Source: a virus
Direction: 5' to 3' (one strand)
DNA: 64,000 nt
Virus record (IMG/VR): IMGVR_UViG_3300042923_000502
Location: 64,001-128,000 of that record
Positions within the stretch are counted from its first letter, which is position 1, and every line of letters begins with the position of its first letter. The notes below the pieces were generated by a model, which saw only the letters and a list, made by a program, of their open reading frames with translations, was not told where the DNA came from and ran no database searches. This document shows, one piece after another, positions 1 through 64,000 of this stretch. The translations under genes and the position numbers were made by a program.

Positions 1-1
1 G

Positions 2-472
2 TTGCAAGGAATTGACGGATACCCTAAATTGTTTTATTACATCGAAGGTAAAGCAGATTACTTGAGAAAATCATGGGGCAAACCAGAGTATGGCAAGGAA
101 GAGTTCAATATTATGGTTTCAAGAAGAGTCAATGGATTCAGTATAAGAAACGCCATTGATATTGCGTATTGCCGCAAGGATTTTTTTAAAAAAGCATCTT
201 TAGATATCTTGACACAAATGGAAGATACAATTAAAAAAACTTATGATCTTGGTTATTATCCAGACGATACTCACTCCGACAATGTTATGATTGACATGGA
301 CAATGGAAACGCAGTAATTGTTGATGTAGGATATTTCAAGAAATTAAACAGCGATTTTAGTTTAGAGGAATCGTATATTACATCTAGATTAAAATATTCA
401 AATATTCACATATTGTGTAAAATGGCAAATGAAAAAGATGTCAAATTCAATAGACTAGAGGTGTACAAATGA
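2..472 (+). CDS. Protein kinase-like fold protein (5' part lies outside the window)
   Basis: Catalytic-loop-like DTHSDNVM and metal-binding-like IVDVG; shares GIxGYPKLFxYxEGK with the next ORF. Confidence 0.7.
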   Translation: MQGIDGYPKLFYYIEGKADYLRKSWGKPEYGKEEFNIMVSRRVNGFSIRNAIDIAYCRKDFFKKASLDILTQMEDTIKKTYDLGYYPDDTHSDNVMIDMDNGNAVIVDVGYFKKLNSDFSLEESYITSRLKYSNIHILCKMANEKDVKFNRLEVYK

Positions 473-1167
473 GAGAAAAATTGATTTACTTCAAAATGAA
501 GACAGTAAACAACATGGCAGAGAATGATTTGCAAAGACTGCTTGAAATTTTGATTGATGAAAAAGAGTATTCGATTTCCTACGACAATGTAAGACATTTT
601 GAGAAAAATGGAATGAGAAGAATCGGATGGGGATCATTTGGGAATGTATTTGAATTCATCGGATCAGATGGATATAAATATGCAGTTAAAACTGGTAATG
701 GTATTTGTGATGACGGAAAAAATCTTGAGAGGTTACAAGGCATCAAAGGATATCCAAAACTTTTTTCTTATGTAGAAGGTAAAACAGAATTTCATAATTT
801 TTATATCATGATTTCTCAGATGATCAACGGATTTACATTGGAAAAAATAACAAACATGTTTAATAGAAATGAAGCCATGCTAGAGACATTCAAAGAAAAT
901 GTGAATCATGATATTGTTGAAGTATTTAGAGATGAAATAGAATTAGCATATGATAGAAATGTACATGTCAAAGACATACACGCAGAAAATGTCATGTTCA
1001 ATATTGATGATGGATTGGCTTATATTGTAGACGTAGGAAATTATTGGGTCAGTGAAGATAAAATTAAACAGGAGTATCGTTGTGATTGGGAAAGTTTTTA
1101 TCAAGGTTGCAGACTCCACTTGCTAGAAAAATACGTAGAAAATAAATATGCAAAGGTGGTAATTTAA
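469..1167 (+). CDS. Minimal Ser/Thr kinase-like protein (start may be 514)
   Basis: Gly-rich loop IGWGSFGNVF, YAVK lysine, DIHAENVM catalytic loop, DVG in place of DFG. Confidence 0.8.
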   Translation: MREKLIYFKMKTVNNMAENDLQRLLEILIDEKEYSISYDNVRHFEKNGMRRIGWGSFGNVFEFIGSDGYKYAVKTGNGICDDGKNLERLQGIKGYPKLFSYVEGKTEFHNFYIMISQMINGFTLEKITNMFNRNEAMLETFKENVNHDIVEVFRDEIELAYDRNVHVKDIHAENVMFNIDDGLAYIVDVGNYWVSEDKIKQEYRCDWESFYQGCRLHLLEKYVENKYAKVVI

Positions 1168-1168
1168 A

Positions 1169-1402
1169 ATGACCAAGAACAATAATGAAGTTGAAGTTTC
1201 AATAAGTTTAAAGGCGACCATTCAAATTTCAGAACAAATGAAAGATAAAGCAAAAGCACTAAATCCTTATGCATACAATCAATACGAATATGACGATGAA
1301 GCAGTAGCTCTGATTTTGTTCTACGGAATGATGGACAAAATTTTAAGAAAAGGATTGGATATGGGAGAATTCATCTCTGATATTGCCGTAGGTACTATAT
1401 AA
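1169..1402 (+). CDS. Hypothetical protein
   Basis: ATG ORF with AAGGTGG RBS, adjacent to the kinase stop. Confidence 0.6.
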   Translation: MTKNNNEVEVSISLKATIQISEQMKDKAKALNPYAYNQYEYDDEAVALILFYGMMDKILRKGLDMGEFISDIAVGTI

Positions 1403-1440
1403 CAAAAATCTTAAAATGTACCAACTTGATCAGAGATAAT

Positions 1441-1469
1441 ATCATAACATAAATTCAGAAAAAAGTCAA
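1441..1469 (-). promoter_or_regulatory. Antisense SigA-type promoter
   Basis: Minus strand reads TTGACT-17 bp-TATGAT with an extended -10 TG. Confidence 0.6.
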
Positions 1470-1535
1470 TAACAAAAACTCTGAGTTAAAACAAAATACA
1501 TCTTACATCACGGCAAAAACTTGATCAATTCGGTA

Positions 1536-1564
1536 TTGACTTTTATACAAATACAATATAAAAT
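1536..1564 (+). promoter_or_regulatory. SigA-type promoter
   Basis: TTGACT-17 bp-TAAAAT upstream of the YqeY gene. Confidence 0.7.
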
Positions 1565-1599
1565 GAAAATATAACAAACGAAGGGAAAGTGACCGATCA

Positions 1600-2058
1600 A
1601 TGACAACTATTAAACAAACCATCACGGAAGACATCGTGAAAGCAATAAAAGAGGGAGACAATAAGAAACGTGACCTCCTTCGTATGGCAATTGACAAAGT
1701 TCAGAAAGAAGAGAAAACGCTTAAACGCGACATCACAAATGAAGAAGCTTCCACTTTGCTTTACAAGTTCGCGGATCAATTGCAAGAAGAAGCAACCGCA
1801 AATTTGGATGCCGGAAAAGTGGTGAAGCACGATGATTTGATCAAGGATATCGTCCTTTTGAAAAGTTATCTATTGCCTAAACCAACTCTTATGAACGAAG
1901 AAGAGATTAAACATGTAATCTCTACCGCAATTAGCCAACTTGAAGGTCAAGGCGTTGCTCCAAACAAAGGCAATCTTATTAAATTGGTTATGCCAATGGT
2001 TAAAGGCAAAGCCGACAACAAGCTTGTTGTTGAAGTCATCGTAAACATTTTGAATTAA
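1600..2058 (+). CDS. GatB/YqeY domain protein
   Basis: IVKAIKEGD..RDLLR N-terminus, YLLPKP.LMNEEEI, GNLIKLVMPMVKGKAD; 152 aa. Confidence 0.85.
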   Translation: MTTIKQTITEDIVKAIKEGDNKKRDLLRMAIDKVQKEEKTLKRDITNEEASTLLYKFADQLQEEATANLDAGKVVKHDDLIKDIVLLKSYLLPKPTLMNEEEIKHVISTAISQLEGQGVAPNKGNLIKLVMPMVKGKADNKLVVEVIVNILN

Positions 2059-2065
2059 CGACAAC

Positions 2066-2184
2066 CCGACAGGTTACAAAAGTTTAGCTAATTAATATAG
2101 TATTACTGACTCTGTTAAATTATTAAGTATTTTAATAAAGTCTGTAATTATATATTAATTAGCGCAAAAAATGTAACCTGTCGG
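2066..2184. repeat. Long imperfect inverted repeat (~119 nt hairpin) upstream of pnuC
   Basis: CCGACAGGTTACA/TGTAACCTGTCGG (13 bp perfect), GCTAATTAATATA/TATATTAATTAGC (13 bp perfect), ATTACTGACT/AGTCTGTAAT (1 mismatch). Confidence 0.9.
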
Positions 2185-2214
2185 AAAACCAAAAATAACT
2201 GGAGGTCATTTGAA

Positions 2215-2991
2215 ATGACACTTAATAAGGTACACGTTACTATTGCAAGCATCCTATTCTTTATCGTTGGATACTTCACATCATCTTCAACAATTGAAAT
2301 TGTATCTGCGGTATCCGGTTTACTTTGTGTATGGCTTGCGGCGAAAGAGAGTATATGGAGTTATCCTATTGGATTCGTCAATATAGCGGCATTCATGTAT
2401 ATATTTTGGGGTGCTGGATTGTATGCCGATTTTACATTGCAAATTCTATTCGCCGCATTAAGTGCTTATGGTTGGGTTTATTGGCTTAAAGGTAAAGGCA
2501 ATCACACCGTAAAGCCTACAAAGCGTGTAACGACTTCAGAAATTATTTTGTATATCGTAATTACAATTGTAGGCACGTTCCTATGGGCTAACTTCAACCT
2601 TATGGTATTCCATGGTGTAGCGCTTCCTTACTTTGACGCTTTTGTAGCAATCCTAAGTGTCATTGCTCAAATCATGCTTTCGCGTAAACGGCTTGAGAAT
2701 TGGTATGTATGGATTGTGGTAGATGTACTATCTATTTGGATGTATTGGTACAAAGACTTGCACCTCTTATCGTTGTTGTACGTATTCTTCCTTGTCAATG
2801 CGGTCTATGGATTAATTGCATGGAAAAGCGAGTTCAGAAAATTGCAAGAGGAACGAATGATAAATAAAATGATTAAGAATCAAAAGTATATTGAAGAACA
2901 AACTCCATGGGTTAAATTCATTACAGAACATCAAGGAACATATTACACTACCGATGATCCAGAAAATCCGTTTAACAAAGGTGGCAAATAA
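2215..2991 (+). CDS. pnuC: Nicotinamide riboside transporter PnuC
   Basis: Multi-TM protein with GLLCVWLA, LYAD..LQ, YGWVYW, PYFDAF, ENWYVWIVVD; followed by nadR. Confidence 0.92.
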   Translation: MTLNKVHVTIASILFFIVGYFTSSSTIEIVSAVSGLLCVWLAAKESIWSYPIGFVNIAAFMYIFWGAGLYADFTLQILFAALSAYGWVYWLKGKGNHTVKPTKRVTTSEIILYIVITIVGTFLWANFNLMVFHGVALPYFDAFVAILSVIAQIMLSRKRLENWYVWIVVDVLSIWMYWYKDLHLLSLLYVFFLVNAVYGLIAWKSEFRKLQEERMINKMIKNQKYIEEQTPWVKFITEHQGTYYTTDDPENPFNKGGK

Positions 2992-2992
2992 C

Positions 2993-4033
2993 ATGAAGAC
3001 AGGACTTATTCTTGGCAAGTTCATGCCCTTACACAAAGGGCATGAATACTTAATAAATTACGGATTGAATAATTGTGATATACTCCATGTCGTTATTTGT
3101 AGCATATCGAAAGAACCAATTGATGGTGATTTGCGTCATAGTTGGATAGAGAAAGCTTTCATTGATGAAATTTGTGAAGGCAAGCTAATTCTTCATCATC
3201 TTGAAGAAGATTGGATGCCACAAGAACCAAGCGATTGCGTGTCGGAAGATGCATTCTTTGGATGTTGGGCTGGTGTCATGGAAGGACTTTGCAAGACTAA
3301 ATTTGACTACATGTTTGCATCGGAAATGTATGTACATCGTGTATCTCAAGAGCTTGGATGCGAACCAGTGCTTGTTGATCTTGCAAGAGATACGGTTCCA
3401 ATTAGTGGAACTATGATTCGTGAAAATCCTATTGAAAATTGGAAATTCATGAGTAAACATGTGGCAAGTTACTTTGCCAAGAAAGTGTTGATCATTGGCG
3501 GTGAAAGCACAGGTAAGTCAACCATGACTAGAATGCTTGATCAACACTATACGGAAAGAGGTTATCTCGCTTTTGGCGTTCAAGAATATGCAAGATACTT
3601 TATTGACATGGTACACGATGGGAACATGGACTACTTAACTTTTGATGATATTACTCATTTTGGTCAAGCTCAAATGAGTGAAGTTAATAGCAATGTAAGA
3701 GTTGGATTTCAAGTCGTTTTCTCAGATACTGATGCTATTGTATCCAAAGTGTTTCAACAAACATATTACGGTAAAACATCACCTGAGCTTGATGAAGTCA
3801 TTGACAAGGAAGAATGGGACTTGGTTCTATTCCTTGAAAACGATGTGCCATGGGTTGATGATGGTCAACGTAATCTTGGTGAAAAGAAGCAAAGAGATGA
3901 ATTTCAGCACAAGCTTTATGTTGAAGTCTATAACAAAAAGAAAATGCGTAATGTCGTATTTATTAATGGGAATTGGGATCAGCGTTTTGAAAAGGCAAAA
4001 AAAGCTGTTGACAAAATGCTCGGACTAATGTAA
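2993..4033 (+). CDS. nadR: NadR-type NMN adenylyltransferase / ribosylnicotinamide kinase (no HTH domain)
   Basis: GKFMPLHKGH, ISGTMIR, P-loop GGESTGKST, EYAR, DTD, PWVDDGQR. Confidence 0.92.
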   Translation: MKTGLILGKFMPLHKGHEYLINYGLNNCDILHVVICSISKEPIDGDLRHSWIEKAFIDEICEGKLILHHLEEDWMPQEPSDCVSEDAFFGCWAGVMEGLCKTKFDYMFASEMYVHRVSQELGCEPVLVDLARDTVPISGTMIRENPIENWKFMSKHVASYFAKKVLIIGGESTGKSTMTRMLDQHYTERGYLAFGVQEYARYFIDMVHDGNMDYLTFDDITHFGQAQMSEVNSNVRVGFQVVFSDTDAIVSKVFQQTYYGKTSPELDEVIDKEEWDLVLFLENDVPWVDDGQRNLGEKKQRDEFQHKLYVEVYNKKKMRNVVFINGNWDQRFEKAKKAVDKMLGLM

Positions 4034-4058
4034 GATAAAATAAAAGAGGTGATACAAA

Positions 4059-4403
4059 ATGGGAAAGAAAGGTGATATTAGAGTTGGTGCTGAAGAAAGA
4101 CATAAAATACCGAATTCAGAAGTTAGAGGTTATCTTAACCAGTTAAAAAAAGAGGAAAAGCAAAAAGACTCAAGAAGTTTGGAGATATTAAATGCACAAA
4201 TAGCAACATCATCCGATGCATTTGGTAGTTTGGTACTTTCATCAATCATTGGACTTATAGTGACTCATTATTATCCAAATTTTAATAGTGGTATATATTG
4301 GGTTGGACTGTTTCTAACTACAGGCTTTATAAATTCATTTAAGTTAAATCGGAAAAAGGTTTTAAGAGACGACTACATTCCAAGTTGGAAAAAGGAGAGA
4401 TAA
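4059..4403 (+). CDS. Hypothetical membrane protein
   Basis: RBS GAGGTG; two hydrophobic segments. Confidence 0.55.
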   Translation: MGKKGDIRVGAEERHKIPNSEVRGYLNQLKKEEKQKDSRSLEILNAQIATSSDAFGSLVLSSIIGLIVTHYYPNFNSGIYWVGLFLTTGFINSFKLNRKKVLRDDYIPSWKKER

Positions 4404-4576
4404 ATTATGAATAAAGATATCGCAGTTACGGTTAGAAGAGTGTTGGTTGGACTTATTATGACTATTTTAATGTTTGATGGATATGACAAAGACACAAGTT
4501 ATTTTTGGGCATCGTACATGGTGCTTTGTGCATTGTTAGAAGGAATTTTATTTAATATTAACGGAGGAAATAAGAA

Positions 4577-4822
4577 ATGACAACATTGACAATACAACAA
4601 AAGGTAAAAAGTGTAGTAGGAAAGATCAAAGGCATTCCAGCAAAAGAAGTAAGTATTAAGGATTCATTTGAAAATCTTGAATTTGACGGATTTGATATGG
4701 ACGAAATGGTTGAAGTTCTATCAGATTATTATGACATTGATCTTGGAGTAGAATTTGACTACACAAGGCATACACATGTTGGACATGTGGTTAAGTTGGT
4801 AGAAAAGCTATCTAATTGGTGA
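4577..4822 (+). CDS. Acyl carrier protein homologue lacking the phosphopantetheine serine
   Basis: Aligns by eye with AcpP over its length; LGADSLD is replaced by LEFDGFD; GGAGG RBS. Confidence 0.75.
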   Translation: MTTLTIQQKVKSVVGKIKGIPAKEVSIKDSFENLEFDGFDMDEMVEVLSDYYDIDLGVEFDYTRHTHVGHVVKLVEKLSNW

Positions 4823-5407
4823 TAACAAGTGTAAGATAAAATGAAGGTGGTGACAATATGTTTTTGTTGATGTGGGGATTGTCGATTATTATATCATTTT
4901 TTATTTTAAGAAAGGCAGTTAATATACAAAATAATTTTTTTGAAAATGATCTTGGATTTCTTATTACGATTATAATTCTATGCATTCTTCCTTTCGTAAA
5001 CATACTCATTTCTCTTGGACTACTCGTAGCAACAATTATTGATGAAAATAATTATGATGTTAATGATGTTGTAAAAATCATTTTCTTCATTAAGAAGGAG
5101 AAAAAATAATGGCATTGCATACTTTTAATTTAACCATGAGAAATACAAACAAAAGAACTATTTTCCATGATTCTCTTATCACACACGGAAGACAGCGTTT
5201 GAACTTTCGTTTCCAAAGGAAAAGATTTGAAAAAATTTCTCAAATTCGTCAAGTCAGAGAATTTGATCGTAAAAGTAAAATGTTCCTTCGAATTGAAATA
5301 CAAAAGGTGATTTATCCACGCAAAGACATTCGCAAGAGTAGACCAAGTAAATTCATGTATAGGGAAGTCTAGTACTCCCTATACATATCCCAAAAGGAGG
5401 AATAGTA

Positions 5408-6514
5408 GTGTTAAACTTTTTTACAAAAGAAGATTACATGAAGTACGTTGAACAAGGATACATTTCACGCAAAGAACATCCAGAAGATTCTAATGTTGTA
5501 ATATTGAACTATACGGAACAAACGGTATTTGAACGCAAATGGAATGGCATCACACTTCAATGTCGCGGTTTGATCTTAAATGAAGCAACAGGAGAGGTGT
5601 TGGCTAGACCTTTTCCTAAATTTTTCAATTACGGTGAAACAAGCGGATTGAATGTTTCTATCCCACAATCACAACCAGAGATTACTATTAAACATGACGG
5701 TAGCCTTGGTATCATGTATCGCTTAAATGGCAAGATTCGATGGGCTACAAGGGGCAGTTTTGTTTCGGATCAAGCTAAGATTGCACAGGAAATTTGGGAT
5801 CAAGAATACTCTCAGTATGAAAATGTTGTACCAAATGAAATCACATTATTGGCGGAAATTATTCATCCATTAACAAGAGTTGTTGTTGACTACAATGGTC
5901 TTGAAGATTTGATTTTAATTGGAATGACCAATAGATTTACTGGTTCTGATTATAATCATATGCATCTCAATGCTTTTGTAGGAAGCCAAGTTCCTATGCC
6001 AGTGACAGATAAGGTAAAAGGAAGTTTGCAAGAAATATTAAATGTTGCAAAAACACTTAATCACAATGAAGAAGGATTTGTATTGTCTTGGGATGATCCA
6101 AGCGGAGGAAATAAAATCTATCGTCTAAAAGTGAAGGGAAATAAATACCTTGAAGTTCATCGTATCATTCATGGCATGAGCTTGAAACAAAAAGTTGAGT
6201 CGTGGGCTAATGGTAACTTGATTGACTATATTAAATCTCTTCCAGAAGAATTCCGTCCAGAGATTGAGGATACAGCATTTAAATGTGAAAGTATTTTAAT
6301 CGACATTCTCCAAGATGTTTACAAGTATTATCAAATAGCGGAGAAACGAGGACGTAAAAATTACGCTCTTTGGATGCAAAAGAATGCTCCTACACATCTT
6401 CATGGATTTTTATGGCTTTTGTATGATGGAGAAATCATACAAATGAATGATAAAATGAAACAATATATTGTTAAAAACTATAGAGAATTGATTGGAGGAA
6501 ACAACAATGGGTAA
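5408..6514 (+). CDS. T4 Rnl1-family RNA ligase
   Basis: CRGLI, RPFPKFFNYGE, motif I KHDGSLG, EGFVL, RLKVK. Confidence 0.9.
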   Translation: MLNFFTKEDYMKYVEQGYISRKEHPEDSNVVILNYTEQTVFERKWNGITLQCRGLILNEATGEVLARPFPKFFNYGETSGLNVSIPQSQPEITIKHDGSLGIMYRLNGKIRWATRGSFVSDQAKIAQEIWDQEYSQYENVVPNEITLLAEIIHPLTRVVVDYNGLEDLILIGMTNRFTGSDYNHMHLNAFVGSQVPMPVTDKVKGSLQEILNVAKTLNHNEEGFVLSWDDPSGGNKIYRLKVKGNKYLEVHRIIHGMSLKQKVESWANGNLIDYIKSLPEEFRPEIEDTAFKCESILIDILQDVYKYYQIAEKRGRKNYALWMQKNAPTHLHGFLWLLYDGEIIQMNDKMKQYIVKNYRELIGGNNNG

Positions 6515-7550
6515 ACTCAATAATCTGCATATTTTTGTAGGTTTGCCAGGTAGCGGTAAAAGCACTAAGGCGAAAGAGATGGTAAAACAAAACGGTAACA
6601 CAATTTTACTATCGACAGACGCTATTAGAGCAGAACTTGGTGATGTGAATGATCAAAGCAAGAACAATGAAGTATACGAAATATATTATAAACGCGCAGA
6701 AGAAGCGCTCAAAGAAGGAAAAGATGTAATTCTTGATGCTACCAATACAACTGTAAAGTCAAGACGAGTTGCGGTTGAGCGATTGAGAAAATATGTGACA
6801 AGAATTGTAGCTCATTATTTTAATGTCGATTATGAAGTATGTTTATACAGAAATAACACAAGAGATAGAGTTGTTCCATATGATGTAATTAAACGTATGT
6901 ACAAGGCACTTCAAATTCCAACTTGGTCAGAAGGATTCGATAATATCGTATTTCATAGTGACGAAGGAATAGAATTTGATGATGATCTCCTAAATGGAAT
7001 TTGTGGTATGAATCTAAGAGGAATGGAAGATTATATTTCAATGCCACAGACATATGAAGAAATTATGGGAGGTAATCCATTTTGGGGTAATATACTTCAA
7101 GAGATTTGGGAGCTTCCACAAGACAACTCATTTCATTCCTTTAGTGTAAGTAGACACACATACTATGTTTGGAAGTATATTCGTGAAAACTACGATGGAG
7201 AAGATAAGATTGCTATGTTATGGGCGGCATTGTTTCACGATGCTGGTAAAGGATTTTGCAAAAACTTCAAGAAATACGAAGATGGTAGCGTAGCACGTTA
7301 TGCTAACTTTGTTGGGCATGAAAATGTGAGTGCTCAAATGGCGGCTATCGTATTGAGTCAATATTATGACACAGAATTTGTATTGAAAGTAATTGAAATC
7401 ATTCAATATCACATGCGTTTGATGCAAATTGGTGGAGATGGATCAATTCATAGCTTGGATAAATCATATAGAAAGTTGAATAAATTCCTTGGTGATAGCT
7501 TAACGGAGAAACTTGAGTTTTTCTATGAAGCAGATACTAATGCAAAATAA
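6507..7550 (+). CDS. Polynucleotide kinase fused to a C-terminal HD domain
   Basis: GLPGSGKST, STDAIR, LDATN, then FHS..H, ALFHDAGK, GHE, YHM, EAD. Confidence 0.88.
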   Translation: MGKLNNLHIFVGLPGSGKSTKAKEMVKQNGNTILLSTDAIRAELGDVNDQSKNNEVYEIYYKRAEEALKEGKDVILDATNTTVKSRRVAVERLRKYVTRIVAHYFNVDYEVCLYRNNTRDRVVPYDVIKRMYKALQIPTWSEGFDNIVFHSDEGIEFDDDLLNGICGMNLRGMEDYISMPQTYEEIMGGNPFWGNILQEIWELPQDNSFHSFSVSRHTYYVWKYIRENYDGEDKIAMLWAALFHDAGKGFCKNFKKYEDGSVARYANFVGHENVSAQMAAIVLSQYYDTEFVLKVIEIIQYHMRLMQIGGDGSIHSLDKSYRKLNKFLGDSLTEKLEFFYEADTNAK

Positions 7551-7568
7551 AATGAAAGGATAAAAGAT

Positions 7569-8312
7569 ATGAATCTTTATGGAGTGGGTGGAGTTTATAA
7601 AATAACAAATTCTCACAATGGGAAAGTGTATATTGGAAGCTCAAATAATATAGGTATTAGATGGAATAAACATCTTAGCTTGCTTAGAAATGGAAAAAGT
7701 AAACAGAAGTTAATGCAAAAAGATTTTGATAGACATGGAGAAAGTTTATTTAGTATATCAATTTTAGAGAAGATAAATGTCGAAAAAGAAAGGTTTGAAA
7801 GGGAAGATTTTTATATTGAAAAATTTAAATCATACAATGAAGAGTTTGGATACAATACCCATCAAAAGTCAACTTCTCCAGTTGGAAGAAAAGTTAGTGA
7901 AGAAACAAGAAAGAAGATTGGAGAATCTCAGATAGGAAAAAAATTAAGTGAAGATCATAAGAATAATATTTCAGAAGGATTAAAAGGAAGAGTTCAATCA
8001 GAAAAAACTAAAAGAATAATAAGTGAAAAAAATAGAAGAAAACATATTTCACTTGAAGATGAGGTTTCAATAAGAAGTAAAATATTAAGTGGAATTTTAG
8101 CTAAAGAAATTGCAAAGGAATTTAAACTTAACCAGATAACAATAGGAAGAATTAGAAAGGAAATGGAAAAAGAAGGTTTGCTAATGTCAAAAAAAGAAAG
8201 AAACACAAGAATAAAAAACGATTTGAAAAATGGAATTTCTATTAAAGAAATTTCTAAAAAATACAATATAACAGAAACAAGTGTACGAAATAAGAAAAAG
8301 GAGATGGAATAA
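7569..8312 (+). CDS. Free-standing GIY-YIG homing endonuclease with NUMOD3 repeats
   Basis: GVYKITN..KVYIGSS..RW..H, GYN, SEETRKKI / SEDHKNNIS / SEKTKRIIS repeats. Confidence 0.9.
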   Translation: MNLYGVGGVYKITNSHNGKVYIGSSNNIGIRWNKHLSLLRNGKSKQKLMQKDFDRHGESLFSISILEKINVEKERFEREDFYIEKFKSYNEEFGYNTHQKSTSPVGRKVSEETRKKIGESQIGKKLSEDHKNNISEGLKGRVQSEKTKRIISEKNRRKHISLEDEVSIRSKILSGILAKEIAKEFKLNQITIGRIRKEMEKEGLLMSKKERNTRIKNDLKNGISIKEISKKYNITETSVRNKKKEME

Positions 8313-8315
8313 AAA

Positions 8316-9224
8316 ATGAGTCAAAAAAAATTCTGTGACGTTATAAGATATGGTCATAAGACAACCAAAGGAATATTCAATATTGGTGATCCAATTACAG
8401 TAACAGAGAAAATTGACGGTGCAAATGCAAGTTTTAAACGTGATGGAGATAAGGTTCTTGCATTTTCTCGCAATAATCCTCTTGATGAATCAAATAATCT
8501 TGGTGGATTCTATCAATGGGTTCAAGCGAATATTGACCCTAAAAAGCTTCTTGATGGTGTAATTTATTTTGGAGAATGGCTAAATCCACACAAAGTTAAA
8601 TATGCACCTGAACACACTAAGACCTTCATTCTCTTTGCTATCTTCAATGAATTCACACAAGAATATGTAAACTTCTCTATGGTTAAAGATGAAGCAAGAC
8701 GTTTGAATCTAAAACTTGTTCCAGTGTTTTATGAAGGTGAATATCAATCCTTTGAACATCTTCAATCTTTCGTAGGAAGAACGGAATTGGGCGGTGTACT
8801 TGGTGGAGAGCCTATGGGAGAAGGTGTTGTAATTGTTAACTACGATTACAAAGACAAGTACGGCAATCAAATTTTCACTAAGATGGTTGTTGAAAAGTTC
8901 CGTGAAGTACAAAGCCAAAAAGAACCACGTGATCCTAATACTCCTGAATCCATTGAATCTCTATGGGTGAAAGATAATATGACAAAAGCACGTGTAGAAA
9001 AGATGTTGCATAAATTGGTGGATGAAGGTATAATAGAGGAAGAGTTCGGTATCGAAGATATGGGTACTATCCTCAAAAACATTAATCGGCGCTTGATTGA
9101 AGATATGATCAAGGAAGAAGTTGATTACTTGCCAGAAGGATATGAACAAAAGGAAATCGGTAGAGCGGTTGCTGCGAAGTCTCCAACGATTATTAAGGAG
9201 ATCATTAAAGAAAGACAAGTGTAA
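8316..9224 (+). CDS. Rnl2-family RNA ligase
   Basis: EKIDGANAS, FGEW, VPVFYEG, GEGVVI, K.V.EKFRE. Confidence 0.85.
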   Translation: MSQKKFCDVIRYGHKTTKGIFNIGDPITVTEKIDGANASFKRDGDKVLAFSRNNPLDESNNLGGFYQWVQANIDPKKLLDGVIYFGEWLNPHKVKYAPEHTKTFILFAIFNEFTQEYVNFSMVKDEARRLNLKLVPVFYEGEYQSFEHLQSFVGRTELGGVLGGEPMGEGVVIVNYDYKDKYGNQIFTKMVVEKFREVQSQKEPRDPNTPESIESLWVKDNMTKARVEKMLHKLVDEGIIEEEFGIEDMGTILKNINRRLIEDMIKEEVDYLPEGYEQKEIGRAVAAKSPTIIKEIIKERQV

Positions 9225-9470
9225 GATAAAATAAAAGGAGGAATTTCTAAGTGTCAAAAGAAGTTGGAATTGGACTTATAACAAAGACAGTATTGCACTT
9301 CTTAAATATTATTGATAACAGAGGTGTAGTGCTTATTACAAATGAAGTGACTATGAAGGAAGTTCTCAAGATTGCAATTGAGTATAACATTCCTGACCAT
9401 CTAATGACAAACAAGAAAGTGAGAATTGTCGATGATAATTGCTCGCTAGGTTATTTTACTGCTATCACAT

Positions 9471-9707
9471 TTGAATAAGGAGGAATATGTCATGAAAATG
9501 TATACGAATATGGAGTCTTGGAAAGAATTCAAAGATTGGAATCCTGAAGGAGAAGAAATTTGGGTGTGGAGATACGAATCAGAAGTGCAAGATGATAAAG
9601 TTTACGAAATTGAAGTTGATACAGATGATGTTTTCGATCTTGCAATTGAATTTGATGAATACGATGACGCATTCTTAATTCCATTAAACTCAGTTGACTG
9701 GGTATAG
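9471..9707 (+). CDS. Small acidic hypothetical protein
   Basis: Asp/Glu- and aromatic-rich ORF in the operon. Confidence 0.55.
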   Translation: MNKEEYVMKMYTNMESWKEFKDWNPEGEEIWVWRYESEVQDDKVYEIEVDTDDVFDLAIEFDEYDDAFLIPLNSVDWV

Positions 9708-9717
9708 GAGGATAAAC

Positions 9718-10938
9718 ATGACTTACATTGACATTCAAATTCCATCAAAAGTTGATCACATTATGGATGTTATTGGTGATTATGGTCACTCTGCTTATGT
9801 GGTCGGAGGATGCGTAAGAGATTCCCTTTTGGGCATCTCTCCCAAAGATTGGGATATTGCAACAAGCATGAATCCAAAGACAGTTATTTTGGCATTCGAA
9901 AACCTTGGATACACAGTTGTTCCTACTGGAATTAAACATGGAACAGTAACTATTGTTATTGATGGAGAGCATTTTGAAGTTACCACATATCGCAAAGATG
10001 GAAACTATTCTGATGGACGTAGACCAGATGAAGTTGTATTTACACATCTTATTGAAGAAGATTTGGCACGTAGAGATTTCACAATTAATGCTATGGCTTA
10101 CAATGAAGATGGTTTAGTCGATCCATTCAATGGCTACTATGATCTTCAAGCTAAAATCATTAGAGCGGTAGGAGTACCATCTGATCGTTTTAAAGAAGAT
10201 GGATTGCGTATGTTACGTGCTATTCGATTCTCAGCGACCCTTGGATTTGATATTGAACCAAGAACATATCATGCAATTTTTAACAATCATTGTTTACTAG
10301 AAAATATTTCTGTAGAGCGTAAACGTGAAGAATTGTATAAGATACTTCTTTCCGACAATGCTAGACAAGGAATACTTGATTTGCAAAGAACGTTGTTGAT
10401 GGATCATATCATTTCAGAAATTACAGATGAAAATTTTCTTGATCTTGACAAAATTCCTAAATTTTATGGACTACGTTTAGCTTATTTGCTACTCGACTTT
10501 CATGAGGATAAAGTTAGAGAAATTCTAAACAGTTTAAAGGTTGACAATGAAACAAAGAAGTTGATTATTAATGGCATTGGTGGATATGATCAGATTGATG
10601 ACAAATTTTTCATTACAAGTTACGAAATGAAAAATTTAATCCGCAATTACGGATCACGTGCATTTTGGGGTTCATTGTTGATTGCCAAGTCTTTACATGG
10701 AGACGAATACAATCATATGATCAATTTGTATCAAATTATCATGAACAACAACAAGCAGGGGAAAGAACCTATTTGGCTTAAAGACTTAGCTATTGATGGA
10801 AATGATGTAAAGAAAATGGGTTATGAAGGAAAAGAAATAAGATATGTGCTTGACGAACTTCTTTCATATGTCACATATTTTCCTGAGAGAAACAATAGAG
10901 AATCGCTATTTTCATACATGGAAGGAGGTGTAATATAA
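9718..10938 (+). CDS. cca: tRNA nucleotidyltransferase (CCA-adding enzyme, class II)
   Basis: VGGCVRD, DWDIAT, EVTTYR, DLARRDFTINAMA, EDGLRMLRAIRF, SVER. Confidence 0.92.
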   Translation: MTYIDIQIPSKVDHIMDVIGDYGHSAYVVGGCVRDSLLGISPKDWDIATSMNPKTVILAFENLGYTVVPTGIKHGTVTIVIDGEHFEVTTYRKDGNYSDGRRPDEVVFTHLIEEDLARRDFTINAMAYNEDGLVDPFNGYYDLQAKIIRAVGVPSDRFKEDGLRMLRAIRFSATLGFDIEPRTYHAIFNNHCLLENISVERKREELYKILLSDNARQGILDLQRTLLMDHIISEITDENFLDLDKIPKFYGLRLAYLLLDFHEDKVREILNSLKVDNETKKLIINGIGGYDQIDDKFFITSYEMKNLIRNYGSRAFWGSLLIAKSLHGDEYNHMINLYQIIMNNNKQGKEPIWLKDLAIDGNDVKKMGYEGKEIRYVLDELLSYVTYFPERNNRESLFSYMEGGVI

Positions 10939-11356
10939 AATGTACAAATTTTTGGGAGTAGTACTAATCATTGTTGGAGTGCTTGCATTTCTATATCTTG
11001 GGATTGGATTGGGTATCATTGGATTTGTTCACATTTTTACTGGAGTAGGATCATTGTTTTGGAACATTTGCCTTATCGCTTTCCGTGGTTTGATTGCTTT
11101 TATTGTTGGTGGACTAGGAGTATTCGCTGGAATTTACATGTGGGCAAAAGGTGAGAAATGATGTTCATAATAATTCTTATATTATTTTTGGCATCTGCGT
11201 GGAATATGAATAGAGACACAAATCAATTGCCTGAGGAAAAAGCAACTCCATTAATAATTTTACATTCCTTTATATCCATTGCGGTAATAATATTAGGTCT
11301 TATTGTAGGAGAATGGATTAAGTATTTATAAGATGTAAGATAAAATAAATAATCCC

Positions 11357-11385
11357 TTGACTTTTAGGAGTGAAGGGATTATAAT
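11357..11385 (+). promoter_or_regulatory. SigA promoter inside an inverted repeat
   Basis: TTGACT-17-TATAAT; arms TAATCCCTT (11350) / AAGGGATTA (11381). Confidence 0.75.
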
Positions 11386-11583
11386 ACATAATATAACAAC
11401 AACACATAAGGAGTTGACCGATATGACATTTTTCGGCAAAGTTATTGATGGCAAACCTAGTATTATTGTGGCGAATGGTGAAAGCAAAGGTAATCACATG
11501 ACTCTTGAAGGCTTTGTTAAGATGAAGCAAGGATTGAGAGAAAGAACAGCAAATGAAAGATAAAATGATAACAGATTAGCGCA

Positions 11584-11612
11584 TTGACAAATGGGAGTTG
11601 ATGCGCTAAGAT
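11584..11612 (+). promoter_or_regulatory. SigA promoter inside a hairpin, flanked by two motif copies
   Basis: TTGACA-17-TAAGAT; IR TTAGCGCAT/ATGCGCTAA 11576-11609; motif copies at 11549 and 11617. Confidence 0.65.
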
Positions 11613-11651
11613 AGTGACAAGTAGAAGATAAAATGAAAGGAAGATAGTACA

Positions 11652-12083
11652 ATGGGTACACATGAGAAAGTGATGGAATTCATTAATCTTGTCAAAGGTC
11701 ATAAAAACCATGGCACAGGTTATGATGCTCATGAAATTATTGAACGAGTCTACAAGAATGGGAATTGCTATATGTTCGCCAAAACATTGCAATTCATCTT
11801 TCCTCAAGCCGAAATATATAGTGTTGATTGCAGTTGGTTTAGCCATGTAGTAGCTAAAATTGATGGAAAATTGTATGATATCACAGGAGAAGTGAGTGAT
11901 GAATATTCTTACTCTCCTATCTCAAAAGAAGAAGAGGAAGATGCAAGAACATGGTGCTACTCAACATATCTTGATGGTGCTTATGGTCTTCATGACCAAA
12001 GAAATAATCCAATTGAAAAACTCAGTGACTTGAGGATGAATGCTACTAATACGGGTTGGGATATTGAATCATGCCTAAATTAA
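11652..12083 (+). CDS. Hypothetical protein with papain-like Cys-His-Asp pattern
   Basis: GNCYMFA, HVV, YDITG. Confidence 0.5.
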   Translation: MGTHEKVMEFINLVKGHKNHGTGYDAHEIIERVYKNGNCYMFAKTLQFIFPQAEIYSVDCSWFSHVVAKIDGKLYDITGEVSDEYSYSPISKEEEEDARTWCYSTYLDGAYGLHDQRNNPIEKLSDLRMNATNTGWDIESCLN

Positions 12084-12315
12084 TGATGCGCAATGGCGAC
12101 TTCATGAATGTTCGATGTGAAAAGTGTGGAAGTTTTGTCCTTAAAAATCTTTGGGGTCAAAGATGGTGTTGGAGTAGTAAATGTGGATGGTTTGATGACA
12201 CTATAACAACGGACTATCCATTGCCTAAAGATGAAGAAACTAAAACCGAAAAGCCTAAAAAGGTTGTCAAACGCAAGAAAAAATAAAAACTTTCCATTAA
12301 AAGGAGAAATTAAAA

Positions 12316-14361
12316 ATGACAATTCAAGTTAACGCTCAAAACTATGACAATAGCAAACATGACTACCCAGGATTTTTGGATTCTATCAAAGCAAATTTCA
12401 ATGCTATTGTTGGTAGTGGAGTATCACTTTTCACTACGGACGTTCAAGAGGATTTGTTTGAAGTATTCTTGAGCAATATTGGTGAAGATGCAAGAGGTCA
12501 TTATACTTGCCGCGAATGCGCAAAGTTCGTTAATCGTTTTGGTGGATTGGTTACAATTAAAGACAAGGGTAAAGTTGTTCCTGTAATGTGGGATGACAAA
12601 AATGTACCTTCATACTTTGCTAATGCCGTAAAAGAGTTGAAGAAAGTTGTGGCTAAAGCAACGGTTACAGGAGTATTCTATACTAGCGAAAATAAGCTTG
12701 GTCAGCCAAAAACTGGTGTATGGAATCATATGAATGTTGAACTTCCAAGAGATATGATCTTTAAGGATGTTGTCAAGACAGCGGATCAAAAAATGGCACA
12801 ACGACTTCAAGACTTCATCAACCTTTCCGATAGTTTGAAAGATTACAAACTTGAAACCACAAATACAGCACTTGAACTTTTAACAAGTGATGCTCTCTAT
12901 AGAACGGATAAAGTTCTTGGTGTAGCTAAATGGTTCCAAAAAGTTCAAGAAGAGTATGCAAGTGTCAAAGTGGCTAAAACCAAGAAAAATGTTATTTGGA
13001 AAGCCGTAGCGACAGCGCCAGTTAAGTTCCCGCAAGTAAGAAGCTCAATGATTGGTACGCTTCTTGATGACATCGAAGAAGGACTTGATTTTGCATCTAT
13101 TAGTACAAGATTTAAGAGCAAAATGAGTACCTACATGATCTCACAAGCGGCACCATCCGATGGCAATGTACAACAAGCCGAAAAACTTGTTAAGCAACTT
13201 GGCATTGAGAACTCATTGATTAGAGAGTATGCAAAGCTTGATGATATTCCTGAATTCATTTGGAGAGATAAGAAGCATGAACCGAAAGTTTTAAAAGGAG
13301 AAGTTGGCGGAATCTTTGGGAATATTGTTACCAAACAAAAAGAGCAGGCACAAACAAGTCCTCAAATGGCTATGCCTACAAGTACTATGACATGGAAGAA
13401 GTTTGAAGAAACCGTATTGGGATCAGCGGAAAAGATTGAAGTTTCCGTTGATAATACCAATCGTCTCATGGCATTGGTCAATGCATATGACAAAACATCT
13501 CCTAATATTCTTCAATGGGACAATGCTTTTAGTTGGTATTATCATGGTGGTATTGATGGTGAAATGAAGAAGCGTATTGAGAATGCTGGTGGACGTTATA
13601 GTAACAATGAAATTCGTTGCTCATTGATTTGGGATGGATATACGGATTTGGACATCCATTGCATTACACCTAACGGAACTCATATTTATTGGCAGAGTAA
13701 GAAAGACTTCCGTAGTGGAGGACATCTTGATATTGATGCAAATGGTATTGATGGAAAAACAATGACTCCAGTTGAGAATATGAGATGGGCAGATAATGCT
13801 CCCGAAGGGAATTATAGATTCTATGTAAATAACTTCTCTCAACATGGATACGGTGAAACTTCGTTCAAGGTAGAGCTTGAAATCAATGGCAAGATTTATA
13901 CTAAGACAGGATCATTAGGTAACAAGCGTCAAGTCGATGTGTTCAACTTTAGATACATCAAGGGACAACAACCCAACATTCAATCGGAAAGTGTGTCTTC
14001 AAGCCAAGATTGGAACATTCCATTGAATACGTTCGTGGAAGTTAGGGGAATTGTCAATTCTCCTAACATGTGGGGAAGTAAGAAAGTGACAAATGCAGGG
14101 CATCACATCTTCTTCTTAATTAATGGTTGCAAGGATTTGTCCGAAGGAAAGGGAAGAGGATTCTTTGTGGAAAGCCTTAAACCGGAATTCCATGAGATTA
14201 GAAAGACGTTACAAGCATATACCGCAACCACTCCAATCTACGGTGTTGAAGAAGCATCAGCGTGTGGTGTAGGACATTCGAAAGATAGTGAATGGAATTT
14301 GCTTGTGAGAGTGAAAACCAATAATACAACACGTGTAATCAAGATTGATAGATGGGATTAA
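12316..14361 (+). CDS. Large phage protein with a YfaP/DUF2135-like insert
   Basis: HYTCRECxxF near the N-terminus; LIWDGYTDLDIHCITP...LDID...VEN insert. Confidence 0.6.
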   Translation: MTIQVNAQNYDNSKHDYPGFLDSIKANFNAIVGSGVSLFTTDVQEDLFEVFLSNIGEDARGHYTCRECAKFVNRFGGLVTIKDKGKVVPVMWDDKNVPSYFANAVKELKKVVAKATVTGVFYTSENKLGQPKTGVWNHMNVELPRDMIFKDVVKTADQKMAQRLQDFINLSDSLKDYKLETTNTALELLTSDALYRTDKVLGVAKWFQKVQEEYASVKVAKTKKNVIWKAVATAPVKFPQVRSSMIGTLLDDIEEGLDFASISTRFKSKMSTYMISQAAPSDGNVQQAEKLVKQLGIENSLIREYAKLDDIPEFIWRDKKHEPKVLKGEVGGIFGNIVTKQKEQAQTSPQMAMPTSTMTWKKFEETVLGSAEKIEVSVDNTNRLMALVNAYDKTSPNILQWDNAFSWYYHGGIDGEMKKRIENAGGRYSNNEIRCSLIWDGYTDLDIHCITPNGTHIYWQSKKDFRSGGHLDIDANGIDGKTMTPVENMRWADNAPEGNYRFYVNNFSQHGYGETSFKVELEINGKIYTKTGSLGNKRQVDVFNFRYIKGQQPNIQSESVSSSQDWNIPLNTFVEVRGIVNSPNMWGSKKVTNAGHHIFFLINGCKDLSEGKGRGFFVESLKPEFHEIRKTLQAYTATTPIYGVEEASACGVGHSKDSEWNLLVRVKTNNTTRVIKIDRWD

Positions 14362-14372
14362 TTTAAATGTAT

Positions 14373-14400
14373 CATTGGGCGGCTAACTTGTCGCCCAATG
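14373..14400 (+). terminator. GC-rich hairpin after the 681-aa gene
   Basis: CATTGGGCGGC/GTCGCCCAATG; weak U tract. Confidence 0.5.
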
Positions 14401-14798
14401 GATTCATTAAAGGAGGACAATATGGATTCTAGAGAAATTTTTGATCTAATTCGTGCATGGGAATATGATGCAGGAGAATCATTTGTTGATTATTGGGGAT
14501 ACAATCTAAATGTTCCAAATTTCATGTTTTGGTGTGTTGGTAAAGGTGTATTGACACAAGCTCAATTTAACGTATGGGAAAGAGATTTTCAATTAAAGGG
14601 TATATTTGACTCATTGAAAGCAAGTGATCCAAACTATTTCATTGACGGAGACACTACAGAAGAATTGGCTTATGCTATTGGCGATATGGACAATGAACAA
14701 TTCTACGGATTAATTACATTGTCTCAATTTATTGCGGATAGCATGATTTATCAAAAGAGATTAATGGACTTCTTGAACAATGTAGAGGGTGATTAATA

Positions 14799-15188
14799 AT
14801 AATTTACAATTTAATTGTTGCAGGTGGAAGAGACTTTGATGACTTTGAACTACTTGAACGAGAAGTCTTGTCTTTCATCAAAGAAAAAGGCTTAAACTTA
14901 CGAGAAGTTAAGATTGTAAGTGGTGGTGCAGATGGTGCAGACACATTAGGCGAAGAGTTTGCTAAGAAGTATAAGATGAAACTTTGTCGTAAAAAGGCGA
15001 ATTGGAACAAGTACGGTAGAGCCGCTGGTCCGATTCGCAATAAAGAGATGGCGGTTTATGCTAAGGGTGGCGGTTGTATATGTTTTTGGGATGGAGAAAG
15101 TTCTGGAACAGCTAATATGATTTGGAATTCGAACCAAGAGCAATATGATCTTGATTCAAAGGTTGTATACTATGAAAAAAAAGGATGA
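14799..15188 (+). CDS. SLOG superfamily (DUF2493/YspA-like) protein, probable ATA/ATT start
   Basis: In-frame LIVAGGRDF upstream of the tracked start; IVSGGADGAD, ANWNKYGRAAGPIRN, FWDGESSGTANMI. Confidence 0.8.
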   Translation: MIYNLIVAGGRDFDDFELLEREVLSFIKEKGLNLREVKIVSGGADGADTLGEEFAKKYKMKLCRKKANWNKYGRAAGPIRNKEMAVYAKGGGCICFWDGESSGTANMIWNSNQEQYDLDSKVVYYEKKG

Positions 15189-15195
15189 TGAATAA

Positions 15196-15924
15196 ATGGC
15201 TATTGTTTTTATTGACGATGAAATTCGCGGACAATTGGCTAACTCTATTAAATTCTCAAGAGACTTTTACGCAAAACCAAGCAACATTTTATTGGAGCAT
15301 CCAAATGGAGAAGATTATATTGTATTGAAGAATAGACATTTTTATAATCACGACAAACAAATTCGTCCATCAGATATAAATGAATATACTAAGTTAGAAG
15401 AAAGAGTTGTTTACAATACTATTCTTAATGGTGGTTATCATATGGTGGCAAGAGAATTGAATGTAAATGGAATGAATCTCATTATTGACAAAGATTTTCT
15501 AAATCCAAATGGACAAAGAATTTTAGAGGAGATGATTAGTGTGAGTGAGGAAAACAACTTTGAAATTGGAGACAAGGTAGTGCCGACTGGCGATAGTTTA
15601 CACTATCCAATAGATGAAACTACTGCTTGGAAAGGTGCAAAACAAATCAACCAGCCATTCCTTTATGTTGTTGGATTTGGTAAAATTAAGGGAAAGTGTT
15701 CGGTAAATGTTAATTATGTAAAAAATGGGTGTCCACTTAGCTATTTTACAAAAGAAAATCTTAAACATTATGAGGAACAAAAAATAGGTGTTGCAGAATC
15801 GGAAGAAGAAGAACAAGAATATACCAACAGTGAATTTGAATATACGGTCGAAGAGTTGATTTTTCTCATTGAAACAGGAATTCTTCAACCTCAAGACGTT
15901 CTATTTGTCAAACGTGTAAAATAA
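15196..15924 (+). CDS. GDKVxP paralog family member 1 (family domain in the C-terminal half)
   Basis: FEIGDKVVP...QPFLYV...LIETGIL...D. Confidence 0.7.
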   Translation: MAIVFIDDEIRGQLANSIKFSRDFYAKPSNILLEHPNGEDYIVLKNRHFYNHDKQIRPSDINEYTKLEERVVYNTILNGGYHMVARELNVNGMNLIIDKDFLNPNGQRILEEMISVSEENNFEIGDKVVPTGDSLHYPIDETTAWKGAKQINQPFLYVVGFGKIKGKCSVNVNYVKNGCPLSYFTKENLKHYEEQKIGVAESEEEEQEYTNSEFEYTVEELIFLIETGILQPQDVLFVKRVK

Positions 15925-15932
15925 TGAATACA

Positions 15933-15966
15933 AGTGATAGATAAAACCAAACTTTTATCTATCACT
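15933..15966. repeat. Palindromic site 1
   Basis: AGTGATAGATAAAA-CCAAAC-TTTTATCTATCACT. Confidence 0.95.
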
Positions 15967-16298
15967 CAAAGGAGAGAGTAAAATGATGGAGATTAACTAT
16001 ATGAATATTGGAGAATTTGCTGATGATGGCTATTTGCAAGAAGTTAATAGAAGATTCTTTCATCCTCTTGGATTAGCTCTTGAAGTTAACACTCATGAGG
16101 ACGGAAGTAAGACTTTAGGCGGGATTTGGGACTACCGCGAAAGTCCAACAGGAGTTTACTTTGCCGATTCTATTACAAAGCTTGAGAAGTTCAAAAGTCG
16201 TGCGGAGAGATTCGATGAATTATTTCAGAAAAAGCTGCTTGAGCGCTATAACCTTCTAGGATATGGGATTCAAGAACCTTATAAGGGAGACGATGAGA

Positions 16299-16607
16299 AT
16301 GTATAAAATAGGTGATAAAGTACGACCAGTAGCTAAAACTGTAGGAATGCCGTGGGATCAGTGTGGTGCTATTCGTGAAATGGAAAGACTAAATCAAGAT
16401 TTCCTTTATGTTACCTACGTTTACAATAGGAACACATTTGGTTGCAATGTTATGGATGAAGATATTGTATTGAGTGAATTTGCTCTTAGTGATCTTGAGC
16501 CGTATGAAGAGTCTTCAAATCTCATAGAAGTAGACAGAACTTCGCTACTTCAATTGTTGCAAGAAAACTTTTTCAAGGAAGATGTTCGGTTTTTCATATC
16601 TAAGTAA
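16299..16607 (+). CDS. GDKVxP paralog family member 2
   Basis: YKIGDKVRP..KTVG...QDFLYV. Confidence 0.7.
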   Translation: MYKIGDKVRPVAKTVGMPWDQCGAIREMERLNQDFLYVTYVYNRNTFGCNVMDEDIVLSEFALSDLEPYEESSNLIEVDRTSLLQLLQENFFKEDVRFFISK

Positions 16608-16632
16608 TAGATAAAATGTGAATTTTATCTAT
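16607..16632. repeat. Palindromic site 2
   Basis: ATAGATAAAA-TGTGAA-TTTTATCTAT. Confidence 0.95.
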
Positions 16633-17136
16633 GGAGGAACGAGGTGAGCATAATGACGACAACTAAGCGTCAAGTTATTTATGATGAATATGGAAACATA
16701 AAGTATACATCACGTGAGGTTGAAGTAAAATCGGCAAATCAAGTATTGTTTGAATTCTCCATTGGTCTTGCAATCGTTGCATGTGTCTTACTATTAGTAT
16801 AGGAGTGATAATGTGTCAACAATTCCTGATAGAGCAATATGGTTTTTTGAATCGGAAATGAAAAGTCAATTTGTAGGATACTCAATCGAAAGAGTATCTG
16901 ATCATCTTGAATGTATCACAATCAAGTCTAAGACTTTATCAAGATATAAATCGTTTCTTGGCATAAAATATTTTAAAGAGTATATTATTTTCGAAAAAAA
17001 AGCTCAACTTTGACTATGAATTTGTAGCGTATTATTTTGGACGCGAATTTCTCATTAAATGTGCCGTTAATGATGATACAAAAGAAGTTTACTGGAAAGT
17101 AAGAAGAATATTTAATGAAAATGGAGGAATTTATTA

Positions 17137-17742
17137 ATGGAATCTAATCGTAAATACAAAATCGGTGATAAGGTTATTCCATTTCAAAAGACAGTAGGTA
17201 TTTATGGAAATCTAAGTGATTCTATTGTATGGAAGACAGCAAAAGACAATGACCAGCAATTTCTTTATATAACAAGAATTGAAATCTTAGAAGAAAGAGA
17301 CGATGTTTATTTTTACGTTTTAGACTCAGAAAAAGATAGTAAAACAGGTGACTACTTTAATGAAGAAGATTTTGTGCCATTCTCAGAAAACAAGTCACAG
17401 TCATTAAAATATCATCTTGACAAAATAAAGGAACTTGGATACTTTGTTGTTAAAAGTGAATACGAAAACCATGTCAGTGTATTAATTACAAGTCCACTTG
17501 AATTTGACTTAGACTCAACAGAAAATGTCCCAAATTATGGAGATTTGATGGAATTGGATGAATTCATTGACATGTGTGATTGCGGAAGTCTCATTGATTA
17601 TGATGGTTGTGGAGACATTGTTTACAATAACAAAGTTATATACCATGGCATTTATCCTTCTGATGTGGAAGTATATCAAAAACAATTAGAAGATTTACAA
17701 AAAGAGCTTGGCAAAATACAGATTATGTGGTATAATAAGTAA
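17137..17742 (+). CDS. GDKVxP paralog family member 3 (with an extra C-terminal domain)
   Basis: YKIGDKVIPFQKTVG...QQFLYI. Confidence 0.7.
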   Translation: MESNRKYKIGDKVIPFQKTVGIYGNLSDSIVWKTAKDNDQQFLYITRIEILEERDDVYFYVLDSEKDSKTGDYFNEEDFVPFSENKSQSLKYHLDKIKELGYFVVKSEYENHVSVLITSPLEFDLDSTENVPNYGDLMELDEFIDMCDCGSLIDYDGCGDIVYNNKVIYHGIYPSDVEVYQKQLEDLQKELGKIQIMWYNK

Positions 17743-17848
17743 TGTACAAAAGAGATATAAAATGTTGCACTTGGAGCGATAAGCTCCAAAATTTTTACCT
17801 ACCGGGTCTGAGCCAGTGATCAGTCGAAAAATAAATGATCATTAGCTC

Positions 17849-17877
17849 TTGACAAGTGACAGATAAAATGATATAAT
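17849..17877 (+). promoter_or_regulatory. Consensus SigA promoter with the repeated motif in its spacer
   Basis: TTGACA-agtgacagataaaatga-TATAAT. Confidence 0.85.
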
Positions 17878-17950
17878 AAAGACCTAGCGTGAAAGAAGTT
17901 AGTAAGTGCTTCACAAATATAAGATAAAATTACATGGAGGTAATAACAAG

Positions 17951-19030
17951 ATGGCAAAAGAAAAAGAACAGAAGGAATTGGTACAAACTAAATCTAACTT
18001 TACATTCAAAGGTATTGTAGATGGATTAGACAAAGACAATGCTTGGAAAGAAGACACAATCGGCAAAGGTAAAAGCAAAGGCAAAGCTTATCGTGCTATT
18101 CGTTTCCAACTTCAAACAAGTCCAACAAACAAATTGTCCGTAGAGTTGTTTGGTATGGAACAAGATTATGTGTATCCTTATAGCAAAGCCGAAAAAAAAT
18201 CTAAGAAAACCGAATTCTCTAAGCGTAACAATCTTCCAAAAGGCTATCACATCATTGGTATTAACGTAGGTCTTGAACAAAATGAAGCGGGTAAGAATAT
18301 TCGCAAGAGCTTAGTAGATTATGATGCCGCAGAGTATATTTGGGATAACCTTGAGAATGGTGATAGTGTTACGGTAAGTGGTGAAGTTGCTTTCTCAACT
18401 TACGAAAATTCCGAAGGAACCGTAATTGATCAAACAAAGTTTATCATTAAAAACATTTATCGTGAAAAAGACCCTATCAACTTCAATGATGAAAAGTTCG
18501 AAGAAGTAATTGCTTTCGATCAAGAAATTGTGTTCGTTGAGTCCGAATTCGTCAAAGAAGAAGGCGCGGTATATGTTAGCGGATATACAATTCAATATGG
18601 TAACAAGTTTACACCAGCTAAATTCGTCATTCGTCCAGAAGGAAATAAGAGCATTGAAAAAACCGCAAATGCCTTTGTTAAGAAAATGAAAGGTGGAGAC
18701 TTTGTTAAGGTATATGGTGTAGCCTTGAATAAAGCCGAAACGGTTGAAGTTGATGCTTCCGAAGTTGAGGATGATGAAGAAGATATTTTTGGTGGCGTTA
18801 AGCCAAAAGGCTATGAAAAGAATGCAATTACAAGCTATACTCAAGAATTGCGTATCACAGGCGCAGATGGTTCCACTTACGTCAAAAGCTTGTATGATCT
18901 TGATACAGACTTCGTAATTGAGGAACTTGTGGAAGAAGAAGTTGACTTTGGAGACGATGATGACGACTCTATTGACTTTGGTGGAGATGGAAAAGTATTA
19001 GATATTAGTGACGATGATTTACCTTTTTGA
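17951..19030 (+). CDS. Putative single-stranded DNA-binding protein
   Basis: OB-like segments (GDSVTVSG, GDFVKVYG), acidic tail ending DDDLPF, next to a recombinase-like ATPase. Confidence 0.7.
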   Translation: MAKEKEQKELVQTKSNFTFKGIVDGLDKDNAWKEDTIGKGKSKGKAYRAIRFQLQTSPTNKLSVELFGMEQDYVYPYSKAEKKSKKTEFSKRNNLPKGYHIIGINVGLEQNEAGKNIRKSLVDYDAAEYIWDNLENGDSVTVSGEVAFSTYENSEGTVIDQTKFIIKNIYREKDPINFNDEKFEEVIAFDQEIVFVESEFVKEEGAVYVSGYTIQYGNKFTPAKFVIRPEGNKSIEKTANAFVKKMKGGDFVKVYGVALNKAETVEVDASEVEDDEEDIFGGVKPKGYEKNAITSYTQELRITGADGSTYVKSLYDLDTDFVIEELVEEEVDFGDDDDDSIDFGGDGKVLDISDDDLPF

Positions 19031-19120
19031 TCAAATCGTAACAAATAGAAGATAAAATAAATAACATGGAGTGTTGGTAACACAACACTCCAAAACAAAA
19101 TAATAGGAGGAATTTTATAA

Positions 19121-20191
19121 ATGTCAAGACTAGGCAATGTAAAGATTAATGTCCCTCAAGTGAACCTCAAAGATTATGTGTGGCTGGTTCCTGGTATTCC
19201 AAAGGCAGGTAAAACATCTTGGTTTGCGCAAATTGTAGAACAATACTTTGGTGATGCAAACAAAGGTATGCTTCTTGGATTTGAAAAAGGTTATCAAGCT
19301 TTGCGTGTTCGTGCAACGGATGTTGAAGACTGGGATGACCTTGAAGAAATCGTTGAAGATTTGATTGACAACAAAAAAGAACTTGGCATTGAATTTATTG
19401 GGATTGATACCGCAGACGTAATGTATGATATGGCAGTCAACCAAGTAATTAAAGAGTGGAACGCTAAGAATCCTCAAAAACGCACTAAAGACATTGGTGG
19501 CGTTGGAGCTAAAGGCAAATCAGATTCCGGTTTTGGTGTTGGTTATGCTCATGTCAAGAAAAAGATTCGTGATGTAACGGATAAAATTCAAAAAGCAGGA
19601 TACGGTCTTGCTATCCTTACTCACTCTAAAGATAAAAAGATTGAGCAAAAGGATGGTCTTGAATATGATCAACTTACAATTTCTCTTGCAGCTACAGCAC
19701 GTGAAATTTTCGTTAATATGGCTGACTTCATTATGTTTATCACGGTTGAGAAAGAAAAAGTAGACGATGTTATCATGACAAAACGCTACATGTACTTCCG
19801 TTCCGATGGTTACGTTGAAGCAGGAAGCCGTTTTAAAAATGTTCCAGAGCGTATTGAATATAGCATCCAAGGATGTATTGACGTATTTAAGAATGCCGTT
19901 CAATCAGAATTTGATAGTGGTGTGAGTCTTGAACAAATCAAGCAAGAACAAGCTGCGCGTAAAGATAAGGCAGCAGAAGCTTATATTGAAGAACAAAAGG
20001 CGCTTGATACACCAGAAGGATTGATTGCTATTCTTGATACAAAAATTAAGGCTTTGTCTGACGAACAAAAGACCGAAGGTAAGATTAGTGAGAAGTTCAA
20101 GAAGGCGCTTGGCGGTTCTAACAATTACAAGAAAGTCGATGATGTTGAACTTTTGAAAAAATGTATTGACATTGTAGATAGCTTGGCTTAA
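19121..20191 (+). CDS. AAA_24 / Sak4-like ATPase (recombination)
   Basis: GIPKAGKT, FEKGY, IGIDTAD, LTHS. Confidence 0.75.
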   Translation: MSRLGNVKINVPQVNLKDYVWLVPGIPKAGKTSWFAQIVEQYFGDANKGMLLGFEKGYQALRVRATDVEDWDDLEEIVEDLIDNKKELGIEFIGIDTADVMYDMAVNQVIKEWNAKNPQKRTKDIGGVGAKGKSDSGFGVGYAHVKKKIRDVTDKIQKAGYGLAILTHSKDKKIEQKDGLEYDQLTISLAATAREIFVNMADFIMFITVEKEKVDDVIMTKRYMYFRSDGYVEAGSRFKNVPERIEYSIQGCIDVFKNAVQSEFDSGVSLEQIKQEQAARKDKAAEAYIEEQKALDTPEGLIAILDTKIKALSDEQKTEGKISEKFKKALGGSNNYKKVDDVELLKKCIDIVDSLA

Positions 20192-20201
20192 AATGGTAAG
20201 A

Positions 20202-20254
20202 GTAGCTTCACACAAGTATAAGATAAAATAAAAGTCGGCTTTGTGTGAAGCTAC
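20202..20254. repeat. 14-bp inverted repeat with a motif copy in its loop
   Basis: GTAGCTTCACACAA/TTGTGTGAAGCTAC; ACAAGTATAAGATAAAAT at 20212. Confidence 0.85.
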
Positions 20255-20282
20255 AAATCCTATAGATATGAGAGGTAGCTAG

Positions 20283-21089
20283 ATGAATACTAAGAACGTA
20301 GTTATTGCAGGAATCATTGCTCTATCGGTAGTGTTGGGAGGTTGTACCCAAGCCGAAGCAAATGGGGGCAATAATGAAGTTGCTAAAGTTCCTACATTGA
20401 GTGCTGACGTACCGCTTAATGTAGAACTACCTTATTTGTACAGTCAAAAACCTTTTTCGTTTACAACGAAATCAACTTTGACAAAAGATGTGCAAAAAGA
20501 AGGAGTGCAAGATGCTCCTAAAGTAACTTCTGCTAAGGAAATATTTGACAATCTACCAAAACAACCAAAGGTAGTTGAAGTAGTTGTTAAAGAAGTGTCC
20601 AAGGCGAAGGAAGATGATTTTAAGTATTATAGTAACATTCCTCTTGACAAAGAATTGCAGAGGAAAATTTCTTCATTCGCAAAAAAGAAAGGGATTGAAG
20701 TAACTCTTGAATATGCTTTAATGGCACAAGAGAGTCATTTTGATCCAACATTGATAAGTCCTACACGTGATCATGGAATTGCTCAAATCAATAAGAGTAA
20801 TTTCAAGTGGATTACAAAGGACTTAAAAAATGAATATGGAATTAATTTTACATGGTCAAATCCATACGAAAATGCGGTTGCAAGCATTCATTATTTGGCA
20901 TTAATCAAGGAGTCGTGGAAAGGTAAGGTAAGCAACAAGAATTTAATTCCTACCGTTTTACTTTCATACAACATGGGTACTAGCAATGCAAATAAGTATT
21001 TAAAGAATCATAGTGCAACGGATTGGAAGTACGTTCAAAAGGTATTGAAGTATAAATCTATGATTGAAAGAGGGGAAAAGGTTGAGTAG
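20283..21089 (+). CDS. Lipoprotein with SLT lytic transglycosylase domain
   Basis: Signal peptide with lipobox LGGC; AQESHF, GIAQI, SYNMG, YVQKV. Confidence 0.82.
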   Translation: MNTKNVVIAGIIALSVVLGGCTQAEANGGNNEVAKVPTLSADVPLNVELPYLYSQKPFSFTTKSTLTKDVQKEGVQDAPKVTSAKEIFDNLPKQPKVVEVVVKEVSKAKEDDFKYYSNIPLDKELQRKISSFAKKKGIEVTLEYALMAQESHFDPTLISPTRDHGIAQINKSNFKWITKDLKNEYGINFTWSNPYENAVASIHYLALIKESWKGKVSNKNLIPTVLLSYNMGTSNANKYLKNHSATDWKYVQKVLKYKSMIERGEKVE

Positions 21090-21618
21090 AGTAGGAGAAA
21101 TAGTTACCATCAATAAAGAACTTTTCAATGATGTAATTAGTAGTTATTACGACAAAGAGAATGCAAAAGATCTGACACATGAATCAAAATTTGAAGTTAT
21201 TAAGTACAATCAAGATTGGATATATCCAATAAAGGCTTCTTCTGTGGATTATCCAAATATTATTGTTGACCTTAAAGAAATAGAGATAAACGAGTTGGTT
21301 AAAGCTAAAAATGACACCTACGAAGACAAAGGTAGAGAACTTGGTGCGCTTGTTGATACCAAACAAGCTGCATATGGTAATGCTATTGCTCAAACTTATG
21401 AAGTTGTTAAGGCATTCATGACTCCTTACTTTGACGAAAAAACTAAGACTTATACTATTCCTCAAAGCTTGCTTCAACATCTATTGTTGCAAGTACGAAT
21501 TATAGATAAACAAAATCGCATCTTCAATAATCCAAATGGAGATTTGATGTCTGAGAGTCCTTACGGTGATCTCGGTGGATACGGCTTACTTGGTGCGAAC
21601 ATGGTTATTGACAAATAA
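21082..21618 (+). CDS. DUF1599/Nmad1-like domain protein
   Basis: KQAAYG...DKQNRI...ESPYGDLGGY. Confidence 0.6.
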   Translation: MSRVGEIVTINKELFNDVISSYYDKENAKDLTHESKFEVIKYNQDWIYPIKASSVDYPNIIVDLKEIEINELVKAKNDTYEDKGRELGALVDTKQAAYGNAIAQTYEVVKAFMTPYFDEKTKTYTIPQSLLQHLLLQVRIIDKQNRIFNNPNGDLMSESPYGDLGGYGLLGANMVIDK

Positions 21619-21641
21619 AAGATAAAATGAAATTACATTTG

Positions 21642-21680
21642 ATGCCTACTATTAATATTGATAGTAGGCATTATTTTTAT
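21642..21680 (+). terminator. Intrinsic terminator
   Basis: ATGCCTACTAT/ATAGTAGGCAT plus T tract. Confidence 0.7.
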
Positions 21681-21682
21681 CC

Positions 21683-21711
21683 TTGACAAATGTAAGATAA
21701 AATGATATACT
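21683..21711 (+). promoter_or_regulatory. SigA promoter with motif in spacer
   Basis: TTGACA-aatgtaagataaaatga-TATACT. Confidence 0.85.
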
Positions 21712-22107
21712 ATCTACATTAAGAGCCGGATCAAATGAACAGGGAGGTAAACAATGGATAAACCATCTTTTATAGTAGGAGAGCCATATCTTAATTATTT
21801 TGACGTTATTAAGTACTTGCAAGAAAAGTACAAAATAACGGACAAACAAAAAAGAGAGTTTTGGGATTGGGTCTTAGATGATTCAATGAATGATGTTCAC
21901 AATGGTAGTTTCATCTATCTATCTATTAATCCTGAAACATTTTACAAAAGATTTTACATTAGAGACATTGAAGACTTCAACGATACTTATCCCAATGTCA
22001 TTGAGATAATTACATTGTTGTGGAATGAGTACCAAAAAGAAGATTTGAAATTCTATGTATCTTGGTAGCATTGACAAATGTAAGATAAAATAAAAGGAGA
22101 CGATAAA

Positions 22108-22458
22108 ATGTTGAACACTAAATTTTTTATTGGATCAAAAGTTAAACAACCTAAGAATGTTTATCTTCTTGACATCAAACTAATGCATGGAGATGCAGAC
22201 GCTTATACTCATTTGGAACTTGAATTTATAGAAAAAGAAAAACATGAGTTGATTGCTATTCTTGATATTTTAAGTCAATTGGGAGGACATCAAAACTATC
22301 GCAAGTATCATAATGTTCAAGGATTTGATGAACTTCTCTATTATGATTGGGATTTAGACAGCACATGTGATGGCATGTACCTTGCATCATATGATGGATA
22401 CAAATTGTATTACTTCAATGAAGATGGAGAGAAGTTTAACGTCAAAGTAATTAACTAA
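22108..22458 (+). CDS. Hypothetical protein, paralog of the next ORF
   Basis: LMHGDAD, GFDELL, YLASYDGY. Confidence 0.65.
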   Translation: MLNTKFFIGSKVKQPKNVYLLDIKLMHGDADAYTHLELEFIEKEKHELIAILDILSQLGGHQNYRKYHNVQGFDELLYYDWDLDSTCDGMYLASYDGYKLYYFNEDGEKFNVKVIN

Positions 22459-22475
22459 AAAGGGAGACGATAATT

Positions 22476-22865
22476 ATGCGCGGACAAAGATTGGTTGATG
22501 GGAATAGGATTGAAGAGTTAAAAGGTGTATATGAACTTGAAATTGAATTAATGCATGGTGATGCAGATGGATACTCCACAATAAAACTTTTGTTTAGTGA
22601 TGGCGGATATATTCCAAGCGAAAAGAAAAACGCTGTTGATGAAAGAGGAATGTTGCTTTCAACAATTTACGTTTTAGACCAATTGAGAGAATTAGATGTT
22701 GATGATTATCGTTCAATAGATGGGTTTGATGAATTACTAGGGAAGACATGGAAAAGAGATCATACTTATGACGATTATCTTGCATCTTTTGATGGCTATA
22801 CAATTAAACATTACCCTTCTTGGGATGGAGTTTACGAAGTTGAAATTGAACACTATGGATGGTAA
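22476..22865 (+). CDS. Hypothetical protein, paralog of the previous ORF
   Basis: LMHGDAD, GFDELL, YLASFDGY. Confidence 0.65.
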   Translation: MRGQRLVDGNRIEELKGVYELEIELMHGDADGYSTIKLLFSDGGYIPSEKKNAVDERGMLLSTIYVLDQLRELDVDDYRSIDGFDELLGKTWKRDHTYDDYLASFDGYTIKHYPSWDGVYEVEIEHYGW

Positions 22866-23540
22866 GGAGTGAACAACATGTTAGAAAAATGGCATCATGG
22901 AGGTGGTCATCATGGTAGGACACATGATGCAACCAAATTAGCACCTATAATGCTTAAACGTCCTAAGTCAAAAACACGCAAGTATGTTCCACCTCAACAT
23001 GGTTATATTGGTTTGTTTTTTGGTGATACCGCTAAGAAGTTAGCAAAGCAAAGACACAAGAAAAAGTCAAGAAGCTACAATAAAAAAATGTGCGAACAAT
23101 ACTAGGAGGATTTTAATGACAACAACAAACGAAAAATTTTATCTTGTAAAGTACGAAGACAATTGGGCAGATGAATTTGACATTTATGGATTTGAAATTT
23201 TTAATCAACGTCAATTCGATTTTTTGAATGTAGTCATTAACGACATTAGAAAAGTAGGAGACTTTGAATATTACTTTGGAACAAATGAATATATCGACTA
23301 CACTTCCGTACAAGGTGTTCGTAATGCATTAGAATTCAAAGAAATAAGCAAAGAAGAGTTTGAAACATTAAAGAAGCTTGGTTTAGGAGTTTATGGTGAA
23401 GATTTTGCGAGTTCTCTTGTTGAGCGCTATGTAGACCATTTAGAAGAAGAAGAATTTGAAGCTATTCAAAAAGAATGGGATTACTTCCTTGATGAATGGT
23501 CTAAAGCAAAGTGGAATAGAGAATAGGAGCGTGGAAGGAA

Positions 23541-25010
23541 ATGACAACGACAATTAACAACGTTGGAGTTTCCTTCCTCAAAGAAGGAACATATAATTGG
23601 GAAGAAACAACAATTTGTGTTTGCTCATGCGGAAGAAGCTTCTACGGAAAGAAACATAACAATACGTGCGAATGTGGTAACGCTTATTTTAAATTGATAC
23701 CTAGACCATCTAAGAGCATTAAGACGAATGTTGGTGGTACCTTTGAATGCATTGAAAGCAACAATAATTCGTTTGTGATTAAAAAGAAAGAACTTATTGC
23801 TCACTTTACCGTTGGAGAAAAGACCACGTGGAGACATGAGCCAAAGGATTACTCAGTAAAGTTTGTTGAAGGTAAAGAGTATACTTTACATTATTCTTTA
23901 AGAAATAAGTTATATGAAGTCTATCATAACAATGAGAAGTTTGAAGATGAAAAGGATTTATTCTTTAGAGGAAATGTATTGTGCAATGAGTTCCTTAATT
24001 GTCTTGGTGACAATGAGCAACTCAAAACCATGTTAAAGTTTGCTTATAGCAAGTTTGGTCAAACACAATATTCAAACAAGATCAAGTGGTCAAAAGCATT
24101 AAAGAAATTGTTTGACTATCCCTACATTGAACTTTTGAGTAATTGTGGTTTAGGTAAACATCTTAACTACATCTATGGCGAACTTCGTTATGGTAATCAA
24201 AGAATAGATATAAAAAAGTCTAAGCCACATGAAATATTCGGCGTTCCAAAGTACATGATGGCATATATCAAAGAAATGGAAACAGTGGACTACAACATCA
24301 TTAGAGCGTTCAAGATATTTGACAAAGCTTTTGATGGCAATAGATTCAAAATGATTATGCAAATTTACAAAGAGGAAAGTAATCTTAACAACTTATGTTA
24401 CAATAGTGGATTAATCACAGAACTCTTTGAGAAGTACGGATACAAAGATGTGAAAAAGTTGGCTCTTTACGTAACAAGAGAAGTTAAATTACAACAAGGC
24501 ATTATGGATTCTCACAATGCTCTAACGTATTTAAGAGACTATGCCAAGATGTGCAAAGATATGGATATAACATGGGAGAAATTCCCTAAGTCTCTTAAAA
24601 AAGAACATGATATAACTTCTATGAATTATAAAGCTATTGAAAGCGAATTGAAAAATAAAGCTTTCAAGAATTCGGTAGAACGTTATAGTGAACTTGCTTA
24701 TACAACCAAGAAAGATAAGTATGAAATTATTGTTCCACAAATACCTTCCGATTTAGTAAAAGAAGGTAGCGCTCTCAATCATTGTATTGCATCCTATGTA
24801 GACAATGTAATCTCAGGAGCTTGTAAAATCTTGTTCATGAGAAATAAAGAAGATATCACAAAGCCATTTGTTTCAATTGAGATAAGAGACGGATTTGTTC
24901 GTCAAGCGAGAGGACAATCCAACAAAAGCATTGAAAGAATTGGTGGAGAAGCTTTTGAATTCTTTAATAAGTGGATAGAAAAAATGGAATTGACATTCCA
25001 AGTTCATTAA
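23541..25010 (+). CDS. PcfJ-like domain protein with N-terminal Cys cluster
   Basis: CSCG/CECG; YLRDY..M, PKSLKKEHD, LVKEGSALNHCIASY, QARG..N. Confidence 0.8.
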   Translation: MTTTINNVGVSFLKEGTYNWEETTICVCSCGRSFYGKKHNNTCECGNAYFKLIPRPSKSIKTNVGGTFECIESNNNSFVIKKKELIAHFTVGEKTTWRHEPKDYSVKFVEGKEYTLHYSLRNKLYEVYHNNEKFEDEKDLFFRGNVLCNEFLNCLGDNEQLKTMLKFAYSKFGQTQYSNKIKWSKALKKLFDYPYIELLSNCGLGKHLNYIYGELRYGNQRIDIKKSKPHEIFGVPKYMMAYIKEMETVDYNIIRAFKIFDKAFDGNRFKMIMQIYKEESNLNNLCYNSGLITELFEKYGYKDVKKLALYVTREVKLQQGIMDSHNALTYLRDYAKMCKDMDITWEKFPKSLKKEHDITSMNYKAIESELKNKAFKNSVERYSELAYTTKKDKYEIIVPQIPSDLVKEGSALNHCIASYVDNVISGACKILFMRNKEDITKPFVSIEIRDGFVRQARGQSNKSIERIGGEAFEFFNKWIEKMELTFQVH

Positions 25011-25042
25011 CAAATGCAAGATAAAATGAAAGGCGGTTAATA

Positions 25043-26161
25043 ATGACATCATGGAACTTCACCAATGACACGGATAAAAAGTCGATAACAGGATATGAAG
25101 ATGTTTTAGACCAATTGAAGTCTTACACCAAAGAAGAATACACAAATGAAAATACCACAAGTGAAAGAAAAAATGAAATGATTGAAGATGTTTTTGCCAT
25201 TTATCGTGGCAAGAACATCTTTCCTATCACCTACTACAATGAGGAAGGTATTAGAGATGAAATTAAAAAATGCGTTGAAAAGGATGTGTCGTTTGATGGC
25301 AAAACTCTTGATCTTAAATTCAATCAAGGTCAAAGCCTTTGTCGCTATCTATTCCCCAATCTTTCTGTAGTAGATGCTAAAATTGACAACAATAGCATGT
25401 ATGCTAGATTTTATGATGATCACAAGCTTAAACGTGCCATTGACTTTGCTCTAAGATTCAAGAAGTCCGTAACACCATCGGAGATTCGCACAAGTCTTGA
25501 GATGATTGGTGGGAATGTAGCTACTAACTTTAAAACAATGAATGCTAAGGCATTGTATGAGAAGTATACACCTAAAAACGGAACAATATACGACTTCTCA
25601 GCAGGATTTGGAGGACGTATGCTTGCGGCATTGACATCTAAGAATAACTATAGATACCTTGGAGTTGAGCCATGCGTAGAAACTTACAATAATTTGCTTC
25701 AACTAGGAGAACACATTGATAATACAATTGAAGCAAGATTGCGTTGGGCTATTTATTGTCAAGGAAGTGAAGATTATTGTCATAAAGCTGGAAACTTTGT
25801 AGACTTTGCATTTAGTAGTCCACCATACTTTAACCTTGAGAAGTATTCCGATGAAGAAACACAATGTTATAATAAGTTCCCTACACTTGACGAATGGTAT
25901 AACGGATACGTCCGTGAAACCATTAAGAATATTTATTTCATGCTCAAACCAAATGCGCATTATGCGGTTAATATTGCGGACTTCAACATTGGCAAAGACA
26001 AAGTTGAATTTGTTGACAAGTGGATTCAAATTTCAATTGAAGAAGGATTTGAACCATGTGAAAAGATTGACATGAAGCTCCAAAAGCGTGTTGGAAATGG
26101 GCATGAGAACGTGAAGAAAGAAGGTATCTTTGTTTTTAAGAAGATTGCAAAGGAGTCTTGA
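25043..26161 (+). CDS. Orphan amino (m4C/m6A) DNA methyltransferase
   Basis: Motif I DFSAGFGG; motif IV SPPYF. Confidence 0.85.
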   Translation: MTSWNFTNDTDKKSITGYEDVLDQLKSYTKEEYTNENTTSERKNEMIEDVFAIYRGKNIFPITYYNEEGIRDEIKKCVEKDVSFDGKTLDLKFNQGQSLCRYLFPNLSVVDAKIDNNSMYARFYDDHKLKRAIDFALRFKKSVTPSEIRTSLEMIGGNVATNFKTMNAKALYEKYTPKNGTIYDFSAGFGGRMLAALTSKNNYRYLGVEPCVETYNNLLQLGEHIDNTIEARLRWAIYCQGSEDYCHKAGNFVDFAFSSPPYFNLEKYSDEETQCYNKFPTLDEWYNGYVRETIKNIYFMLKPNAHYAVNIADFNIGKDKVEFVDKWIQISIEEGFEPCEKIDMKLQKRVGNGHENVKKEGIFVFKKIAKES

Positions 26162-27623
26162 TATGCTTGAGTATAGAGTATATGTAAAGGTTTCCGATAG
26201 TTGTGATCCAAAGTTTAAAGATGATTTAGAGAAGCTATTTGAAGAAAAGGGTGGAAGACCTTATATTTTCGGAGTTGCAAATGTTAGTCCTTCAACATTA
26301 GAAAAAGCAACAATGAAGTATAAGGTTAGATATCCTAATCTTGAATATGGATTCCTGAATTTCAATAACTTCAATAAGTTTTTTGAGTTTACGAAAGAAG
26401 AGAATCCTTGACATTCAATCTCACTTATGATATCATCTCTCTAGGAGGTGTGTTCAATGGACAAAGAGACATTGAGAAGTGTAGCGGAATACAATAGAGA
26501 ATTGTACCGCGCAGGACAAATCACACGCGAAGAAGCTAAGGAAAAGATTATGCCATATATTGACTATTGCAATGAAAAGGCGAAAGAGTTGGCTAAGAAG
26601 TTTAATCAAAAACCTAGAAAGATGGATTTCATATCATATGTGAGATAACAATGGGGCTAATAATTGTGAGGAAGTAAATGAAAGATAAAGGAGTATTAAT
26701 ATGATATTGGGTTACATTGTATTACTTTTGTTTTCGCTTCCATTCCTTGCTTTGTCCATAGCTCATTATATTGATGCGCACAAGAAAAAGAAAGAAAGTG
26801 ATGGATTTGATTTCATACTAGGTTCTGGTCTATTGATGATATTTATTGCAATGTCTACGTATCATTTTTTGTTTTAATAAAATCATAGGAGCGTGGTTTA
26901 TTAATGATTATTAATGACAATAGAGTAGATAAGAATGTTTATAAAGCAAGAATAGGAGATATTATTATTGACGGAAGAGATACGATGTATCTTATTATTA
27001 TTAATTATATTGAACACGATTATGGTGCTTTGAATTTGGAAACATTAGTGGTAGATTATATTGAATCTGAAATTGAACGTTTGATTGAAGACATTAACCA
27101 TGACTATGTAGTAAAAGAGATTGTACCTCAAGAAAAAATCTCCATAAATATCTCTTGACAAAATCAGTTTTATATGATAAAATGATAACACAAATGAAAG
27201 ATAAAATGAAACGGGAGGAATAATAGTGATTAATATTAAAACACAAAAGTTGAACAAGGAAATTGTAAGTATGGAAGGTGTGGAGCAACTTGTATCTATT
27301 CGCATGGAAAACGAATATGATCAATTTATTTCAGTATCTTCAAATTCAACATATGACGGAGAAGAAAGTTTGCTTTATGCAAAGAATAATCAAGAGGATT
27401 CGGATTCGGATATTGCGATTGAAATAGGAGATTTAGAAGATGAAGATGATTCTTATACAACCTCTATTTCAGCAAAAGATGCAATTAAACTTGGAGAAGC
27501 TTTAATCTCAATGGGAAAGTTCATCTTAGATGAATCAAATTATTCTATTCCCAAAGCATAAATGAAAGATAAAATGAGTGGACTTGTAATATAGTCCACT
27601 CTATTTCTTTAAGGAGGTTTAAT

Positions 27624-28229
27624 ATGGCAAAAGAGGTTATGTGCAAACAATGCAAGAAAAAGTCATCTAAAGAAGAGATGGTTGTACATGTTCATGAAAC
27701 AAGCACAGGAAATAAAACTAAGATGAATTTCCATGAAGAATGTCTTGTAGTGTACTTAAAAGACAAAGAATTCAAAGAAAAGGAACAACAGGAAAAAGAT
27801 GAACTTAATGAAGTTGTTAAGCGTATTCACAATTTAGAAGTTGTTCCTTCTAATTTTTATAGAGACTATGTGGAACCTTTGCGTGGAGGATTCTTCAAAA
27901 GTGGTACAAAAGTAAAAAGATACAAAGAAGGAATTCCGTATAGTGTTATGAAGGATTCTTATCTCTTTATTGAAAAAACGGTTGAGTACTATCGTAAAAA
28001 TAAGGAATTTGATGGTTCTATGGGTTTTTTGAAGTATACGTTTAGCATTATGGTTGACAAGATGCCAATGGCTAAGAAGAAGAAAAAGCAAGAAGAATTT
28101 GCACAGGTAATTCAAAATGAGAATGCTAATATTCAACAATCTCATGAGGACATTATATTTGCAGAGCGTGAGTACAAATTTAAAAAGAAAAGTAATGGTG
28201 GGGTTGACTTGTCAGATCTTTTAGATTAA
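27624..28229 (+). CDS. Replication protein (helicase loader-like by position)
   Basis: CxxC...HxxC; directly upstream of the helicase. Confidence 0.5.
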   Translation: MAKEVMCKQCKKKSSKEEMVVHVHETSTGNKTKMNFHEECLVVYLKDKEFKEKEQQEKDELNEVVKRIHNLEVVPSNFYRDYVEPLRGGFFKSGTKVKRYKEGIPYSVMKDSYLFIEKTVEYYRKNKEFDGSMGFLKYTFSIMVDKMPMAKKKKKQEEFAQVIQNENANIQQSHEDIIFAEREYKFKKKSNGGVDLSDLLD

Positions 28230-28244
28230 GGGTAAGGTGGTAAA

Positions 28245-29858
28245 ATGGCAGTAAAGAAAAGTGTAGCACCAGAGATGAAGAAAGCGGACTACTTGGTTAA
28301 GGCACAAGAAGAGGTATTGATATCGGAAGCATATCTTACAGGATTGTTTTGGTCAAATCCAGAACAATATGCATTCTTTCCAGAGGAAAAGATTAATCGT
28401 AAGACGTTCTTAAATCCAGTGTGGGGTTTTTACTTTGGACTTGGAATGCACATGTACAAAGAGGGTATTCGTGTATTTGACGATATCTCTATTATGAAAC
28501 ACGTAAAAGATATAAATGCAGAAGCGGTGTTTGACAAATACGGTGGATTTGAAACCGTAAATGAAGTAATGGAAGAAGTAGAAGGAAGACTTGAAAATCT
28601 AGATGCATATTATGCAAACATCAAGAAATATAGACTTCTTTGTGATCTATCAGATTTATTTGGTAGTCAAGTATTTAAGAAGTCGGAGAAATACGATTAT
28701 CGTCAACTTGACAAAGAAACATTGTTCAATTTTTGGATGGATAAGGTCAACAAGCTTGGTCTTGATGGTGATGCGAAATACGATGAACACTTCCTCTTAG
28801 AAGGTCTTGAAGCTGACATTAAAGAGTGGAGTGAAAGTCCAGATATTGGATTGGAATTTTATAATAGTCCACTTATGTCTAAAATATGTACGGGTTGGGA
28901 CTTTGGCAACATGTACATTTATGGCGGATTTGGTGGATCAGGCAAAACTTCATTTACATTTAATAAAGTGGTTATGTCTTGTATTGAAAGCCAAGAAAAA
29001 CTATTGATTATTGCAAATGAGCAAGGTATTAAGGAATTCAAGAAGCTACTTATCACAACGGCATTAGGAATTAAGAAAGAATACTTGAAACGTCAACGGT
29101 TAAATGAAGGTGAATTTACCGAAGAAGAGAATAAAAAGCTTGAAAACGCAGTAAAATGGGTTAGAGAGTTCTCTCAAAATAATAGTAAACTTATAGCTTT
29201 CGTTTTTATGGAAGACTATGTGATTCCAGACGTTAAAAAAATTGTACGTCACTATTCTAATCGCGGATACAAGTCGGTAATCGTAGATACAGCAAAACCA
29301 AGTGAGTCCGCAGGTGACAAACAACGTTGGGAAATCTTCACAGATGATTTTAAAGAGTTGTATAAGCTATGCAGACCAAATGGCGGCGGTTTGAATCTTA
29401 GAATGTGGGTTAACGTTCAATTAGCGGACAATGCGTTAGGGAGAAGGTTCTTGGACGAAGCCGCACTAGGAGACTCTAAGAAGATTAAAAACGAAGCATC
29501 TGTTATGTTTATGGGGAGAGTGGTATGGGCTGACGAATTTGAAGGTGGAGACAAAGAATTGAAAGTCTTTAAATGGGTCAAGAAAGACTCAGAAGAAGAT
29601 GACAATCCTTTTTCCGAAGACGGAAAATCAGATGATGGATTTCATTTGCGTAAAAAGGAATTTGCACTTAAACCATTCTACACAGACAAACACGGCAATC
29701 AACATCCCAATCAGTATCTTTTATTATTCACTCCTAAGAACAGAAGAGGAACAGATCAGAAAGGAGGTCAAGCGGTATTGGTCTTACAATCCAACTTCAA
29801 CAACAACAGTTGGCAGGAGGTAGGTTGGACAGTTATTCACAATGATAGAAACTATTGA
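28245..29858 (+). CDS. DnaB-like replicative helicase
   Basis: Walker A GFGGSGKT, ANEQ, Walker B IVDT, VQL, KNRRG. Confidence 0.85.
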   Translation: MAVKKSVAPEMKKADYLVKAQEEVLISEAYLTGLFWSNPEQYAFFPEEKINRKTFLNPVWGFYFGLGMHMYKEGIRVFDDISIMKHVKDINAEAVFDKYGGFETVNEVMEEVEGRLENLDAYYANIKKYRLLCDLSDLFGSQVFKKSEKYDYRQLDKETLFNFWMDKVNKLGLDGDAKYDEHFLLEGLEADIKEWSESPDIGLEFYNSPLMSKICTGWDFGNMYIYGGFGGSGKTSFTFNKVVMSCIESQEKLLIIANEQGIKEFKKLLITTALGIKKEYLKRQRLNEGEFTEEENKKLENAVKWVREFSQNNSKLIAFVFMEDYVIPDVKKIVRHYSNRGYKSVIVDTAKPSESAGDKQRWEIFTDDFKELYKLCRPNGGGLNLRMWVNVQLADNALGRRFLDEAALGDSKKIKNEASVMFMGRVVWADEFEGGDKELKVFKWVKKDSEEDDNPFSEDGKSDDGFHLRKKEFALKPFYTDKHGNQHPNQYLLLFTPKNRRGTDQKGGQAVLVLQSNFNNNSWQEVGWTVIHNDRNY

Positions 29859-29876
29859 TTGAAAGGTGTGGTTTGC

Positions 29877-30470
29877 TTGATTGTTACAAGTGAAATAAAA
29901 AATGATTTTATATTGGGGTCATCTCTTGGAGATGGCTCCATAAAGAAAAGTGCTAGAAGCGCAAATTACTATATGAAATTTGGTCATTGTGAAAATCAAT
30001 ATGACTATTTGATTTTTAAATCAAAAGTATTGAAAGACATTTGCATGGAGGACTTAAAGGTTAGACGAAGTATAGACAAGAGAAGCAAATCAACTCAACC
30101 TTTTTATGAGTTTACCACAAGATCAAATCCTATATTTCATAAATTCAAGGAAATGAGTCATTTAGATCATATTAGAGAGCTAAATATAAATAGTTTGCTC
30201 ATATGGTATTTAGACGATGGAAGTATTAGACCTGATAGATACGGACTAAGAATATCTTGTGCTAGATTTACTATGGAGGAAGTAATTGAAACTTGTTCCA
30301 TTATCAATGAAAAATTTAATACAGAATTTTCGATAGTAAATAGCAAAAGCAAGAAGCATGGTCATGATGGAATAGGTCTAAAAAAAGATGGAACAAGTTA
30401 CTTCCTTGAAATTATTAAGAAATCTGATTTTTACAATGAAATTCCAGAGTGTATGAGATATAAACTTTGA
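29877..30470 (+). CDS. Free-standing LAGLIDADG endonuclease
   Basis: ILGSSLGDGSI and LLIWYLDDGS. Confidence 0.85.
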   Translation: MIVTSEIKNDFILGSSLGDGSIKKSARSANYYMKFGHCENQYDYLIFKSKVLKDICMEDLKVRRSIDKRSKSTQPFYEFTTRSNPIFHKFKEMSHLDHIRELNINSLLIWYLDDGSIRPDRYGLRISCARFTMEEVIETCSIINEKFNTEFSIVNSKSKKHGHDGIGLKKDGTSYFLEIIKKSDFYNEIPECMRYKL

Positions 30471-31154
30471 GAGGTGTACAAATGTTATATAAAATTAAAT
30501 CAAACGAAGATTTGCACACTAGATGGACTAAGCTTGCAAAGAAAACTTCTAAACGTCTTAACTCCATATCGTTTTTACAGAACGATATGGAGGTTTCCAA
30601 AGAAGAGATGAATAAATGGTTTAGAGAGTCATTAGAAGATATTCAAAAGATGGATCAAGACTTTAAGGATACGGTTCAAGAGATGTTAAACATTAGAAGT
30701 GATGCAATCAAATACTTGAAAGCTCAAATCGAACTTAATGAGAGGGGAAATAAGTAATGAGCAAACATTTGTGGGAAGTAGATCATTCGTATTATTGTGG
30801 TGTATATGGTGGAGATAGATATGACAATCTCGATGATTTCCTTGACGAGTGGGGCGATTGCGATCCAGATTACAATCTATTGTTTAGATGGGACTGGAAT
30901 GAGTATGATCCAGATGAATTTGAAGATGATGAACTCGATGAAGATCACTCTACCAAAGATATATTGAATATCTTTTGGGTACAACAACGAAAAGGAAGCC
31001 TTTATTCGTGTAAAGTGAGAGTGTCTAAGGATGAAGAAGATAAAGTAAAGGAATTTCTTGAACCAAGATGGAGCCACTTAGCATCCTTATGGGAGCCTTT
31101 GGTATGAAGAACTTACTGAAAAAATATTTTAACAAAAATAAGGGAGATGTTAAA

Positions 31155-31484
31155 ATGAACAAAATGGTAATCAATGGAGTGTCATACGAAGTTCCTCAAG
31201 GTGCGAGTCTATCAATTAACAATGGAGTTGTAAAGGTCAATGGTCAAGTAATTACTTCTGGATTAAGTGGTGTAGTTGAACTAAAAGTAGAAGGAGACAT
31301 TGGACAATTACGAACGGATGCAAGTGTAAGCATGAATGGCAATGTCTTAGGCGACATTGACGCTGGCGGTAGCGTTTCGATTAAAGGCAATGTAAAAGGC
31401 AATGTAGATGCGGGTGGAAGTGTGTCATGTGGCAATGTCGGTGGGAATGTTGATGCTGGTGGAAGTATTAGTATGAAACGATGA
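31155..31484 (+). CDS. Beta-solenoid repeat protein
   Basis: G(N/D)(V/I)DAGGS(V/I) repeats. Confidence 0.7.
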   Translation: MNKMVINGVSYEVPQGASLSINNGVVKVNGQVITSGLSGVVELKVEGDIGQLRTDASVSMNGNVLGDIDAGGSVSIKGNVKGNVDAGGSVSCGNVGGNVDAGGSISMKR

Positions 31485-31503
31485 ATGAAATGAGGTAATT
31501 AAA

Positions 31504-32106
31504 ATGGGTAATTTTATAGATTTAACTGGGAAAAATTTTGGATCGCTCAAAGTAATAGAAAGAGCGGAAAACCAGAATAAGAGAGTTATGTGGCTATGTC
31601 AGTGCAATTGTGCAAAGAATACAATAAAGAAAGTTCAATCCTCTCATTTGATATCAGGGAAAATAATTTCATGTGGCTGTGTCAAAGGAACAAAACACGG
31701 TTTAAGTCAAACAAAAATATATAATGTTTATGTGAGCATAAAACAAAGATGTTATAATGAAAATTGTGATATCTACATCAATTATGGAGAAAGAGGTATA
31801 CGTGTATGTGAAGAGTGGTTAGGAGAGAGTGGATTTATATCTTTTTACAATTGGTCTAATGCAAATGGATACAAAGAAGGTCTGTCAATCGACAGAATTG
31901 ATGTTAATGGCAATTACGAGCCGTCAAATTGTAGATGGGCTACAATTAAAGAGCAGAGTTTAAACAAGAGAAGTTCTACGCTTTTGACATTAAAAGGAGT
32001 AACGAAAAATATTTCCGAATGGTCAAAAGAATACAATATACCTGTAAATACAATAAGAGGTAGAATAAAGAAAGGAAAAAGTTTAGATGATTTGTTTGAC
32101 AAATGA
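31504..32106 (+). CDS. HNH-like homing endonuclease
   Basis: DLTGKNFG, WLCQCNC, SCGC, YGERGI, SIDRIDVNGNYEPSNCRWAT. Confidence 0.88.
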   Translation: MGNFIDLTGKNFGSLKVIERAENQNKRVMWLCQCNCAKNTIKKVQSSHLISGKIISCGCVKGTKHGLSQTKIYNVYVSIKQRCYNENCDIYINYGERGIRVCEEWLGESGFISFYNWSNANGYKEGLSIDRIDVNGNYEPSNCRWATIKEQSLNKRSSTLLTLKGVTKNISEWSKEYNIPVNTIRGRIKKGKSLDDLFDK

Positions 32107-32124
32107 AAGATAAAATGATATAAT
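32096..32124 (+). promoter_or_regulatory. Consensus SigA promoter with motif in spacer
   Basis: TTGACA-aatgaaagataaaatga-TATAAT. Confidence 0.85.
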
Positions 32125-32156
32125 AAAATCAAAGTTCATGAGGTGGTGACTATCAA

Positions 32157-32309
32157 TTGAAAAAAAAGAAACGCAAAAAGACTATTATTGATCTCATGAG
32201 ACAATCAAGGAGTAGAGAAAGCATTATAAATCCTACTACAAAAGTTATCCCCAATAAAAAAGCTCGACAAAGCAAAAACGCTTGTAGACGTAAGGTAGGC
32301 GAAGAGTAA
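32157..32309 (+). CDS. Small basic protein (50 aa, not in the ORF track)
   Basis: TTG start after GAGGTG RBS; stop overlaps the primase ATG. Confidence 0.55.
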   Translation: MKKKKRKKTIIDLMRQSRSRESIINPTTKVIPNKKARQSKNACRRKVGEE

Positions 32310-33352
32310 TGTCAGACCTTCACGACATCAAAAAGGCTATCTATGAAGAAGGTAGAATAGAAGAAGTTCTTGACCTTTTGGGATGTAAAAATATACGTCC
32401 CGAAAGGAATAGGATTGTTGCTTCACTTCCTAACGGTAAGAATTTACGTTCCGTTCAAGTTAAGATGAATGAGCATCTTTCGTCAAGCATTAGAACAAAG
32501 CAAATCAATGGCGACATATTTAGCATTGTGTCCTACATTAAATTTAATTGTTCTACTAAAGCTGAAATTTATGAAAACCTATTTGACGCTAAGATGTGGA
32601 TTGTCGAAGAGTTGGACTATTATCATCTTATAAGCAAAGATAGAAGCAAGGCAAAAAAACAAACATACAATAGTTGGCTTAAAGATATGCGCAAAAAGAG
32701 AAGCAAGAAGATCAATCTTGAGAACTTGCATCCTAACATACCAATTCCAGAATCGACTAAGGATAGATATTTGATGGAACCTTATTATCCTTGGATCAAA
32801 GAGGGGATAAGTTGGGAGACTCAAAAAGAGTGGGAAATAGGATTTTGTTGGGAAAGTCATCGGATTATTACTTTGATACGCAATATCACAGGAGAACTTA
32901 TTGGTGTTAAAGGTAGAGCAATGGACGATAACAATCCATGGAAATATCTTTATGTTGAAGAAATGAACAAGAGCATAGAGTTATTTGGGTTGCATAAAAC
33001 TTTGCCTTATGTTCTTGAAGAAAAGGAGATTATCCTATTTGAAGGATATAAGAGTGTATTTAAGGCGTGGCAAATGGGATATAAGAACGTTGCAAGTATT
33101 GAAGGTGACGATATTTCCGATGCTCAAATTGCTTTAATCAAGAGTTTTGGTATTGACATTAAGATTACAATGTGCTATGATAAAGACAAATCGGAAGAGA
33201 GTATTAGAGAGCAAGTTTCAAAGTTTAAAAATAGAAAAGTCTTCTACACATTAGATGATGAAGACTTGTTATTAGATAAGCAATCTCCGGTTGATAGAGG
33301 GTTGAAGGTTTGGAACAAGCTTTACAAAAATAAAATTGAATTTACCCCTTGA
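32309..33352 (+). CDS. DNA primase (TOPRIM)
   Basis: GVKGR, KYLY, LFGLH, FEGYKSV, YDKD; located in the replication module. Confidence 0.85.
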   Translation: MSDLHDIKKAIYEEGRIEEVLDLLGCKNIRPERNRIVASLPNGKNLRSVQVKMNEHLSSSIRTKQINGDIFSIVSYIKFNCSTKAEIYENLFDAKMWIVEELDYYHLISKDRSKAKKQTYNSWLKDMRKKRSKKINLENLHPNIPIPESTKDRYLMEPYYPWIKEGISWETQKEWEIGFCWESHRIITLIRNITGELIGVKGRAMDDNNPWKYLYVEEMNKSIELFGLHKTLPYVLEEKEIILFEGYKSVFKAWQMGYKNVASIEGDDISDAQIALIKSFGIDIKITMCYDKDKSEESIREQVSKFKNRKVFYTLDDEDLLLDKQSPVDRGLKVWNKLYKNKIEFTP

Positions 33353-33377
33353 CTTTCATCGGGAAATTTGATATAAT
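33349..33377 (+). promoter_or_regulatory. SigA promoter followed directly by a motif copy (33379)
   Basis: TTGACT-17-TATAAT. Confidence 0.8.
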
Positions 33378-33851
33378 AACAAATGTAAGATAAAACAAAA
33401 GGTTAGGAGGTCAAAGAACGTCCTACATGTCTTGCAAATTTCTTTAGTTAATTTACAAGTGTAAGAAAAAATAAAAAATACAAACTTATGGAGGAATTAC
33501 AAATGGCTCAATACTACGCGACAGGAACAAAGAAAGTTGAAAGCAAAAACGAACAAGGGAAGAAAGTTATTACGGAAGTTCCAGTTGTGATTGAATTTGA
33601 CGCAATGCTTGTGAAGACTCGTGTTCAAGCGGTCAACGAAGCAAAACGTTGGGCTAAAAAGGACAATATTGTTCTTGATGGCATTGACGGTGTACATGTG
33701 TTGCAAGGTACACAAAAAGGTGGGGATACGTTGACAAAGCGTATTCAAAAAATGAAAACCGCAGGCACACTTCCTAAGTTTTAACATGGAGAAGGGCTAT
33801 CCCTTCTCTTGTAAATAAAGTACAAATACAAAATAAAATGAAAAGAGGAAA

Positions 33852-34454
33852 ATGAAGATGGATGTATACAAAGCGTATGAAGAACAATTGAAGGTTACAC
33901 GACAAATGGTGGAGCAATTGGTTCTTGCAAATGAAAAGTTGGAAGCAATTCTTGTAAAAATCTCCGAAGGTACACAAAAGGGTGGAATTGAAGAATTCCT
34001 TGGCGAAATCTTTGGTGGACTTGCAAACACTGTAAATGGTCAAGAGCTTGCAAAAGAACTTGAAGATTATGGTGACGATGATTATGATGATGATGATTGG
34101 GACGGAGATTATGAGGATTACGTCGATTATGAGGATGAAAATGATCATGTTTATCTTATTGAGCTTGCCATGAATGATGTTGAGGAACTTTTGGATTCTC
34201 CACAATTGAAAACAACTTTTTACGGAAATACTCTTTACGGATATGACCCAGAAGTAAACATTCACGACATTCACTATGTCGTTGATTATGACAAAGGAAC
34301 CGTAACAGCAAGCTTCATTGTTGATGGAAACGTGTTGAAGTCTGGAGTTGCCGTTTGCCATCCAGAAGATGTGTTCCTCGAAGCAACAGGTAGAGCAATT
34401 GCCACTCGTCGCTTGTTTGACCTTGACATTCCAGAATCTTTGCTTCAAAAATAA
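33852..34454 (+). CDS. Hypothetical protein with an acidic linker
   Basis: DYGDDDYDDDDWDGDYED tract; C-terminal GVAVCHPED.F...GRAIA. Confidence 0.6.
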   Translation: MKMDVYKAYEEQLKVTRQMVEQLVLANEKLEAILVKISEGTQKGGIEEFLGEIFGGLANTVNGQELAKELEDYGDDDYDDDDWDGDYEDYVDYEDENDHVYLIELAMNDVEELLDSPQLKTTFYGNTLYGYDPEVNIHDIHYVVDYDKGTVTASFIVDGNVLKSGVAVCHPEDVFLEATGRAIATRRLFDLDIPESLLQK

Positions 34455-35094
34455 TCGAATAGGAGATGTGACTTATGACGGAAAAGCAACTAGACATCAT
34501 TGAGTTTACTAAAAACGTTCTAAACAAGCACATCTTCGATTACGAAGAGAAGATTTTAAGAAACTATGAAGAATTCCGTTCGTGGTCTACCTATGATGAA
34601 TGGGTAAGACCACAGAAACGGGAAAACCAGTACATTTATAATATTTGGATGTGCTACAAGGAATACCTAAACGGAACGCTTGATTTGAACGCAATGAAAA
34701 TTTCAAACTTGGTGGTGAAGTAAGTTGGATGTTCAAGTTGTCGTAAAGAAAGAAGAAAGAAAGCTTGAAACAGGAGATATTATAGTGGTCATCTATGCAG
34801 GGAAGACTTACGTATTGTTGGTTTCAATGATTCAAAGAGGAGAGTGTCCATATATGCTTGTTCACTTAGATGGAAGTGGAATATGGGCTTCCGAAAAAAC
34901 ACTTGAATTGTTGGAGAAAAACATTAGGAACAATGACATGGACTTTTATGAATACGAATATACAATTTATAGTGCATCGGAATACGTCTTGCAACTAACT
35001 AAAAAATAAACATCAAAAACATCAAAGCCCATAGAGACGTAAAAGTTTTTATGGGCTTTACTTTTAATAAGATCATACAATAGGAGGATATAAT

Positions 35095-35484
35095 ATGAAG
35101 AAGTTTTTGATTTTGATTTCATTGGCAACTATGTTTATTCTAAGTTCATGTTCGGATGCTGACATTGCATCGGAAAATTTGTCAAAAGCCGCAGATAACT
35201 TTGAAATTAATAGACGAGTTGTATTTTACAATGGGATTACGGACACTTACTTGTTGAGCATTGAGGGACTTTGTTCGTTAGGTAACAATGATGATCGCTC
35301 TAAACAAGTAACAGTAACATGTAAAACATCTCCAACTACGTATAAGAAGCATTTCTTGGGATTGTCGGACAATGTGACATACTTTGCGGAACAACTTGAA
35401 CCTGCTAGTGTTAGCGCATATCATTATCGTGTTATATTTAAGCCACAAGCTATCTTGCCAGATGTTGATATGAGAGTTGAATAA
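35095..35484 (+). CDS. Phage lipoprotein
   Basis: Signal peptide and lipobox LSSC. Confidence 0.7.
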   Translation: MKKFLILISLATMFILSSCSDADIASENLSKAADNFEINRRVVFYNGITDTYLLSIEGLCSLGNNDDRSKQVTVTCKTSPTTYKKHFLGLSDNVTYFAEQLEPASVSAYHYRVIFKPQAILPDVDMRVE

Positions 35485-35498
35485 AGGGGGACGATAAA

Positions 35499-35843
35499 AT
35501 GAATAACTTTAAAGTTGGAGATAAGGTTGTACCGTTTCAAAAGTCTAAAGGAAAAAGTTTTGAAGAATCTAGATCATTGGAATTGGCAAAAAATATTGGT
35601 CAAAAATTCCTTTATGTTTATATGATTGATGGAGATAATGTCATATGGTGTAGTGTAGATGGGAATCAATTAAATTCAGAAGCATTTGATAAAACTGATT
35701 TAAATTTATATGTTGGTGACTTTTACAATACCGAACATGCCAAGTACGAAGAACCAGTATTGTACAATTTAGGGTTCATTTTAAAGTTGTTAAAAGATGG
35801 AATACTGAAAGAAGACGATATGTTCATTATGCGTAGAGTATAG
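35499..35843 (+). CDS. GDKVxP paralog family member 4
   Basis: FKVGDKVVPFQKS...QKFLYV...LLKDGILKEDD. Confidence 0.7.
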   Translation: MNNFKVGDKVVPFQKSKGKSFEESRSLELAKNIGQKFLYVYMIDGDNVIWCSVDGNQLNSEAFDKTDLNLYVGDFYNTEHAKYEEPVLYNLGFILKLLKDGILKEDDMFIMRRV

Positions 35844-35865
35844 ATAAAACGTTTCTTTTATCTAT
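35840..35865. repeat. Palindromic site 3
   Basis: ATAGATAAAA-CGTTTC-TTTTATCTAT, overlapping the TAG stop. Confidence 0.95.
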
Positions 35866-35887
35866 GAGACAATAAGGAGGAAGCAAA

Positions 35888-36238
35888 ATGTATAAAAAAG
35901 GCGATAAAGTAGTTCCACATAGCAAAAGTATAGGATGTTCCTTGAATGATAGCGAAGAATGGGAAAGAGCGCAGGCAAGTGGTCAAAATTTCCTTTATGT
36001 TACTAGCATTAGCAATGAAGACGATTATTGGTGTGCATTCACGAAAAACGATGATGACTCAGAATGTTTTTCACAGGTTGATTTGACCCCATATATCGAA
36101 GAAAAATATCAAGAAAATGGAATTTTGCTCAATTTTTCAGGCGTAAAACTCAATGAATACAAGGTAAGTGACATACTTGAACTGGTAAATAAGGGCATTC
36201 TCAAGGAAACAGATGAAATTATCGTGGGTCGAAAATGA
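35888..36238 (+). CDS. GDKVxP paralog family member 5
   Basis: YKKGDKVVPHSKS...QNFLYV...LVNKGILKETD. Confidence 0.7.
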   Translation: MYKKGDKVVPHSKSIGCSLNDSEEWERAQASGQNFLYVTSISNEDDYWCAFTKNDDDSECFSQVDLTPYIEEKYQENGILLNFSGVKLNEYKVSDILELVNKGILKETDEIIVGRK

Positions 36239-36245
36239 AAAAGTG

Positions 36246-36271
36246 ATAGATAAAACTTCGATTTTATCTAT
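36246..36271. repeat. Palindromic site 4
   Basis: ATAGATAAAA-CTTCGA-TTTTATCTAT. Confidence 0.95.
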
Positions 36272-36660
36272 GGGTTATACAAAGGAGAATGAGTTGAGTG
36301 TATATTTTATCAGCAAGACACTTTTACAAAGAAATTAATATGGATGTTGACACTTCACTTGGATTATTCACATCAATAGACAAATGTTCTGAATGGATTT
36401 CAAAATATGGTAGAGGATGGGAAGATACTGATCTTGGTGGAAATTCAATTGATTACTATTTTGTTGTCCTATCATTTGTAGTTGATCTTGAACAAGAACA
36501 TCAGCCATTTAGAGAAATTTATTATTATGATAAAGATGGAAACTTGGAAGATAGCTATATTGATGAATGGGAGGACAATACATGAGCATATTGATAGTGT
36601 TTGTTGTGTGGTTACTTCTTGTTGGTCTAATCATTATGTTTTTTAAAGGAGCGAATAACA

Positions 36661-36876
36661 ATGGAATTGAAAGATGAATTTATGTTTTATCATATTGGAG
36701 ACAAAGAATTGATCTATACCGCAATAAAAGAAGATGACAATTACATTGTCTCTTGGGATAACGTAATTGGTGAAAATGGCTTGATCTTTGAGGCTGGTAG
36801 TGAAACGTACACAAAATTGTCAGTGAAAAATGCAATCAATAAAGGCATGTGGATTATCTTAGAAGGAGATGAATAA
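36661..36876 (+). CDS. Hypothetical protein, paralog of the next ORF
   Basis: MEL...LIYTA...DDNY..SW...G.WI. Confidence 0.6.
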   Translation: MELKDEFMFYHIGDKELIYTAIKEDDNYIVSWDNVIGENGLIFEAGSETYTKLSVKNAINKGMWIILEGDE

Positions 36877-36878
36877 TA

Positions 36879-37121
36879 ATGGAATTGGAAAATGTATTTA
36901 AGTTTTTTGACAAAGAAGAACCACTTTTGATTTACACAGCAACATTGCGCGAGGATGACGACAACTATCTCATTAGTTGGAGTGCGGAAAAAGAAGAAGA
37001 GTTTTATGGAAGTGGAAACGAAAAAGTAACAGGAACTAGAAGTACAGTATACGCAAAAGATATTGTTGAAACGTTCGTCAGAATAGGACAATGGATTGTT
37101 GTAGGAGCAGGTGAAGCTTAA
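36879..37121 (+). CDS. Hypothetical protein, paralog of the previous ORF
   Basis: Same motifs as 36661-36876. Confidence 0.6.
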   Translation: MELENVFKFFDKEEPLLIYTATLREDDDNYLISWSAEKEEEFYGSGNEKVTGTRSTVYAKDIVETFVRIGQWIVVGAGEA

Positions 37122-37124
37122 TTA

Positions 37125-38759
37125 ATGAGTAAGTTTAAACTTAGAAATAAATATGACTTCAATAAGAAGGAAGATATTGTTACTTCTTTATTGAAAGCTA
37201 GAGGGATTTCTGATATTCAGGAATTCCTCTCTCCTTCAATAAATGTCCTGAATGACGCACACTTGCTTGGCAACATTATCGTTGTGGCAAATAGAATCTT
37301 ACAAGCTATCAAAAACAATGAACGTATTTGTATTAGTGCTGATCCAGATAGCGATGGAATTTGTTGCACAGCGGTTATGGTTCGTTTCATATCCAAGTTT
37401 ACAAACAATTACTATGTCTCTTATGCTCAACGTTCGGAAGGTCACGGAGTAGAATATCAACTTGAATTCATTGACAAGGAATCAACGGACTTGCTAATTA
37501 TATTAGACTCTTCAACAAACTCCGCAGAAGCTTGTGAAGAATTGTCAGAGTTTATGGACATTGTTATTCTTGATCATCATGACGTTGAAAATGAGAATCC
37601 ATTTGCAACTATTGTTAATCCAAAGAATGACAACACTTATCCTAACAACAATATTAGTGGTGTTGGCGTTGTCTACAAAGTACTTCAAGTACTAGATGAA
37701 TCACTTGGAAGTGGAGAAGTTGACGACTACATTGATCTTGTAGCCGTTGGAATGTATGCCGACATGATGCCAATGGACGTATTGGAAAATCGCTACTTGG
37801 TTATTCAAGGTATGCAAAATATCAAGAATCCAGGTTTGCTCAAAATATTAGAGCTTGGTAATGTGTCCGTTGAAAATGTTAATTCACAAACAATTGGGTT
37901 TACTATTAGTCCATTGCTTAACGGATGCGCACGAAAGGATAAGCTTGAGCTTGGCATAGAGTTGCTTCTATGTGATGATGAACAAAGATGTACTGAGCTT
38001 GTTATGGAAATGCGTGAACTAAATGATATTCGTAGACAAGAGGAAAAGACTTTGTATGAAAGTTATCTTATAAAAATTGATCCAAATGACAAAGTTCTAA
38101 TTGCTATTGATGAGAATGCATCAAAGAACTTCAATGGTCTTATTGCTAACAAGTTCTCACAAGAATTTCATCGTCCTGCCATTGTTATGCGTGAACATGA
38201 AGGAAGTCTCGCAGGTTCATATAGAGGATTTGGAACGTTTGACATGAAAGGATTCTTAAATCGAAAAGAGATAAGAAAGTATATCAAGTATGCATTGGGT
38301 CATCCGTCTGCTGGTGGTGTAGGACTAAAATCATCTAACTTTAAAGCGTTCAAAGAAGCTATGAATAAGGCTCTTAAAGACTATGATTTTAATTCAGATA
38401 TCTATTACGACTATGAAATTGATGCAAGCCTTGTAACACCCGAATTGGCTAGACAAATCAAAAAGTTTGACTATTGTAGTGGTCAAGGATTCCCACCTGC
38501 TATGTTTCTTGTTAAAGAGATTTATGTAGAAGACAATGAAGATAGAGTTGTCATGGGAAAAAATAGAGATACCGTTAAAATCAAATCATGTGATGTTGAT
38601 GTTATTAAATTCAAGACTAATGAGAATTGGGCTTCTGACGTTGGCATGATGGATACCATTGATGTTGTAGGTCAATTATCCCTTAATGAATGGACTAAAT
38701 GGAACGGTGAAGTTATATCAACAACTCAAGTTGTAGCCGAAACATATGTAATTGTATAA
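37125..38759 (+). CDS. recJ: RecJ-like DHH ssDNA exonuclease
   Basis: DPDSDG, ILDHH, IVNP, GSYR, GHPSAGG. Confidence 0.9.
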   Translation: MSKFKLRNKYDFNKKEDIVTSLLKARGISDIQEFLSPSINVLNDAHLLGNIIVVANRILQAIKNNERICISADPDSDGICCTAVMVRFISKFTNNYYVSYAQRSEGHGVEYQLEFIDKESTDLLIILDSSTNSAEACEELSEFMDIVILDHHDVENENPFATIVNPKNDNTYPNNNISGVGVVYKVLQVLDESLGSGEVDDYIDLVAVGMYADMMPMDVLENRYLVIQGMQNIKNPGLLKILELGNVSVENVNSQTIGFTISPLLNGCARKDKLELGIELLLCDDEQRCTELVMEMRELNDIRRQEEKTLYESYLIKIDPNDKVLIAIDENASKNFNGLIANKFSQEFHRPAIVMREHEGSLAGSYRGFGTFDMKGFLNRKEIRKYIKYALGHPSAGGVGLKSSNFKAFKEAMNKALKDYDFNSDIYYDYEIDASLVTPELARQIKKFDYCSGQGFPPAMFLVKEIYVEDNEDRVVMGKNRDTVKIKSCDVDVIKFKTNENWASDVGMMDTIDVVGQLSLNEWTKWNGEVISTTQVVAETYVIV

Positions 38760-38764
38760 AGTAG

Positions 38765-38793
38765 TTGACAAATGAAAGATAAAGTGATACAAT
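38765..38793 (+). promoter_or_regulatory. SigA promoter with motif in spacer and a second copy at 38795
   Basis: TTGACA-17-TACAAT. Confidence 0.8.
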
Positions 38794-40241
38794 AACAAGT
38801 GTAAGATAAAACAAAAGGAGAGTTGAATAATGAGCAATAAACTTGAAGCGTTGAAAGAACTTAGAGAATATGTTGATGAACGAAAACACATTCAATTCAA
38901 CTATATTCAAGAAAAAGAAGATGGATATGTGAGCTATGATGCACTTGGTCGCATTGCTCAAACGTTCGGAGTTTCCGATGAAACATTGAAAGCTTTAGAT
39001 GGAGATGAAATTTCGTCAGATGATTTGAATGTCATAGCTTTTGCACAAATCTTAATTGATCAAGGATTTACAAGAGAAGAGTTGGAAACAATTCAAGAAC
39101 TCAATGATACCGCTGGCTCTGTGGAAGAACTGATTGACTATATTGACAAATTGATTGAAGAGTCATAATATTTAAAATTACAACATAGAATAGATCATAC
39201 GTGCAACATGAGAAGGAGAGAGAAATATGATTGAAGAATTAAAAAATGAAAATTACATTAAGAAAGTAACGGTAGAGTACGTTGATGGTACAACCGATGA
39301 AATTCAAAATGAGTTTGTCGTAGTTGTCACCGAAAAGCCGGAAAATGGCAATTGGAACATAAAATTGTCAGAGGAAGCAAGTGTTGCAAAAATGCTTGAC
39401 TTTGCTTATGATGCCGTTGATGAAATTGAAAATGCAAGTATGGATGAAGAACTTCCTAAGAAGGTTTCGCATCTCAAGGTGTTAAAAGGCGGGTTAAGTG
39501 GATAAGGAGCAAGCTTAACAAGTGGAAGATAAAATAAAAAGGGAGATGTAATAATGTCGAATATTACTCTTAGAGAGATTGAACAAAAAGTTAAAGTTCC
39601 TATTGCAAATATTAAAATTCAAGCAAACAATGGCAATCTAGTTTTTCACTCTAATATTGATGAAGGAGACTCTTTAATTAAAGCCAAGGAAAATTATATC
39701 AAAGACAATGAGTTTAGGGCTATATATTTTAAATCTCAAGGTCATACATCATCATCCAACGATATATACGGAGCCTTGACAATTGCAGATGCCGAAGTAT
39801 TGATTGACGCTTTACAAAGTATGGTTAAATACATCAAGAATTAAATCACAATAAAAGAAAGTAGGAATTGTTAAAATGAGTAAAGTAAAATTGATTCACT
39901 ATGTACCAGACGATGTTGTACTTCCCGTAGAAAATTATACTGTAGAAGAAGAAGGTAAGGTTATTACAATTAGTTCGAATTATAAAAATTCACTTCATGG
40001 TGCAAAGCTTGCATATGAACAAGACCCATTAGCTAATATTTTTGCAATTCGTCCAAATGCATCTGGACTTATTGCATTGACATTCGATCAAATGAAAGAA
40101 TTGATTTCATCTTTGCAAAGCATGGTTGATTTTGTAGTTCCTCCGGTTGTTGTTCCACCAGTGGAACCGCCTGCCGAAGAAACTCCTTAATTTAAATGTA
40201 AAAAATAAAAAACAAAAACCTAACTAAAGGAGATTAATTAA

Positions 40242-41351
40242 ATGAAAATTGTAAAAACGGGTGACATTGTTAGAATATTTTCCGATGACCTTCAAACTTT
40301 TGATAAAATTCCTGTAGGTAATTACAAAGTTGGCTTTGCACCTAATGCAGGGTTTTACTTGGAGGTCATGGACTCCTTTAGCATGAACGAGAAACCTTAT
40401 GGCAAACATCCTCAAAAAATTTCAAAGGTAATGTCCCTTTACGAGAATGTTGATCGAAGCGTAGGAGTAATTTTAAGTGGCAAAAAGGGAATGGGTAAAT
40501 CCATGTTTGCAAGACTTCTTTCGGTTGAATTTAGTCAAAAACATCAGATGCCAACTATTGTTGTTGATGAAGCATACAAAGGAATTTCAGAATTTATCGA
40601 ATCAATCAAGCAAGAGTGCATCATTTTGTTTGATGAATTTGAAAAAGTTTTTGACAATGGTGAGAAGAAGGAGCATCAAGACAAATTATTGAGTTTGTTT
40701 GATGGAATATCACAAACAAAGCGTCTATACGTTGTTACAGTGAATGAAATTAGAAAGGTTAATCAATATATGATTAATCGTCCTGGTCGCTTTCATTATC
40801 ACATTCAATTCAAATATCCGTCACATGAAGAAATTGCATTGTACCTCAAAGATAAATTGAAACCTGAATTTCATAATCAAATTGAACTTGTTCAAAGATT
40901 CTCAAATAGATTTGATCTTAATTACGATTCATTGAGAGCTATTGCATTTGATTTGAATTTAGGTTATGGATTCATTGAAACAATGGAAGATTTGAATGTT
41001 TCTTCAACAGAAAATCAAGCAGTGAAGTATGATGTTGCTATTCATCATAGCAATGGTGCTATTGCAACCACATATGAAAACATCGACCTAATGAGTTCTC
41101 ATGTGTACATTAGTTACAATACAAAGGATTATCAATATGGTAGCGTTTCTTTCTCACCTCTTGAAGTTCAAATTAACAACAAAGATTTATTTATTGTTGA
41201 TCCGAATGTTGTTGATGTAAATGTTAAATATGATAACGATAATGAAACTCTTACTCATGAAAGTGGTGTATTTGTTGAAAAAATTGTATTGACTAAAAAG
41301 CAAGTCAACAACAATATGAAATATGGTAAAGAAATGAGCGACTTGATTTGA
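40242..41351 (+). CDS. AAA+ ATPase
   Basis: GKKGMGKS, LFDEFEK, NRPGRFHY. Confidence 0.85.
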   Translation: MKIVKTGDIVRIFSDDLQTFDKIPVGNYKVGFAPNAGFYLEVMDSFSMNEKPYGKHPQKISKVMSLYENVDRSVGVILSGKKGMGKSMFARLLSVEFSQKHQMPTIVVDEAYKGISEFIESIKQECIILFDEFEKVFDNGEKKEHQDKLLSLFDGISQTKRLYVVTVNEIRKVNQYMINRPGRFHYHIQFKYPSHEEIALYLKDKLKPEFHNQIELVQRFSNRFDLNYDSLRAIAFDLNLGYGFIETMEDLNVSSTENQAVKYDVAIHHSNGAIATTYENIDLMSSHVYISYNTKDYQYGSVSFSPLEVQINNKDLFIVDPNVVDVNVKYDNDNETLTHESGVFVEKIVLTKKQVNNNMKYGKEMSDLI

Positions 41352-41417
41352 TTGACGGAAAGATGTGATAAATGTCACTCTTGACAAATGCAAGATAAAA
41401 TGATATAATAACAGAAC

Positions 41418-41462
41418 ATTAGAAGGTTGACTCCCTCAAAGAGTTGACCTTCTAATTTTTTA
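41418..41462 (+). terminator. Terminator-like hairpin in the nrdI leader
   Basis: ATTAGAAGG/CCTTCTAAT plus T tract. Confidence 0.6.
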
Positions 41463-41490
41463 TCCATACTTACAGGAAAGGTAGAATACA

Positions 41491-41847
41491 ATGTTAATTG
41501 TGTATAATTCACTTACCGGAAATGTACGAAGGTTCGTAAGCAAGTTGGAAATGGATTCATTAGAGATTGAGCCAAACTTAGAAGTACAAGAGAAGTTTGT
41601 ATTGATTACTTTTACGGTGGGATTCGGTAAAGTATCTAATAAGGTTATGGAGTTCTTGAATTACAAAGACAATTACAAGAATATGATTGGTGTATCATCT
41701 AGTGGGAATAGGAATTGGGGCAGCGGATTTTGTAAAGCCGCTGAAATTATATCAAACAAGTATAATGTGCCAATTATATCAAAGTTTGAACTGGCAGGAA
41801 CACAAAATGATGTAGAATATTTTAAGAAAAGGATTGATGAATTGTGA
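41491..41847 (+). CDS. nrdI: Class Ib RNR flavodoxin NrdI
   Basis: SLTGNVRRF, SSGNRNWG, KFELAG. Confidence 0.95.
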   Translation: MLIVYNSLTGNVRRFVSKLEMDSLEIEPNLEVQEKFVLITFTVGFGKVSNKVMEFLNYKDNYKNMIGVSSSGNRNWGSGFCKAAEIISNKYNVPIISKFELAGTQNDVEYFKKRIDEL

Positions 41848-42545
41848 GCAACTATATTGAATTGAACAACGAAGTTTACACAAGAAAAGATGGATTTTTC
41901 CAATTGGATAAAGATATCGAAGCAGTAAGAGCTTTTGAAAAAGAGGTAAAAAAGAAGTCAATGAAATTTGATAGCATTAACGAATATGTGCATTGGATGG
42001 TTGATAATGATTTTTATTACAATGTATATGAGCAATACACAGAAGATCAAGTAATTGAAATTTTTAAATATGCTCATGAATTTGGTTTCCAATTTCAGTC
42101 TTATATGGCGATTTCTAAATTTTACAAGGACTATGCTACAAAGACGAATGACAAGAAAAAGTATTTGGAACACTATGAGGATAGATGTTCAATTGTTGCT
42201 TTGTATCTTGCAAGAGGTAACTTTGAAAAGGCAAAGAAGCTTATTGTAGAGCTTATGGAACAAACATATCAACCAGCAACACCTACATTCCTCAATGCAG
42301 GAAAGAGTCGTAGAGGTGAAATGGTTTCGTGCTTCTTGCTTGAGATGGGTGATAGTCTTAATTCTATTGGAAATGTAATCAATACCTCTATGCATTTAAG
42401 TAAGTCAGGTGGTGGTGTAGCAATCAACTTATCTAAGCTACGCTCACGTGGAGAGTCAATCAAAGGTGTAGAAGGTGCTGCTAAAGGTGTAATGCCAGTT
42501 TTGAAGTTGCTTGAAGATGGATTTAATTATGCAGATCAAATGGGT
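41844..42545 (+). CDS. nrdE: Class Ib RNR alpha subunit, exon 1
   Basis: YQPATPTFLNAG, VSCFLL, GGGVAINLS; ends ...YADQMG. Confidence 0.93.
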
Positions 42546-43401
42546 TAATTCTTAGCCCCTTGCATTAGCAATATTGCAAGCAAACCTCCTTAATTCATGG
42601 GAAGTCCTTATGGGATAATCATGAGCGAAGTTCTTTGATTGTTGTCACCTTTTTTTATTATTTATAACGAAAAGGTGGTAGATAAAATGTCATTATTAGA
42701 AGAAAAAATAGTAGAATTGCATGGTGAACTAGAAGGTTATAAAATTACATCTTTTGGAAGAGTTATAGGTAAAAGATTAAATAAACCTTTATGTGTAACT
42801 TATGACAATAATGGATATGCAAGAGTTAAGATGTCAGTAAATGGAACAATGAAAACCATTAGAATACACAGGCTAGTGGCTGAAAACTTTATTCCTAATC
42901 CACATAATTATCCAATAGTTAATCACATTGATGGAAATACTTCAAACCCTCATGTTGAAAACTTAGAATGGACAACAGTAAAAGGGAATGCTGAACATGC
43001 CGTTAAAATGGGACTACTTGATACCAAAGGCGAAAAACATCATAACGCTACTATAAACGAAGATCAGGCGAGGGAAATTATATTTCTAATTAAAAATGGA
43101 GATAGAACCTCAGATATAGTTAAAAAACTTCCGTTTGCAACTAAAAGTATAGTTGAAAAAATTAAAAGCAAACAAAGATGGAAGCATTTGACTTAGTGAC
43201 AACAATTAAAGAAAACGTGCAACGACTATCGAAACCACATCTTTTTGATGGAAGGGAGTAGAGTACACTACAAGCTATTGGTAGTGGAAAAGGGAGGAAT
43301 CCTTAAAGTAAGGATTATGATATAGTCTACTCTATATGGTAACATATAGCAGTCTCAAAGGAGACGACTGAAATTGTAGCGGATTTCAGTGAATGTAAAG
43401 G
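42546..43401 (+). mobile_element. Group I intron in nrdE carrying an HNH endonuclease gene
   Basis: Exon 1 ends in U, intron ends in G; splicing restores ADQMG|QRKGAGAAY; core-like GACTATC...GATATAGTC. Confidence 0.9.
42687..43196 (+). CDS. Intron-encoded HNH homing endonuclease
   Basis: IHRLVAENFIPNP, VNHIDGN..N....NLEW. Confidence 0.92.
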   Translation: MSLLEEKIVELHGELEGYKITSFGRVIGKRLNKPLCVTYDNNGYARVKMSVNGTMKTIRIHRLVAENFIPNPHNYPIVNHIDGNTSNPHVENLEWTTVKGNAEHAVKMGLLDTKGEKHHNATINEDQAREIIFLIKNGDRTSDIVKKLPFATKSIVEKIKSKQRWKHLT

Positions 43402-44778
43402 CAAAGAAAAGGAGCAGGTGCAGCATACTACAATATATTTGGATGGGATGTAATTGAATTCCTTGACACTAAAAAAATTAATGCTGATGAAAAATCACGT
43501 ATTCAATCATTGTCAATTGGTTTGATAGTTCCTAATAAGTTCTTTGAATTGGCAAAAGAAAACAAGGACTTCCATATGTTTGCACCTTATTCTGTGTTCA
43601 AGCAATACGGTATTCAACTTGATGACATGGATATTGACAAGATGTATGATGAACTTGTTGCAAATAAAAAGATTAAGAGCAAAAAAATGAATGCACGTGA
43701 CATGTTATCTAAAATTGCAGCAACACAAATGGAATCTGGATATCCTTACCTAATGTTTAAAACAAATGCTAATAAACTACATGCACTTAAAAATATTGGA
43801 GACATCAAACAATCTAATTTGTGTACTGAAATTTTTCAACTTGCAGAAGAATCAATTATCAATGACTATGGCGTAGGAGATGTGATTAAAAGAGACATCA
43901 ACTGTAATCTTGGATCATTGAATATCTACAATGTAATGAGAAAGAAGAATTTCAAAGACATTATTCATGTTGCAATGGATGCGCTAACCGCTGTTAGTGA
44001 TATGACAAGCATTATCAATGCACCAACAGTTAAGAAAGCAAACGAAGAACTTCACGCAGTTGGCTTGGGCGCTATGAACCTTCATGGATATCTTACTAAG
44101 AATAAAATTGCGTATGAAAGCAAAGAAGCTTTAGATTTTGCAAATACATTCTTCATGATGGTTAACTACTACTCAATTCAAGCAAGCGTAGAGATTGCAA
44201 AAGAAAAAGGAACCTTCAAGGACTTTGACAAATCTGAATATGCTAATGGAAATTACTTTGACAATTATGTTTCAAAGAGCTATGAACCTACTCTAGATAA
44301 GGTTAAAAAGCTATTTGAGGGCATTGACGTTCCTACCATTGAAGATTGGAAACAACTTAAAAATGATGTGCAAAAATATGGAATGTATCATGCATATAGA
44401 CTTGCAATTGCTCCAACTCAATCAATTAGCTATGTACAAAACGCTACAAGCTCTGTAATGCCCATCGTAGATGCAATTGAGATTAGAACTTATGCTAACT
44501 CAACAACATACTATCCAATGCCTTTCCTTGCACCAGACAATATGTTCTACTATAAGAGTGCATACAACATTAATCAATTTAAATTGATTGATATGATTGC
44601 CACAATTCAACCACATATCGACCAAGGAATTAGCACAATTCTATTCATTGATAGCAATACGTCAACAAGAGAGCTTGGAAGATATTATGTGTACGCTGCA
44701 TACAAAGGATTGAAGAGTTTGTATTACACAAGAACAAAGAAGCTTGATATTAGCGAATGCACCAGTTGCAGCGTGTAA
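43402..44778 (+). CDS. nrdE: Class Ib RNR alpha subunit, exon 2
   Basis: In frame from CAA at 43402; SNLCTE, CNLGS, IAPTQSIS, KSLYY, C-terminal CTSC; spliced length about 692 aa. Confidence 0.93.
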   Translation, partial: QRKGAGAAYYNIFGWDVIEFLDTKKINADEKSRIQSLSIGLIVPNKFFELAKENKDFHMFAPYSVFKQYGIQLDDMDIDKMYDELVANKKIKSKKMNARDMLSKIAATQMESGYPYLMFKTNANKLHALKNIGDIKQSNLCTEIFQLAEESIINDYGVGDVIKRDINCNLGSLNIYNVMRKKNFKDIIHVAMDALTAVSDMTSIINAPTVKKANEELHAVGLGAMNLHGYLTKNKIAYESKEALDFANTFFMMVNYYSIQASVEIAKEKGTFKDFDKSEYANGNYFDNYVSKSYEPTLDKVKKLFEGIDVPTIEDWKQLKNDVQKYGMYHAYRLAIAPTQSISYVQNATSSVMPIVDAIEIRTYANSTTYYPMPFLAPDNMFYYKSAYNINQFKLIDMIATIQPHIDQGISTILFIDSNTSTRELGRYYVYAAYKGLKSLYYTRTKKLDISECTSCSV

Positions 44779-44844
44779 GAAAAACAAAGCACAAGAGGAA
44801 GCAGATATACTTCCTCTTGTGCTAGAATGAAAGGAGAGATTTTA

Positions 44845-45564
44845 ATGTATAATTGTTATGAAGGAAAAGTAATGGAAAACAATAAAGGACAAAAATTTAT
44901 TGTAAAGGGAGTTAATCATGTTAGAGGTAAATGTAATTTCTTTTATGATATTGAATTTGTAGAAACAAAATATACATGCGTAGCGGCTAGAGCGTCAATC
45001 AATGCAGGAACAATAAAAGACAGATATGAGCCTAGCGTATATGGGATTGGTTATTTCGGAGACATTAAAAATGCAAACACTCCAGAATTAAAAAAGATAA
45101 GAAGCATTTGGAGAGGTATTATCGGAAGATGTTACAATAAAACAGATAAAAGTTACAATAGTTATGGAGCATTGGGAGTAAAAGTTTGCGAAAGATGGCA
45201 TTGTTTAGAATTTTTCTCAAAAGACATTGTTAAAATTGACGGTTATGACAGAGAGTTATTCTATTCTAATAAGTTACAGTTGGACAAAGACATAAAACAA
45301 AAAGAATGTGTAAATAAGGTTTATTCACTTGAAACATGCACATTTGTAACCCCACACGATAATGTCCTAGCTATTGATAGAGAGTCCTCTAAATTTATTA
45401 TTGCAAAAAATGAGACAGGAAATGTTTACGAAATAGGGAATCTTTCTAAGTTTATTAAAGAAAACGGATTGCATATGAGTGCCGTTTATAAGGTTCTAAA
45501 TAAAGATCAAAAAAATCATAAGGGATGGACTTTCGAGTATATTAATAAGGAGAATGACAAATGA
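44845..45564 (+). CDS. Free-standing HNH-like homing endonuclease between nrdE and nrdF
   Basis: W..IIGRCY, YGALGVKVCERW, LDKDI, YSLETC. Confidence 0.8.
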   Translation: MYNCYEGKVMENNKGQKFIVKGVNHVRGKCNFFYDIEFVETKYTCVAARASINAGTIKDRYEPSVYGIGYFGDIKNANTPELKKIRSIWRGIIGRCYNKTDKSYNSYGALGVKVCERWHCLEFFSKDIVKIDGYDRELFYSNKLQLDKDIKQKECVNKVYSLETCTFVTPHDNVLAIDRESSKFIIAKNETGNVYEIGNLSKFIKENGLHMSAVYKVLNKDQKNHKGWTFEYINKENDK

Positions 45565-46529
45565 CAAATAAAATACACAAAGCAGTTAACTGGAACGAAC
45601 CAAATGAAACGACTTTAATGTTTTGGCAAATGAATATACAGCAATTCTGGGTTGACACTGAAATTCCACTTTCAAGTGACAAAATGATTTGGGCAGAAAT
45701 GTCCCCATCTCAGCAGGAAACCTACAAGCGTGTTCTTGGAGGTTTGACATTGCTTGACACAGTACAAAGTACAATTGGTATGCCCAAGATAGCTGAAAAA
45801 GTTGATGGTTTACATGAAAAAGCGGTACTTAGTTTTATGGGTATGGCAGAAGCAATTCACGCAAAATCATACTCTTCTATCTTCTCCACAGTTGCTTCAA
45901 AAGAAGAAATTGACGAAATTTTTTCATGGGTTGAAGAGAACAAATATTTACAGTATAAAGCCAAAGTTGTCGACAGTTATTATAAGGATATCGAAACAAA
46001 CAAAGATTTGTATATGGCTATGGTAGCAAGCGTATTCCTTGAGACTTTCATGTTTTATAGTGGATTTTTCTATCCTTTGTATTTATCAGGACAAGGCAAA
46101 ATGACCGCTAGTGGAGAAATAATTAACTTGATTATTCGTGACGAAAGTATTCATGGAGTATTTGTTGGATTGTTGGCACAAGAACTATACAAAGATTTGA
46201 GTGCAAATGAGAAAAAGCAAGTTAACAAAGAAATTGAAGAGTTGCTTGAAGATTTGTATAAAAACGAATTACTTTATACGGAAGAAGTTTATCATGTAAT
46301 TGGTCTAGAAGACGAAGTTAAAAAGTTTCTTCGCTACAATGCTAATAAAGCTATGATGAATCTTGGTAAAGAACCATTCTTCCCTGACGAAGAAATTAAT
46401 CCAATTGTATTGAATGGTATGAAGACCGATACTAAAACGCATGATTTTTTTAGTCTTAAAGGCAGTTCGTATGTTAAAGCTACGAACGTTGAGAAGATGA
46501 CCGATGAAGATTTTGAATTTGATATTTAA
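45561..46529 (+). CDS. nrdF: Class Ib RNR beta subunit
   Basis: LTLLDTVQ, EAIHAKSYS, DESIHG, HDFFS. Confidence 0.95.
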   Translation: MTNKIHKAVNWNEPNETTLMFWQMNIQQFWVDTEIPLSSDKMIWAEMSPSQQETYKRVLGGLTLLDTVQSTIGMPKIAEKVDGLHEKAVLSFMGMAEAIHAKSYSSIFSTVASKEEIDEIFSWVEENKYLQYKAKVVDSYYKDIETNKDLYMAMVASVFLETFMFYSGFFYPLYLSGQGKMTASGEIINLIIRDESIHGVFVGLLAQELYKDLSANEKKQVNKEIEELLEDLYKNELLYTEEVYHVIGLEDEVKKFLRYNANKAMMNLGKEPFFPDEEINPIVLNGMKTDTKTHDFFSLKGSSYVKATNVEKMTDEDFEFDI

Positions 46530-46546
46530 ATAAATCTGCAAAACGC

Positions 46547-46575
46547 TTGACAAGTGGCAGATAAAATGATATAAT
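46547..46575 (+). promoter_or_regulatory. Consensus SigA promoter with motif in spacer
   Basis: TTGACA-agtggcagataaaatga-TATAAT. Confidence 0.85.
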
Positions 46576-46600
46576 AGACAATGTAAGCAAGAGAGAAACG

Positions 46601-46705
46601 AACATCAACTTGGTAATCGTGAAATTGTTAAAGGCGGCACATAGCGGTGTGGCATATTTTCTAGTACGATTAATTGAAGGTTCGCAACCACAACAAGTTA
46701 ATGTT
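46601..46705 (+). ncRNA. Candidate multi-stem structured RNA in the dut leader
   Basis: Nested pairings AACATCAACTTG/CAAGTTAATGTT, TAATCGT/ACGATTA, CACAT/GTGTG, GGTT/AACC. Confidence 0.45.
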
Positions 46706-46745
46706 TATTCTAATAAATCAAACTAATAATTGGAGGAAATGAGAC

Positions 46746-47438
46746 ATGGCTAAACGGTACTACAAAGTAAACGAAAGAGTTTGGATCAAAGCATTGAAGA
46801 AAACAGGAAGAGTGGTATCACTCGATATTCCAAACTTGAGCGCAGCTATTTCATTCTATGAAGATGGAGACTTGAAGACACGCAACATGAAATTCATGGA
46901 GATTGATAAGTATAAAGATGAAAAAACAAAAGTTTCTAAGAAAGTTGCCAAAGAGATTGGCAAGTCTTGGAAGAGTGTTAGAAGAGAGCCTTCCGAAGAT
47001 ACAAAGAAGCAAACAATTCTTGTGAAGTATTTTAATAAAAATCTTTTTCCGATTGAAAAAATTGAAAAAGGCGATTGGATTGACTTGCGTTCAGCACAAA
47101 ATATTTCCTATAAAGCAGGAGACTTCATTAAACTTCCTTTGGGAGTTGCCATGTCACTTCCATTTGGATATGAAGCGCATATTGCTCCGCGTGGTAGTAT
47201 GTTCAAAAACTTTGGAGTGATTCAAGTAAATTCACCAGGAGTTGTTGACGAATCGTATCGTGGCAATGATGACCAATGGTTTATTCCGTTGTATGCATTG
47301 CGTGATGGTCATATTACATTCAATGATCGTATTTGTCAATTCCGCATTGTCAAGAAGATGGAAGAAGTGAATATTGTTACGGTTGAAGAGTTAAAAGCTC
47401 CTAATCGTGGTGGTCATGGTAGTACAGGTGTAAATTAA
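46746..47438 (+). CDS. dut: Trimeric dUTPase with an N-terminal extension
   Basis: WIDL, APRGS, GVVDESYRG, RICQ, RGGHGSTG. Confidence 0.9.
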   Translation: MAKRYYKVNERVWIKALKKTGRVVSLDIPNLSAAISFYEDGDLKTRNMKFMEIDKYKDEKTKVSKKVAKEIGKSWKSVRREPSEDTKKQTILVKYFNKNLFPIEKIEKGDWIDLRSAQNISYKAGDFIKLPLGVAMSLPFGYEAHIAPRGSMFKNFGVIQVNSPGVVDESYRGNDDQWFIPLYALRDGHITFNDRICQFRIVKKMEEVNIVTVEELKAPNRGGHGSTGVN

Positions 47439-47796
47439 GATAAATGTAAGATAAAATGAAAGGGTAAGGATAATGTAAAAAGTTATTTCTTACCCTTAAC
47501 TTTTAAGGAGGATTATATGTCAACAATTAAATTAACGGAAAAACAAATGGAGTACATCTATGAAGACCTTGAACTTGATGAATTTGACTATGAGCAAGTA
47601 GAAGTATCCGATTGGACAGACGAAGGAAAGATTGATAGTTGTGATGTAATTTTTAATAAAGATGGAAAGCACTATAGATTTACAATGTTTAGACATGGAG
47701 ACTATTGGAGTGGATACGAATATGAATTCTACGACAATGAAGCAATCGAAGTTGAAGAAGTAGAGGTCACAATAAAAGAATGGAGAAATGTAAAAA

Positions 47797-48462
47797 ATGG
47801 CTAATTACACGTATGGAAATGTATCGACAGGAACTTTGTTGCACTTTATCAAAACTTCACCTAACAACATTACATTAAAGGTTGTTAATAAAAATGTTGC
47901 AAGCACTAGCGAATATGGGTGTAATGGAGCATTCTTTTATGGATCAGATCAAATTTCACTTGCAGTAAACAATGATGTGCCAGTTCAAGGCGTAGTTGGT
48001 GGCTATGGAAGTGGTTGGTTTAATGAAAAATACAAAAGAGGTGCATTAGTTTGGGATAAGGCGGCTGGAAAATATAGTGTTCAAGTTGTGTCAGCAGCTA
48101 GTGAAATTGAAGTTGCTGATAGATCGCAATATTGGGCGCAGGGTGGAATTAGCATGAGCCTTCAAGATGACGCTAATTGGAAAGCAATTGCAACACAACA
48201 AAATATGCCTAACATTGACGGAAAAACTACTAGAACCGCATTGGTATGGAACACAGGATTTAACTTGTGGCTTATTGTAACGGAAACACTTTGTACCGCA
48301 GAACAGTTTAGACTTGCAATCAAAAAGAACATTGGAAGTGGGACGCTTGTTGATGGAATCTTTTTAGATGGTGGTGGATCAAGTCAAATGAGATGTGCTG
48401 AAAAGAGCATTGACGGTGATGGAAGACGAGTTGTACAAATGGTAGCTTTGACTAATAAGTAA
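47797..48462 (+). CDS. Phosphodiester glycosidase (NAGPA-like) domain protein
   Basis: NGAFF, RTAL, LDGGGSSQM. Confidence 0.75.
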   Translation: MANYTYGNVSTGTLLHFIKTSPNNITLKVVNKNVASTSEYGCNGAFFYGSDQISLAVNNDVPVQGVVGGYGSGWFNEKYKRGALVWDKAAGKYSVQVVSAASEIEVADRSQYWAQGGISMSLQDDANWKAIATQQNMPNIDGKTTRTALVWNTGFNLWLIVTETLCTAEQFRLAIKKNIGSGTLVDGIFLDGGGSSQMRCAEKSIDGDGRRVVQMVALTNK

Positions 48463-49169
48463 TGGAGGAATATTAACAATGGATCAATATTCACTTATAG
48501 AAAATGCCTTAATTAACGAATTAAATAAAAGATTAGACCAAGTAATAAGCGGAGAAAAGGACGTAGTTCAAATCAAATTCTTATACGCTAGTGATGTAGA
48601 AAGTGTGCTTACCAAAGAATACGGAGCGAATGTAGACACAAGCGAAATGGATACTAATGGATGGCAATACGACTATTGGATTCCAGTATATATCAATGAT
48701 AAGAAATATGTACTATCAGGATCAGGTTATTATGGAAACATTGAATTCTATAGGGAGGACGAAGAGGAATGGCAATGGAACAATATCTAATTGACGAATA
48801 CGATGTGTGGGAAGATGAAAATTGGTTAACATGTGAAGGTGATATTGAAGAGTATTTTAAAGATTGTGATTATCATGAACTACTTCCTTGTGGTCAAGGA
48901 TATGCCACAGAAGAAGCAAGTTTAATTTGTAAAATTGATGACAAATTCTATCATGTAGATATTTATGCCAGTACATGTAGTGCAAAGCAGGATTATGGTG
49001 ATAGATTGTTTTGGATCGAAAGCATTGATCGTGTTGAGTGGCATGAGATTCCAAAGCCAAAAGAGAAAGAGAAAACGGCAATAGAATATATTGTTACACT
49101 CAACAATGACCAAAGACACGCATTAGAAGCATTTATGAATAAAAATAAAATTAATTGGAGGATTTTATA

Positions 49170-49514
49170 ATGATTAACAACATCAGAACAGAACAAGAGT
49201 TTCAAAATATTATTGATATGAACAATGGCACAATTATCCTTAAATTCGGAGCGAGTTGGTGTGTTCCTTGTTCCGTAGTAGACAAATTGCTTCAAGAACT
49301 TGATAACGATAATGTAAATGCAACAATCATTAAGGTTGATGTAGAAAATAATCCAGAGATTGCTTCCGAATTCCGTGTGTCAAGTATTCCTACAACATTT
49401 ATTCTTAGGGACAAAGCGGTAAACAAAGTTATTCGTGGCACAATGTCTAAACAAAATGTACTTGATACACTTACAGAAATTGAGCAAAAGGTAGCTCAGA
49501 AAGAGGGAGAATGA
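49170..49514 (+). CDS. trxA: Thioredoxin
   Basis: FGASWCVPC, KVDVE, SIPT. Confidence 0.9.
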   Translation: MINNIRTEQEFQNIIDMNNGTIILKFGASWCVPCSVVDKLLQELDNDNVNATIIKVDVENNPEIASEFRVSSIPTTFILRDKAVNKVIRGTMSKQNVLDTLTEIEQKVAQKEGE

Positions 49515-50272
49515 TATGGCGGTAGAAAAAGATTTCAGTGTAATCTTTAAAGACAAATGGGATGAAGAAAGTTTTGACGGAGAAAATGAAACAATAATTG
49601 AAGTTCAATATGACAAAGGTTCAGAGAAGCCAGTATACATTGAGCTTAGAGATGTTGTAGAAGATGAAATTAATGATCTTATTGGCATTGACCTTACAAA
49701 AGAACAGGCAATTGAATTGGCATATTCATTGCTTAGAATCAATTGGGATTTAGAGAAGGGTCAACCTATTGCTTCAAATAAAGTAGGTTTGGCAATTGCC
49801 AACAAAAACAGTATTGCTTATTGTGGATATAAATTTGAAAAGGGAGACGAAGAATAACAATGAGTCAAAAATATCTTTGGAGTTTTTATTGGGACTATAA
49901 ACGCTGCGGAAGTCTTGACGGATTGTTTGTTGCAACAGAAGAAGAAGTAAAAGAAGCTATTGGTCAAGAAGCCTATTTTGGTGAGGTACTTGGAAAACAT
50001 AGTGAAGTATATGGTGATCTTTCAGAAGGAGATATTTCTAAAATTGATATTTCTCCAGAAGCAGTAGCAGAAGTATCTAAACATCTTGGAACTACTTGGA
50101 GTGGGTTTAATCCATTGCATTATGTAAGATTCGAATGTAATCGTTGTGGCGACGGCATTGATTATGAGGAAATATCGTATTCAAATGTAGTTGATTCATC
50201 TTTAGATGAAGATGAACATTACGATAGAGTGTGTTCCTTTTGTTATGAAGCATTAAAAGGAGATGATGAATA

Positions 50273-50794
50273 ATGGCTAAACTTTACGCATTAGCAGAAA
50301 AATATGTCAAATTAACGGAATTAATTGAAGATGCTCTTGACAATCTTGAAGAATCAGGAATTGATGAAGATGATCTTCAAATGTTCATTGATACACTTGA
50401 CTCAATTGAGGATAGTGTAGAAGTCAAGGTAGAGAACATTTGCAAATTCCTAAAGAACATTCAAGGAGACATAGACGTATTTAAAGCGGAAGAAAAACGA
50501 ATCGCTCAACGTAGAAAGTCACTTGAAAACAAGCATGATGGTATTAAAGGCTACATGGAATCAATGCTTAGACTCATGGGTAAAACGGAAGTTAAGGCTA
50601 ATACTTTTACCGTCAAATTCCAAAAGAGTCCAGCAAGTGTAGAAGTGATTAACGAAAACGATGTTCCTCAAGAATATAAAGAACCAGTGCCAGATAAAAT
50701 TCTCAAGAAAGAAATTCTTGCGGCTCTCAAAGATAAGAAAGTAATTCCAGGTGTATTGTTAGTAGATGACAAGACACACATGAGAATTAGATAA
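50273..50794 (+). CDS. Siphovirus Gp157-like protein
   Basis: MAKLYAL, DTLDSI...KVEN, EEKRI..RRK, K.ILAALK...IPG. Confidence 0.8.
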   Translation: MAKLYALAEKYVKLTELIEDALDNLEESGIDEDDLQMFIDTLDSIEDSVEVKVENICKFLKNIQGDIDVFKAEEKRIAQRRKSLENKHDGIKGYMESMLRLMGKTEVKANTFTVKFQKSPASVEVINENDVPQEYKEPVPDKILKKEILAALKDKKVIPGVLLVDDKTHMRIR

Positions 50795-51224
50795 CACATA
50801 TGAGGGAGATGATCTCCCTCATATTAATTGAAAAAAGATTTAGATCGAAAGGATGATTAATGATGGGAGTAAGAAGACGCAGGGACTATATTATTCTTGG
50901 TGTTGATGTAGGATATGAAACATTTGAAAAAGCACATGAATATCTCGAAGATGAAGCATTCCAAGAAATGGAATCATACATTTGCTACAATGAAATACGT
51001 AATATGACTATTATACCTGATTGGGAAGAAAACAGAGGATGCTTTGTAGGACTATTTATTGATCAAAGTGACGAGTATGCAGGATTTGAAAGAGTAAATA
51101 AAGTTGGTCTTGGAGATTACTACGAAAAAGAAGATATAGTTGATTTTGTTTATGAGATGTTTGACAAAGTAGTTGAACACGAAGATGTCAAAGTTATTAT
51201 CTTCACTCAATGGTTGTGAGATAA

Positions 51225-51689
51225 ATGGAAGATAAAATTCAAACAGTAATTGGCTTAGACCTTAATTACAGGTCTAAGCCAATCCAATATAAAGTTGACA
51301 AAAACGGATGTCATGTATGTGTATCTCACTACACAAGAAACGATGGGTATATTTGCATTAAAATTAAAGATAAGAGCTTTAGAGCGCATAGACTTGTATA
51401 TGAACTTAATTATGGAAAGATTGGCGAAGGATTGGTTGTTATGCACAAATGCGATAATCCATCTTGCATTAATCCTAATCACATGAAACTTGGAACACAT
51501 AAAGACAATATGGAAGACAAATCAAGAAAAGGAAGAACTCCTAAGAGTCAAGTAAGATTGAATCAGGAGCAAAAGCTTGAATTATGTTTAAGCAATTTAA
51601 CGGAACATGAATTATGCCAAAAGTACGGAGTGTCATATCGCACAGTGAGAAATATCAAGAAAAGATATAGAGAGGGGGCTAAATTATGA
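51225..51689 (+). CDS. HNH homing endonuclease
   Basis: [27 protein letters not shown]. Confidence 0.9.
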
Positions 51690-51948
51690 TGATAAATGAA
51701 AAAATGATTGAAAAAGTAACCAGAGAATTCCTTCGAAAAAATTTTAAAATCCAGAAAGACTATGAGTGGGGAGAAGATGGATGTTATACAACTTTATTTG
51801 ATTCAGAAGGGAGCGAAATATTTAGCGGCGACTACTATCATGACCACATTGATGACATGATAAGAGGATTCTTTCTTGCATTAGATTACTTGGATATTGA
51901 ATACGAAGTAGAGAAAATTAACATCAACGAAGAAAGAGATGAAGATGA

Positions 51949-52833
51949 ATGAGTAAGTATGATCTAATATATGCACAACAAGTACAAGAAATAATTGATA
52001 ATGGAATATATGATACGGATCAAGTCGTAAGAACTAAATGGGCTGATGGAACTCCAGCTCATACAAAAGGGATTATCTCTCATAAGATTGTATTAAATGA
52101 ACATGAAGATGAAGTACCACTTCTTACAACAAAAAGAGTAGCATGGAAGATGGCAATCCATGAATTGTTGTGGTTCTATGTTAAACGTACAAGTGATGTA
52201 ACTTATTTGCGTGAAAACAATGTTAAGATTTGGGAAGAGTGGACACGTGAAGACAATACAATAGGTAAAGCATATGGATACCAATTAGGCAAAGAGCTTC
52301 AAATTGGAGAAACAGTAGAACAACTTGATATTAGTGCAAAGATAACTGTTCCTGTGTTTGGTAGCAATCAAGTGCACAAACTTATTGAAGGTATCAAGAG
52401 TGATCCAGCATCACGAAGACACATTATTTCATTATGGAATATTGATGATGCATGGGACATGAGCTTGCAACCTTGTGTATGGCACAATCAATGGCTTGTC
52501 AAGCAAGGTAAATTGCATTTGATTGTTGGCATAAGATCAAATGATGTTGCCCTTGGTCAACCTTTCAATGTGTTTCAATACTATGTACTTCAACGTATGA
52601 TTGCACAAGTTACAGGATACGAAATGGGATCATTGACATTCAATGTGAATGATTGCCACATATATTCAAAGCATATTGAACCATTGCAAGAACAAATTAA
52701 TAGAGAGCCATTTAAAGCTCCTGTATTGTGGATAAATCCAACAATTAAGAACTTTGATGACTTTACTATCAATGATTTTATTCTTGATGGATATGAATAT
52801 CATCCTAGTATCCGCATGGAGGTTGCTATATAA
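51949..52833 (+). CDS. thyA: Thymidylate synthase
   Basis: LLTTKR, ELLWF, SRRH, LQPC, RSND, PFN, HIY. Confidence 0.95.
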   Translation: MSKYDLIYAQQVQEIIDNGIYDTDQVVRTKWADGTPAHTKGIISHKIVLNEHEDEVPLLTTKRVAWKMAIHELLWFYVKRTSDVTYLRENNVKIWEEWTREDNTIGKAYGYQLGKELQIGETVEQLDISAKITVPVFGSNQVHKLIEGIKSDPASRRHIISLWNIDDAWDMSLQPCVWHNQWLVKQGKLHLIVGIRSNDVALGQPFNVFQYYVLQRMIAQVTGYEMGSLTFNVNDCHIYSKHIEPLQEQINREPFKAPVLWINPTIKNFDDFTINDFILDGYEYHPSIRMEVAI

Positions 52834-53339
52834 TGCTTAATTTAATTGTAGCCTATGAAATTGACAAAAGGGGAATTGGAATCAACAATTCCCTTCCTTG
52901 GCACTTGCCAAGCGATTTAAAACGCTTCAAAGAACTTACCGAAGGTCATGCTGTACTAATGGGAAGTAAGACGTATGAAAGCATTGGCAAAGCATTGCCG
53001 AATAGAGAAAACATCATCTTGACACGCAATAGAGGTTATCGTGCGGATAATTGTTATATCATCAACTACTTGGCACAATTAGATGTCTACATGTCAATGA
53101 ATCCTGATAAAGATGTATTTGTAATAGGTGGAAGTGAGATTTACTCATTAATGCTTCCATATGTAGATAGGATGTATATTACAATGATAGACAATAAGTT
53201 TCATTGTGACTCATTCTTTAAGATAGGCGACGAAAAAGAATGGGAGAATTGGAATGTAACAAGTGCAACAAGACATTACCATGAAGGAGATCAGTGTCCT
53301 TACACATTCGTTGTATATGATAGGATTCTGAAACCTTGA
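52833..53339 (+). CDS. dfrA: Dihydrofolate reductase
   Basis: LPWHLPSDLKRFK, MGSKTYESIG, LPNR, VIGGSEIY. Confidence 0.95.
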   Translation: MLNLIVAYEIDKRGIGINNSLPWHLPSDLKRFKELTEGHAVLMGSKTYESIGKALPNRENIILTRNRGYRADNCYIINYLAQLDVYMSMNPDKDVFVIGGSEIYSLMLPYVDRMYITMIDNKFHCDSFFKIGDEKEWENWNVTSATRHYHEGDQCPYTFVVYDRILKP

Positions 53340-53364
53340 CAAATGACAGATAAAATAGTATAAT
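53336..53364 (+). promoter_or_regulatory. Consensus SigA promoter with motif in spacer
   Basis: TTGACA-aatgacagataaaatag-TATAAT. Confidence 0.85.
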
Positions 53365-54158
53365 ATAGGTATAATCCTATATAAACATAGGAGGTGTAAT
53401 ATCATAATAATCATAACGTGTATTTTAGTATATTTGCTGATAGGAATAATTATATCATTTAATGTTTTAGGATTCCCATATTCACTAGGAATGCTTGGAG
53501 AATTCATAGTGCATAGCATATTCTGGATTTTTATATACATTCCATGGGGAGACTTGTTTGAAGCTATATTAGATACTATTGATATTTTTGATTAATTACA
53601 CCATATATCTAAAAATGTGGTGGTGATAAAATGCATAGTTACTGGGAAAGTTCTGTAAAAGGTCATTTAGAAAGAGAAAAGAAAAAGCATCAAGAGAGAT
53701 TAAACAATAAGACAAACCATCCAAAAATAGAGGTGAAAACTATGGAGAAAAAAGTTAACAAGTATGATATTGGCGACATTGTTATCGTTAATGGTTATGA
53801 TGGAAAATATAAAGTTGTAGAGTGGTTTTATGAAATGTCATATAGTGCTGAAGAGGGTAAAATTGAAAATACTTATTACAATTTAGATGAAGTTGGAGGA
53901 AAGAAAAGATTTTTAGATGTAATGTATGAACATGAATTAGCACCTTCCAATGCTCCGATAATCATAGAAGATAAACAATCATTTGCCCTTAAAGATAGAA
54001 ATTCTCTTACTTCTGACGATATCAATAATCTTTTAGATGAATACAATAAGTTTATTGAGCTTCATAGTTTTATTACATCAAATGGAATAGTTGACAATTA
54101 TTACAAAGAAAGAGCCGAAGGAATATTAAAATTTCTGTCAAAATAACATATTTACCGT

Positions 54159-54192
54159 AACCCTACCTATATAATATAAGGTAGGGTTTTTT
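54159..54192 (+). terminator. Intrinsic terminator
   Basis: AACCCTACCT/AGGTAGGGTT plus T tract. Confidence 0.75.
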
Positions 54193-54330
54193 GTTGTTGA
54201 CAAGTGAATGATAATGTGATAAGATTCCAATATAACCCAAGAGAGACGGGTAAATGAGGTTGAAAAATACCTCTTGACAAATTATGCAAATGTAAGATAA
54301 AATGAAACTACATTGAGAAGGAGGAATAAT

Positions 54331-55008
54331 ATGGTTGAGAGTAGAGAGCTATTGCTTGAACAACAATTGTCCGTATTGGGATTCAATGACGCTTTACGTG
54401 CGCTTGATCTAATGCGCAAAGAGATGTGTGCCGAAAAAGGATTTACACGCCACAATGGAGAACATTATTACTATCATTTAGTAGATGTGACTCAAGACCT
54501 TATCAATCATGGAGTACGATACGAACCATGTATTGTTGCGGCGTTGCTTCATGATTATATGGAAGATGTTGCAGGTGTTACTTTTAGAATGATTGAAACA
54601 TTGTTTGGCACAGAAGTAGCCCAATACGTTTATCTTCTTAGTAAGAATCCCGAAATTGATTATCACAATAAAGAAAATATGATAGGATACCTTCAAGATA
54701 TTGGAGACTATCTTTGGACAGCATTAATCAAAACATCCGATAGAAAGCATAACTTTTCACAACTCAAGGATGCTTCATTTGAAAAGCGTATGAAGCAAGC
54801 AATTGAAACGGAGACATATTTCATTCCGGCATTCAAGGAATGGCGTAACAAGTTTCCGCGATATGCACCTTATTTCTTTGGAGCAAAGACATCTATTGAA
54901 CCTCACTTGTGGGCTATCAAAGAATATCATGCCGAAATTGAGAGACTTCAAGACAAGATATTTCACCTTGGAAGGAAGATCGAAGATTACCATTGTGATG
55001 TTTGCTAA
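54331..55008 (+). CDS. RelA/SpoT-type HD hydrolase (small alarmone hydrolase / Mesh1-like)
   Basis: R..GEHYYYH..DV, AALLHDYMED, FG.EVA..V..LSK, IK.SDRKHN. Confidence 0.85.
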   Translation: MVESRELLLEQQLSVLGFNDALRALDLMRKEMCAEKGFTRHNGEHYYYHLVDVTQDLINHGVRYEPCIVAALLHDYMEDVAGVTFRMIETLFGTEVAQYVYLLSKNPEIDYHNKENMIGYLQDIGDYLWTALIKTSDRKHNFSQLKDASFEKRMKQAIETETYFIPAFKEWRNKFPRYAPYFFGAKTSIEPHLWAIKEYHAEIERLQDKIFHLGRKIEDYHCDVC

Positions 55009-55031
55009 AATAAAATTGGAGGATGATAACA

Positions 55032-55385
55032 ATGATTAGAAACATTATTAACTTTTTTGTAATTGCGGCTTTGTTCTTCTTGGGAAACAAGTATTATCCT
55101 GAGTATATTTATGCTCAAGATACAAAGACATTGATTATTGCAACCATTACAATGTTCGTGATAGGAATTGTCGCTGGATTACTTGTTATTGCATTGTTTA
55201 TTGCTTTACCACCCATCGGATGTCTTTCGGTTATTGCATTAATCTTCATTGTTCCAATTCAATTAGCACTTACTTCTTACTATATTGACGGATTTGAAGT
55301 CAATGGATTTTGGACATATGTATTTTTATGGTTTGTAATCTCAATTTGTACTGTGAGAGTAAAAGTGAATACGGAAAATAAGTAG
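55032..55385 (+). CDS. Four-TM membrane protein (YvlD/holin-like)
   Basis: Four hydrophobic helices; GFEVNGFW. Confidence 0.6.
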   Translation: MIRNIINFFVIAALFFLGNKYYPEYIYAQDTKTLIIATITMFVIGIVAGLLVIALFIALPPIGCLSVIALIFIVPIQLALTSYYIDGFEVNGFWTYVFLWFVISICTVRVKVNTENK

Positions 55386-55414
55386 TTGACAAACTTACAA
55401 ATGTAAGATAAAAT
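55386..55414 (+). promoter_or_regulatory. SigA promoter whose -10 is the TAAAAT of the motif
   Basis: TTGACA-aacttacaaatgtaaga-TAAAAT. Confidence 0.75.
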
Positions 55415-55467
55415 AAAAAGGTAAGGCTAAGTCATTAAACTAAACTATTAAAAGGTGGAACTTCAAA

Positions 55468-55941
55468 ATGACAAACGTATCTACTAAAAAACATGTAAAG
55501 CACACAAATGCAGTAAATCAAGATGAAAGCATCTTTCAAATGTTTGATGCAGGAATTGATGATGAAGTTATTGCTCAGTCATGGAATTTAGCAATTGGAT
55601 ACATTAAAAATGGATACAAATCAAAGTGGAGAAAAGCTAGAGGTAAAGCTAGAAAATCTCCGGTTCGTGGAGCTATTCGGAATATTGTAAAGACTGAAAA
55701 AGAGATTGTTAAGATTGAGCACAAATTATTTGATCTCGAAAAACTGGAGAAAATGAAGGGAAATTCAAGAACATTGTTTGTTGTAATTGGTGGGGAAAAT
55801 GGACAAAAATATCCTGTAAATAGTATCACTACCAATGAAGTAGAGATTTGGGATACTGGCAAAGATGAATTGTTTGTTCTTACAAAAATCTCTGCAAAGG
55901 AGTTTCAAGAAGGAGAGTATTATTTCTCGAAAAAGCAATAA
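55468..55941 (+). CDS. Putative HTH DNA-binding protein
   Basis: IFQMFDAGIDDEVIAQSWNLAIGYI followed by a basic tract. Confidence 0.5.
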   Translation: MTNVSTKKHVKHTNAVNQDESIFQMFDAGIDDEVIAQSWNLAIGYIKNGYKSKWRKARGKARKSPVRGAIRNIVKTEKEIVKIEHKLFDLEKLEKMKGNSRTLFVVIGGENGQKYPVNSITTNEVEIWDTGKDELFVLTKISAKEFQEGEYYFSKKQ

Positions 55942-55985
55942 CAAATGTAAGATAAAATAAAAGAACATAAGAGAGGATGTTTTAA

Positions 55986-57404
55986 GTGTTGCAAGATATC
56001 TTTAGAAACCCCGTAGATATGACGGATTGTTACAACCTTTCCCATCCAGAACTTAAAGAGAATTTGGATTGGGAAGTGTCTCATATGTACAATCGTGATG
56101 ACTCTCAAGGATATGGCGGTATGTATCTTTATGGGCTCTCCGAAATTGTTAACCGTATTCTGTCTATCAAAATTGAAAAATGGATGATTGATGAAGCAAG
56201 CGACAATGCAAAAAGTATGGGTCTTTGGTTCCCATATAAAATGTGGATGCGTGTAGTCAAAGAATGTAATGGATATGTTCCACTTCATGTTGAAAGTGTG
56301 CCAGAAGGAACTTGGTGTCCTAATGGAACTCCTTTTGCACAAATCTCTAACACTGTAGAAGGATTCGGAGACTTTGTAACATGGTATGAAGGTGTATTCA
56401 TGATGGCTTACTTTGCTTCTGCTTGTCTTACCGAAGCAATGAAAATGCGTGAATATATCGTTTATCGTAAAAATCAATTCGGTTATGATGATTCCTTCAT
56501 GTGGAGATTTCACGACTTTGGATTCCGTTCCCATCGTTCTCCAGAAGATTCCTATTGGGCTTCTACCGCATGGAACATGGCATTGCAAGGTACGGACACA
56601 TTCCATAGTAAGAAGCACACTCCAAAGGCTAACGTTGGAAGTATTCCAGCTCAAGCTCATAAGGTAACTCAACAATTTGACAGAGAGTTTGACAGCTTCA
56701 AGAGAGCTATTGACAAAGCTCATGAACATGGTGGACACACCGTATCTCTCTTGATCGACACTTATGATTCTAATCGCTTCATTAGAGAGTACCTATTGCC
56801 ACTCGCAATCTATGCATTCGATAAAGGTCTTAAAATTAGTTGTCGTCCAGATAGTGGTCAGACATGGGAACAAGCAGTAGATATTTACAAGATTGTTAAG
56901 AAAAACAATTTGACGAATGTATCCGTTCTTATTGGTGAGAATATGAGCTTTACCAATGCTAAGAAGTGTGATGAATACATGCTTGAGAATGGCGTTCCAC
57001 TTAACTTTATTCTTTATGGTATTGGTGGTGGATTCCATAAACACATTGATCGTGATACACATGGATGGGCTATGAAAACGGCTTTCTCCAATGGTAAGCC
57101 ACGCATGAAATTTTCCATGGTTCCACTCAAGCGCAGTATCCCAGGTGAAGTCGATCTTGTAAGAAGAGGAAAAGACTTGTTTGTTATTCCAAGTTCGGAA
57201 AATGATAATTACGATGAAGATATTTTCAGAACGGTTTACTTCTTTGATCCAGTTGAACTAAATGAACCAGATATTTACGTTGCGGATTGGAATGAAACAA
57301 GAGAACGTGCATTGATTCAAGATACTTCTCAAACACGCATCTATCTTTCGGATGAAATTGTCAAATTGGTTGATGAATTTGAAAAAATTTATAGAAAGGG
57401 GTAA
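55986..57404 (+). CDS. nadV: Nicotinamide phosphoribosyltransferase (NAMPT/NadV-like)
   Basis: TDCY, VPEG, HDFGFRS, IDTYD, RPDSG, GIGG. Confidence 0.88.
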   Translation: MLQDIFRNPVDMTDCYNLSHPELKENLDWEVSHMYNRDDSQGYGGMYLYGLSEIVNRILSIKIEKWMIDEASDNAKSMGLWFPYKMWMRVVKECNGYVPLHVESVPEGTWCPNGTPFAQISNTVEGFGDFVTWYEGVFMMAYFASACLTEAMKMREYIVYRKNQFGYDDSFMWRFHDFGFRSHRSPEDSYWASTAWNMALQGTDTFHSKKHTPKANVGSIPAQAHKVTQQFDREFDSFKRAIDKAHEHGGHTVSLLIDTYDSNRFIREYLLPLAIYAFDKGLKISCRPDSGQTWEQAVDIYKIVKKNNLTNVSVLIGENMSFTNAKKCDEYMLENGVPLNFILYGIGGGFHKHIDRDTHGWAMKTAFSNGKPRMKFSMVPLKRSIPGEVDLVRRGKDLFVIPSSENDNYDEDIFRTVYFFDPVELNEPDIYVADWNETRERALIQDTSQTRIYLSDEIVKLVDEFEKIYRKG

Positions 57405-57409
57405 TAATT

Positions 57410-58060
57410 ATGGATCAATTCGGAATTATTGGCACAGCAAAAGATACTGCTTCAATTGCTAACATGCCACTTATTACTCCTAACAATAAACTCAAGCCTT
57501 TCAAGCTTGGGTTTATGTTGGGAAGGTTTCAGCATATTCATTTGGGACATGAAATGCTTATTCGTAAAGCAGCAAGTGTGTGTGACACGTTGATTGTTCT
57601 TGTAGGATCAGAACAAGCAAAAGGAACATTGAGAAATCCGTTTGATATTAATGTAAGGCTTGGACTTATTAGAAAGGTATTTAAAGATGACAAAAACATT
57701 ATCATATCATCTATTTCCGATTTGACTCATGAAGATGATCATAGTCAAGAGTGGTCTATTTTCTTGCTAAATAGATTAATGGAAGTTATTGATCACAATA
57801 AGATTAAGCAAAATCCTGACTTGTTTATTTACGGAGATGACGAAGAGAGAGCGTCTTGGTTTAAAGATGAAAATAACTTCTCAAAACTTATCATTACAAG
57901 AGAAACTATTGACATTAGCGCAACACGGCTTAGAGAGTATATCGTAAAGAATAATCGCTTCAAGTGGAGACAATATGTTAATCCACTCATTTATGACGAC
58001 TTTGATCTATTGAGAAAGAAATTGCTTGAAATCGAAGAATATAAGGAGATGGCAAACTAA
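57410..58060 (+). CDS. nadM: NMN adenylyltransferase (NadM-like)
   Basis: GRFQHIHLGH, VGS, RNPF, ISATRLR. Confidence 0.9.
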   Translation: MDQFGIIGTAKDTASIANMPLITPNNKLKPFKLGFMLGRFQHIHLGHEMLIRKAASVCDTLIVLVGSEQAKGTLRNPFDINVRLGLIRKVFKDDKNIIISSISDLTHEDDHSQEWSIFLLNRLMEVIDHNKIKQNPDLFIYGDDEERASWFKDENNFSKLIITRETIDISATRLREYIVKNNRFKWRQYVNPLIYDDFDLLRKKLLEIEEYKEMAN

Positions 58061-58608
58061 TGACAACAATTGTAGACAAGGATATTAAATATTCAGGTCG
58101 AATCTTTGAGGTCGAACAACGTAAAATTTTTCATGAAGGGCAGACGATTTATCGTGACGTTGTTACAAAGAACGATGTTGTAGTATGTCTTGTTCACAAT
58201 GAGGATAAAGACACGGTTGTATTGACATCGGAATATCGCGCAGGAACAAATCAAATTGAAGTTGGATTTGTTGCTGGAATTGTTGATGAAGGAGAATATC
58301 CTCACGCCGCAGCAATTAGAGAGGTTAATGAGGAAACAGGATATATCGTGTCATCTATTAGCTTTTTGGGAACAACGAATTCTTCCGCAGGATTTACGAA
58401 TGAAAAAGTTCATCATTTTATTGTTTTTGTACATGGAGAACCAGGAAGTCAAGATTTGGATCATGACGAGAATATTGATTTGCTTGAAATACCTTCACAT
58501 GATCTTGAAGAGCTGATTTTAAATGGTACAATCAAGGGAAATCATGCTCATGCAACACTTCTTAAAGCTATATTGTGCGGAGTAAAACTTAATAGAGAAG
58601 AGGGTTGA
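58060..58608 (+). CDS. Nudix hydrolase, ADP-ribose pyrophosphatase-like
   Basis: Nudix box GIVDEGE......REVNEETGY, SAGFTNE, LDHDE. Confidence 0.88.
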   Translation: MTTIVDKDIKYSGRIFEVEQRKIFHEGQTIYRDVVTKNDVVVCLVHNEDKDTVVLTSEYRAGTNQIEVGFVAGIVDEGEYPHAAAIREVNEETGYIVSSISFLGTTNSSAGFTNEKVHHFIVFVHGEPGSQDLDHDENIDLLEIPSHDLEELILNGTIKGNHAHATLLKAILCGVKLNREEG

Positions 58609-59353
58609 TATGTCAACTATTTACATTGACATTGAAGAAATTGTGAATGATCTTCAACAACAAGTGTTTGACAAGCATGGAATAAGAACAGATGTTCATA
58701 TTAAAGAAGGTGTAGGAATACTTGTTACACCTGAGAATGCACCTCTTGTTCATCGAAATGTTGTTCTTGCCATTCCTTGGCACGTACTGATGTTTGGCAA
58801 TATAACTATAAATTAAAAGGAGAATGTAAATGAAAGAATGGTGGTTTTACGCAACAGTTATGTCATTGCCTTGGTGGGCAACAATTTTATGGGTAGTATA
58901 TTTGATCTACTTCATCTATCGTGCATGTAAGATATGGGAATGGACAAATGATTATGGAATTGTTAAGGGGTATAGATACGTATTTCTTGGATACAAAGGA
59001 AAGGTTTTACGTCTATATCATTTGTTGATAATGATCTTTGACATTCCTCCAGCAATTCTAGGATTGTTCTTCCCAGTTATTAAGAAAGTATTCTCTTTCA
59101 AAATTTACGAATTTAAAGATAATAAAAAGGAGGACAAAGACAATGCTTGATTGGTTTAATAATTTAAATATTTTCATTAGAGTATTAATAGCGGTTTTTG
59201 CCTTGATCATTGCATATTTTGTAGTTGTGTTTTTGATCAAAGTACTGATTAACGTACTTATTGTAGTCATTGTAATTGCAGTTTTAGCAATTATCGGGTT
59301 GGCAATTTATAAATTATTAAAGAGTTTATAAGTAAAAGATAAAATAAAATATC

Positions 59354-59402
59354 TTGACAAATCTTAGGTGTTCTGATATAATGTCAGTACACCTAATTTT
59401 TT
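59354..59402 (+). promoter_or_regulatory. Overlapping SigA promoter and terminator hairpin
   Basis: TTGACA-17-TATAAT; the -10 lies in the loop of TTAGGTGTTCTGA/TCAGTACACCTAA followed by a T tract. Confidence 0.75.
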
Positions 59403-59421
59403 CTAAGAGGAGAAGATTAAT

Positions 59422-59583
59422 ATGGAAGAAGTTAAATATGATAAGTGTCCGTATTGTGGGAGCGAAGAAACAGAAATATATGTGGATCGCATTTGTACTC
59501 TTAGATATATAGAAATGAAGTGCAACGATTGTAAGAGACACTATATATGTCATTTTAAAAAAGTTATAGTAAGAATAAAATAA
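59422..59583 (+). CDS. Zinc-ribbon protein (53 aa, not in the ORF track)
   Basis: GAGGAG RBS; CPYC...CNDC. Confidence 0.7.
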   Translation: MEEVKYDKCPYCGSEETEIYVDRICTLRYIEMKCNDCKRHYICHFKKVIVRIK

Positions 59584-59691
59584 AGACAATTCAAGATGTC
59601 AACTTGAAAGCTATCAACTACTTACTTTAGAAGTTGAATAGCCAAGAGACAAATATAAATTAAAGGAAGTGAATCACAATATTAAAGGAGA

Positions 59692-60438
59692 ATGAAAATG
59701 ATCAAAAGAAATAGTGTAAGAACAGAGGATATTTGTTTCGAATATCTAAAAGAAAATGCTACGGTCAAAAGTGTATCAGAGATTTTTGGAATGCATTACG
59801 ATTCAGTTAGAAAAAGGCTTGTCAAGAGTGAGAACAAAGATGTGTTGAGTAAAATGAAGTATAATTCAACTAAATCTATAAAAAAGAATCCCTCTAAAAT
59901 AATTGAAATTAACGAGAATTCTTTTGGTATAGTTCCAAACAATAATAGCAAATCAATTCATACATTCCCTATTCGATTAAAATCTATAATGGAAAATATA
60001 GGTTGGTCGGAAGACAAATTTGGTTATTTATGTGGGAATATTGGTGGAAAGAAAATGAAAGGATATCTTTTGGTTGTTGGCTCTCCAATACATGATAATT
60101 ACGAAATAGACCATATAAATAATGATATTACCAATAACCTTGAAAATAATTTGAGAATCATCACTAGAGAACTAAATCTTCAAAATAAGCAAGTACCAAA
60201 AAATAATACATCAGGATTTAAAGGTGTAACTTACAACAAAAGAAAGAAAAAATGGGTTGCAACTATTAATATTAGCAAAACAAACTTTTTTCTAGGTTTA
60301 TTTGATAATAAGGAGGATGCCGCATGGACTAGACTTGATTTCAAATATAATTTATTCGGATTTGAATTCATGTCAAATATAGAATCATCTCAATACGTTA
60401 AATTATTAAATGAAAGGAATGGTGTTCATGAGGTATAA
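59692..60438 (+). CDS. HNH-AP2 homing endonuclease-like protein
   Basis: IDHINN...N...NLR; NNTSGFKGV...KWVA.I....LG.F...EDAA. Confidence 0.85.
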   Translation: MKMIKRNSVRTEDICFEYLKENATVKSVSEIFGMHYDSVRKRLVKSENKDVLSKMKYNSTKSIKKNPSKIIEINENSFGIVPNNNSKSIHTFPIRLKSIMENIGWSEDKFGYLCGNIGGKKMKGYLLVVGSPIHDNYEIDHINNDITNNLENNLRIITRELNLQNKQVPKNNTSGFKGVTYNKRKKKWVATINISKTNFFLGLFDNKEDAAWTRLDFKYNLFGFEFMSNIESSQYVKLLNERNGVHEV

Positions 60439-63400
60439 TAATTTTCATAAGCACACTCATTATTCAAACATCTCTACTCCAGATTGTATTGTGAAACCAG
60501 TTGATTTTGCTAAAAGAGCAAAGGAACTTGGTCACACAACACTATGTACTACGGAGCATGGATACGCAGGAAATGTCTATGAGTATTATGATGTTGCTAA
60601 AGAATATGGTTTGAAACTTGTTTTTGGTGTAGAATTCTATTATGTTAATGATAGATTTGAAAAAGATAGATCAAACACTCACCTTATGATTGTAGCTAAA
60701 AACAATGAAGGAAAAAGAGAATTGACAAAATTGATTAGTGAGTCACACAAAACCGGATTCTATTACAAAAATAGAATTGATAAAGAACTTGTGTTGAGTT
60801 TGAATCCAAAGAATGTTATAGTTACGTCAACGTGTGTTATGAGTTATATCGGAAAACATGATGATTATGAAGAAAACTTTATTTGTCCTTTGCACGAACA
60901 TTTTAAGGAAAATTTCTATCTAGAGATTCATGACAATGAACATATTATGCAAGTTAACTATAATAAAAAGATTCTTGATATTCATAATAAATATGGAATC
61001 CCCTTTATTCATGCTTGTGATTCTCATTATATCTATCCAGAACAAGATAGTGATCGAACGGAATTTCTTAATGGTAAGGGGATTCACTATGATGAAGAGG
61101 AAGGGTTTATTCTTGATTATCCAGATTCTAAAACTATATTTGAAAGATATGAAAAGCAAGGAGTGTTTACAAGAGAGCAAGTAGAATCTTCTCTTTTAAA
61201 CACTTTGATTCTCGATGATTTTGAAGACATTCATATGGATAAAGAAATAAAAATGCCAAGTATTTATCCTACATTGACTCATGAACAAAAAATGAAGAAA
61301 CTTAAAGATATTATCAACGAAGAATGGGTGAAAGATAGAAAAGAAATTCCGAAAAACCAGCATCAAAAATATATTGATGCTATTCGATTCGAAACTAAAA
61401 TTATAGAAGACACGAAAATGGAAGATTACTTTCTTCTTAATTATGAAATAATAAAGAAAGCAAAAGGTAAAGGTGGTGTGTTGACTAGAACAGGTAGAGG
61501 TAGCGCTCCATCATTTTATATCAACAAACTTTTAGGATTTACCGAGATAGATAGATTGAGCGCACCAATTACATTGTATCCTACAAGATTTATGAGTAAG
61601 TCAAGAATATTAGAAACAAAGTCTTTACCAGATATAGATTTTAACACGGCATCTCCTGAACCATTCTCAGAAGCGGCAAAAGAAGTGTTGGGTGATGATA
61701 ATGTATACTATATGACAGCCTATGGCACTATGCAAGAAAGTGAAGCATTCCGCAACTATTGTCGTGCTAAAAATCTTAGGATGGAATCTTACAATGAGGT
61801 AGGAAAAGATTTGGATAAGTATCGCAATGATGGAAAATGGAAAGATATTATCAAAGAATCTGCTAAATTTATTGATGTTATTGATAGTGTCTCTCCGCAT
61901 CCCTGTGCTTTTTTGTTACTATCAGAATCTATATCCGAAGAAGTTGGAATTATTAGAACAATGAATACAACAACTAAAAAAGTCACATATTGTGCATTGA
62001 TTGATAGTACGACATCGGACTATTGGAAATATCTCAAGAATGACTTCTTAACCGTAACTGTTTGGGATATCATAAGTAAAACTTTTGATATGATTAAACA
62101 GCCAATTCCTAATATACGTGAACTAAGTAGACTTGTTGAAAACGATAAGAAAGTTTGGGATTTATACGAGAAGGGATTTACTATAACGTTAAATCAAACA
62201 GGAACTAATTCGGGTACGCCACAAGTAATGCAATATAAACCAAAAAACATCCGTGAATTATCCGGTTGGGTAAGTGCAATAAGACCATCTTTTGCATCTA
62301 TGAAAGAGATATTCTTAAATAGAAAACCTTTTTCATATGGAATAAAAGAGTTTGATGAAATACTTGAAGAGTCTGATAATTTTGTATTATATCAAGAGAA
62401 CATCATGGCAGCTCTAGTTTTTGCTGGATTCCCCGAAGATGAAACTTATGGTCTTCTTAAAGCTATTGCTAAAAAGAAGGAAGGGATTATTGAACCTATC
62501 CAAGATAGATTCTTGAATGGATTCATCGAAAAAACGGGAAGTAAAGAAAATGCGGAAATGGTTTGGAAGATCATTGAAGATGCAGTAGGATATGGATTTA
62601 ATTCTTCACATGCTTATGCGGTAGCATTGGATAGTATTTATGGCGCTTACTTGAAGGCAAATTATCCTTTAGCTTATTTCACTGTAGTATTGAATCAATA
62701 TGAGAATGACACGAAGATGACTGGTAAAATATCAAATGAATTACCTCACTTTGGAATAAAGATTGCTCCAATTAAGTTCGGAAAATCAAGAGGACATTAT
62801 TCTCCAAATGAAGACGACAATTCAATCGTCAAGGGAATAAAATCAGTAAAATTCCTAAACAACATTATTGCAGATGAATTGTTCTTTTTGGGATTAAACA
62901 AATATGACACATTCATTGATTTACTCATTGATATCAAAGAGAAGACTTCTTGTGATGCGAGACAACTTAATATATTAACAAGACTAGATTTCTTTTCTGA
63001 TTTTGGAAAAAAAGAAGAATTGCTTGCAATTATAAAAGAATTCTCCGATGGGAAGAACCGATATAGTCCTACTCATAAAGAAGCGACAAAAATAAAAAGG
63101 AGATTGGGTCTTTATGAATACGAAAAGGCAGTTTTTAATGGAGAAATTGAGCTATCATTTTTTACTCCAATAGAGACAGTTCTTTTTGAGAAAGAGTATT
63201 GTGGATTCATCTCTAGCACATTCCCCGAAATTAACGGAAGAGTTGTAGGTGTACTTGATATTGATATGAAGTATACTCCTAAGATTAGTTGCTACATCTT
63301 TAAATCGGGAGAGTTGTTCGAATTCAAGGTAAAGAAAGATAAGTTCTTTGGAAGAAAGGACATCGAAGCATTTGAAACGGGTGATATGATCAAGATTTTG

Positions 63401-63508
63401 GCAATCTCTGAAAGAGAGAAGAACAAGAAGGTAGATGATAAGTGGGTCAAAACCGGAGAAATGGAATATTACTTGGAAAAATGTGCAAGATACCGCTTGA
63501 CAAAATGA
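60428..63508 (+). CDS. dnaE: DNA polymerase III alpha subunit (family C)
   Basis: PHP HKHTHYS / TEHG / DSHY; GRGSA, PDIDFN, YGFNSSHA. Confidence 0.93.
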   Translation: MRYNNFHKHTHYSNISTPDCIVKPVDFAKRAKELGHTTLCTTEHGYAGNVYEYYDVAKEYGLKLVFGVEFYYVNDRFEKDRSNTHLMIVAKNNEGKRELTKLISESHKTGFYYKNRIDKELVLSLNPKNVIVTSTCVMSYIGKHDDYEENFICPLHEHFKENFYLEIHDNEHIMQVNYNKKILDIHNKYGIPFIHACDSHYIYPEQDSDRTEFLNGKGIHYDEEEGFILDYPDSKTIFERYEKQGVFTREQVESSLLNTLILDDFEDIHMDKEIKMPSIYPTLTHEQKMKKLKDIINEEWVKDRKEIPKNQHQKYIDAIRFETKIIEDTKMEDYFLLNYEIIKKAKGKGGVLTRTGRGSAPSFYINKLLGFTEIDRLSAPITLYPTRFMSKSRILETKSLPDIDFNTASPEPFSEAAKEVLGDDNVYYMTAYGTMQESEAFRNYCRAKNLRMESYNEVGKDLDKYRNDGKWKDIIKESAKFIDVIDSVSPHPCAFLLLSESISEEVGIIRTMNTTTKKVTYCALIDSTTSDYWKYLKNDFLTVTVWDIISKTFDMIKQPIPNIRELSRLVENDKKVWDLYEKGFTITLNQTGTNSGTPQVMQYKPKNIRELSGWVSAIRPSFASMKEIFLNRKPFSYGIKEFDEILEESDNFVLYQENIMAALVFAGFPEDETYGLLKAIAKKKEGIIEPIQDRFLNGFIEKTGSKENAEMVWKIIEDAVGYGFNSSHAYAVALDSIYGAYLKANYPLAYFTVVLNQYENDTKMTGKISNELPHFGIKIAPIKFGKSRGHYSPNEDDNSIVKGIKSVKFLNNIIADELFFLGLNKYDTFIDLLIDIKEKTSCDARQLNILTRLDFFSDFGKKEELLAIIKEFSDGKNRYSPTHKEATKIKRRLGLYEYEKAVFNGEIELSFFTPIETVLFEKEYCGFISSTFPEINGRVVGVLDIDMKYTPKISCYIFKSGELFEFKVKKDKFFGRKDIEAFETGDMIKILAISEREKNKKVDDKWVKTGEMEYYLEKCARYRLTK

Positions 63509-63525
63509 CAAATGTAAGATAAAAT
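63497..63525 (+). promoter_or_regulatory. SigA promoter whose -10 is the TAAAAT of the motif
   Basis: TTGACA-aaatgacaaatgtaaga-TAAAAT. Confidence 0.75.
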
Positions 63526-63848
63526 AAAAAGACAAACTAAACGGGAGGACTTATGACTAAAGAAGATGACAAAGAGATACTAACACTCATAAGAGAACTT
63601 GCGCAAAAAGATGTAGTTATAAATACACTATTAAAAGTATCGGAAGTTAATGTTCGAATGGAAATGGTTGGAGAGAGAGTAAGTAAAGAATTCTTGGATG
63701 ATCGAATTGTTTCACATGAATTGAAAACCTTGATTAAATCTATACTTTCTTTCCAATCAAATAGAATTGAAGGATTATATGAAGACTTAAAATTTGCTCA
63801 AGCAAACATGGTGATCAATCCAGTATTTTTGAAGAGCGAATAAGCTAT

Positions 63849-63902
63849 TTATTGGGATTAGAGTCGTTTACACTTCAAAAGTGCGATTTTTAATCCCAAT
63901 AA
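63849..63902. terminator. Long hairpin after the last ORF
   Basis: TTATTGGGATTA/TAATCCCAATAA with an inner stem. Confidence 0.55.
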
Positions 63903-63929
63903 CTTTCTAGGATTTGAGAGGTCAAACTT

Positions 63930-63955
63930 ATAGATAAAATCTATATTTTATCTAT
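63930..63955. repeat. Palindromic site 5
   Basis: ATAGATAAAA-TCTATA-TTTTATCTAT. Confidence 0.95.
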
Positions 63956-64000
63956 CGCTAAAACCAAAATTGAGAGGGTGGACAAAAATGTCGGATTACG

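Follow-up and report, generated by a model that had tools for sequence, protein, structure and literature searches.

Bacterial acyl carrier proteins (ACPs) of the AcpP/AcpA type (PF00550, TIGR00517), especially in their apo form, are the closest described counterparts of the phage protein analyzed here. The two share a length of about 80 amino acids (aa), a helical bundle, an acidic helix II with the pattern D-x-x-D-x-x-E and a hydrophobic core (equivalents of V7, I10, I11, F28, L32, L42, L46, F50 and I54). They differ at the acceptor residue, which is Ser in AcpP/AcpA and Gly in the phage protein, in helix II, which is more acidic in the latter, and in genetic context, the phage gene having no fab neighbours.

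A protein retained after loss of the phosphopantetheine serine has been described in Plasmodium falciparum, whose mitochondrial ACP lacks this residue and is functional as a binding subunit for Isd11-Nfs1 (PMC8547962). The phage protein resembles it in both respects, i.e. the serine has been lost and the protein kept. However, the Plasmodium protein is eukaryotic and organellar, carries a different replacement residue and represents an independent loss; moreover, its partner is Isd11-Nfs1, while no sign of an LYR-type partner was seen in the phage. DltC is another small carrier-fold protein, found in Bacillota, which works at the membrane together with small membrane partners, and it is among the fold matches of the phage protein. 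Unlike the latter, it needs Ser36 as well as DltA, DltB and DltD; the phage has no adenylating enzyme, and the sequence matches of its protein are ACPs of the fatty-acid-synthase type, not DltC.

Orphan ACP genes are also carried by phages of several groups (PHROG 5934), where they stand alone among small early genes. Examples are found in Vibrio phages eugene 12A10, helene 12B3 and ICP1 (ORF97), in Cronobacter phage GAP32 and in Ackermannviridae, e.g. phiMAM1 (gp092). Like the gene analyzed here, they have no biosynthetic partners encoded nearby. They differ from it in that their products are 25-30% identical to our protein, most keep the DSL motif and none occupies the position from nadR to rnl1; a tblastn query with the window protein recovers none of them. 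In our alignment DSL was present in the outgroup phage ACPs and in a canonical ACP, as well as in ICP1 ORF97 and GAP32_159. The gp092 protein of Serratia phage phiMAM1 (L032, 2465-2737), annotated as “acyl carrier protein”, reads W-F-D-E-L-D, with Glu in the column of the acceptor Ser, and for this member of the Ackermannviridae the name is probably wrong. Because phiMAM1 gp092 has Glu at this site, serine loss in orphan phage ACPs is, as far as the alignment tells, an event that recurs in unrelated phage families.

The ACP-like gene and its family

The window, i.e. the whole 64,000-nt stretch of DNA that was analyzed, comprises bases 64001-128000 of the 170,562-bp IMG/VR virus record IMGVR_UViG_3300042923_000502, which CheckV rates as complete. 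The ACP-like gene and its associated signals are listed below (window coordinates).

4563-4567, + strand: Shine-Dalgarno sequence GGAGG, 9 nt 5′ of the ATG of the ACP-like gene, read from the sequence
4577-4822, + strand: ACP-like gene, 81 aa plus stop codon, by ORF translation; product net acidic, pI 4.8
4685-4735, + strand: residues 37-53, DGFDMDEMVEVLSDYYD, equivalent of the ACP recognition helix II
4688-4690, + strand: codon 38, GGA (Gly), in the column of the phosphopantetheine-acceptor Ser in HMMER and MAFFT alignments

The start codon (4577) overlaps the TGA of an upstream 57-aa ORF as ATGA, an arrangement that suggests translational coupling of the two genes.

Relatives of this gene are few. 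Seven sequences were found, which fall into four lineages (numbers preceded by L denote the loci compared with the window). The first, the Gly clade, is composed of the window protein, that of L014 (79/81 residues identical) and those of L001 and L008 (86% identity), all four originating from different samples. The remaining lineages are represented by L004 (56% identity), L006 (28-29%) and L005, which is 33-34% identical to the window protein and 42% to that of L006. A maximum-likelihood tree of 10 sequences was not resolved, and relationships are described here by pairwise identities only; these pair the Gly clade with L004, and L005 with L006.

The family was sought in several sequence collections. 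No match was obtained by megablast of the locus against known phages, nor by tblastn when 50,697 phage records were searched with the window protein, so at the sensitivity of these two methods the ACP-like family is absent from the cultured or deposited phages. A word-indexed search of 5.8 billion proteins gave the same five proteins and no others with either the sequence or the profile as query, and exhaustive phmmer added one further relative (56%) besides generic ACPs. Only one close relative was found in a scan of viral contigs, and neither metagenome contigs nor 185,579 species genomes yielded further family members in pattern scans.

Gene neighbourhood

The sequence-only reading placed the gene between NAD genes and RNA repair genes, and this proved accurate: pnuC-nadR (2215-4033) precede it, and rnl1, pnk-HD, rnl2 and the gene for a CCA enzyme (5408-10938) follow. 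The immediate surroundings are as follows.

2215-2991, + strand: PnuC nicotinamide riboside transporter (Pfam NMN_transporter, E 4.7e-52)
2993-4033, + strand: NadR-type NMN adenylyltransferase / ribosylnicotinamide kinase (Pfam AAA_28 and HxGH-type matches; synteny)
4059-4403, + strand: 114-aa protein with a charged N-terminus and hydrophobic, TM-like segments (by eye); found in the Gly clade only
4407-4580, + strand: hydrophobic mini-ORF of 57 aa, seen in the window and L014 only; its stop codon and the start of the ACP-like gene overlap
4858-5109, + strand: 83-aa mini-protein with two hydrophobic TM-like segments (by eye) and the C-terminus K-I-F-F-I-K (BLASTP, alignment)
5408-6514, + strand: Rnl1-type RNA ligase, first gene of the downstream tRNA-repair cluster (Pfam RNA_lig_T4_1, E 6e-17)

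The 114-aa protein shares 46% identity with its counterpart in L001 (2125-2457) and 69% with that in L008 (5655-5999). Within the end of nadR, just 5′ of the 114-aa gene, there is a promoter-like sequence, TTGACA-17-TAAGAT (4008-4036), of a kind that is no commoner here than in shuffled sequence; the five small genes at 4059-5372, the ACP-like gene included, could form a transcription unit of their own. The last of them (5109-5372) is an ORF of 87 aa with a very basic, noise-like product that is nevertheless conserved (46% identity to L001, 2746-3021; an 87-aa gene occupies the same place in L014) and has no Pfam match. A hairpin with a 13-bp stem (5354-5387) overlaps the 3′ end of this ORF, just 5′ of the ribosome-binding site of rnl1. 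Further downstream, a GIY-YIG homing-endonuclease-like gene (7569-8312; Pfam E 7e-12, with traces of NUMOD3 and HTH) lies between pnk-HD and rnl2; it is probably a mobile insertion, because L001 and L013 have a different gene, of about 100 aa, at this position.

A NadR-type gene is located 5′ of the ACP-like gene in 7/7 loci, with 0-2 genes counted between them; in L004 the truncated first gene corresponds to the NadR C-terminus (52% identity). In the same seven loci the ACP-like gene lies upstream of the genes for Rnl1 and/or Pnk-HD. NadR was considered as a functional partner of the ACP-like protein and rejected: of the 17 viral loci that encode a NadR homologue (29-76% identity), the close relative alone carries the ACP-like gene, and the nadR locus of Lysinibacillus phage LysYB1 is without it. 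Because just one of the 17 NadR-bearing viral contigs has both, the order of the two genes looks like an inherited arrangement, not functional coupling. The NadR protein (2993-4033) also gave a weak, below-cutoff Pfam match (E 0.0017) to the C-terminal domain of citrate lyase ligase, an enzyme that acts on a carrier protein; most likely this merely reflects the shared HxGH nucleotidyltransferase superfamily.

Another neighbour is the 2-TM mini-protein, a homologue of which (about 80 aa) is encoded directly 3′ of the ACP-like gene in 6/7 loci. Its homologues were located at the following positions.

L008: 6282-6536
L006: 3416-3667
L004: 1174-1416
L005: 729-956
L014: 2829-3083
L013: 8001-8237

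P45 and N48 are invariant in this family, which has no Pfam match and one weak PHROG match of unknown function; the ESM Atlas was uninformative. An obligate partnership was rejected, as L001 has the ACP-like gene without the mini-protein and L013 shows the reverse. The mini-protein is thus a frequent neighbour of the ACP-like gene, not an obligate one, and it evolves far faster (34% versus 86% identity between the window and L008).

Genes for the enzymes of a carrier pathway were searched for as well. The complete 170.6-kb record contains no phosphopantetheinyl transferase (PPTase, PF01648), AMP-binding enzyme (PF00501) or PlsC-type acyltransferase (PF01553), these being the three families searched, and no second PP-binding gene. 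Likewise, no cognate carrier-loading enzyme is encoded in the seven local contexts of the ACP-like gene.

The deposited phages nearest to the window phage are distant, judging from protein identities: Rnl1 is 44% identical to that of Moorella phage MTATph1 and about 40% to those of Tsamsa-like Bacillus phages, and NadR is 37% identical to that of a Lysinibacillus phage. Because of these matches, and because a related module is present on a contig of a Paenibacillus assembly, the host is probably a member of the Bacillota. The contig in question (L013, from Paenibacillus sp. assembly GCA_038006885.1) is phage-like, has 143,665 bp and carries the module YqeY-PnuC-NadR-(2-TM)-Rnl2-Pnk/HD-CCA. It also encodes RNase H, YopX and an Acb5-family protein, and may offer a host-range clue for this phage group.

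Homology to acyl carrier proteins and predicted fold

The gene had been described from the sequence alone as an ACP look-alike. Matches of the family profile and of the protein to Pfam, PHROG, PDB and NCBIfam entries identify it as a true ACP homologue. Queried alone, the protein gave a borderline match to Pfam PP-binding (PF00550; E 8.9e-4, 19.9 bits versus a cutoff of 20.8) that nevertheless spans profile positions 1-66 of 67, and it matched PHROG 5934, “acyl carrier protein”, with E 4.6e-4. A phmmer search of the PDB returned about 40 ACPs (best E about 1e-3). The signal was stronger with a profile of five family members, which matched the Bacillus subtilis ACP (2x2b, 1hy8, 1f80) over residues 8-77 with E-values of 1.6e-9 to 5.6e-9; all 57 remaining entries among the matches listed (82 matched) were carrier proteins. 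PF00550 was matched by 5/5 family members tested (best E 9.8e-6). The NCBIfam model for AcpP equivalogs (TIGR00517) was missed by a wide gap (24.5 bits versus a cutoff of 70.45), and the protein is, by its sequence, a divergent relative and no AcpP equivalog.

An AlphaFold2 model (pLDDT 72, pTM 0.54) contains helices at residues 6-18, 41-52 and 68-78, the second of which lies within the equivalent of helix II. Confidence in the model is moderate, with a pLDDT of 58 around residues 31-40. Nearly all of the best 50 Foldseek matches were ACPs, with TM-scores mostly of 0.6-0.67; the small size of the protein keeps the E-values weak (0.037 or higher), and the fold assignment is therefore based on the uniformity of the hit list, the VIA-align Z-scores and the sequence profile. 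VIA-align superimposed 70-77 of the 81 residues on solved ACPs (Z 8.5-7, rmsd 2.2-2.9). Many of the fold matches are solved complexes in which an ACP is a bound subunit, and the ESM Atlas returned generic ACP clusters alone. The anticipated ACP fold was thus borne out by the prediction of an ACP-type helical bundle that both Foldseek and VIA-align relate to ACPs, and the protein has true ACP homology together with such a fold.

Loss of the acceptor serine and conservation of helix II

The DSL motif of canonical ACPs is DGF in the window protein, as the by-eye alignment had proposed, and Gly38 occupies the serine column in every alignment. In the HMMER alignment to E. coli-type AcpP, D37-G38-F39-D40 stand opposite D35-S36-L37-D38, with E43 aligned to E41; the family profile aligned to B. 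subtilis ACP and the MAFFT alignment with Ser-bearing relatives place Gly38 in the same way. A sequencing error was considered as a cause and ruled out, since codon 38 reads GGA in three assemblies (window, L001 and L008) and DGF was found at the protein level in a fourth (L014).

All four copies of the Gly clade read E-F-D-G-F-D. The other lineages vary at this site: L004 has M-D-S-F-D and L006 has M-D-S-I-D, each with Ser encoded by AGT, and L005 has M-S-D-M-D, with Asp in the serine column. Ser, Gly and Asp are all well suited to the N-cap position of a helix. The motif of L004 and L006 can be written D-S-[F/I]-D-x-D-E; it retains the canonical-looking D-S-x-D-x-x-E, and these two proteins could well be modifiable by host AcpS. 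A consistent absence of the serine from phage homologues, as had been anticipated, was therefore not borne out: outside the Gly clade, the closest syntenic proteins (56% and 28% identity) still read D-S-[F/I]. On the pairwise identities and by parsimony, Ser is probably the ancestral state, lost twice (to Gly and to Asp) among the four lineages.

A different residue might in principle be modified instead of residue 38, leaving the protein a carrier. Candidates exist in S26, S30 and S49, which are common to 4/4 Gly-clade copies. However, none of them follows an Asp at the N-terminus of a helix; S30 aligns with AcpP S27, a residue that is not modified; and neither S26 nor S30 is conserved in L004, L005 and L006, while S49 is replaced by Glu in L005. 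We regard modification at another serine as highly improbable.

The acidic residues around the vacant site have been retained. In AcpP, D35, D38 and E41 were found to be needed for recognition by AcpS (bioRxiv 10.1101/2025.01.28.635281). Their equivalents in the phage protein, D37, D40 and E43, are all present, and D40, D42, E43 and L48 of helix II are invariant alignment columns across the family lineages. The helix is even more acidic than that of AcpP (V40 is replaced by Asp and M44 by Glu), but the acidic pair E47/E48 is only partly retained, as S49/D50.

Selection on the ACP-like gene

Loss of the acceptor residue may indicate a gene in decay, a possibility the sequence-only reading had tied to close homologues that keep the serine. 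Such homologues do exist, so that this part holds to the letter; decay does not, as the copies have diverged to dS of about 0.75 under strong purifying selection. Between the three diverged Gly copies dN/dS was 0.082-0.084 at dS of 0.72-0.79 (Nei-Gojobori). An ACP homologue devoid of the acceptor Ser has thus been kept under selection, and it is the most conserved product of its module: among eight syntenic genes compared between the window and L008, the ACP-like protein had the highest identity (86%) and the lowest dN (0.064). The corresponding identities are 81% for PnuC, 78% for Rnl1, 76% for NadR, 70% for Pnk-HD, 69% for the 114-aa protein, 55% for YqeY and 34% for the 2-TM mini-protein. 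Recent decay or a pseudogene is ruled out by dN/dS of 0.08 together with the divergence, and from these substitution patterns the ACP-like gene is functional, not decaying.

These data also bear on the idea that the family comprises genuine carriers for phage-directed acyl or aminoacyl transfer, charged by host loading enzymes, of which the Gly clade would be a neofunctionalised or partly disabled offshoot. Such an origin would be in line with the D-S-[F/I]-D-x-D-E motif and AGT serine codons of L004 and L006, and with the DSL kept by the orphan ACPs of Vibrio phages eugene 12A10 and 1.187.O, by ICP1 ORF97 and by GAP32_159. It is at odds with the two losses of serine in four lineages, with the strongest constraint in the module acting on a Gly protein, and with the lack of any acyl-handling enzyme in the phage (PPTase, AMP-binding and PlsC-type families) or in the seven local contexts. 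Overall, a genuine carrier seems improbable.

Proposed function

The explanation that we favour, and consider reasonably probable, is that the ACP-like protein is a cofactor-independent, ACP-derived protein-binding module, acting as a host-ACP mimic or as an adaptor. The gene would be a phage-specific descendant of the ACP of type II fatty acid synthesis. In the Gly clade the 4′-phosphopantetheine arm would no longer be needed and cannot be received at the canonical site, while the ACP fold and an extra-acidic helix II, the surface by which ACP docks onto all its partners, have been kept. We infer from the sequences that the function is exerted through docking of helix II. The reasoning is that the cofactor site has changed twice in four lineages while the docking helix has stayed fixed, which argues for a protein that can do without the arm but not without the surface. 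A fixed fold and acidic helix II combined with a free cofactor residue are the opposite of what is expected of a working carrier, and it is this pattern that points to a binding module. The strong purifying selection on the Gly copies and the lack of carrier-loading enzymes in the phage agree with it, and precedents exist in the serine-less Plasmodium protein, in phiMAM1 gp092 from an unrelated phage family and in the many solved complexes that contain an ACP as a bound subunit. The ancestral function of the family may have used the arm, in which case the Gly clade changed function.

Two forms of such a module can be envisaged. In the first, the protein would imitate host ACP while not being modifiable itself, and would fill the site at which a host protein binds ACP. 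In the second, it would serve a protein of the phage or of the host as a small, acidic adaptor subunit, comparable to the serine-less Plasmodium mitochondrial ACP with Isd11-Nfs1.

The mimic could take the form that the sequence-only reading proposed, i.e. a permanent apo-ACP decoy. It would titrate host AcpS, the FASII or PlsX enzymes, or a defence or toxin protein that depends on ACP, and would thereby shut down host lipid synthesis or disarm immunity. This is a sub-case of the binding-module explanation, with a host target. Retention of the equivalents of AcpP D35, D38 and E41 is compatible with it, as is the acidic helix II in general, and the gene and its neighbours form an island that probably serves takeover and counter-defence (kinases, NAD salvage, tRNA repair). 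Keating, Carey and Cronan reportedly found in 1995 that apo-ACP and a non-modifiable ACP inhibit growth of E. coli, which likewise counts in favour of a decoy. Against it, the Ser-bearing relatives, which share the synteny and are apparently orthologous, would be substrates and not dead-end decoys; no known defence system is linked to ACP; and the surface is only partly retained, S49/D50 standing in for E47/E48. We therefore consider the specific decoy role possible but rather unlikely. An adaptor role would, in our analysis, fit the evidence equally well, and the broader proposal of a protein-binding module derived from ACP accommodates both.

Implications

No functional study of serine-less phage ACPs was found in the searchable literature on phage ACP function, anti-defence roles and the ACPs of ICP1 and Ackermannviridae, which holds annotations only. 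New here are both the Gly variant and the lineage of Bacillota-type phages that carries it. Databases name such genes “acyl carrier protein” or give them no name at all, and the carrier label is wrong for the serine-less ones.

A more far-reaching suggestion is that non-modifiable ACP mimics recur among phages as a class of proteins for manipulating the host. They would have arisen independently in phages of Bacillota (Gly, Asp), in Ackermannviridae (Glu) and in others, and would dock onto a host protein that binds ACP (AcpS, FASII or PlsX enzymes, or some immune or stress factor dependent on ACP) and so shut it off. On the sequences compared we regard this as unlikely; if it were true, the present family would be a natural test set, since it combines Ser, Gly and Asp forms within one synteny.

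The family provides a clean natural comparison, in which Ser, Gly and Asp occur at the cofactor site of proteins encoded at the same gene position. Since no other protein of the module is as well conserved as the serine-less form, the function of this protein would seem not to require the cofactor. ACP is among the most connected bacterial proteins, and an unloadable copy of its docking surface would be a simple means of interfering with lipid synthesis or with ACP-dependent regulators.

Follow-up and report, generated by a model that had tools for sequence, protein, structure and literature searches.

A 26-base palindrome at gene borders of an uncultured Bacillus-type phage coincides with gene-content differences between relatives and appears to extend an 18-bp dyad element of the SPbeta/Tsamsa supergroup

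Phage genomes are mosaic, and the sequences at which their modules are joined are rarely identifiable. In an uncultured 170-kb Bacillus-type phage (G000; 170,562 bp), one palindrome recurs at gene ends, which raises the question of whether it delimits mobile gene cassettes, as the initial annotation had inferred, or serves another purpose. The window analyzed here is a stretch of 64,000 nucleotides (positions 64,001 to 128,000 of IMG/VR record IMGVR_UViG_3300042923_000502). Comparisons drew on the whole genome, on a 77%-identical relative (G001), and on further kin (L278, L285, and L090).

The palindrome, ATAGATAAAA-N6-TTTTATCTAT, occurs in five exact copies in the window (Table 1); shuffled sequences held none and none were expected, and a tolerance of three mismatches yielded no further copies there. 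Exact matching bears out the earlier description of five sites whose variable spacer is fixed at 6 bp. The whole-genome scan that had been proposed recovered 10 copies, 6 exact and 4 near-exact (genome coordinates 9881, 52825, 53190, 59248, 79937, 80607, 99840, 100246, 127930, and 163709), spread across 150 kb among unrelated genes in both orientations. No other palindrome recurs in this genome. All ten copies have a 10-6-10 layout, within the range of inverted arms of ∼10 to 13 bp around a spacer of 6 to 8 bp; other spacer lengths are absent, and each spacer sequence is unique within the genome. This combination of inverted arms and fixed 6-bp spacer is the layout of core sites for tyrosine-recombinase-fold proteins. 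The arms do not vary among the 10 paralogous sites or across four to five phages except for three changes (in L278, L285, and copy 9881), each of them one-sided and uncompensated.

Table 1. Positions in the window of the palindromes, the family 1 genes, and two further features
Feature	Position	Strand	Spacer	Remarks
Palindrome copy	15937..15962		CCAAAC	Exact match; identical in G001; same spacer in L278
Palindrome copy	16607..16632		TGTGAA	Exact match; identical in G001 and L278
Palindrome copy	35840..35865		CGTTTC	Left arm contains TAG stop of ORF 35499-35843
Palindrome copy	36246..36271		CTTCGA	Exact match
Palindrome copy	63930..63955		TCTATA	Exact match; G001 ortholog with 2 changes
Family 1 paralog	15196..15924	+		242 aa; family domain in C-terminal half; alignment
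Family 1 paralog	16293..16607	+		Start uncertain (16263, 16293, or 16299); alignment
Family 1 domain fused to second domain	17137..17742	+		No palindrome 3'; alignment
Family 1 paralog	35499..35843	+		Missing in G001 and L285; alignment
Family 1 paralog	35888..36238	+		Palindrome on each side; alignment
18-nt box example	17849..17877	+		Fills spacer of TTGACA-17-TATAAT promoter; has AGATAAAA
AAA_24 (Sak4-type) protein	19121..20191	+		Pfam PF13479, E 5.6e-22

Every one of the ten copies is intergenic, lying at or just 3' of a stop codon with a ribosome-binding site (RBS) 0 to 16 nt downstream; copy 9881 sits between a perfect promoter and the RBS. The close apposition to stop codons reported for four window sites holds: site 15937 starts 12 nt past the stop of its upstream ORF, the first A of site 16607 is part of a TAA stop, site 35840 houses a stop in its left arm, and site 36246 starts 7 nt past one. 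Site 63930, as had also been stated, follows an unrelated ORF (96 aa). The divergent paralog family upstream of the other four sites is real, with GDKV.P and Q.FLY invariant in the alignment, and its fusion member indeed has no palindrome behind it; the G001 ortholog of that gene is without the family 1 domain. The association with gene 3' ends stands, but the sites are carried by two families, not by a single one. The model of the protein from the ORF at 35888 shows an SH3-like barrel at the N terminus (pLDDT of >90 for residues 1 to 70), and a fold search with the family 1 model gave only weak SH3/Tudor/KOW-like matches. Searches of GenBank phages with the DNA and with one family 1 protein gave no matches, and a family 1 profile search reached distant viral loci, none with the palindrome.

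Comparison with G001 connects the element to gene turnover. This relative retains all ten palindromes, with 197 of 200 arm positions and 57 of 60 spacer positions identical; the spacer figure compares with 77% identity of the flanks (p=2e-4). A break in homology between the two genomes falls at 9 of the 10 palindromes versus 71 of 230 other intergenic regions (31%; p=2.7e-4), the coincidence that the initial annotation had predicted. An arm core shared with a dispersed motif had been pointed out as well, and AGATAAAA does recur in an abundant 18-nt box; intergenic regions bearing that box are not enriched for breakpoints. On these alignments, the palindrome marks the places at which gene content diverges between related phages, a defined 26-bp element being found at almost every junction examined. 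At site 15937, G001 homology stops at the left edge, and an additional 75-aa gene is present there in G001; to the right of site 16607 are 0, 2, and 4 extra genes across three phages. G001 and L285 are without the paralog upstream of site 35840, and homology resumes exactly at the left edge of the site. The genes between site 36246 and a RecJ-like gene are replaced in G001, whose homology ends 2 nt past the right arm, and G001 carries a 520-bp insertion 27 nt downstream of site 63930. Part of this association could come from the sites lying among fast-turnover accessory genes. A Vsr/DUF559 nuclease identity for the G000-only gene beside site 163709 was rejected, as Pfam gave a CapR-homology domain only.

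Exact-palindrome scans of IMG/VR and metagenomes returned mostly single chance matches, with G001 and the fragment L090 the only kin, and a scan of IMG/VR for the 18-nt box found solely G001. A lipoprotein gene was too widespread for tracing kin, yet it led to L285.

Could a phage tyrosine recombinase use the palindrome as a genuine site-specific recombination site, so that it would delimit cassettes of genes to be inserted, excised, or exchanged? Beyond the 10-6-10 layout, several observations point that way. The search for tyrosine-recombinase-fold genes that had been suggested found three in G000, one of them a 326-aa XerA/XerC-like protein that is apparently intact, with RKHRHY present. 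Homology stops exactly at arm edges, stop codons lie inside the arm as though genes were joined to the site, an extra gene of G001 is preceded by a left half-site and followed by the full site, and orthologous spacers are conserved beyond their flanks. Against this, the ten spacers of one genome all differ, so that classical tyrosine recombination between them would be blocked, and no pair of partner sites with identical spacers exists within it; spacers are identical between phages at orthologous sites only. Among G000, G001, L278, and L285, we found no deletion or inversion from palindrome to palindrome and no hybrid spacer or site; each indel has a palindrome at just one of its two ends, and all ten sites persist in G000 and G001, none lost or hybrid. 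Furthermore, a different 11-6-11 site has been proposed for the structural-module recombinase of Tyroviruses (PMC9703825). That "attP" palindrome was considered as the same element and set aside: its sequence differs, and it is absent from G000, G001, and FADO. Of the earlier cassette inference, the breakpoints at the palindrome and the recombinase genes therefore survive, but the one-sided indels, the lack of hybrid or lost sites, and the differing spacers speak against it, as does the plain intercistronic placement of the same core in Tsamsa, FADO, and SPbeta without paralog families. We consider a site-specific recombination site unlikely. More doubtful still is a variant in which one recombinase-fold enzyme reads the shared arms and each 6-bp spacer serves as an address, with strand exchange only between the same address in two coinfecting genomes; were it true, accessory genes would be swapped without scrambling gene order or deleting core genes.

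The shorter core of the palindrome reaches far beyond these close relatives. ATAAAA-N6-TTTTAT (18 bp) is intercistronic in FADO (30 copies), PJN02 (28), 2S-4 (28), and Tsamsa (20), and SPbeta has 6 copies in 95 kb. Across seven genomes the 6-nt spacer is strict (0 to 2 occurrences of other lengths), and the core is identical in SPbeta, Tsamsa, FADO, and G000 despite 25 to 40% protein identity. It is not mentioned in the literature on these phage groups that we compared. From these sequences, the 26-base palindrome appears to be the long-armed lineage form of an undescribed dyad element that phages of the SPbeta/Tsamsa ("Tyrovirus") supergroup share between a stop codon and the next RBS. The arms in Tsamsa and FADO are 6 to 7 bp, short for a recombinase arm, which further counts against a crossover site. 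In Tsamsa the core abuts the Shine-Dalgarno sequence (0 to 3 nt), several core copies have no gene start downstream, and a core site lies 45 to 80 bp upstream of the promoter of the mrpR-like operon in three lineages. One FADO copy has TTGACA itself as its spacer, 17 nt before TATAAT, and one copy in L090 lies 8 nt before a -35. Tsamsa, FADO, and SPbeta have the core but neither of the paralog families. Within the FADO trio, indels are only weakly associated with core sites, and not significantly so after control for intergenic length or region.

The position of the element also suits a signal acting in RNA: the AU-rich dyad might insulate as a weak hairpin, direct processing or stability of the transcript, or be the operator of a translational regulator, in which case breakpoints would arise only from its position at the cistron borders of accessory genes. 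All copies lie between stop and RBS in gene orientation, on both strands; sites 15937 and 16607 are transcribed by read-through, because no promoter follows either; and the SPbeta copies fall within a single late operon transcribed by YonO (PMC5467207). Hairpins of G000 are stabler than background (-8.1 versus -2.7 kcal/mol), and other post-stop hairpins are present in the same genome. The lack of compensatory changes argues the other way, since all three arm changes are one-sided, as does an arm sequence fixed well beyond pairing needs. The folding energy of the Tsamsa core does not improve on that of random 30-mers (-3.3 versus -2.5 kcal/mol), and therefore its sequence, not hairpin stability, is conserved. 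RNase III hairpins of the SP82/T7 type have about two turns of double-stranded RNA and covariation, for which a stem of 10 bp (6 to 7 bp in relatives) is too short; there is no match to an Rfam family, and the core copies with no following gene start do not fit. We regard an RNA-level role as possible, although somewhat unlikely. Plain intrinsic terminators are most improbable. The hairpins do stand at gene ends, and a terminator scan flagged one copy, on the antisense strand only, but the stems are AT rich, no arm having more than one G-C pair, in place of a G+C-rich stem, no U tract follows, the downstream gene lacks a separate promoter, and folding energies of -6 to -11 kcal/mol compare with about -27 to -32 kcal/mol for several GC-rich hairpins of the same genome. 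The initial assessment of the palindromes as poor terminators was correct: the U tract is missing and an RBS follows within 0 to 16 nt. An arm serving as a promoter was also rejected: a T follows AAAA at only 3 of 10 sites in G000 and 10 of 20 in Tsamsa, and the spacing to any -35 is wrong.

We tentatively favor a site in DNA, a dyad bound by a dimer of some conserved protein, which would double as a short stretch of homology for exchanging modules. The dimer would read both palindrome arms, and the site would serve as punctuation or regulation (a roadblock or an operator) rather than as a catalytic crossover site. In favor of this reading count the invariant arms, the strict spacer length, the conservation of sequence rather than hairpin stability in Tsamsa, the copies that touch promoters, the breakpoints, the recombinase-fold proteins, and the precedent of MrpR in SPbeta. 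Because the 26 bp are identical between relatives and the neighboring accessory genes are not, the site can act as a homology patch; coinfecting relatives would swap adjacent genes there, by homologous rather than site-specific exchange, and gene-plus-site units may have been duplicated, as with the promoter-early stem-loops (PeSLs) of T4-type phages. The AAA_24 (Sak4-type) protein is a possible agent of such short-homology recombination. Counting against a DNA site, every copy is transcribed and the Tsamsa copies abut the Shine-Dalgarno sequence, which suits a role in RNA or translation. In addition, phage proteins and their sites seldom keep a core unchanged across lineages with such low protein identity, a hint that a host factor or some physical property is involved. 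A conserved host-factor site or an intrinsic DNA feature, shared by phages of many Bacillus-type hosts, would explain that identity, and AAAA and TTTT lie 10 bp apart, so that phased A/T tracts with a 10-bp period might cause bending or cruciform extrusion and then breakage. Specific reading is suggested instead by the ATA/TAT ends, which are strict, and by 10-bp arms particular to this lineage, and we know of no Bacillus regulator consensus that matches the core; we hold this explanation to be quite improbable.

Which protein might bind such a dyad? Besides the apparently intact recombinase, G000 encodes a YopP homolog, in which Arg is replaced by Lys, and a member of the MrpR repressor family (PF22822, 83.6 bits; PF22823, 47.1 bits; 28% identity to YopR). 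Both look catalytically inactive from their sequences, and both are conserved in FADO and Tsamsa. Searches of this phage found neither a serine recombinase nor a sigma70 region-2 protein. In SPbeta, the repressor MrpR, which has a recombinase fold, occupies ten dispersed sites, and all ten peaks carried the SPBRE motif (PMC10516654). MrpR was at first our favored binder and was downgraded: SPbeta has ATAAAA-N6-TTTTAT sites that are separate from its SPBRE dyads and did not figure among the MrpR peaks, so MrpR is not the obvious binder. Tyroviruses are defined by additional recombinase-fold proteins that are as yet unexplained, and the element is a candidate target for them. Its 18-bp core is common to a large group of Bacillus phages, among them SPbeta, a genetic model, and FADO and Tsamsa, which can be cultivated; its function is therefore directly testable in B. 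subtilis.

Known systems each share part of this picture. In integrons, too, each small gene ends at its 3' side in one site (attC), but the palindromes come with no IntI/attI/Pc platform and no array, and their arms are invariant perfect repeats, whereas attC is imperfect and defined by structure. Sites of the dif, loxP, and pdif types also have inverted arms around a 6-bp spacer, and pdif-like sites flank accessory modules with variable spacers; the palindrome differs in being symmetric rather than a XerC/XerD-type pair and in showing no recombination products between sites. The stoperators of mycobacteriophage L5, bound by the repressor gp71, are asymmetric and oriented with transcription. 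They resemble the palindromes in being numerous sites of repressor type, placed in narrow gaps between genes close to stop and start codons, but the asymmetric, transcription-oriented description fits the 18-nt box. SPbeta, with its master repressor MrpR (YopR), has about ten dispersed AT-rich intergenic dyads (PMC10516654), as does G000, which also encodes an MrpR-family protein. SPBRE, however, is ATACA-N7-TGTAT within aCAAATAcAAAaAATATGTAT and fills promoter spacers; by position and its ACAAAT start, the 18-nt box is its better analog in G000. PeSLs (Arbiol et al. 2010, PMC2839356; PMC4122927) combine a sigma70 promoter with a working terminator and are exchanged between two PeSLs, with mini-circles detected; the palindrome is instead a perfect dyad with a fixed spacer, has neither promoter nor terminator features, and forms one-sided junctions. 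What the two have in common is a short, conserved motif between genes, next to small accessory genes of plastic regions, at which the insertions, deletions, and replacements that distinguish close relatives come to an end, for our element more weakly in the FADO trio.

The window (bases 64001-128000 of one 170,562-bp phage contig, 34% G+C) contains five copies of the palindrome ATAGATAAAA-N6-TTTTATCTAT, where zero are expected, and scanning the window with a tolerance of up to 3 mismatches returned no additional copies. The whole of G000, the virus genome under study, has ten copies, of which six are exact and four near-exact; a genome scan identified this element as the sole recurrent palindrome, and versions with any other spacer length are absent genome-wide. 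All 10 copies are intergenic. The TAG within the left arm is often the stop codon of the upstream gene, the next ribosome-binding site follows at 0 to 16 nt, and minus-strand genes show the identical layout (at genome positions 163709 and 9881). Among the neighboring genes, insertion of one with a CapR-homology domain makes the TAG inside palindrome 163709 its stop codon, one of the two HNH endonuclease genes begins immediately behind palindrome 59248, and a homolog of the other lies ~200 bp beyond a palindrome in metagenome fragment L090.

Coordinates and copy numbers of the elements and genes discussed; core copies are counts of the 18-bp core ATAAAA-N6-TTTTAT
Feature	Sequence	Position	Remark
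Core copies, 6-nt spacer	G000		11
Core copies, 6-nt spacer	G001		10
Core copies, 6-nt spacer	FADO		30
Core copies, 6-nt spacer	PJN02		28
Core copies, 6-nt spacer	2S-4		28
Core copies, 6-nt spacer	Tsamsa		20
Core copies, 6-nt spacer	SPbeta, first 95 kb		6
SPbeta core sites	NC_001884	2628, 12495, 24127, 39885, 44416, 57147	ATAAAA-N6-TTTTAT
Core with TTGACA as 6-nt spacer	FADO (L295); also PJN02 and 2S-4	101376 (FADO)	TATAAT 17 nt on
18-nt box, examples	G000, window	4000-63600, e.g., 17849-17877, 17922, 19050, 22083	Gene orientation
Second paralog pair	G000, genome	52867-53193 and 58925-59251	Palindrome at end of both
Ortholog of window 17137-17742	G001	102730-103122	C-terminal domain only
Extra family 2 members	G001	72483-72884, 80087-80449, 122141-122497	
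CapR-homology domain gene	G000, genome	163731-164678, minus strand (L329:432-1376)	315 aa; G000 only
HNH endonuclease gene (1 of 2)	G000, genome	59290-59733	Begins immediately after palindrome 59248
Homolog of other HNH gene	Metagenome fragment L090	751-1143	~200 bp beyond a palindrome
MrpR-domain gene	G000, genome	61502-62479 (L328:1203-2177)	2.5 kb before window start
Lipoprotein (PF25682)	G000, window	35095-35484	Beta-sandwich

One collinear relative in IMG/VR, G001, shares ~75 to 80% nucleotide identity with G000. All 10 sites have orthologs there, identical at 197 of 200 arm and 57 of 60 spacer positions; homologous flanks are 77% identical, giving p=2e-4 for the spacer identity. In ungapped views of the two genomes, six sites show homology running precisely up to the edge of the palindrome and stopping there, each on a single side, and at site 9881 the flanks on both sides are unrelated. 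Alignment breaks fall in 9/10 palindrome-bearing intergenic regions versus 71/230 others (Fisher p=2.7e-4; control rates, 39/128 within the same central region and 20/61 among regions comparable in length), and intergenic regions with the 18-nt box ACAAaTGtAAGATAAAAT showed no enrichment of breaks. In two more partial relatives (L278/L279 and L285) the spacers and their positions are unchanged, and including these phages brings the number of distinct gene contents on the right-hand side of the TGTGAA site to three. These counts and relatives therefore bear out the prediction, made in the initial annotation, that gains and losses of genes break at the site. Among FADO, PJN02, and 2S-4, a 97%-identical trio, indel edges occur in 12/29 element-bearing versus 32/202 other intergenic regions (p=0.004), an excess that is not significant once matched for intergenic length or genome region.

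The palindromes had been proposed as integron-like cassette boundaries, and of that proposal the breakpoints are borne out, the mechanism is not. Each indel is bounded by a palindrome at one end and by a gene start or stop at the opposite end, one G001 insertion has a left half-site ahead of the extra gene and a full site behind it, and no site loss, gain, or hybrid was found among four phages. The 10 spacers of one genome are all different, a mismatch that classical tyrosine recombination between these sites would not tolerate. G000 has an intact-looking XerA/XerC-like recombinase whose gene sits among minus-strand, probably structural genes; no serine recombinase was found in G000. With this recombinase on one side and the differing spacers on the other, we consider true site-specific recombination distinctly unlikely. 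The palindrome is better described as a conserved intergenic motif that marks modular exchange and probably mediates it.

The initial annotation accurately described a paralog family beside the sites, its one member without a site, and the exceptional site at 63930, which follows no member. A site lies directly after 6/7 paralogs in G000 and after about 4 of the ~8 loci counted as paralogs in G001 (10 loci matched). A high-confidence model gives family 1 an SH3-like barrel at the N terminus, for which no clear structural relative was found. Neither paralog family occurs in FADO or Tsamsa; the link between paralogs and sites therefore reflects local duplication of gene-plus-site units and does not define the element. 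The G001 ortholog of 17137-17742, with its C-terminal domain only, indicates that the SH3-like family domain was gained or lost as a unit, and one extra G001 family 2 member substitutes for the gene after the CTTCGA palindrome.

The RecJ/YorK-like protein of G000 has ~40% identity to its counterparts in Tsamsa, PBC2, FADO, and PJN02, large Bacillus siphoviruses called "Tyroviruses" after three tyrosine recombinases (PMC9703825). Searching Tsamsa and FADO for the arm core gave many matches, and core arms with a spacer other than 6 nt occur only 0 to 2 times. Here, too, the order is stop codon, core, ribosome-binding site, with the Tsamsa core 0 to 3 nt ahead of the Shine-Dalgarno sequence; several SPbeta sites fall between cistrons of the late operon, a single unit transcribed by YonO (PMC5467207). 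Arms are only 6 to 7 bp in Tsamsa, FADO, and the other tabulated phages apart from G000 and G001, folding of the Tsamsa sites does not exceed that of random 30-mers (-3.3 versus -2.5 kcal/mol; G000 sites, -8.1), and the observed arm changes are one-sided, with compensation absent. Given this weak folding and the uncompensated changes, what is conserved is the dyad sequence with its fixed spacer, not a stable hairpin. We regard an RNA-level intercistronic signal, which placement between cistrons would suit, as rather unlikely, and plain terminators at these gene ends as highly improbable. At FADO 101376, the TTGACA spacer places the dyad across the -35 of a consensus promoter. In the Tsamsa and Tyrovirus papers, term searches turned up no palindrome or intergenic repeat except an inverted-repeat "attP" proposed in the latter (PMC9703825), which is ruled out as the same element: its sequence differs and it is absent here. 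The palindrome and its core are real and conserved, and are not described in the literature checked.

The 18-nt box has ~45 copies genome-wide, each co-oriented with genes, and occupies either the spacer of TTGACA-17-TATAAT (perfect sigma-A) promoters or the position directly preceding a ribosome-binding site; neither FADO nor Tsamsa has it. We derived SPBRE, the operator of MrpR in SPbeta, from six promoter regions given in PMC10516654. SPBRE shares the ACAAAT start of the box and occupies the same two positions, so that, by its start and its placement, the box resembles the MrpR operator more closely than the palindrome does. SPbeta core sites are separate from SPBRE and outside the ten MrpR peaks, and the core lies 45 to 80 bp upstream of the mrpR-like operon promoter in G000, FADO, and Tsamsa. 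A G000 protein that matches both Pfam MrpR domains, its gene preceded by a YopQ homolog, is likely the master repressor, implying a temperate, SPbeta-like lifestyle; no sigma-factor region 2 was found in G000. The PF25682 lipoprotein has 75 to 88% identity to thousands of proteins, many in Paenibacillus genomes or prophages, and may hint at the host or be a widely traveling gene.

The YopP-like protein and the element have identical distributions; in the G000 homolog of SPbeta YopP the second catalytic Arg is replaced by Lys, as in YopP itself. We infer that this protein may be a candidate binder of the element. A host factor or an intrinsic DNA feature, as alternatives to such a phage protein, seem to us improbable. 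Our best reading, held at somewhat less than even confidence, joins three roles: a dimeric protein would read the dyad on DNA, the element would serve as punctuation of operons, and its 26 bp of perfect identity would offer a short homology patch at which adjoining accessory genes are exchanged, perhaps assisted by a phage Sak4-type protein. Such exchange of accessory genes at the palindrome would have a parallel in PeSLs.
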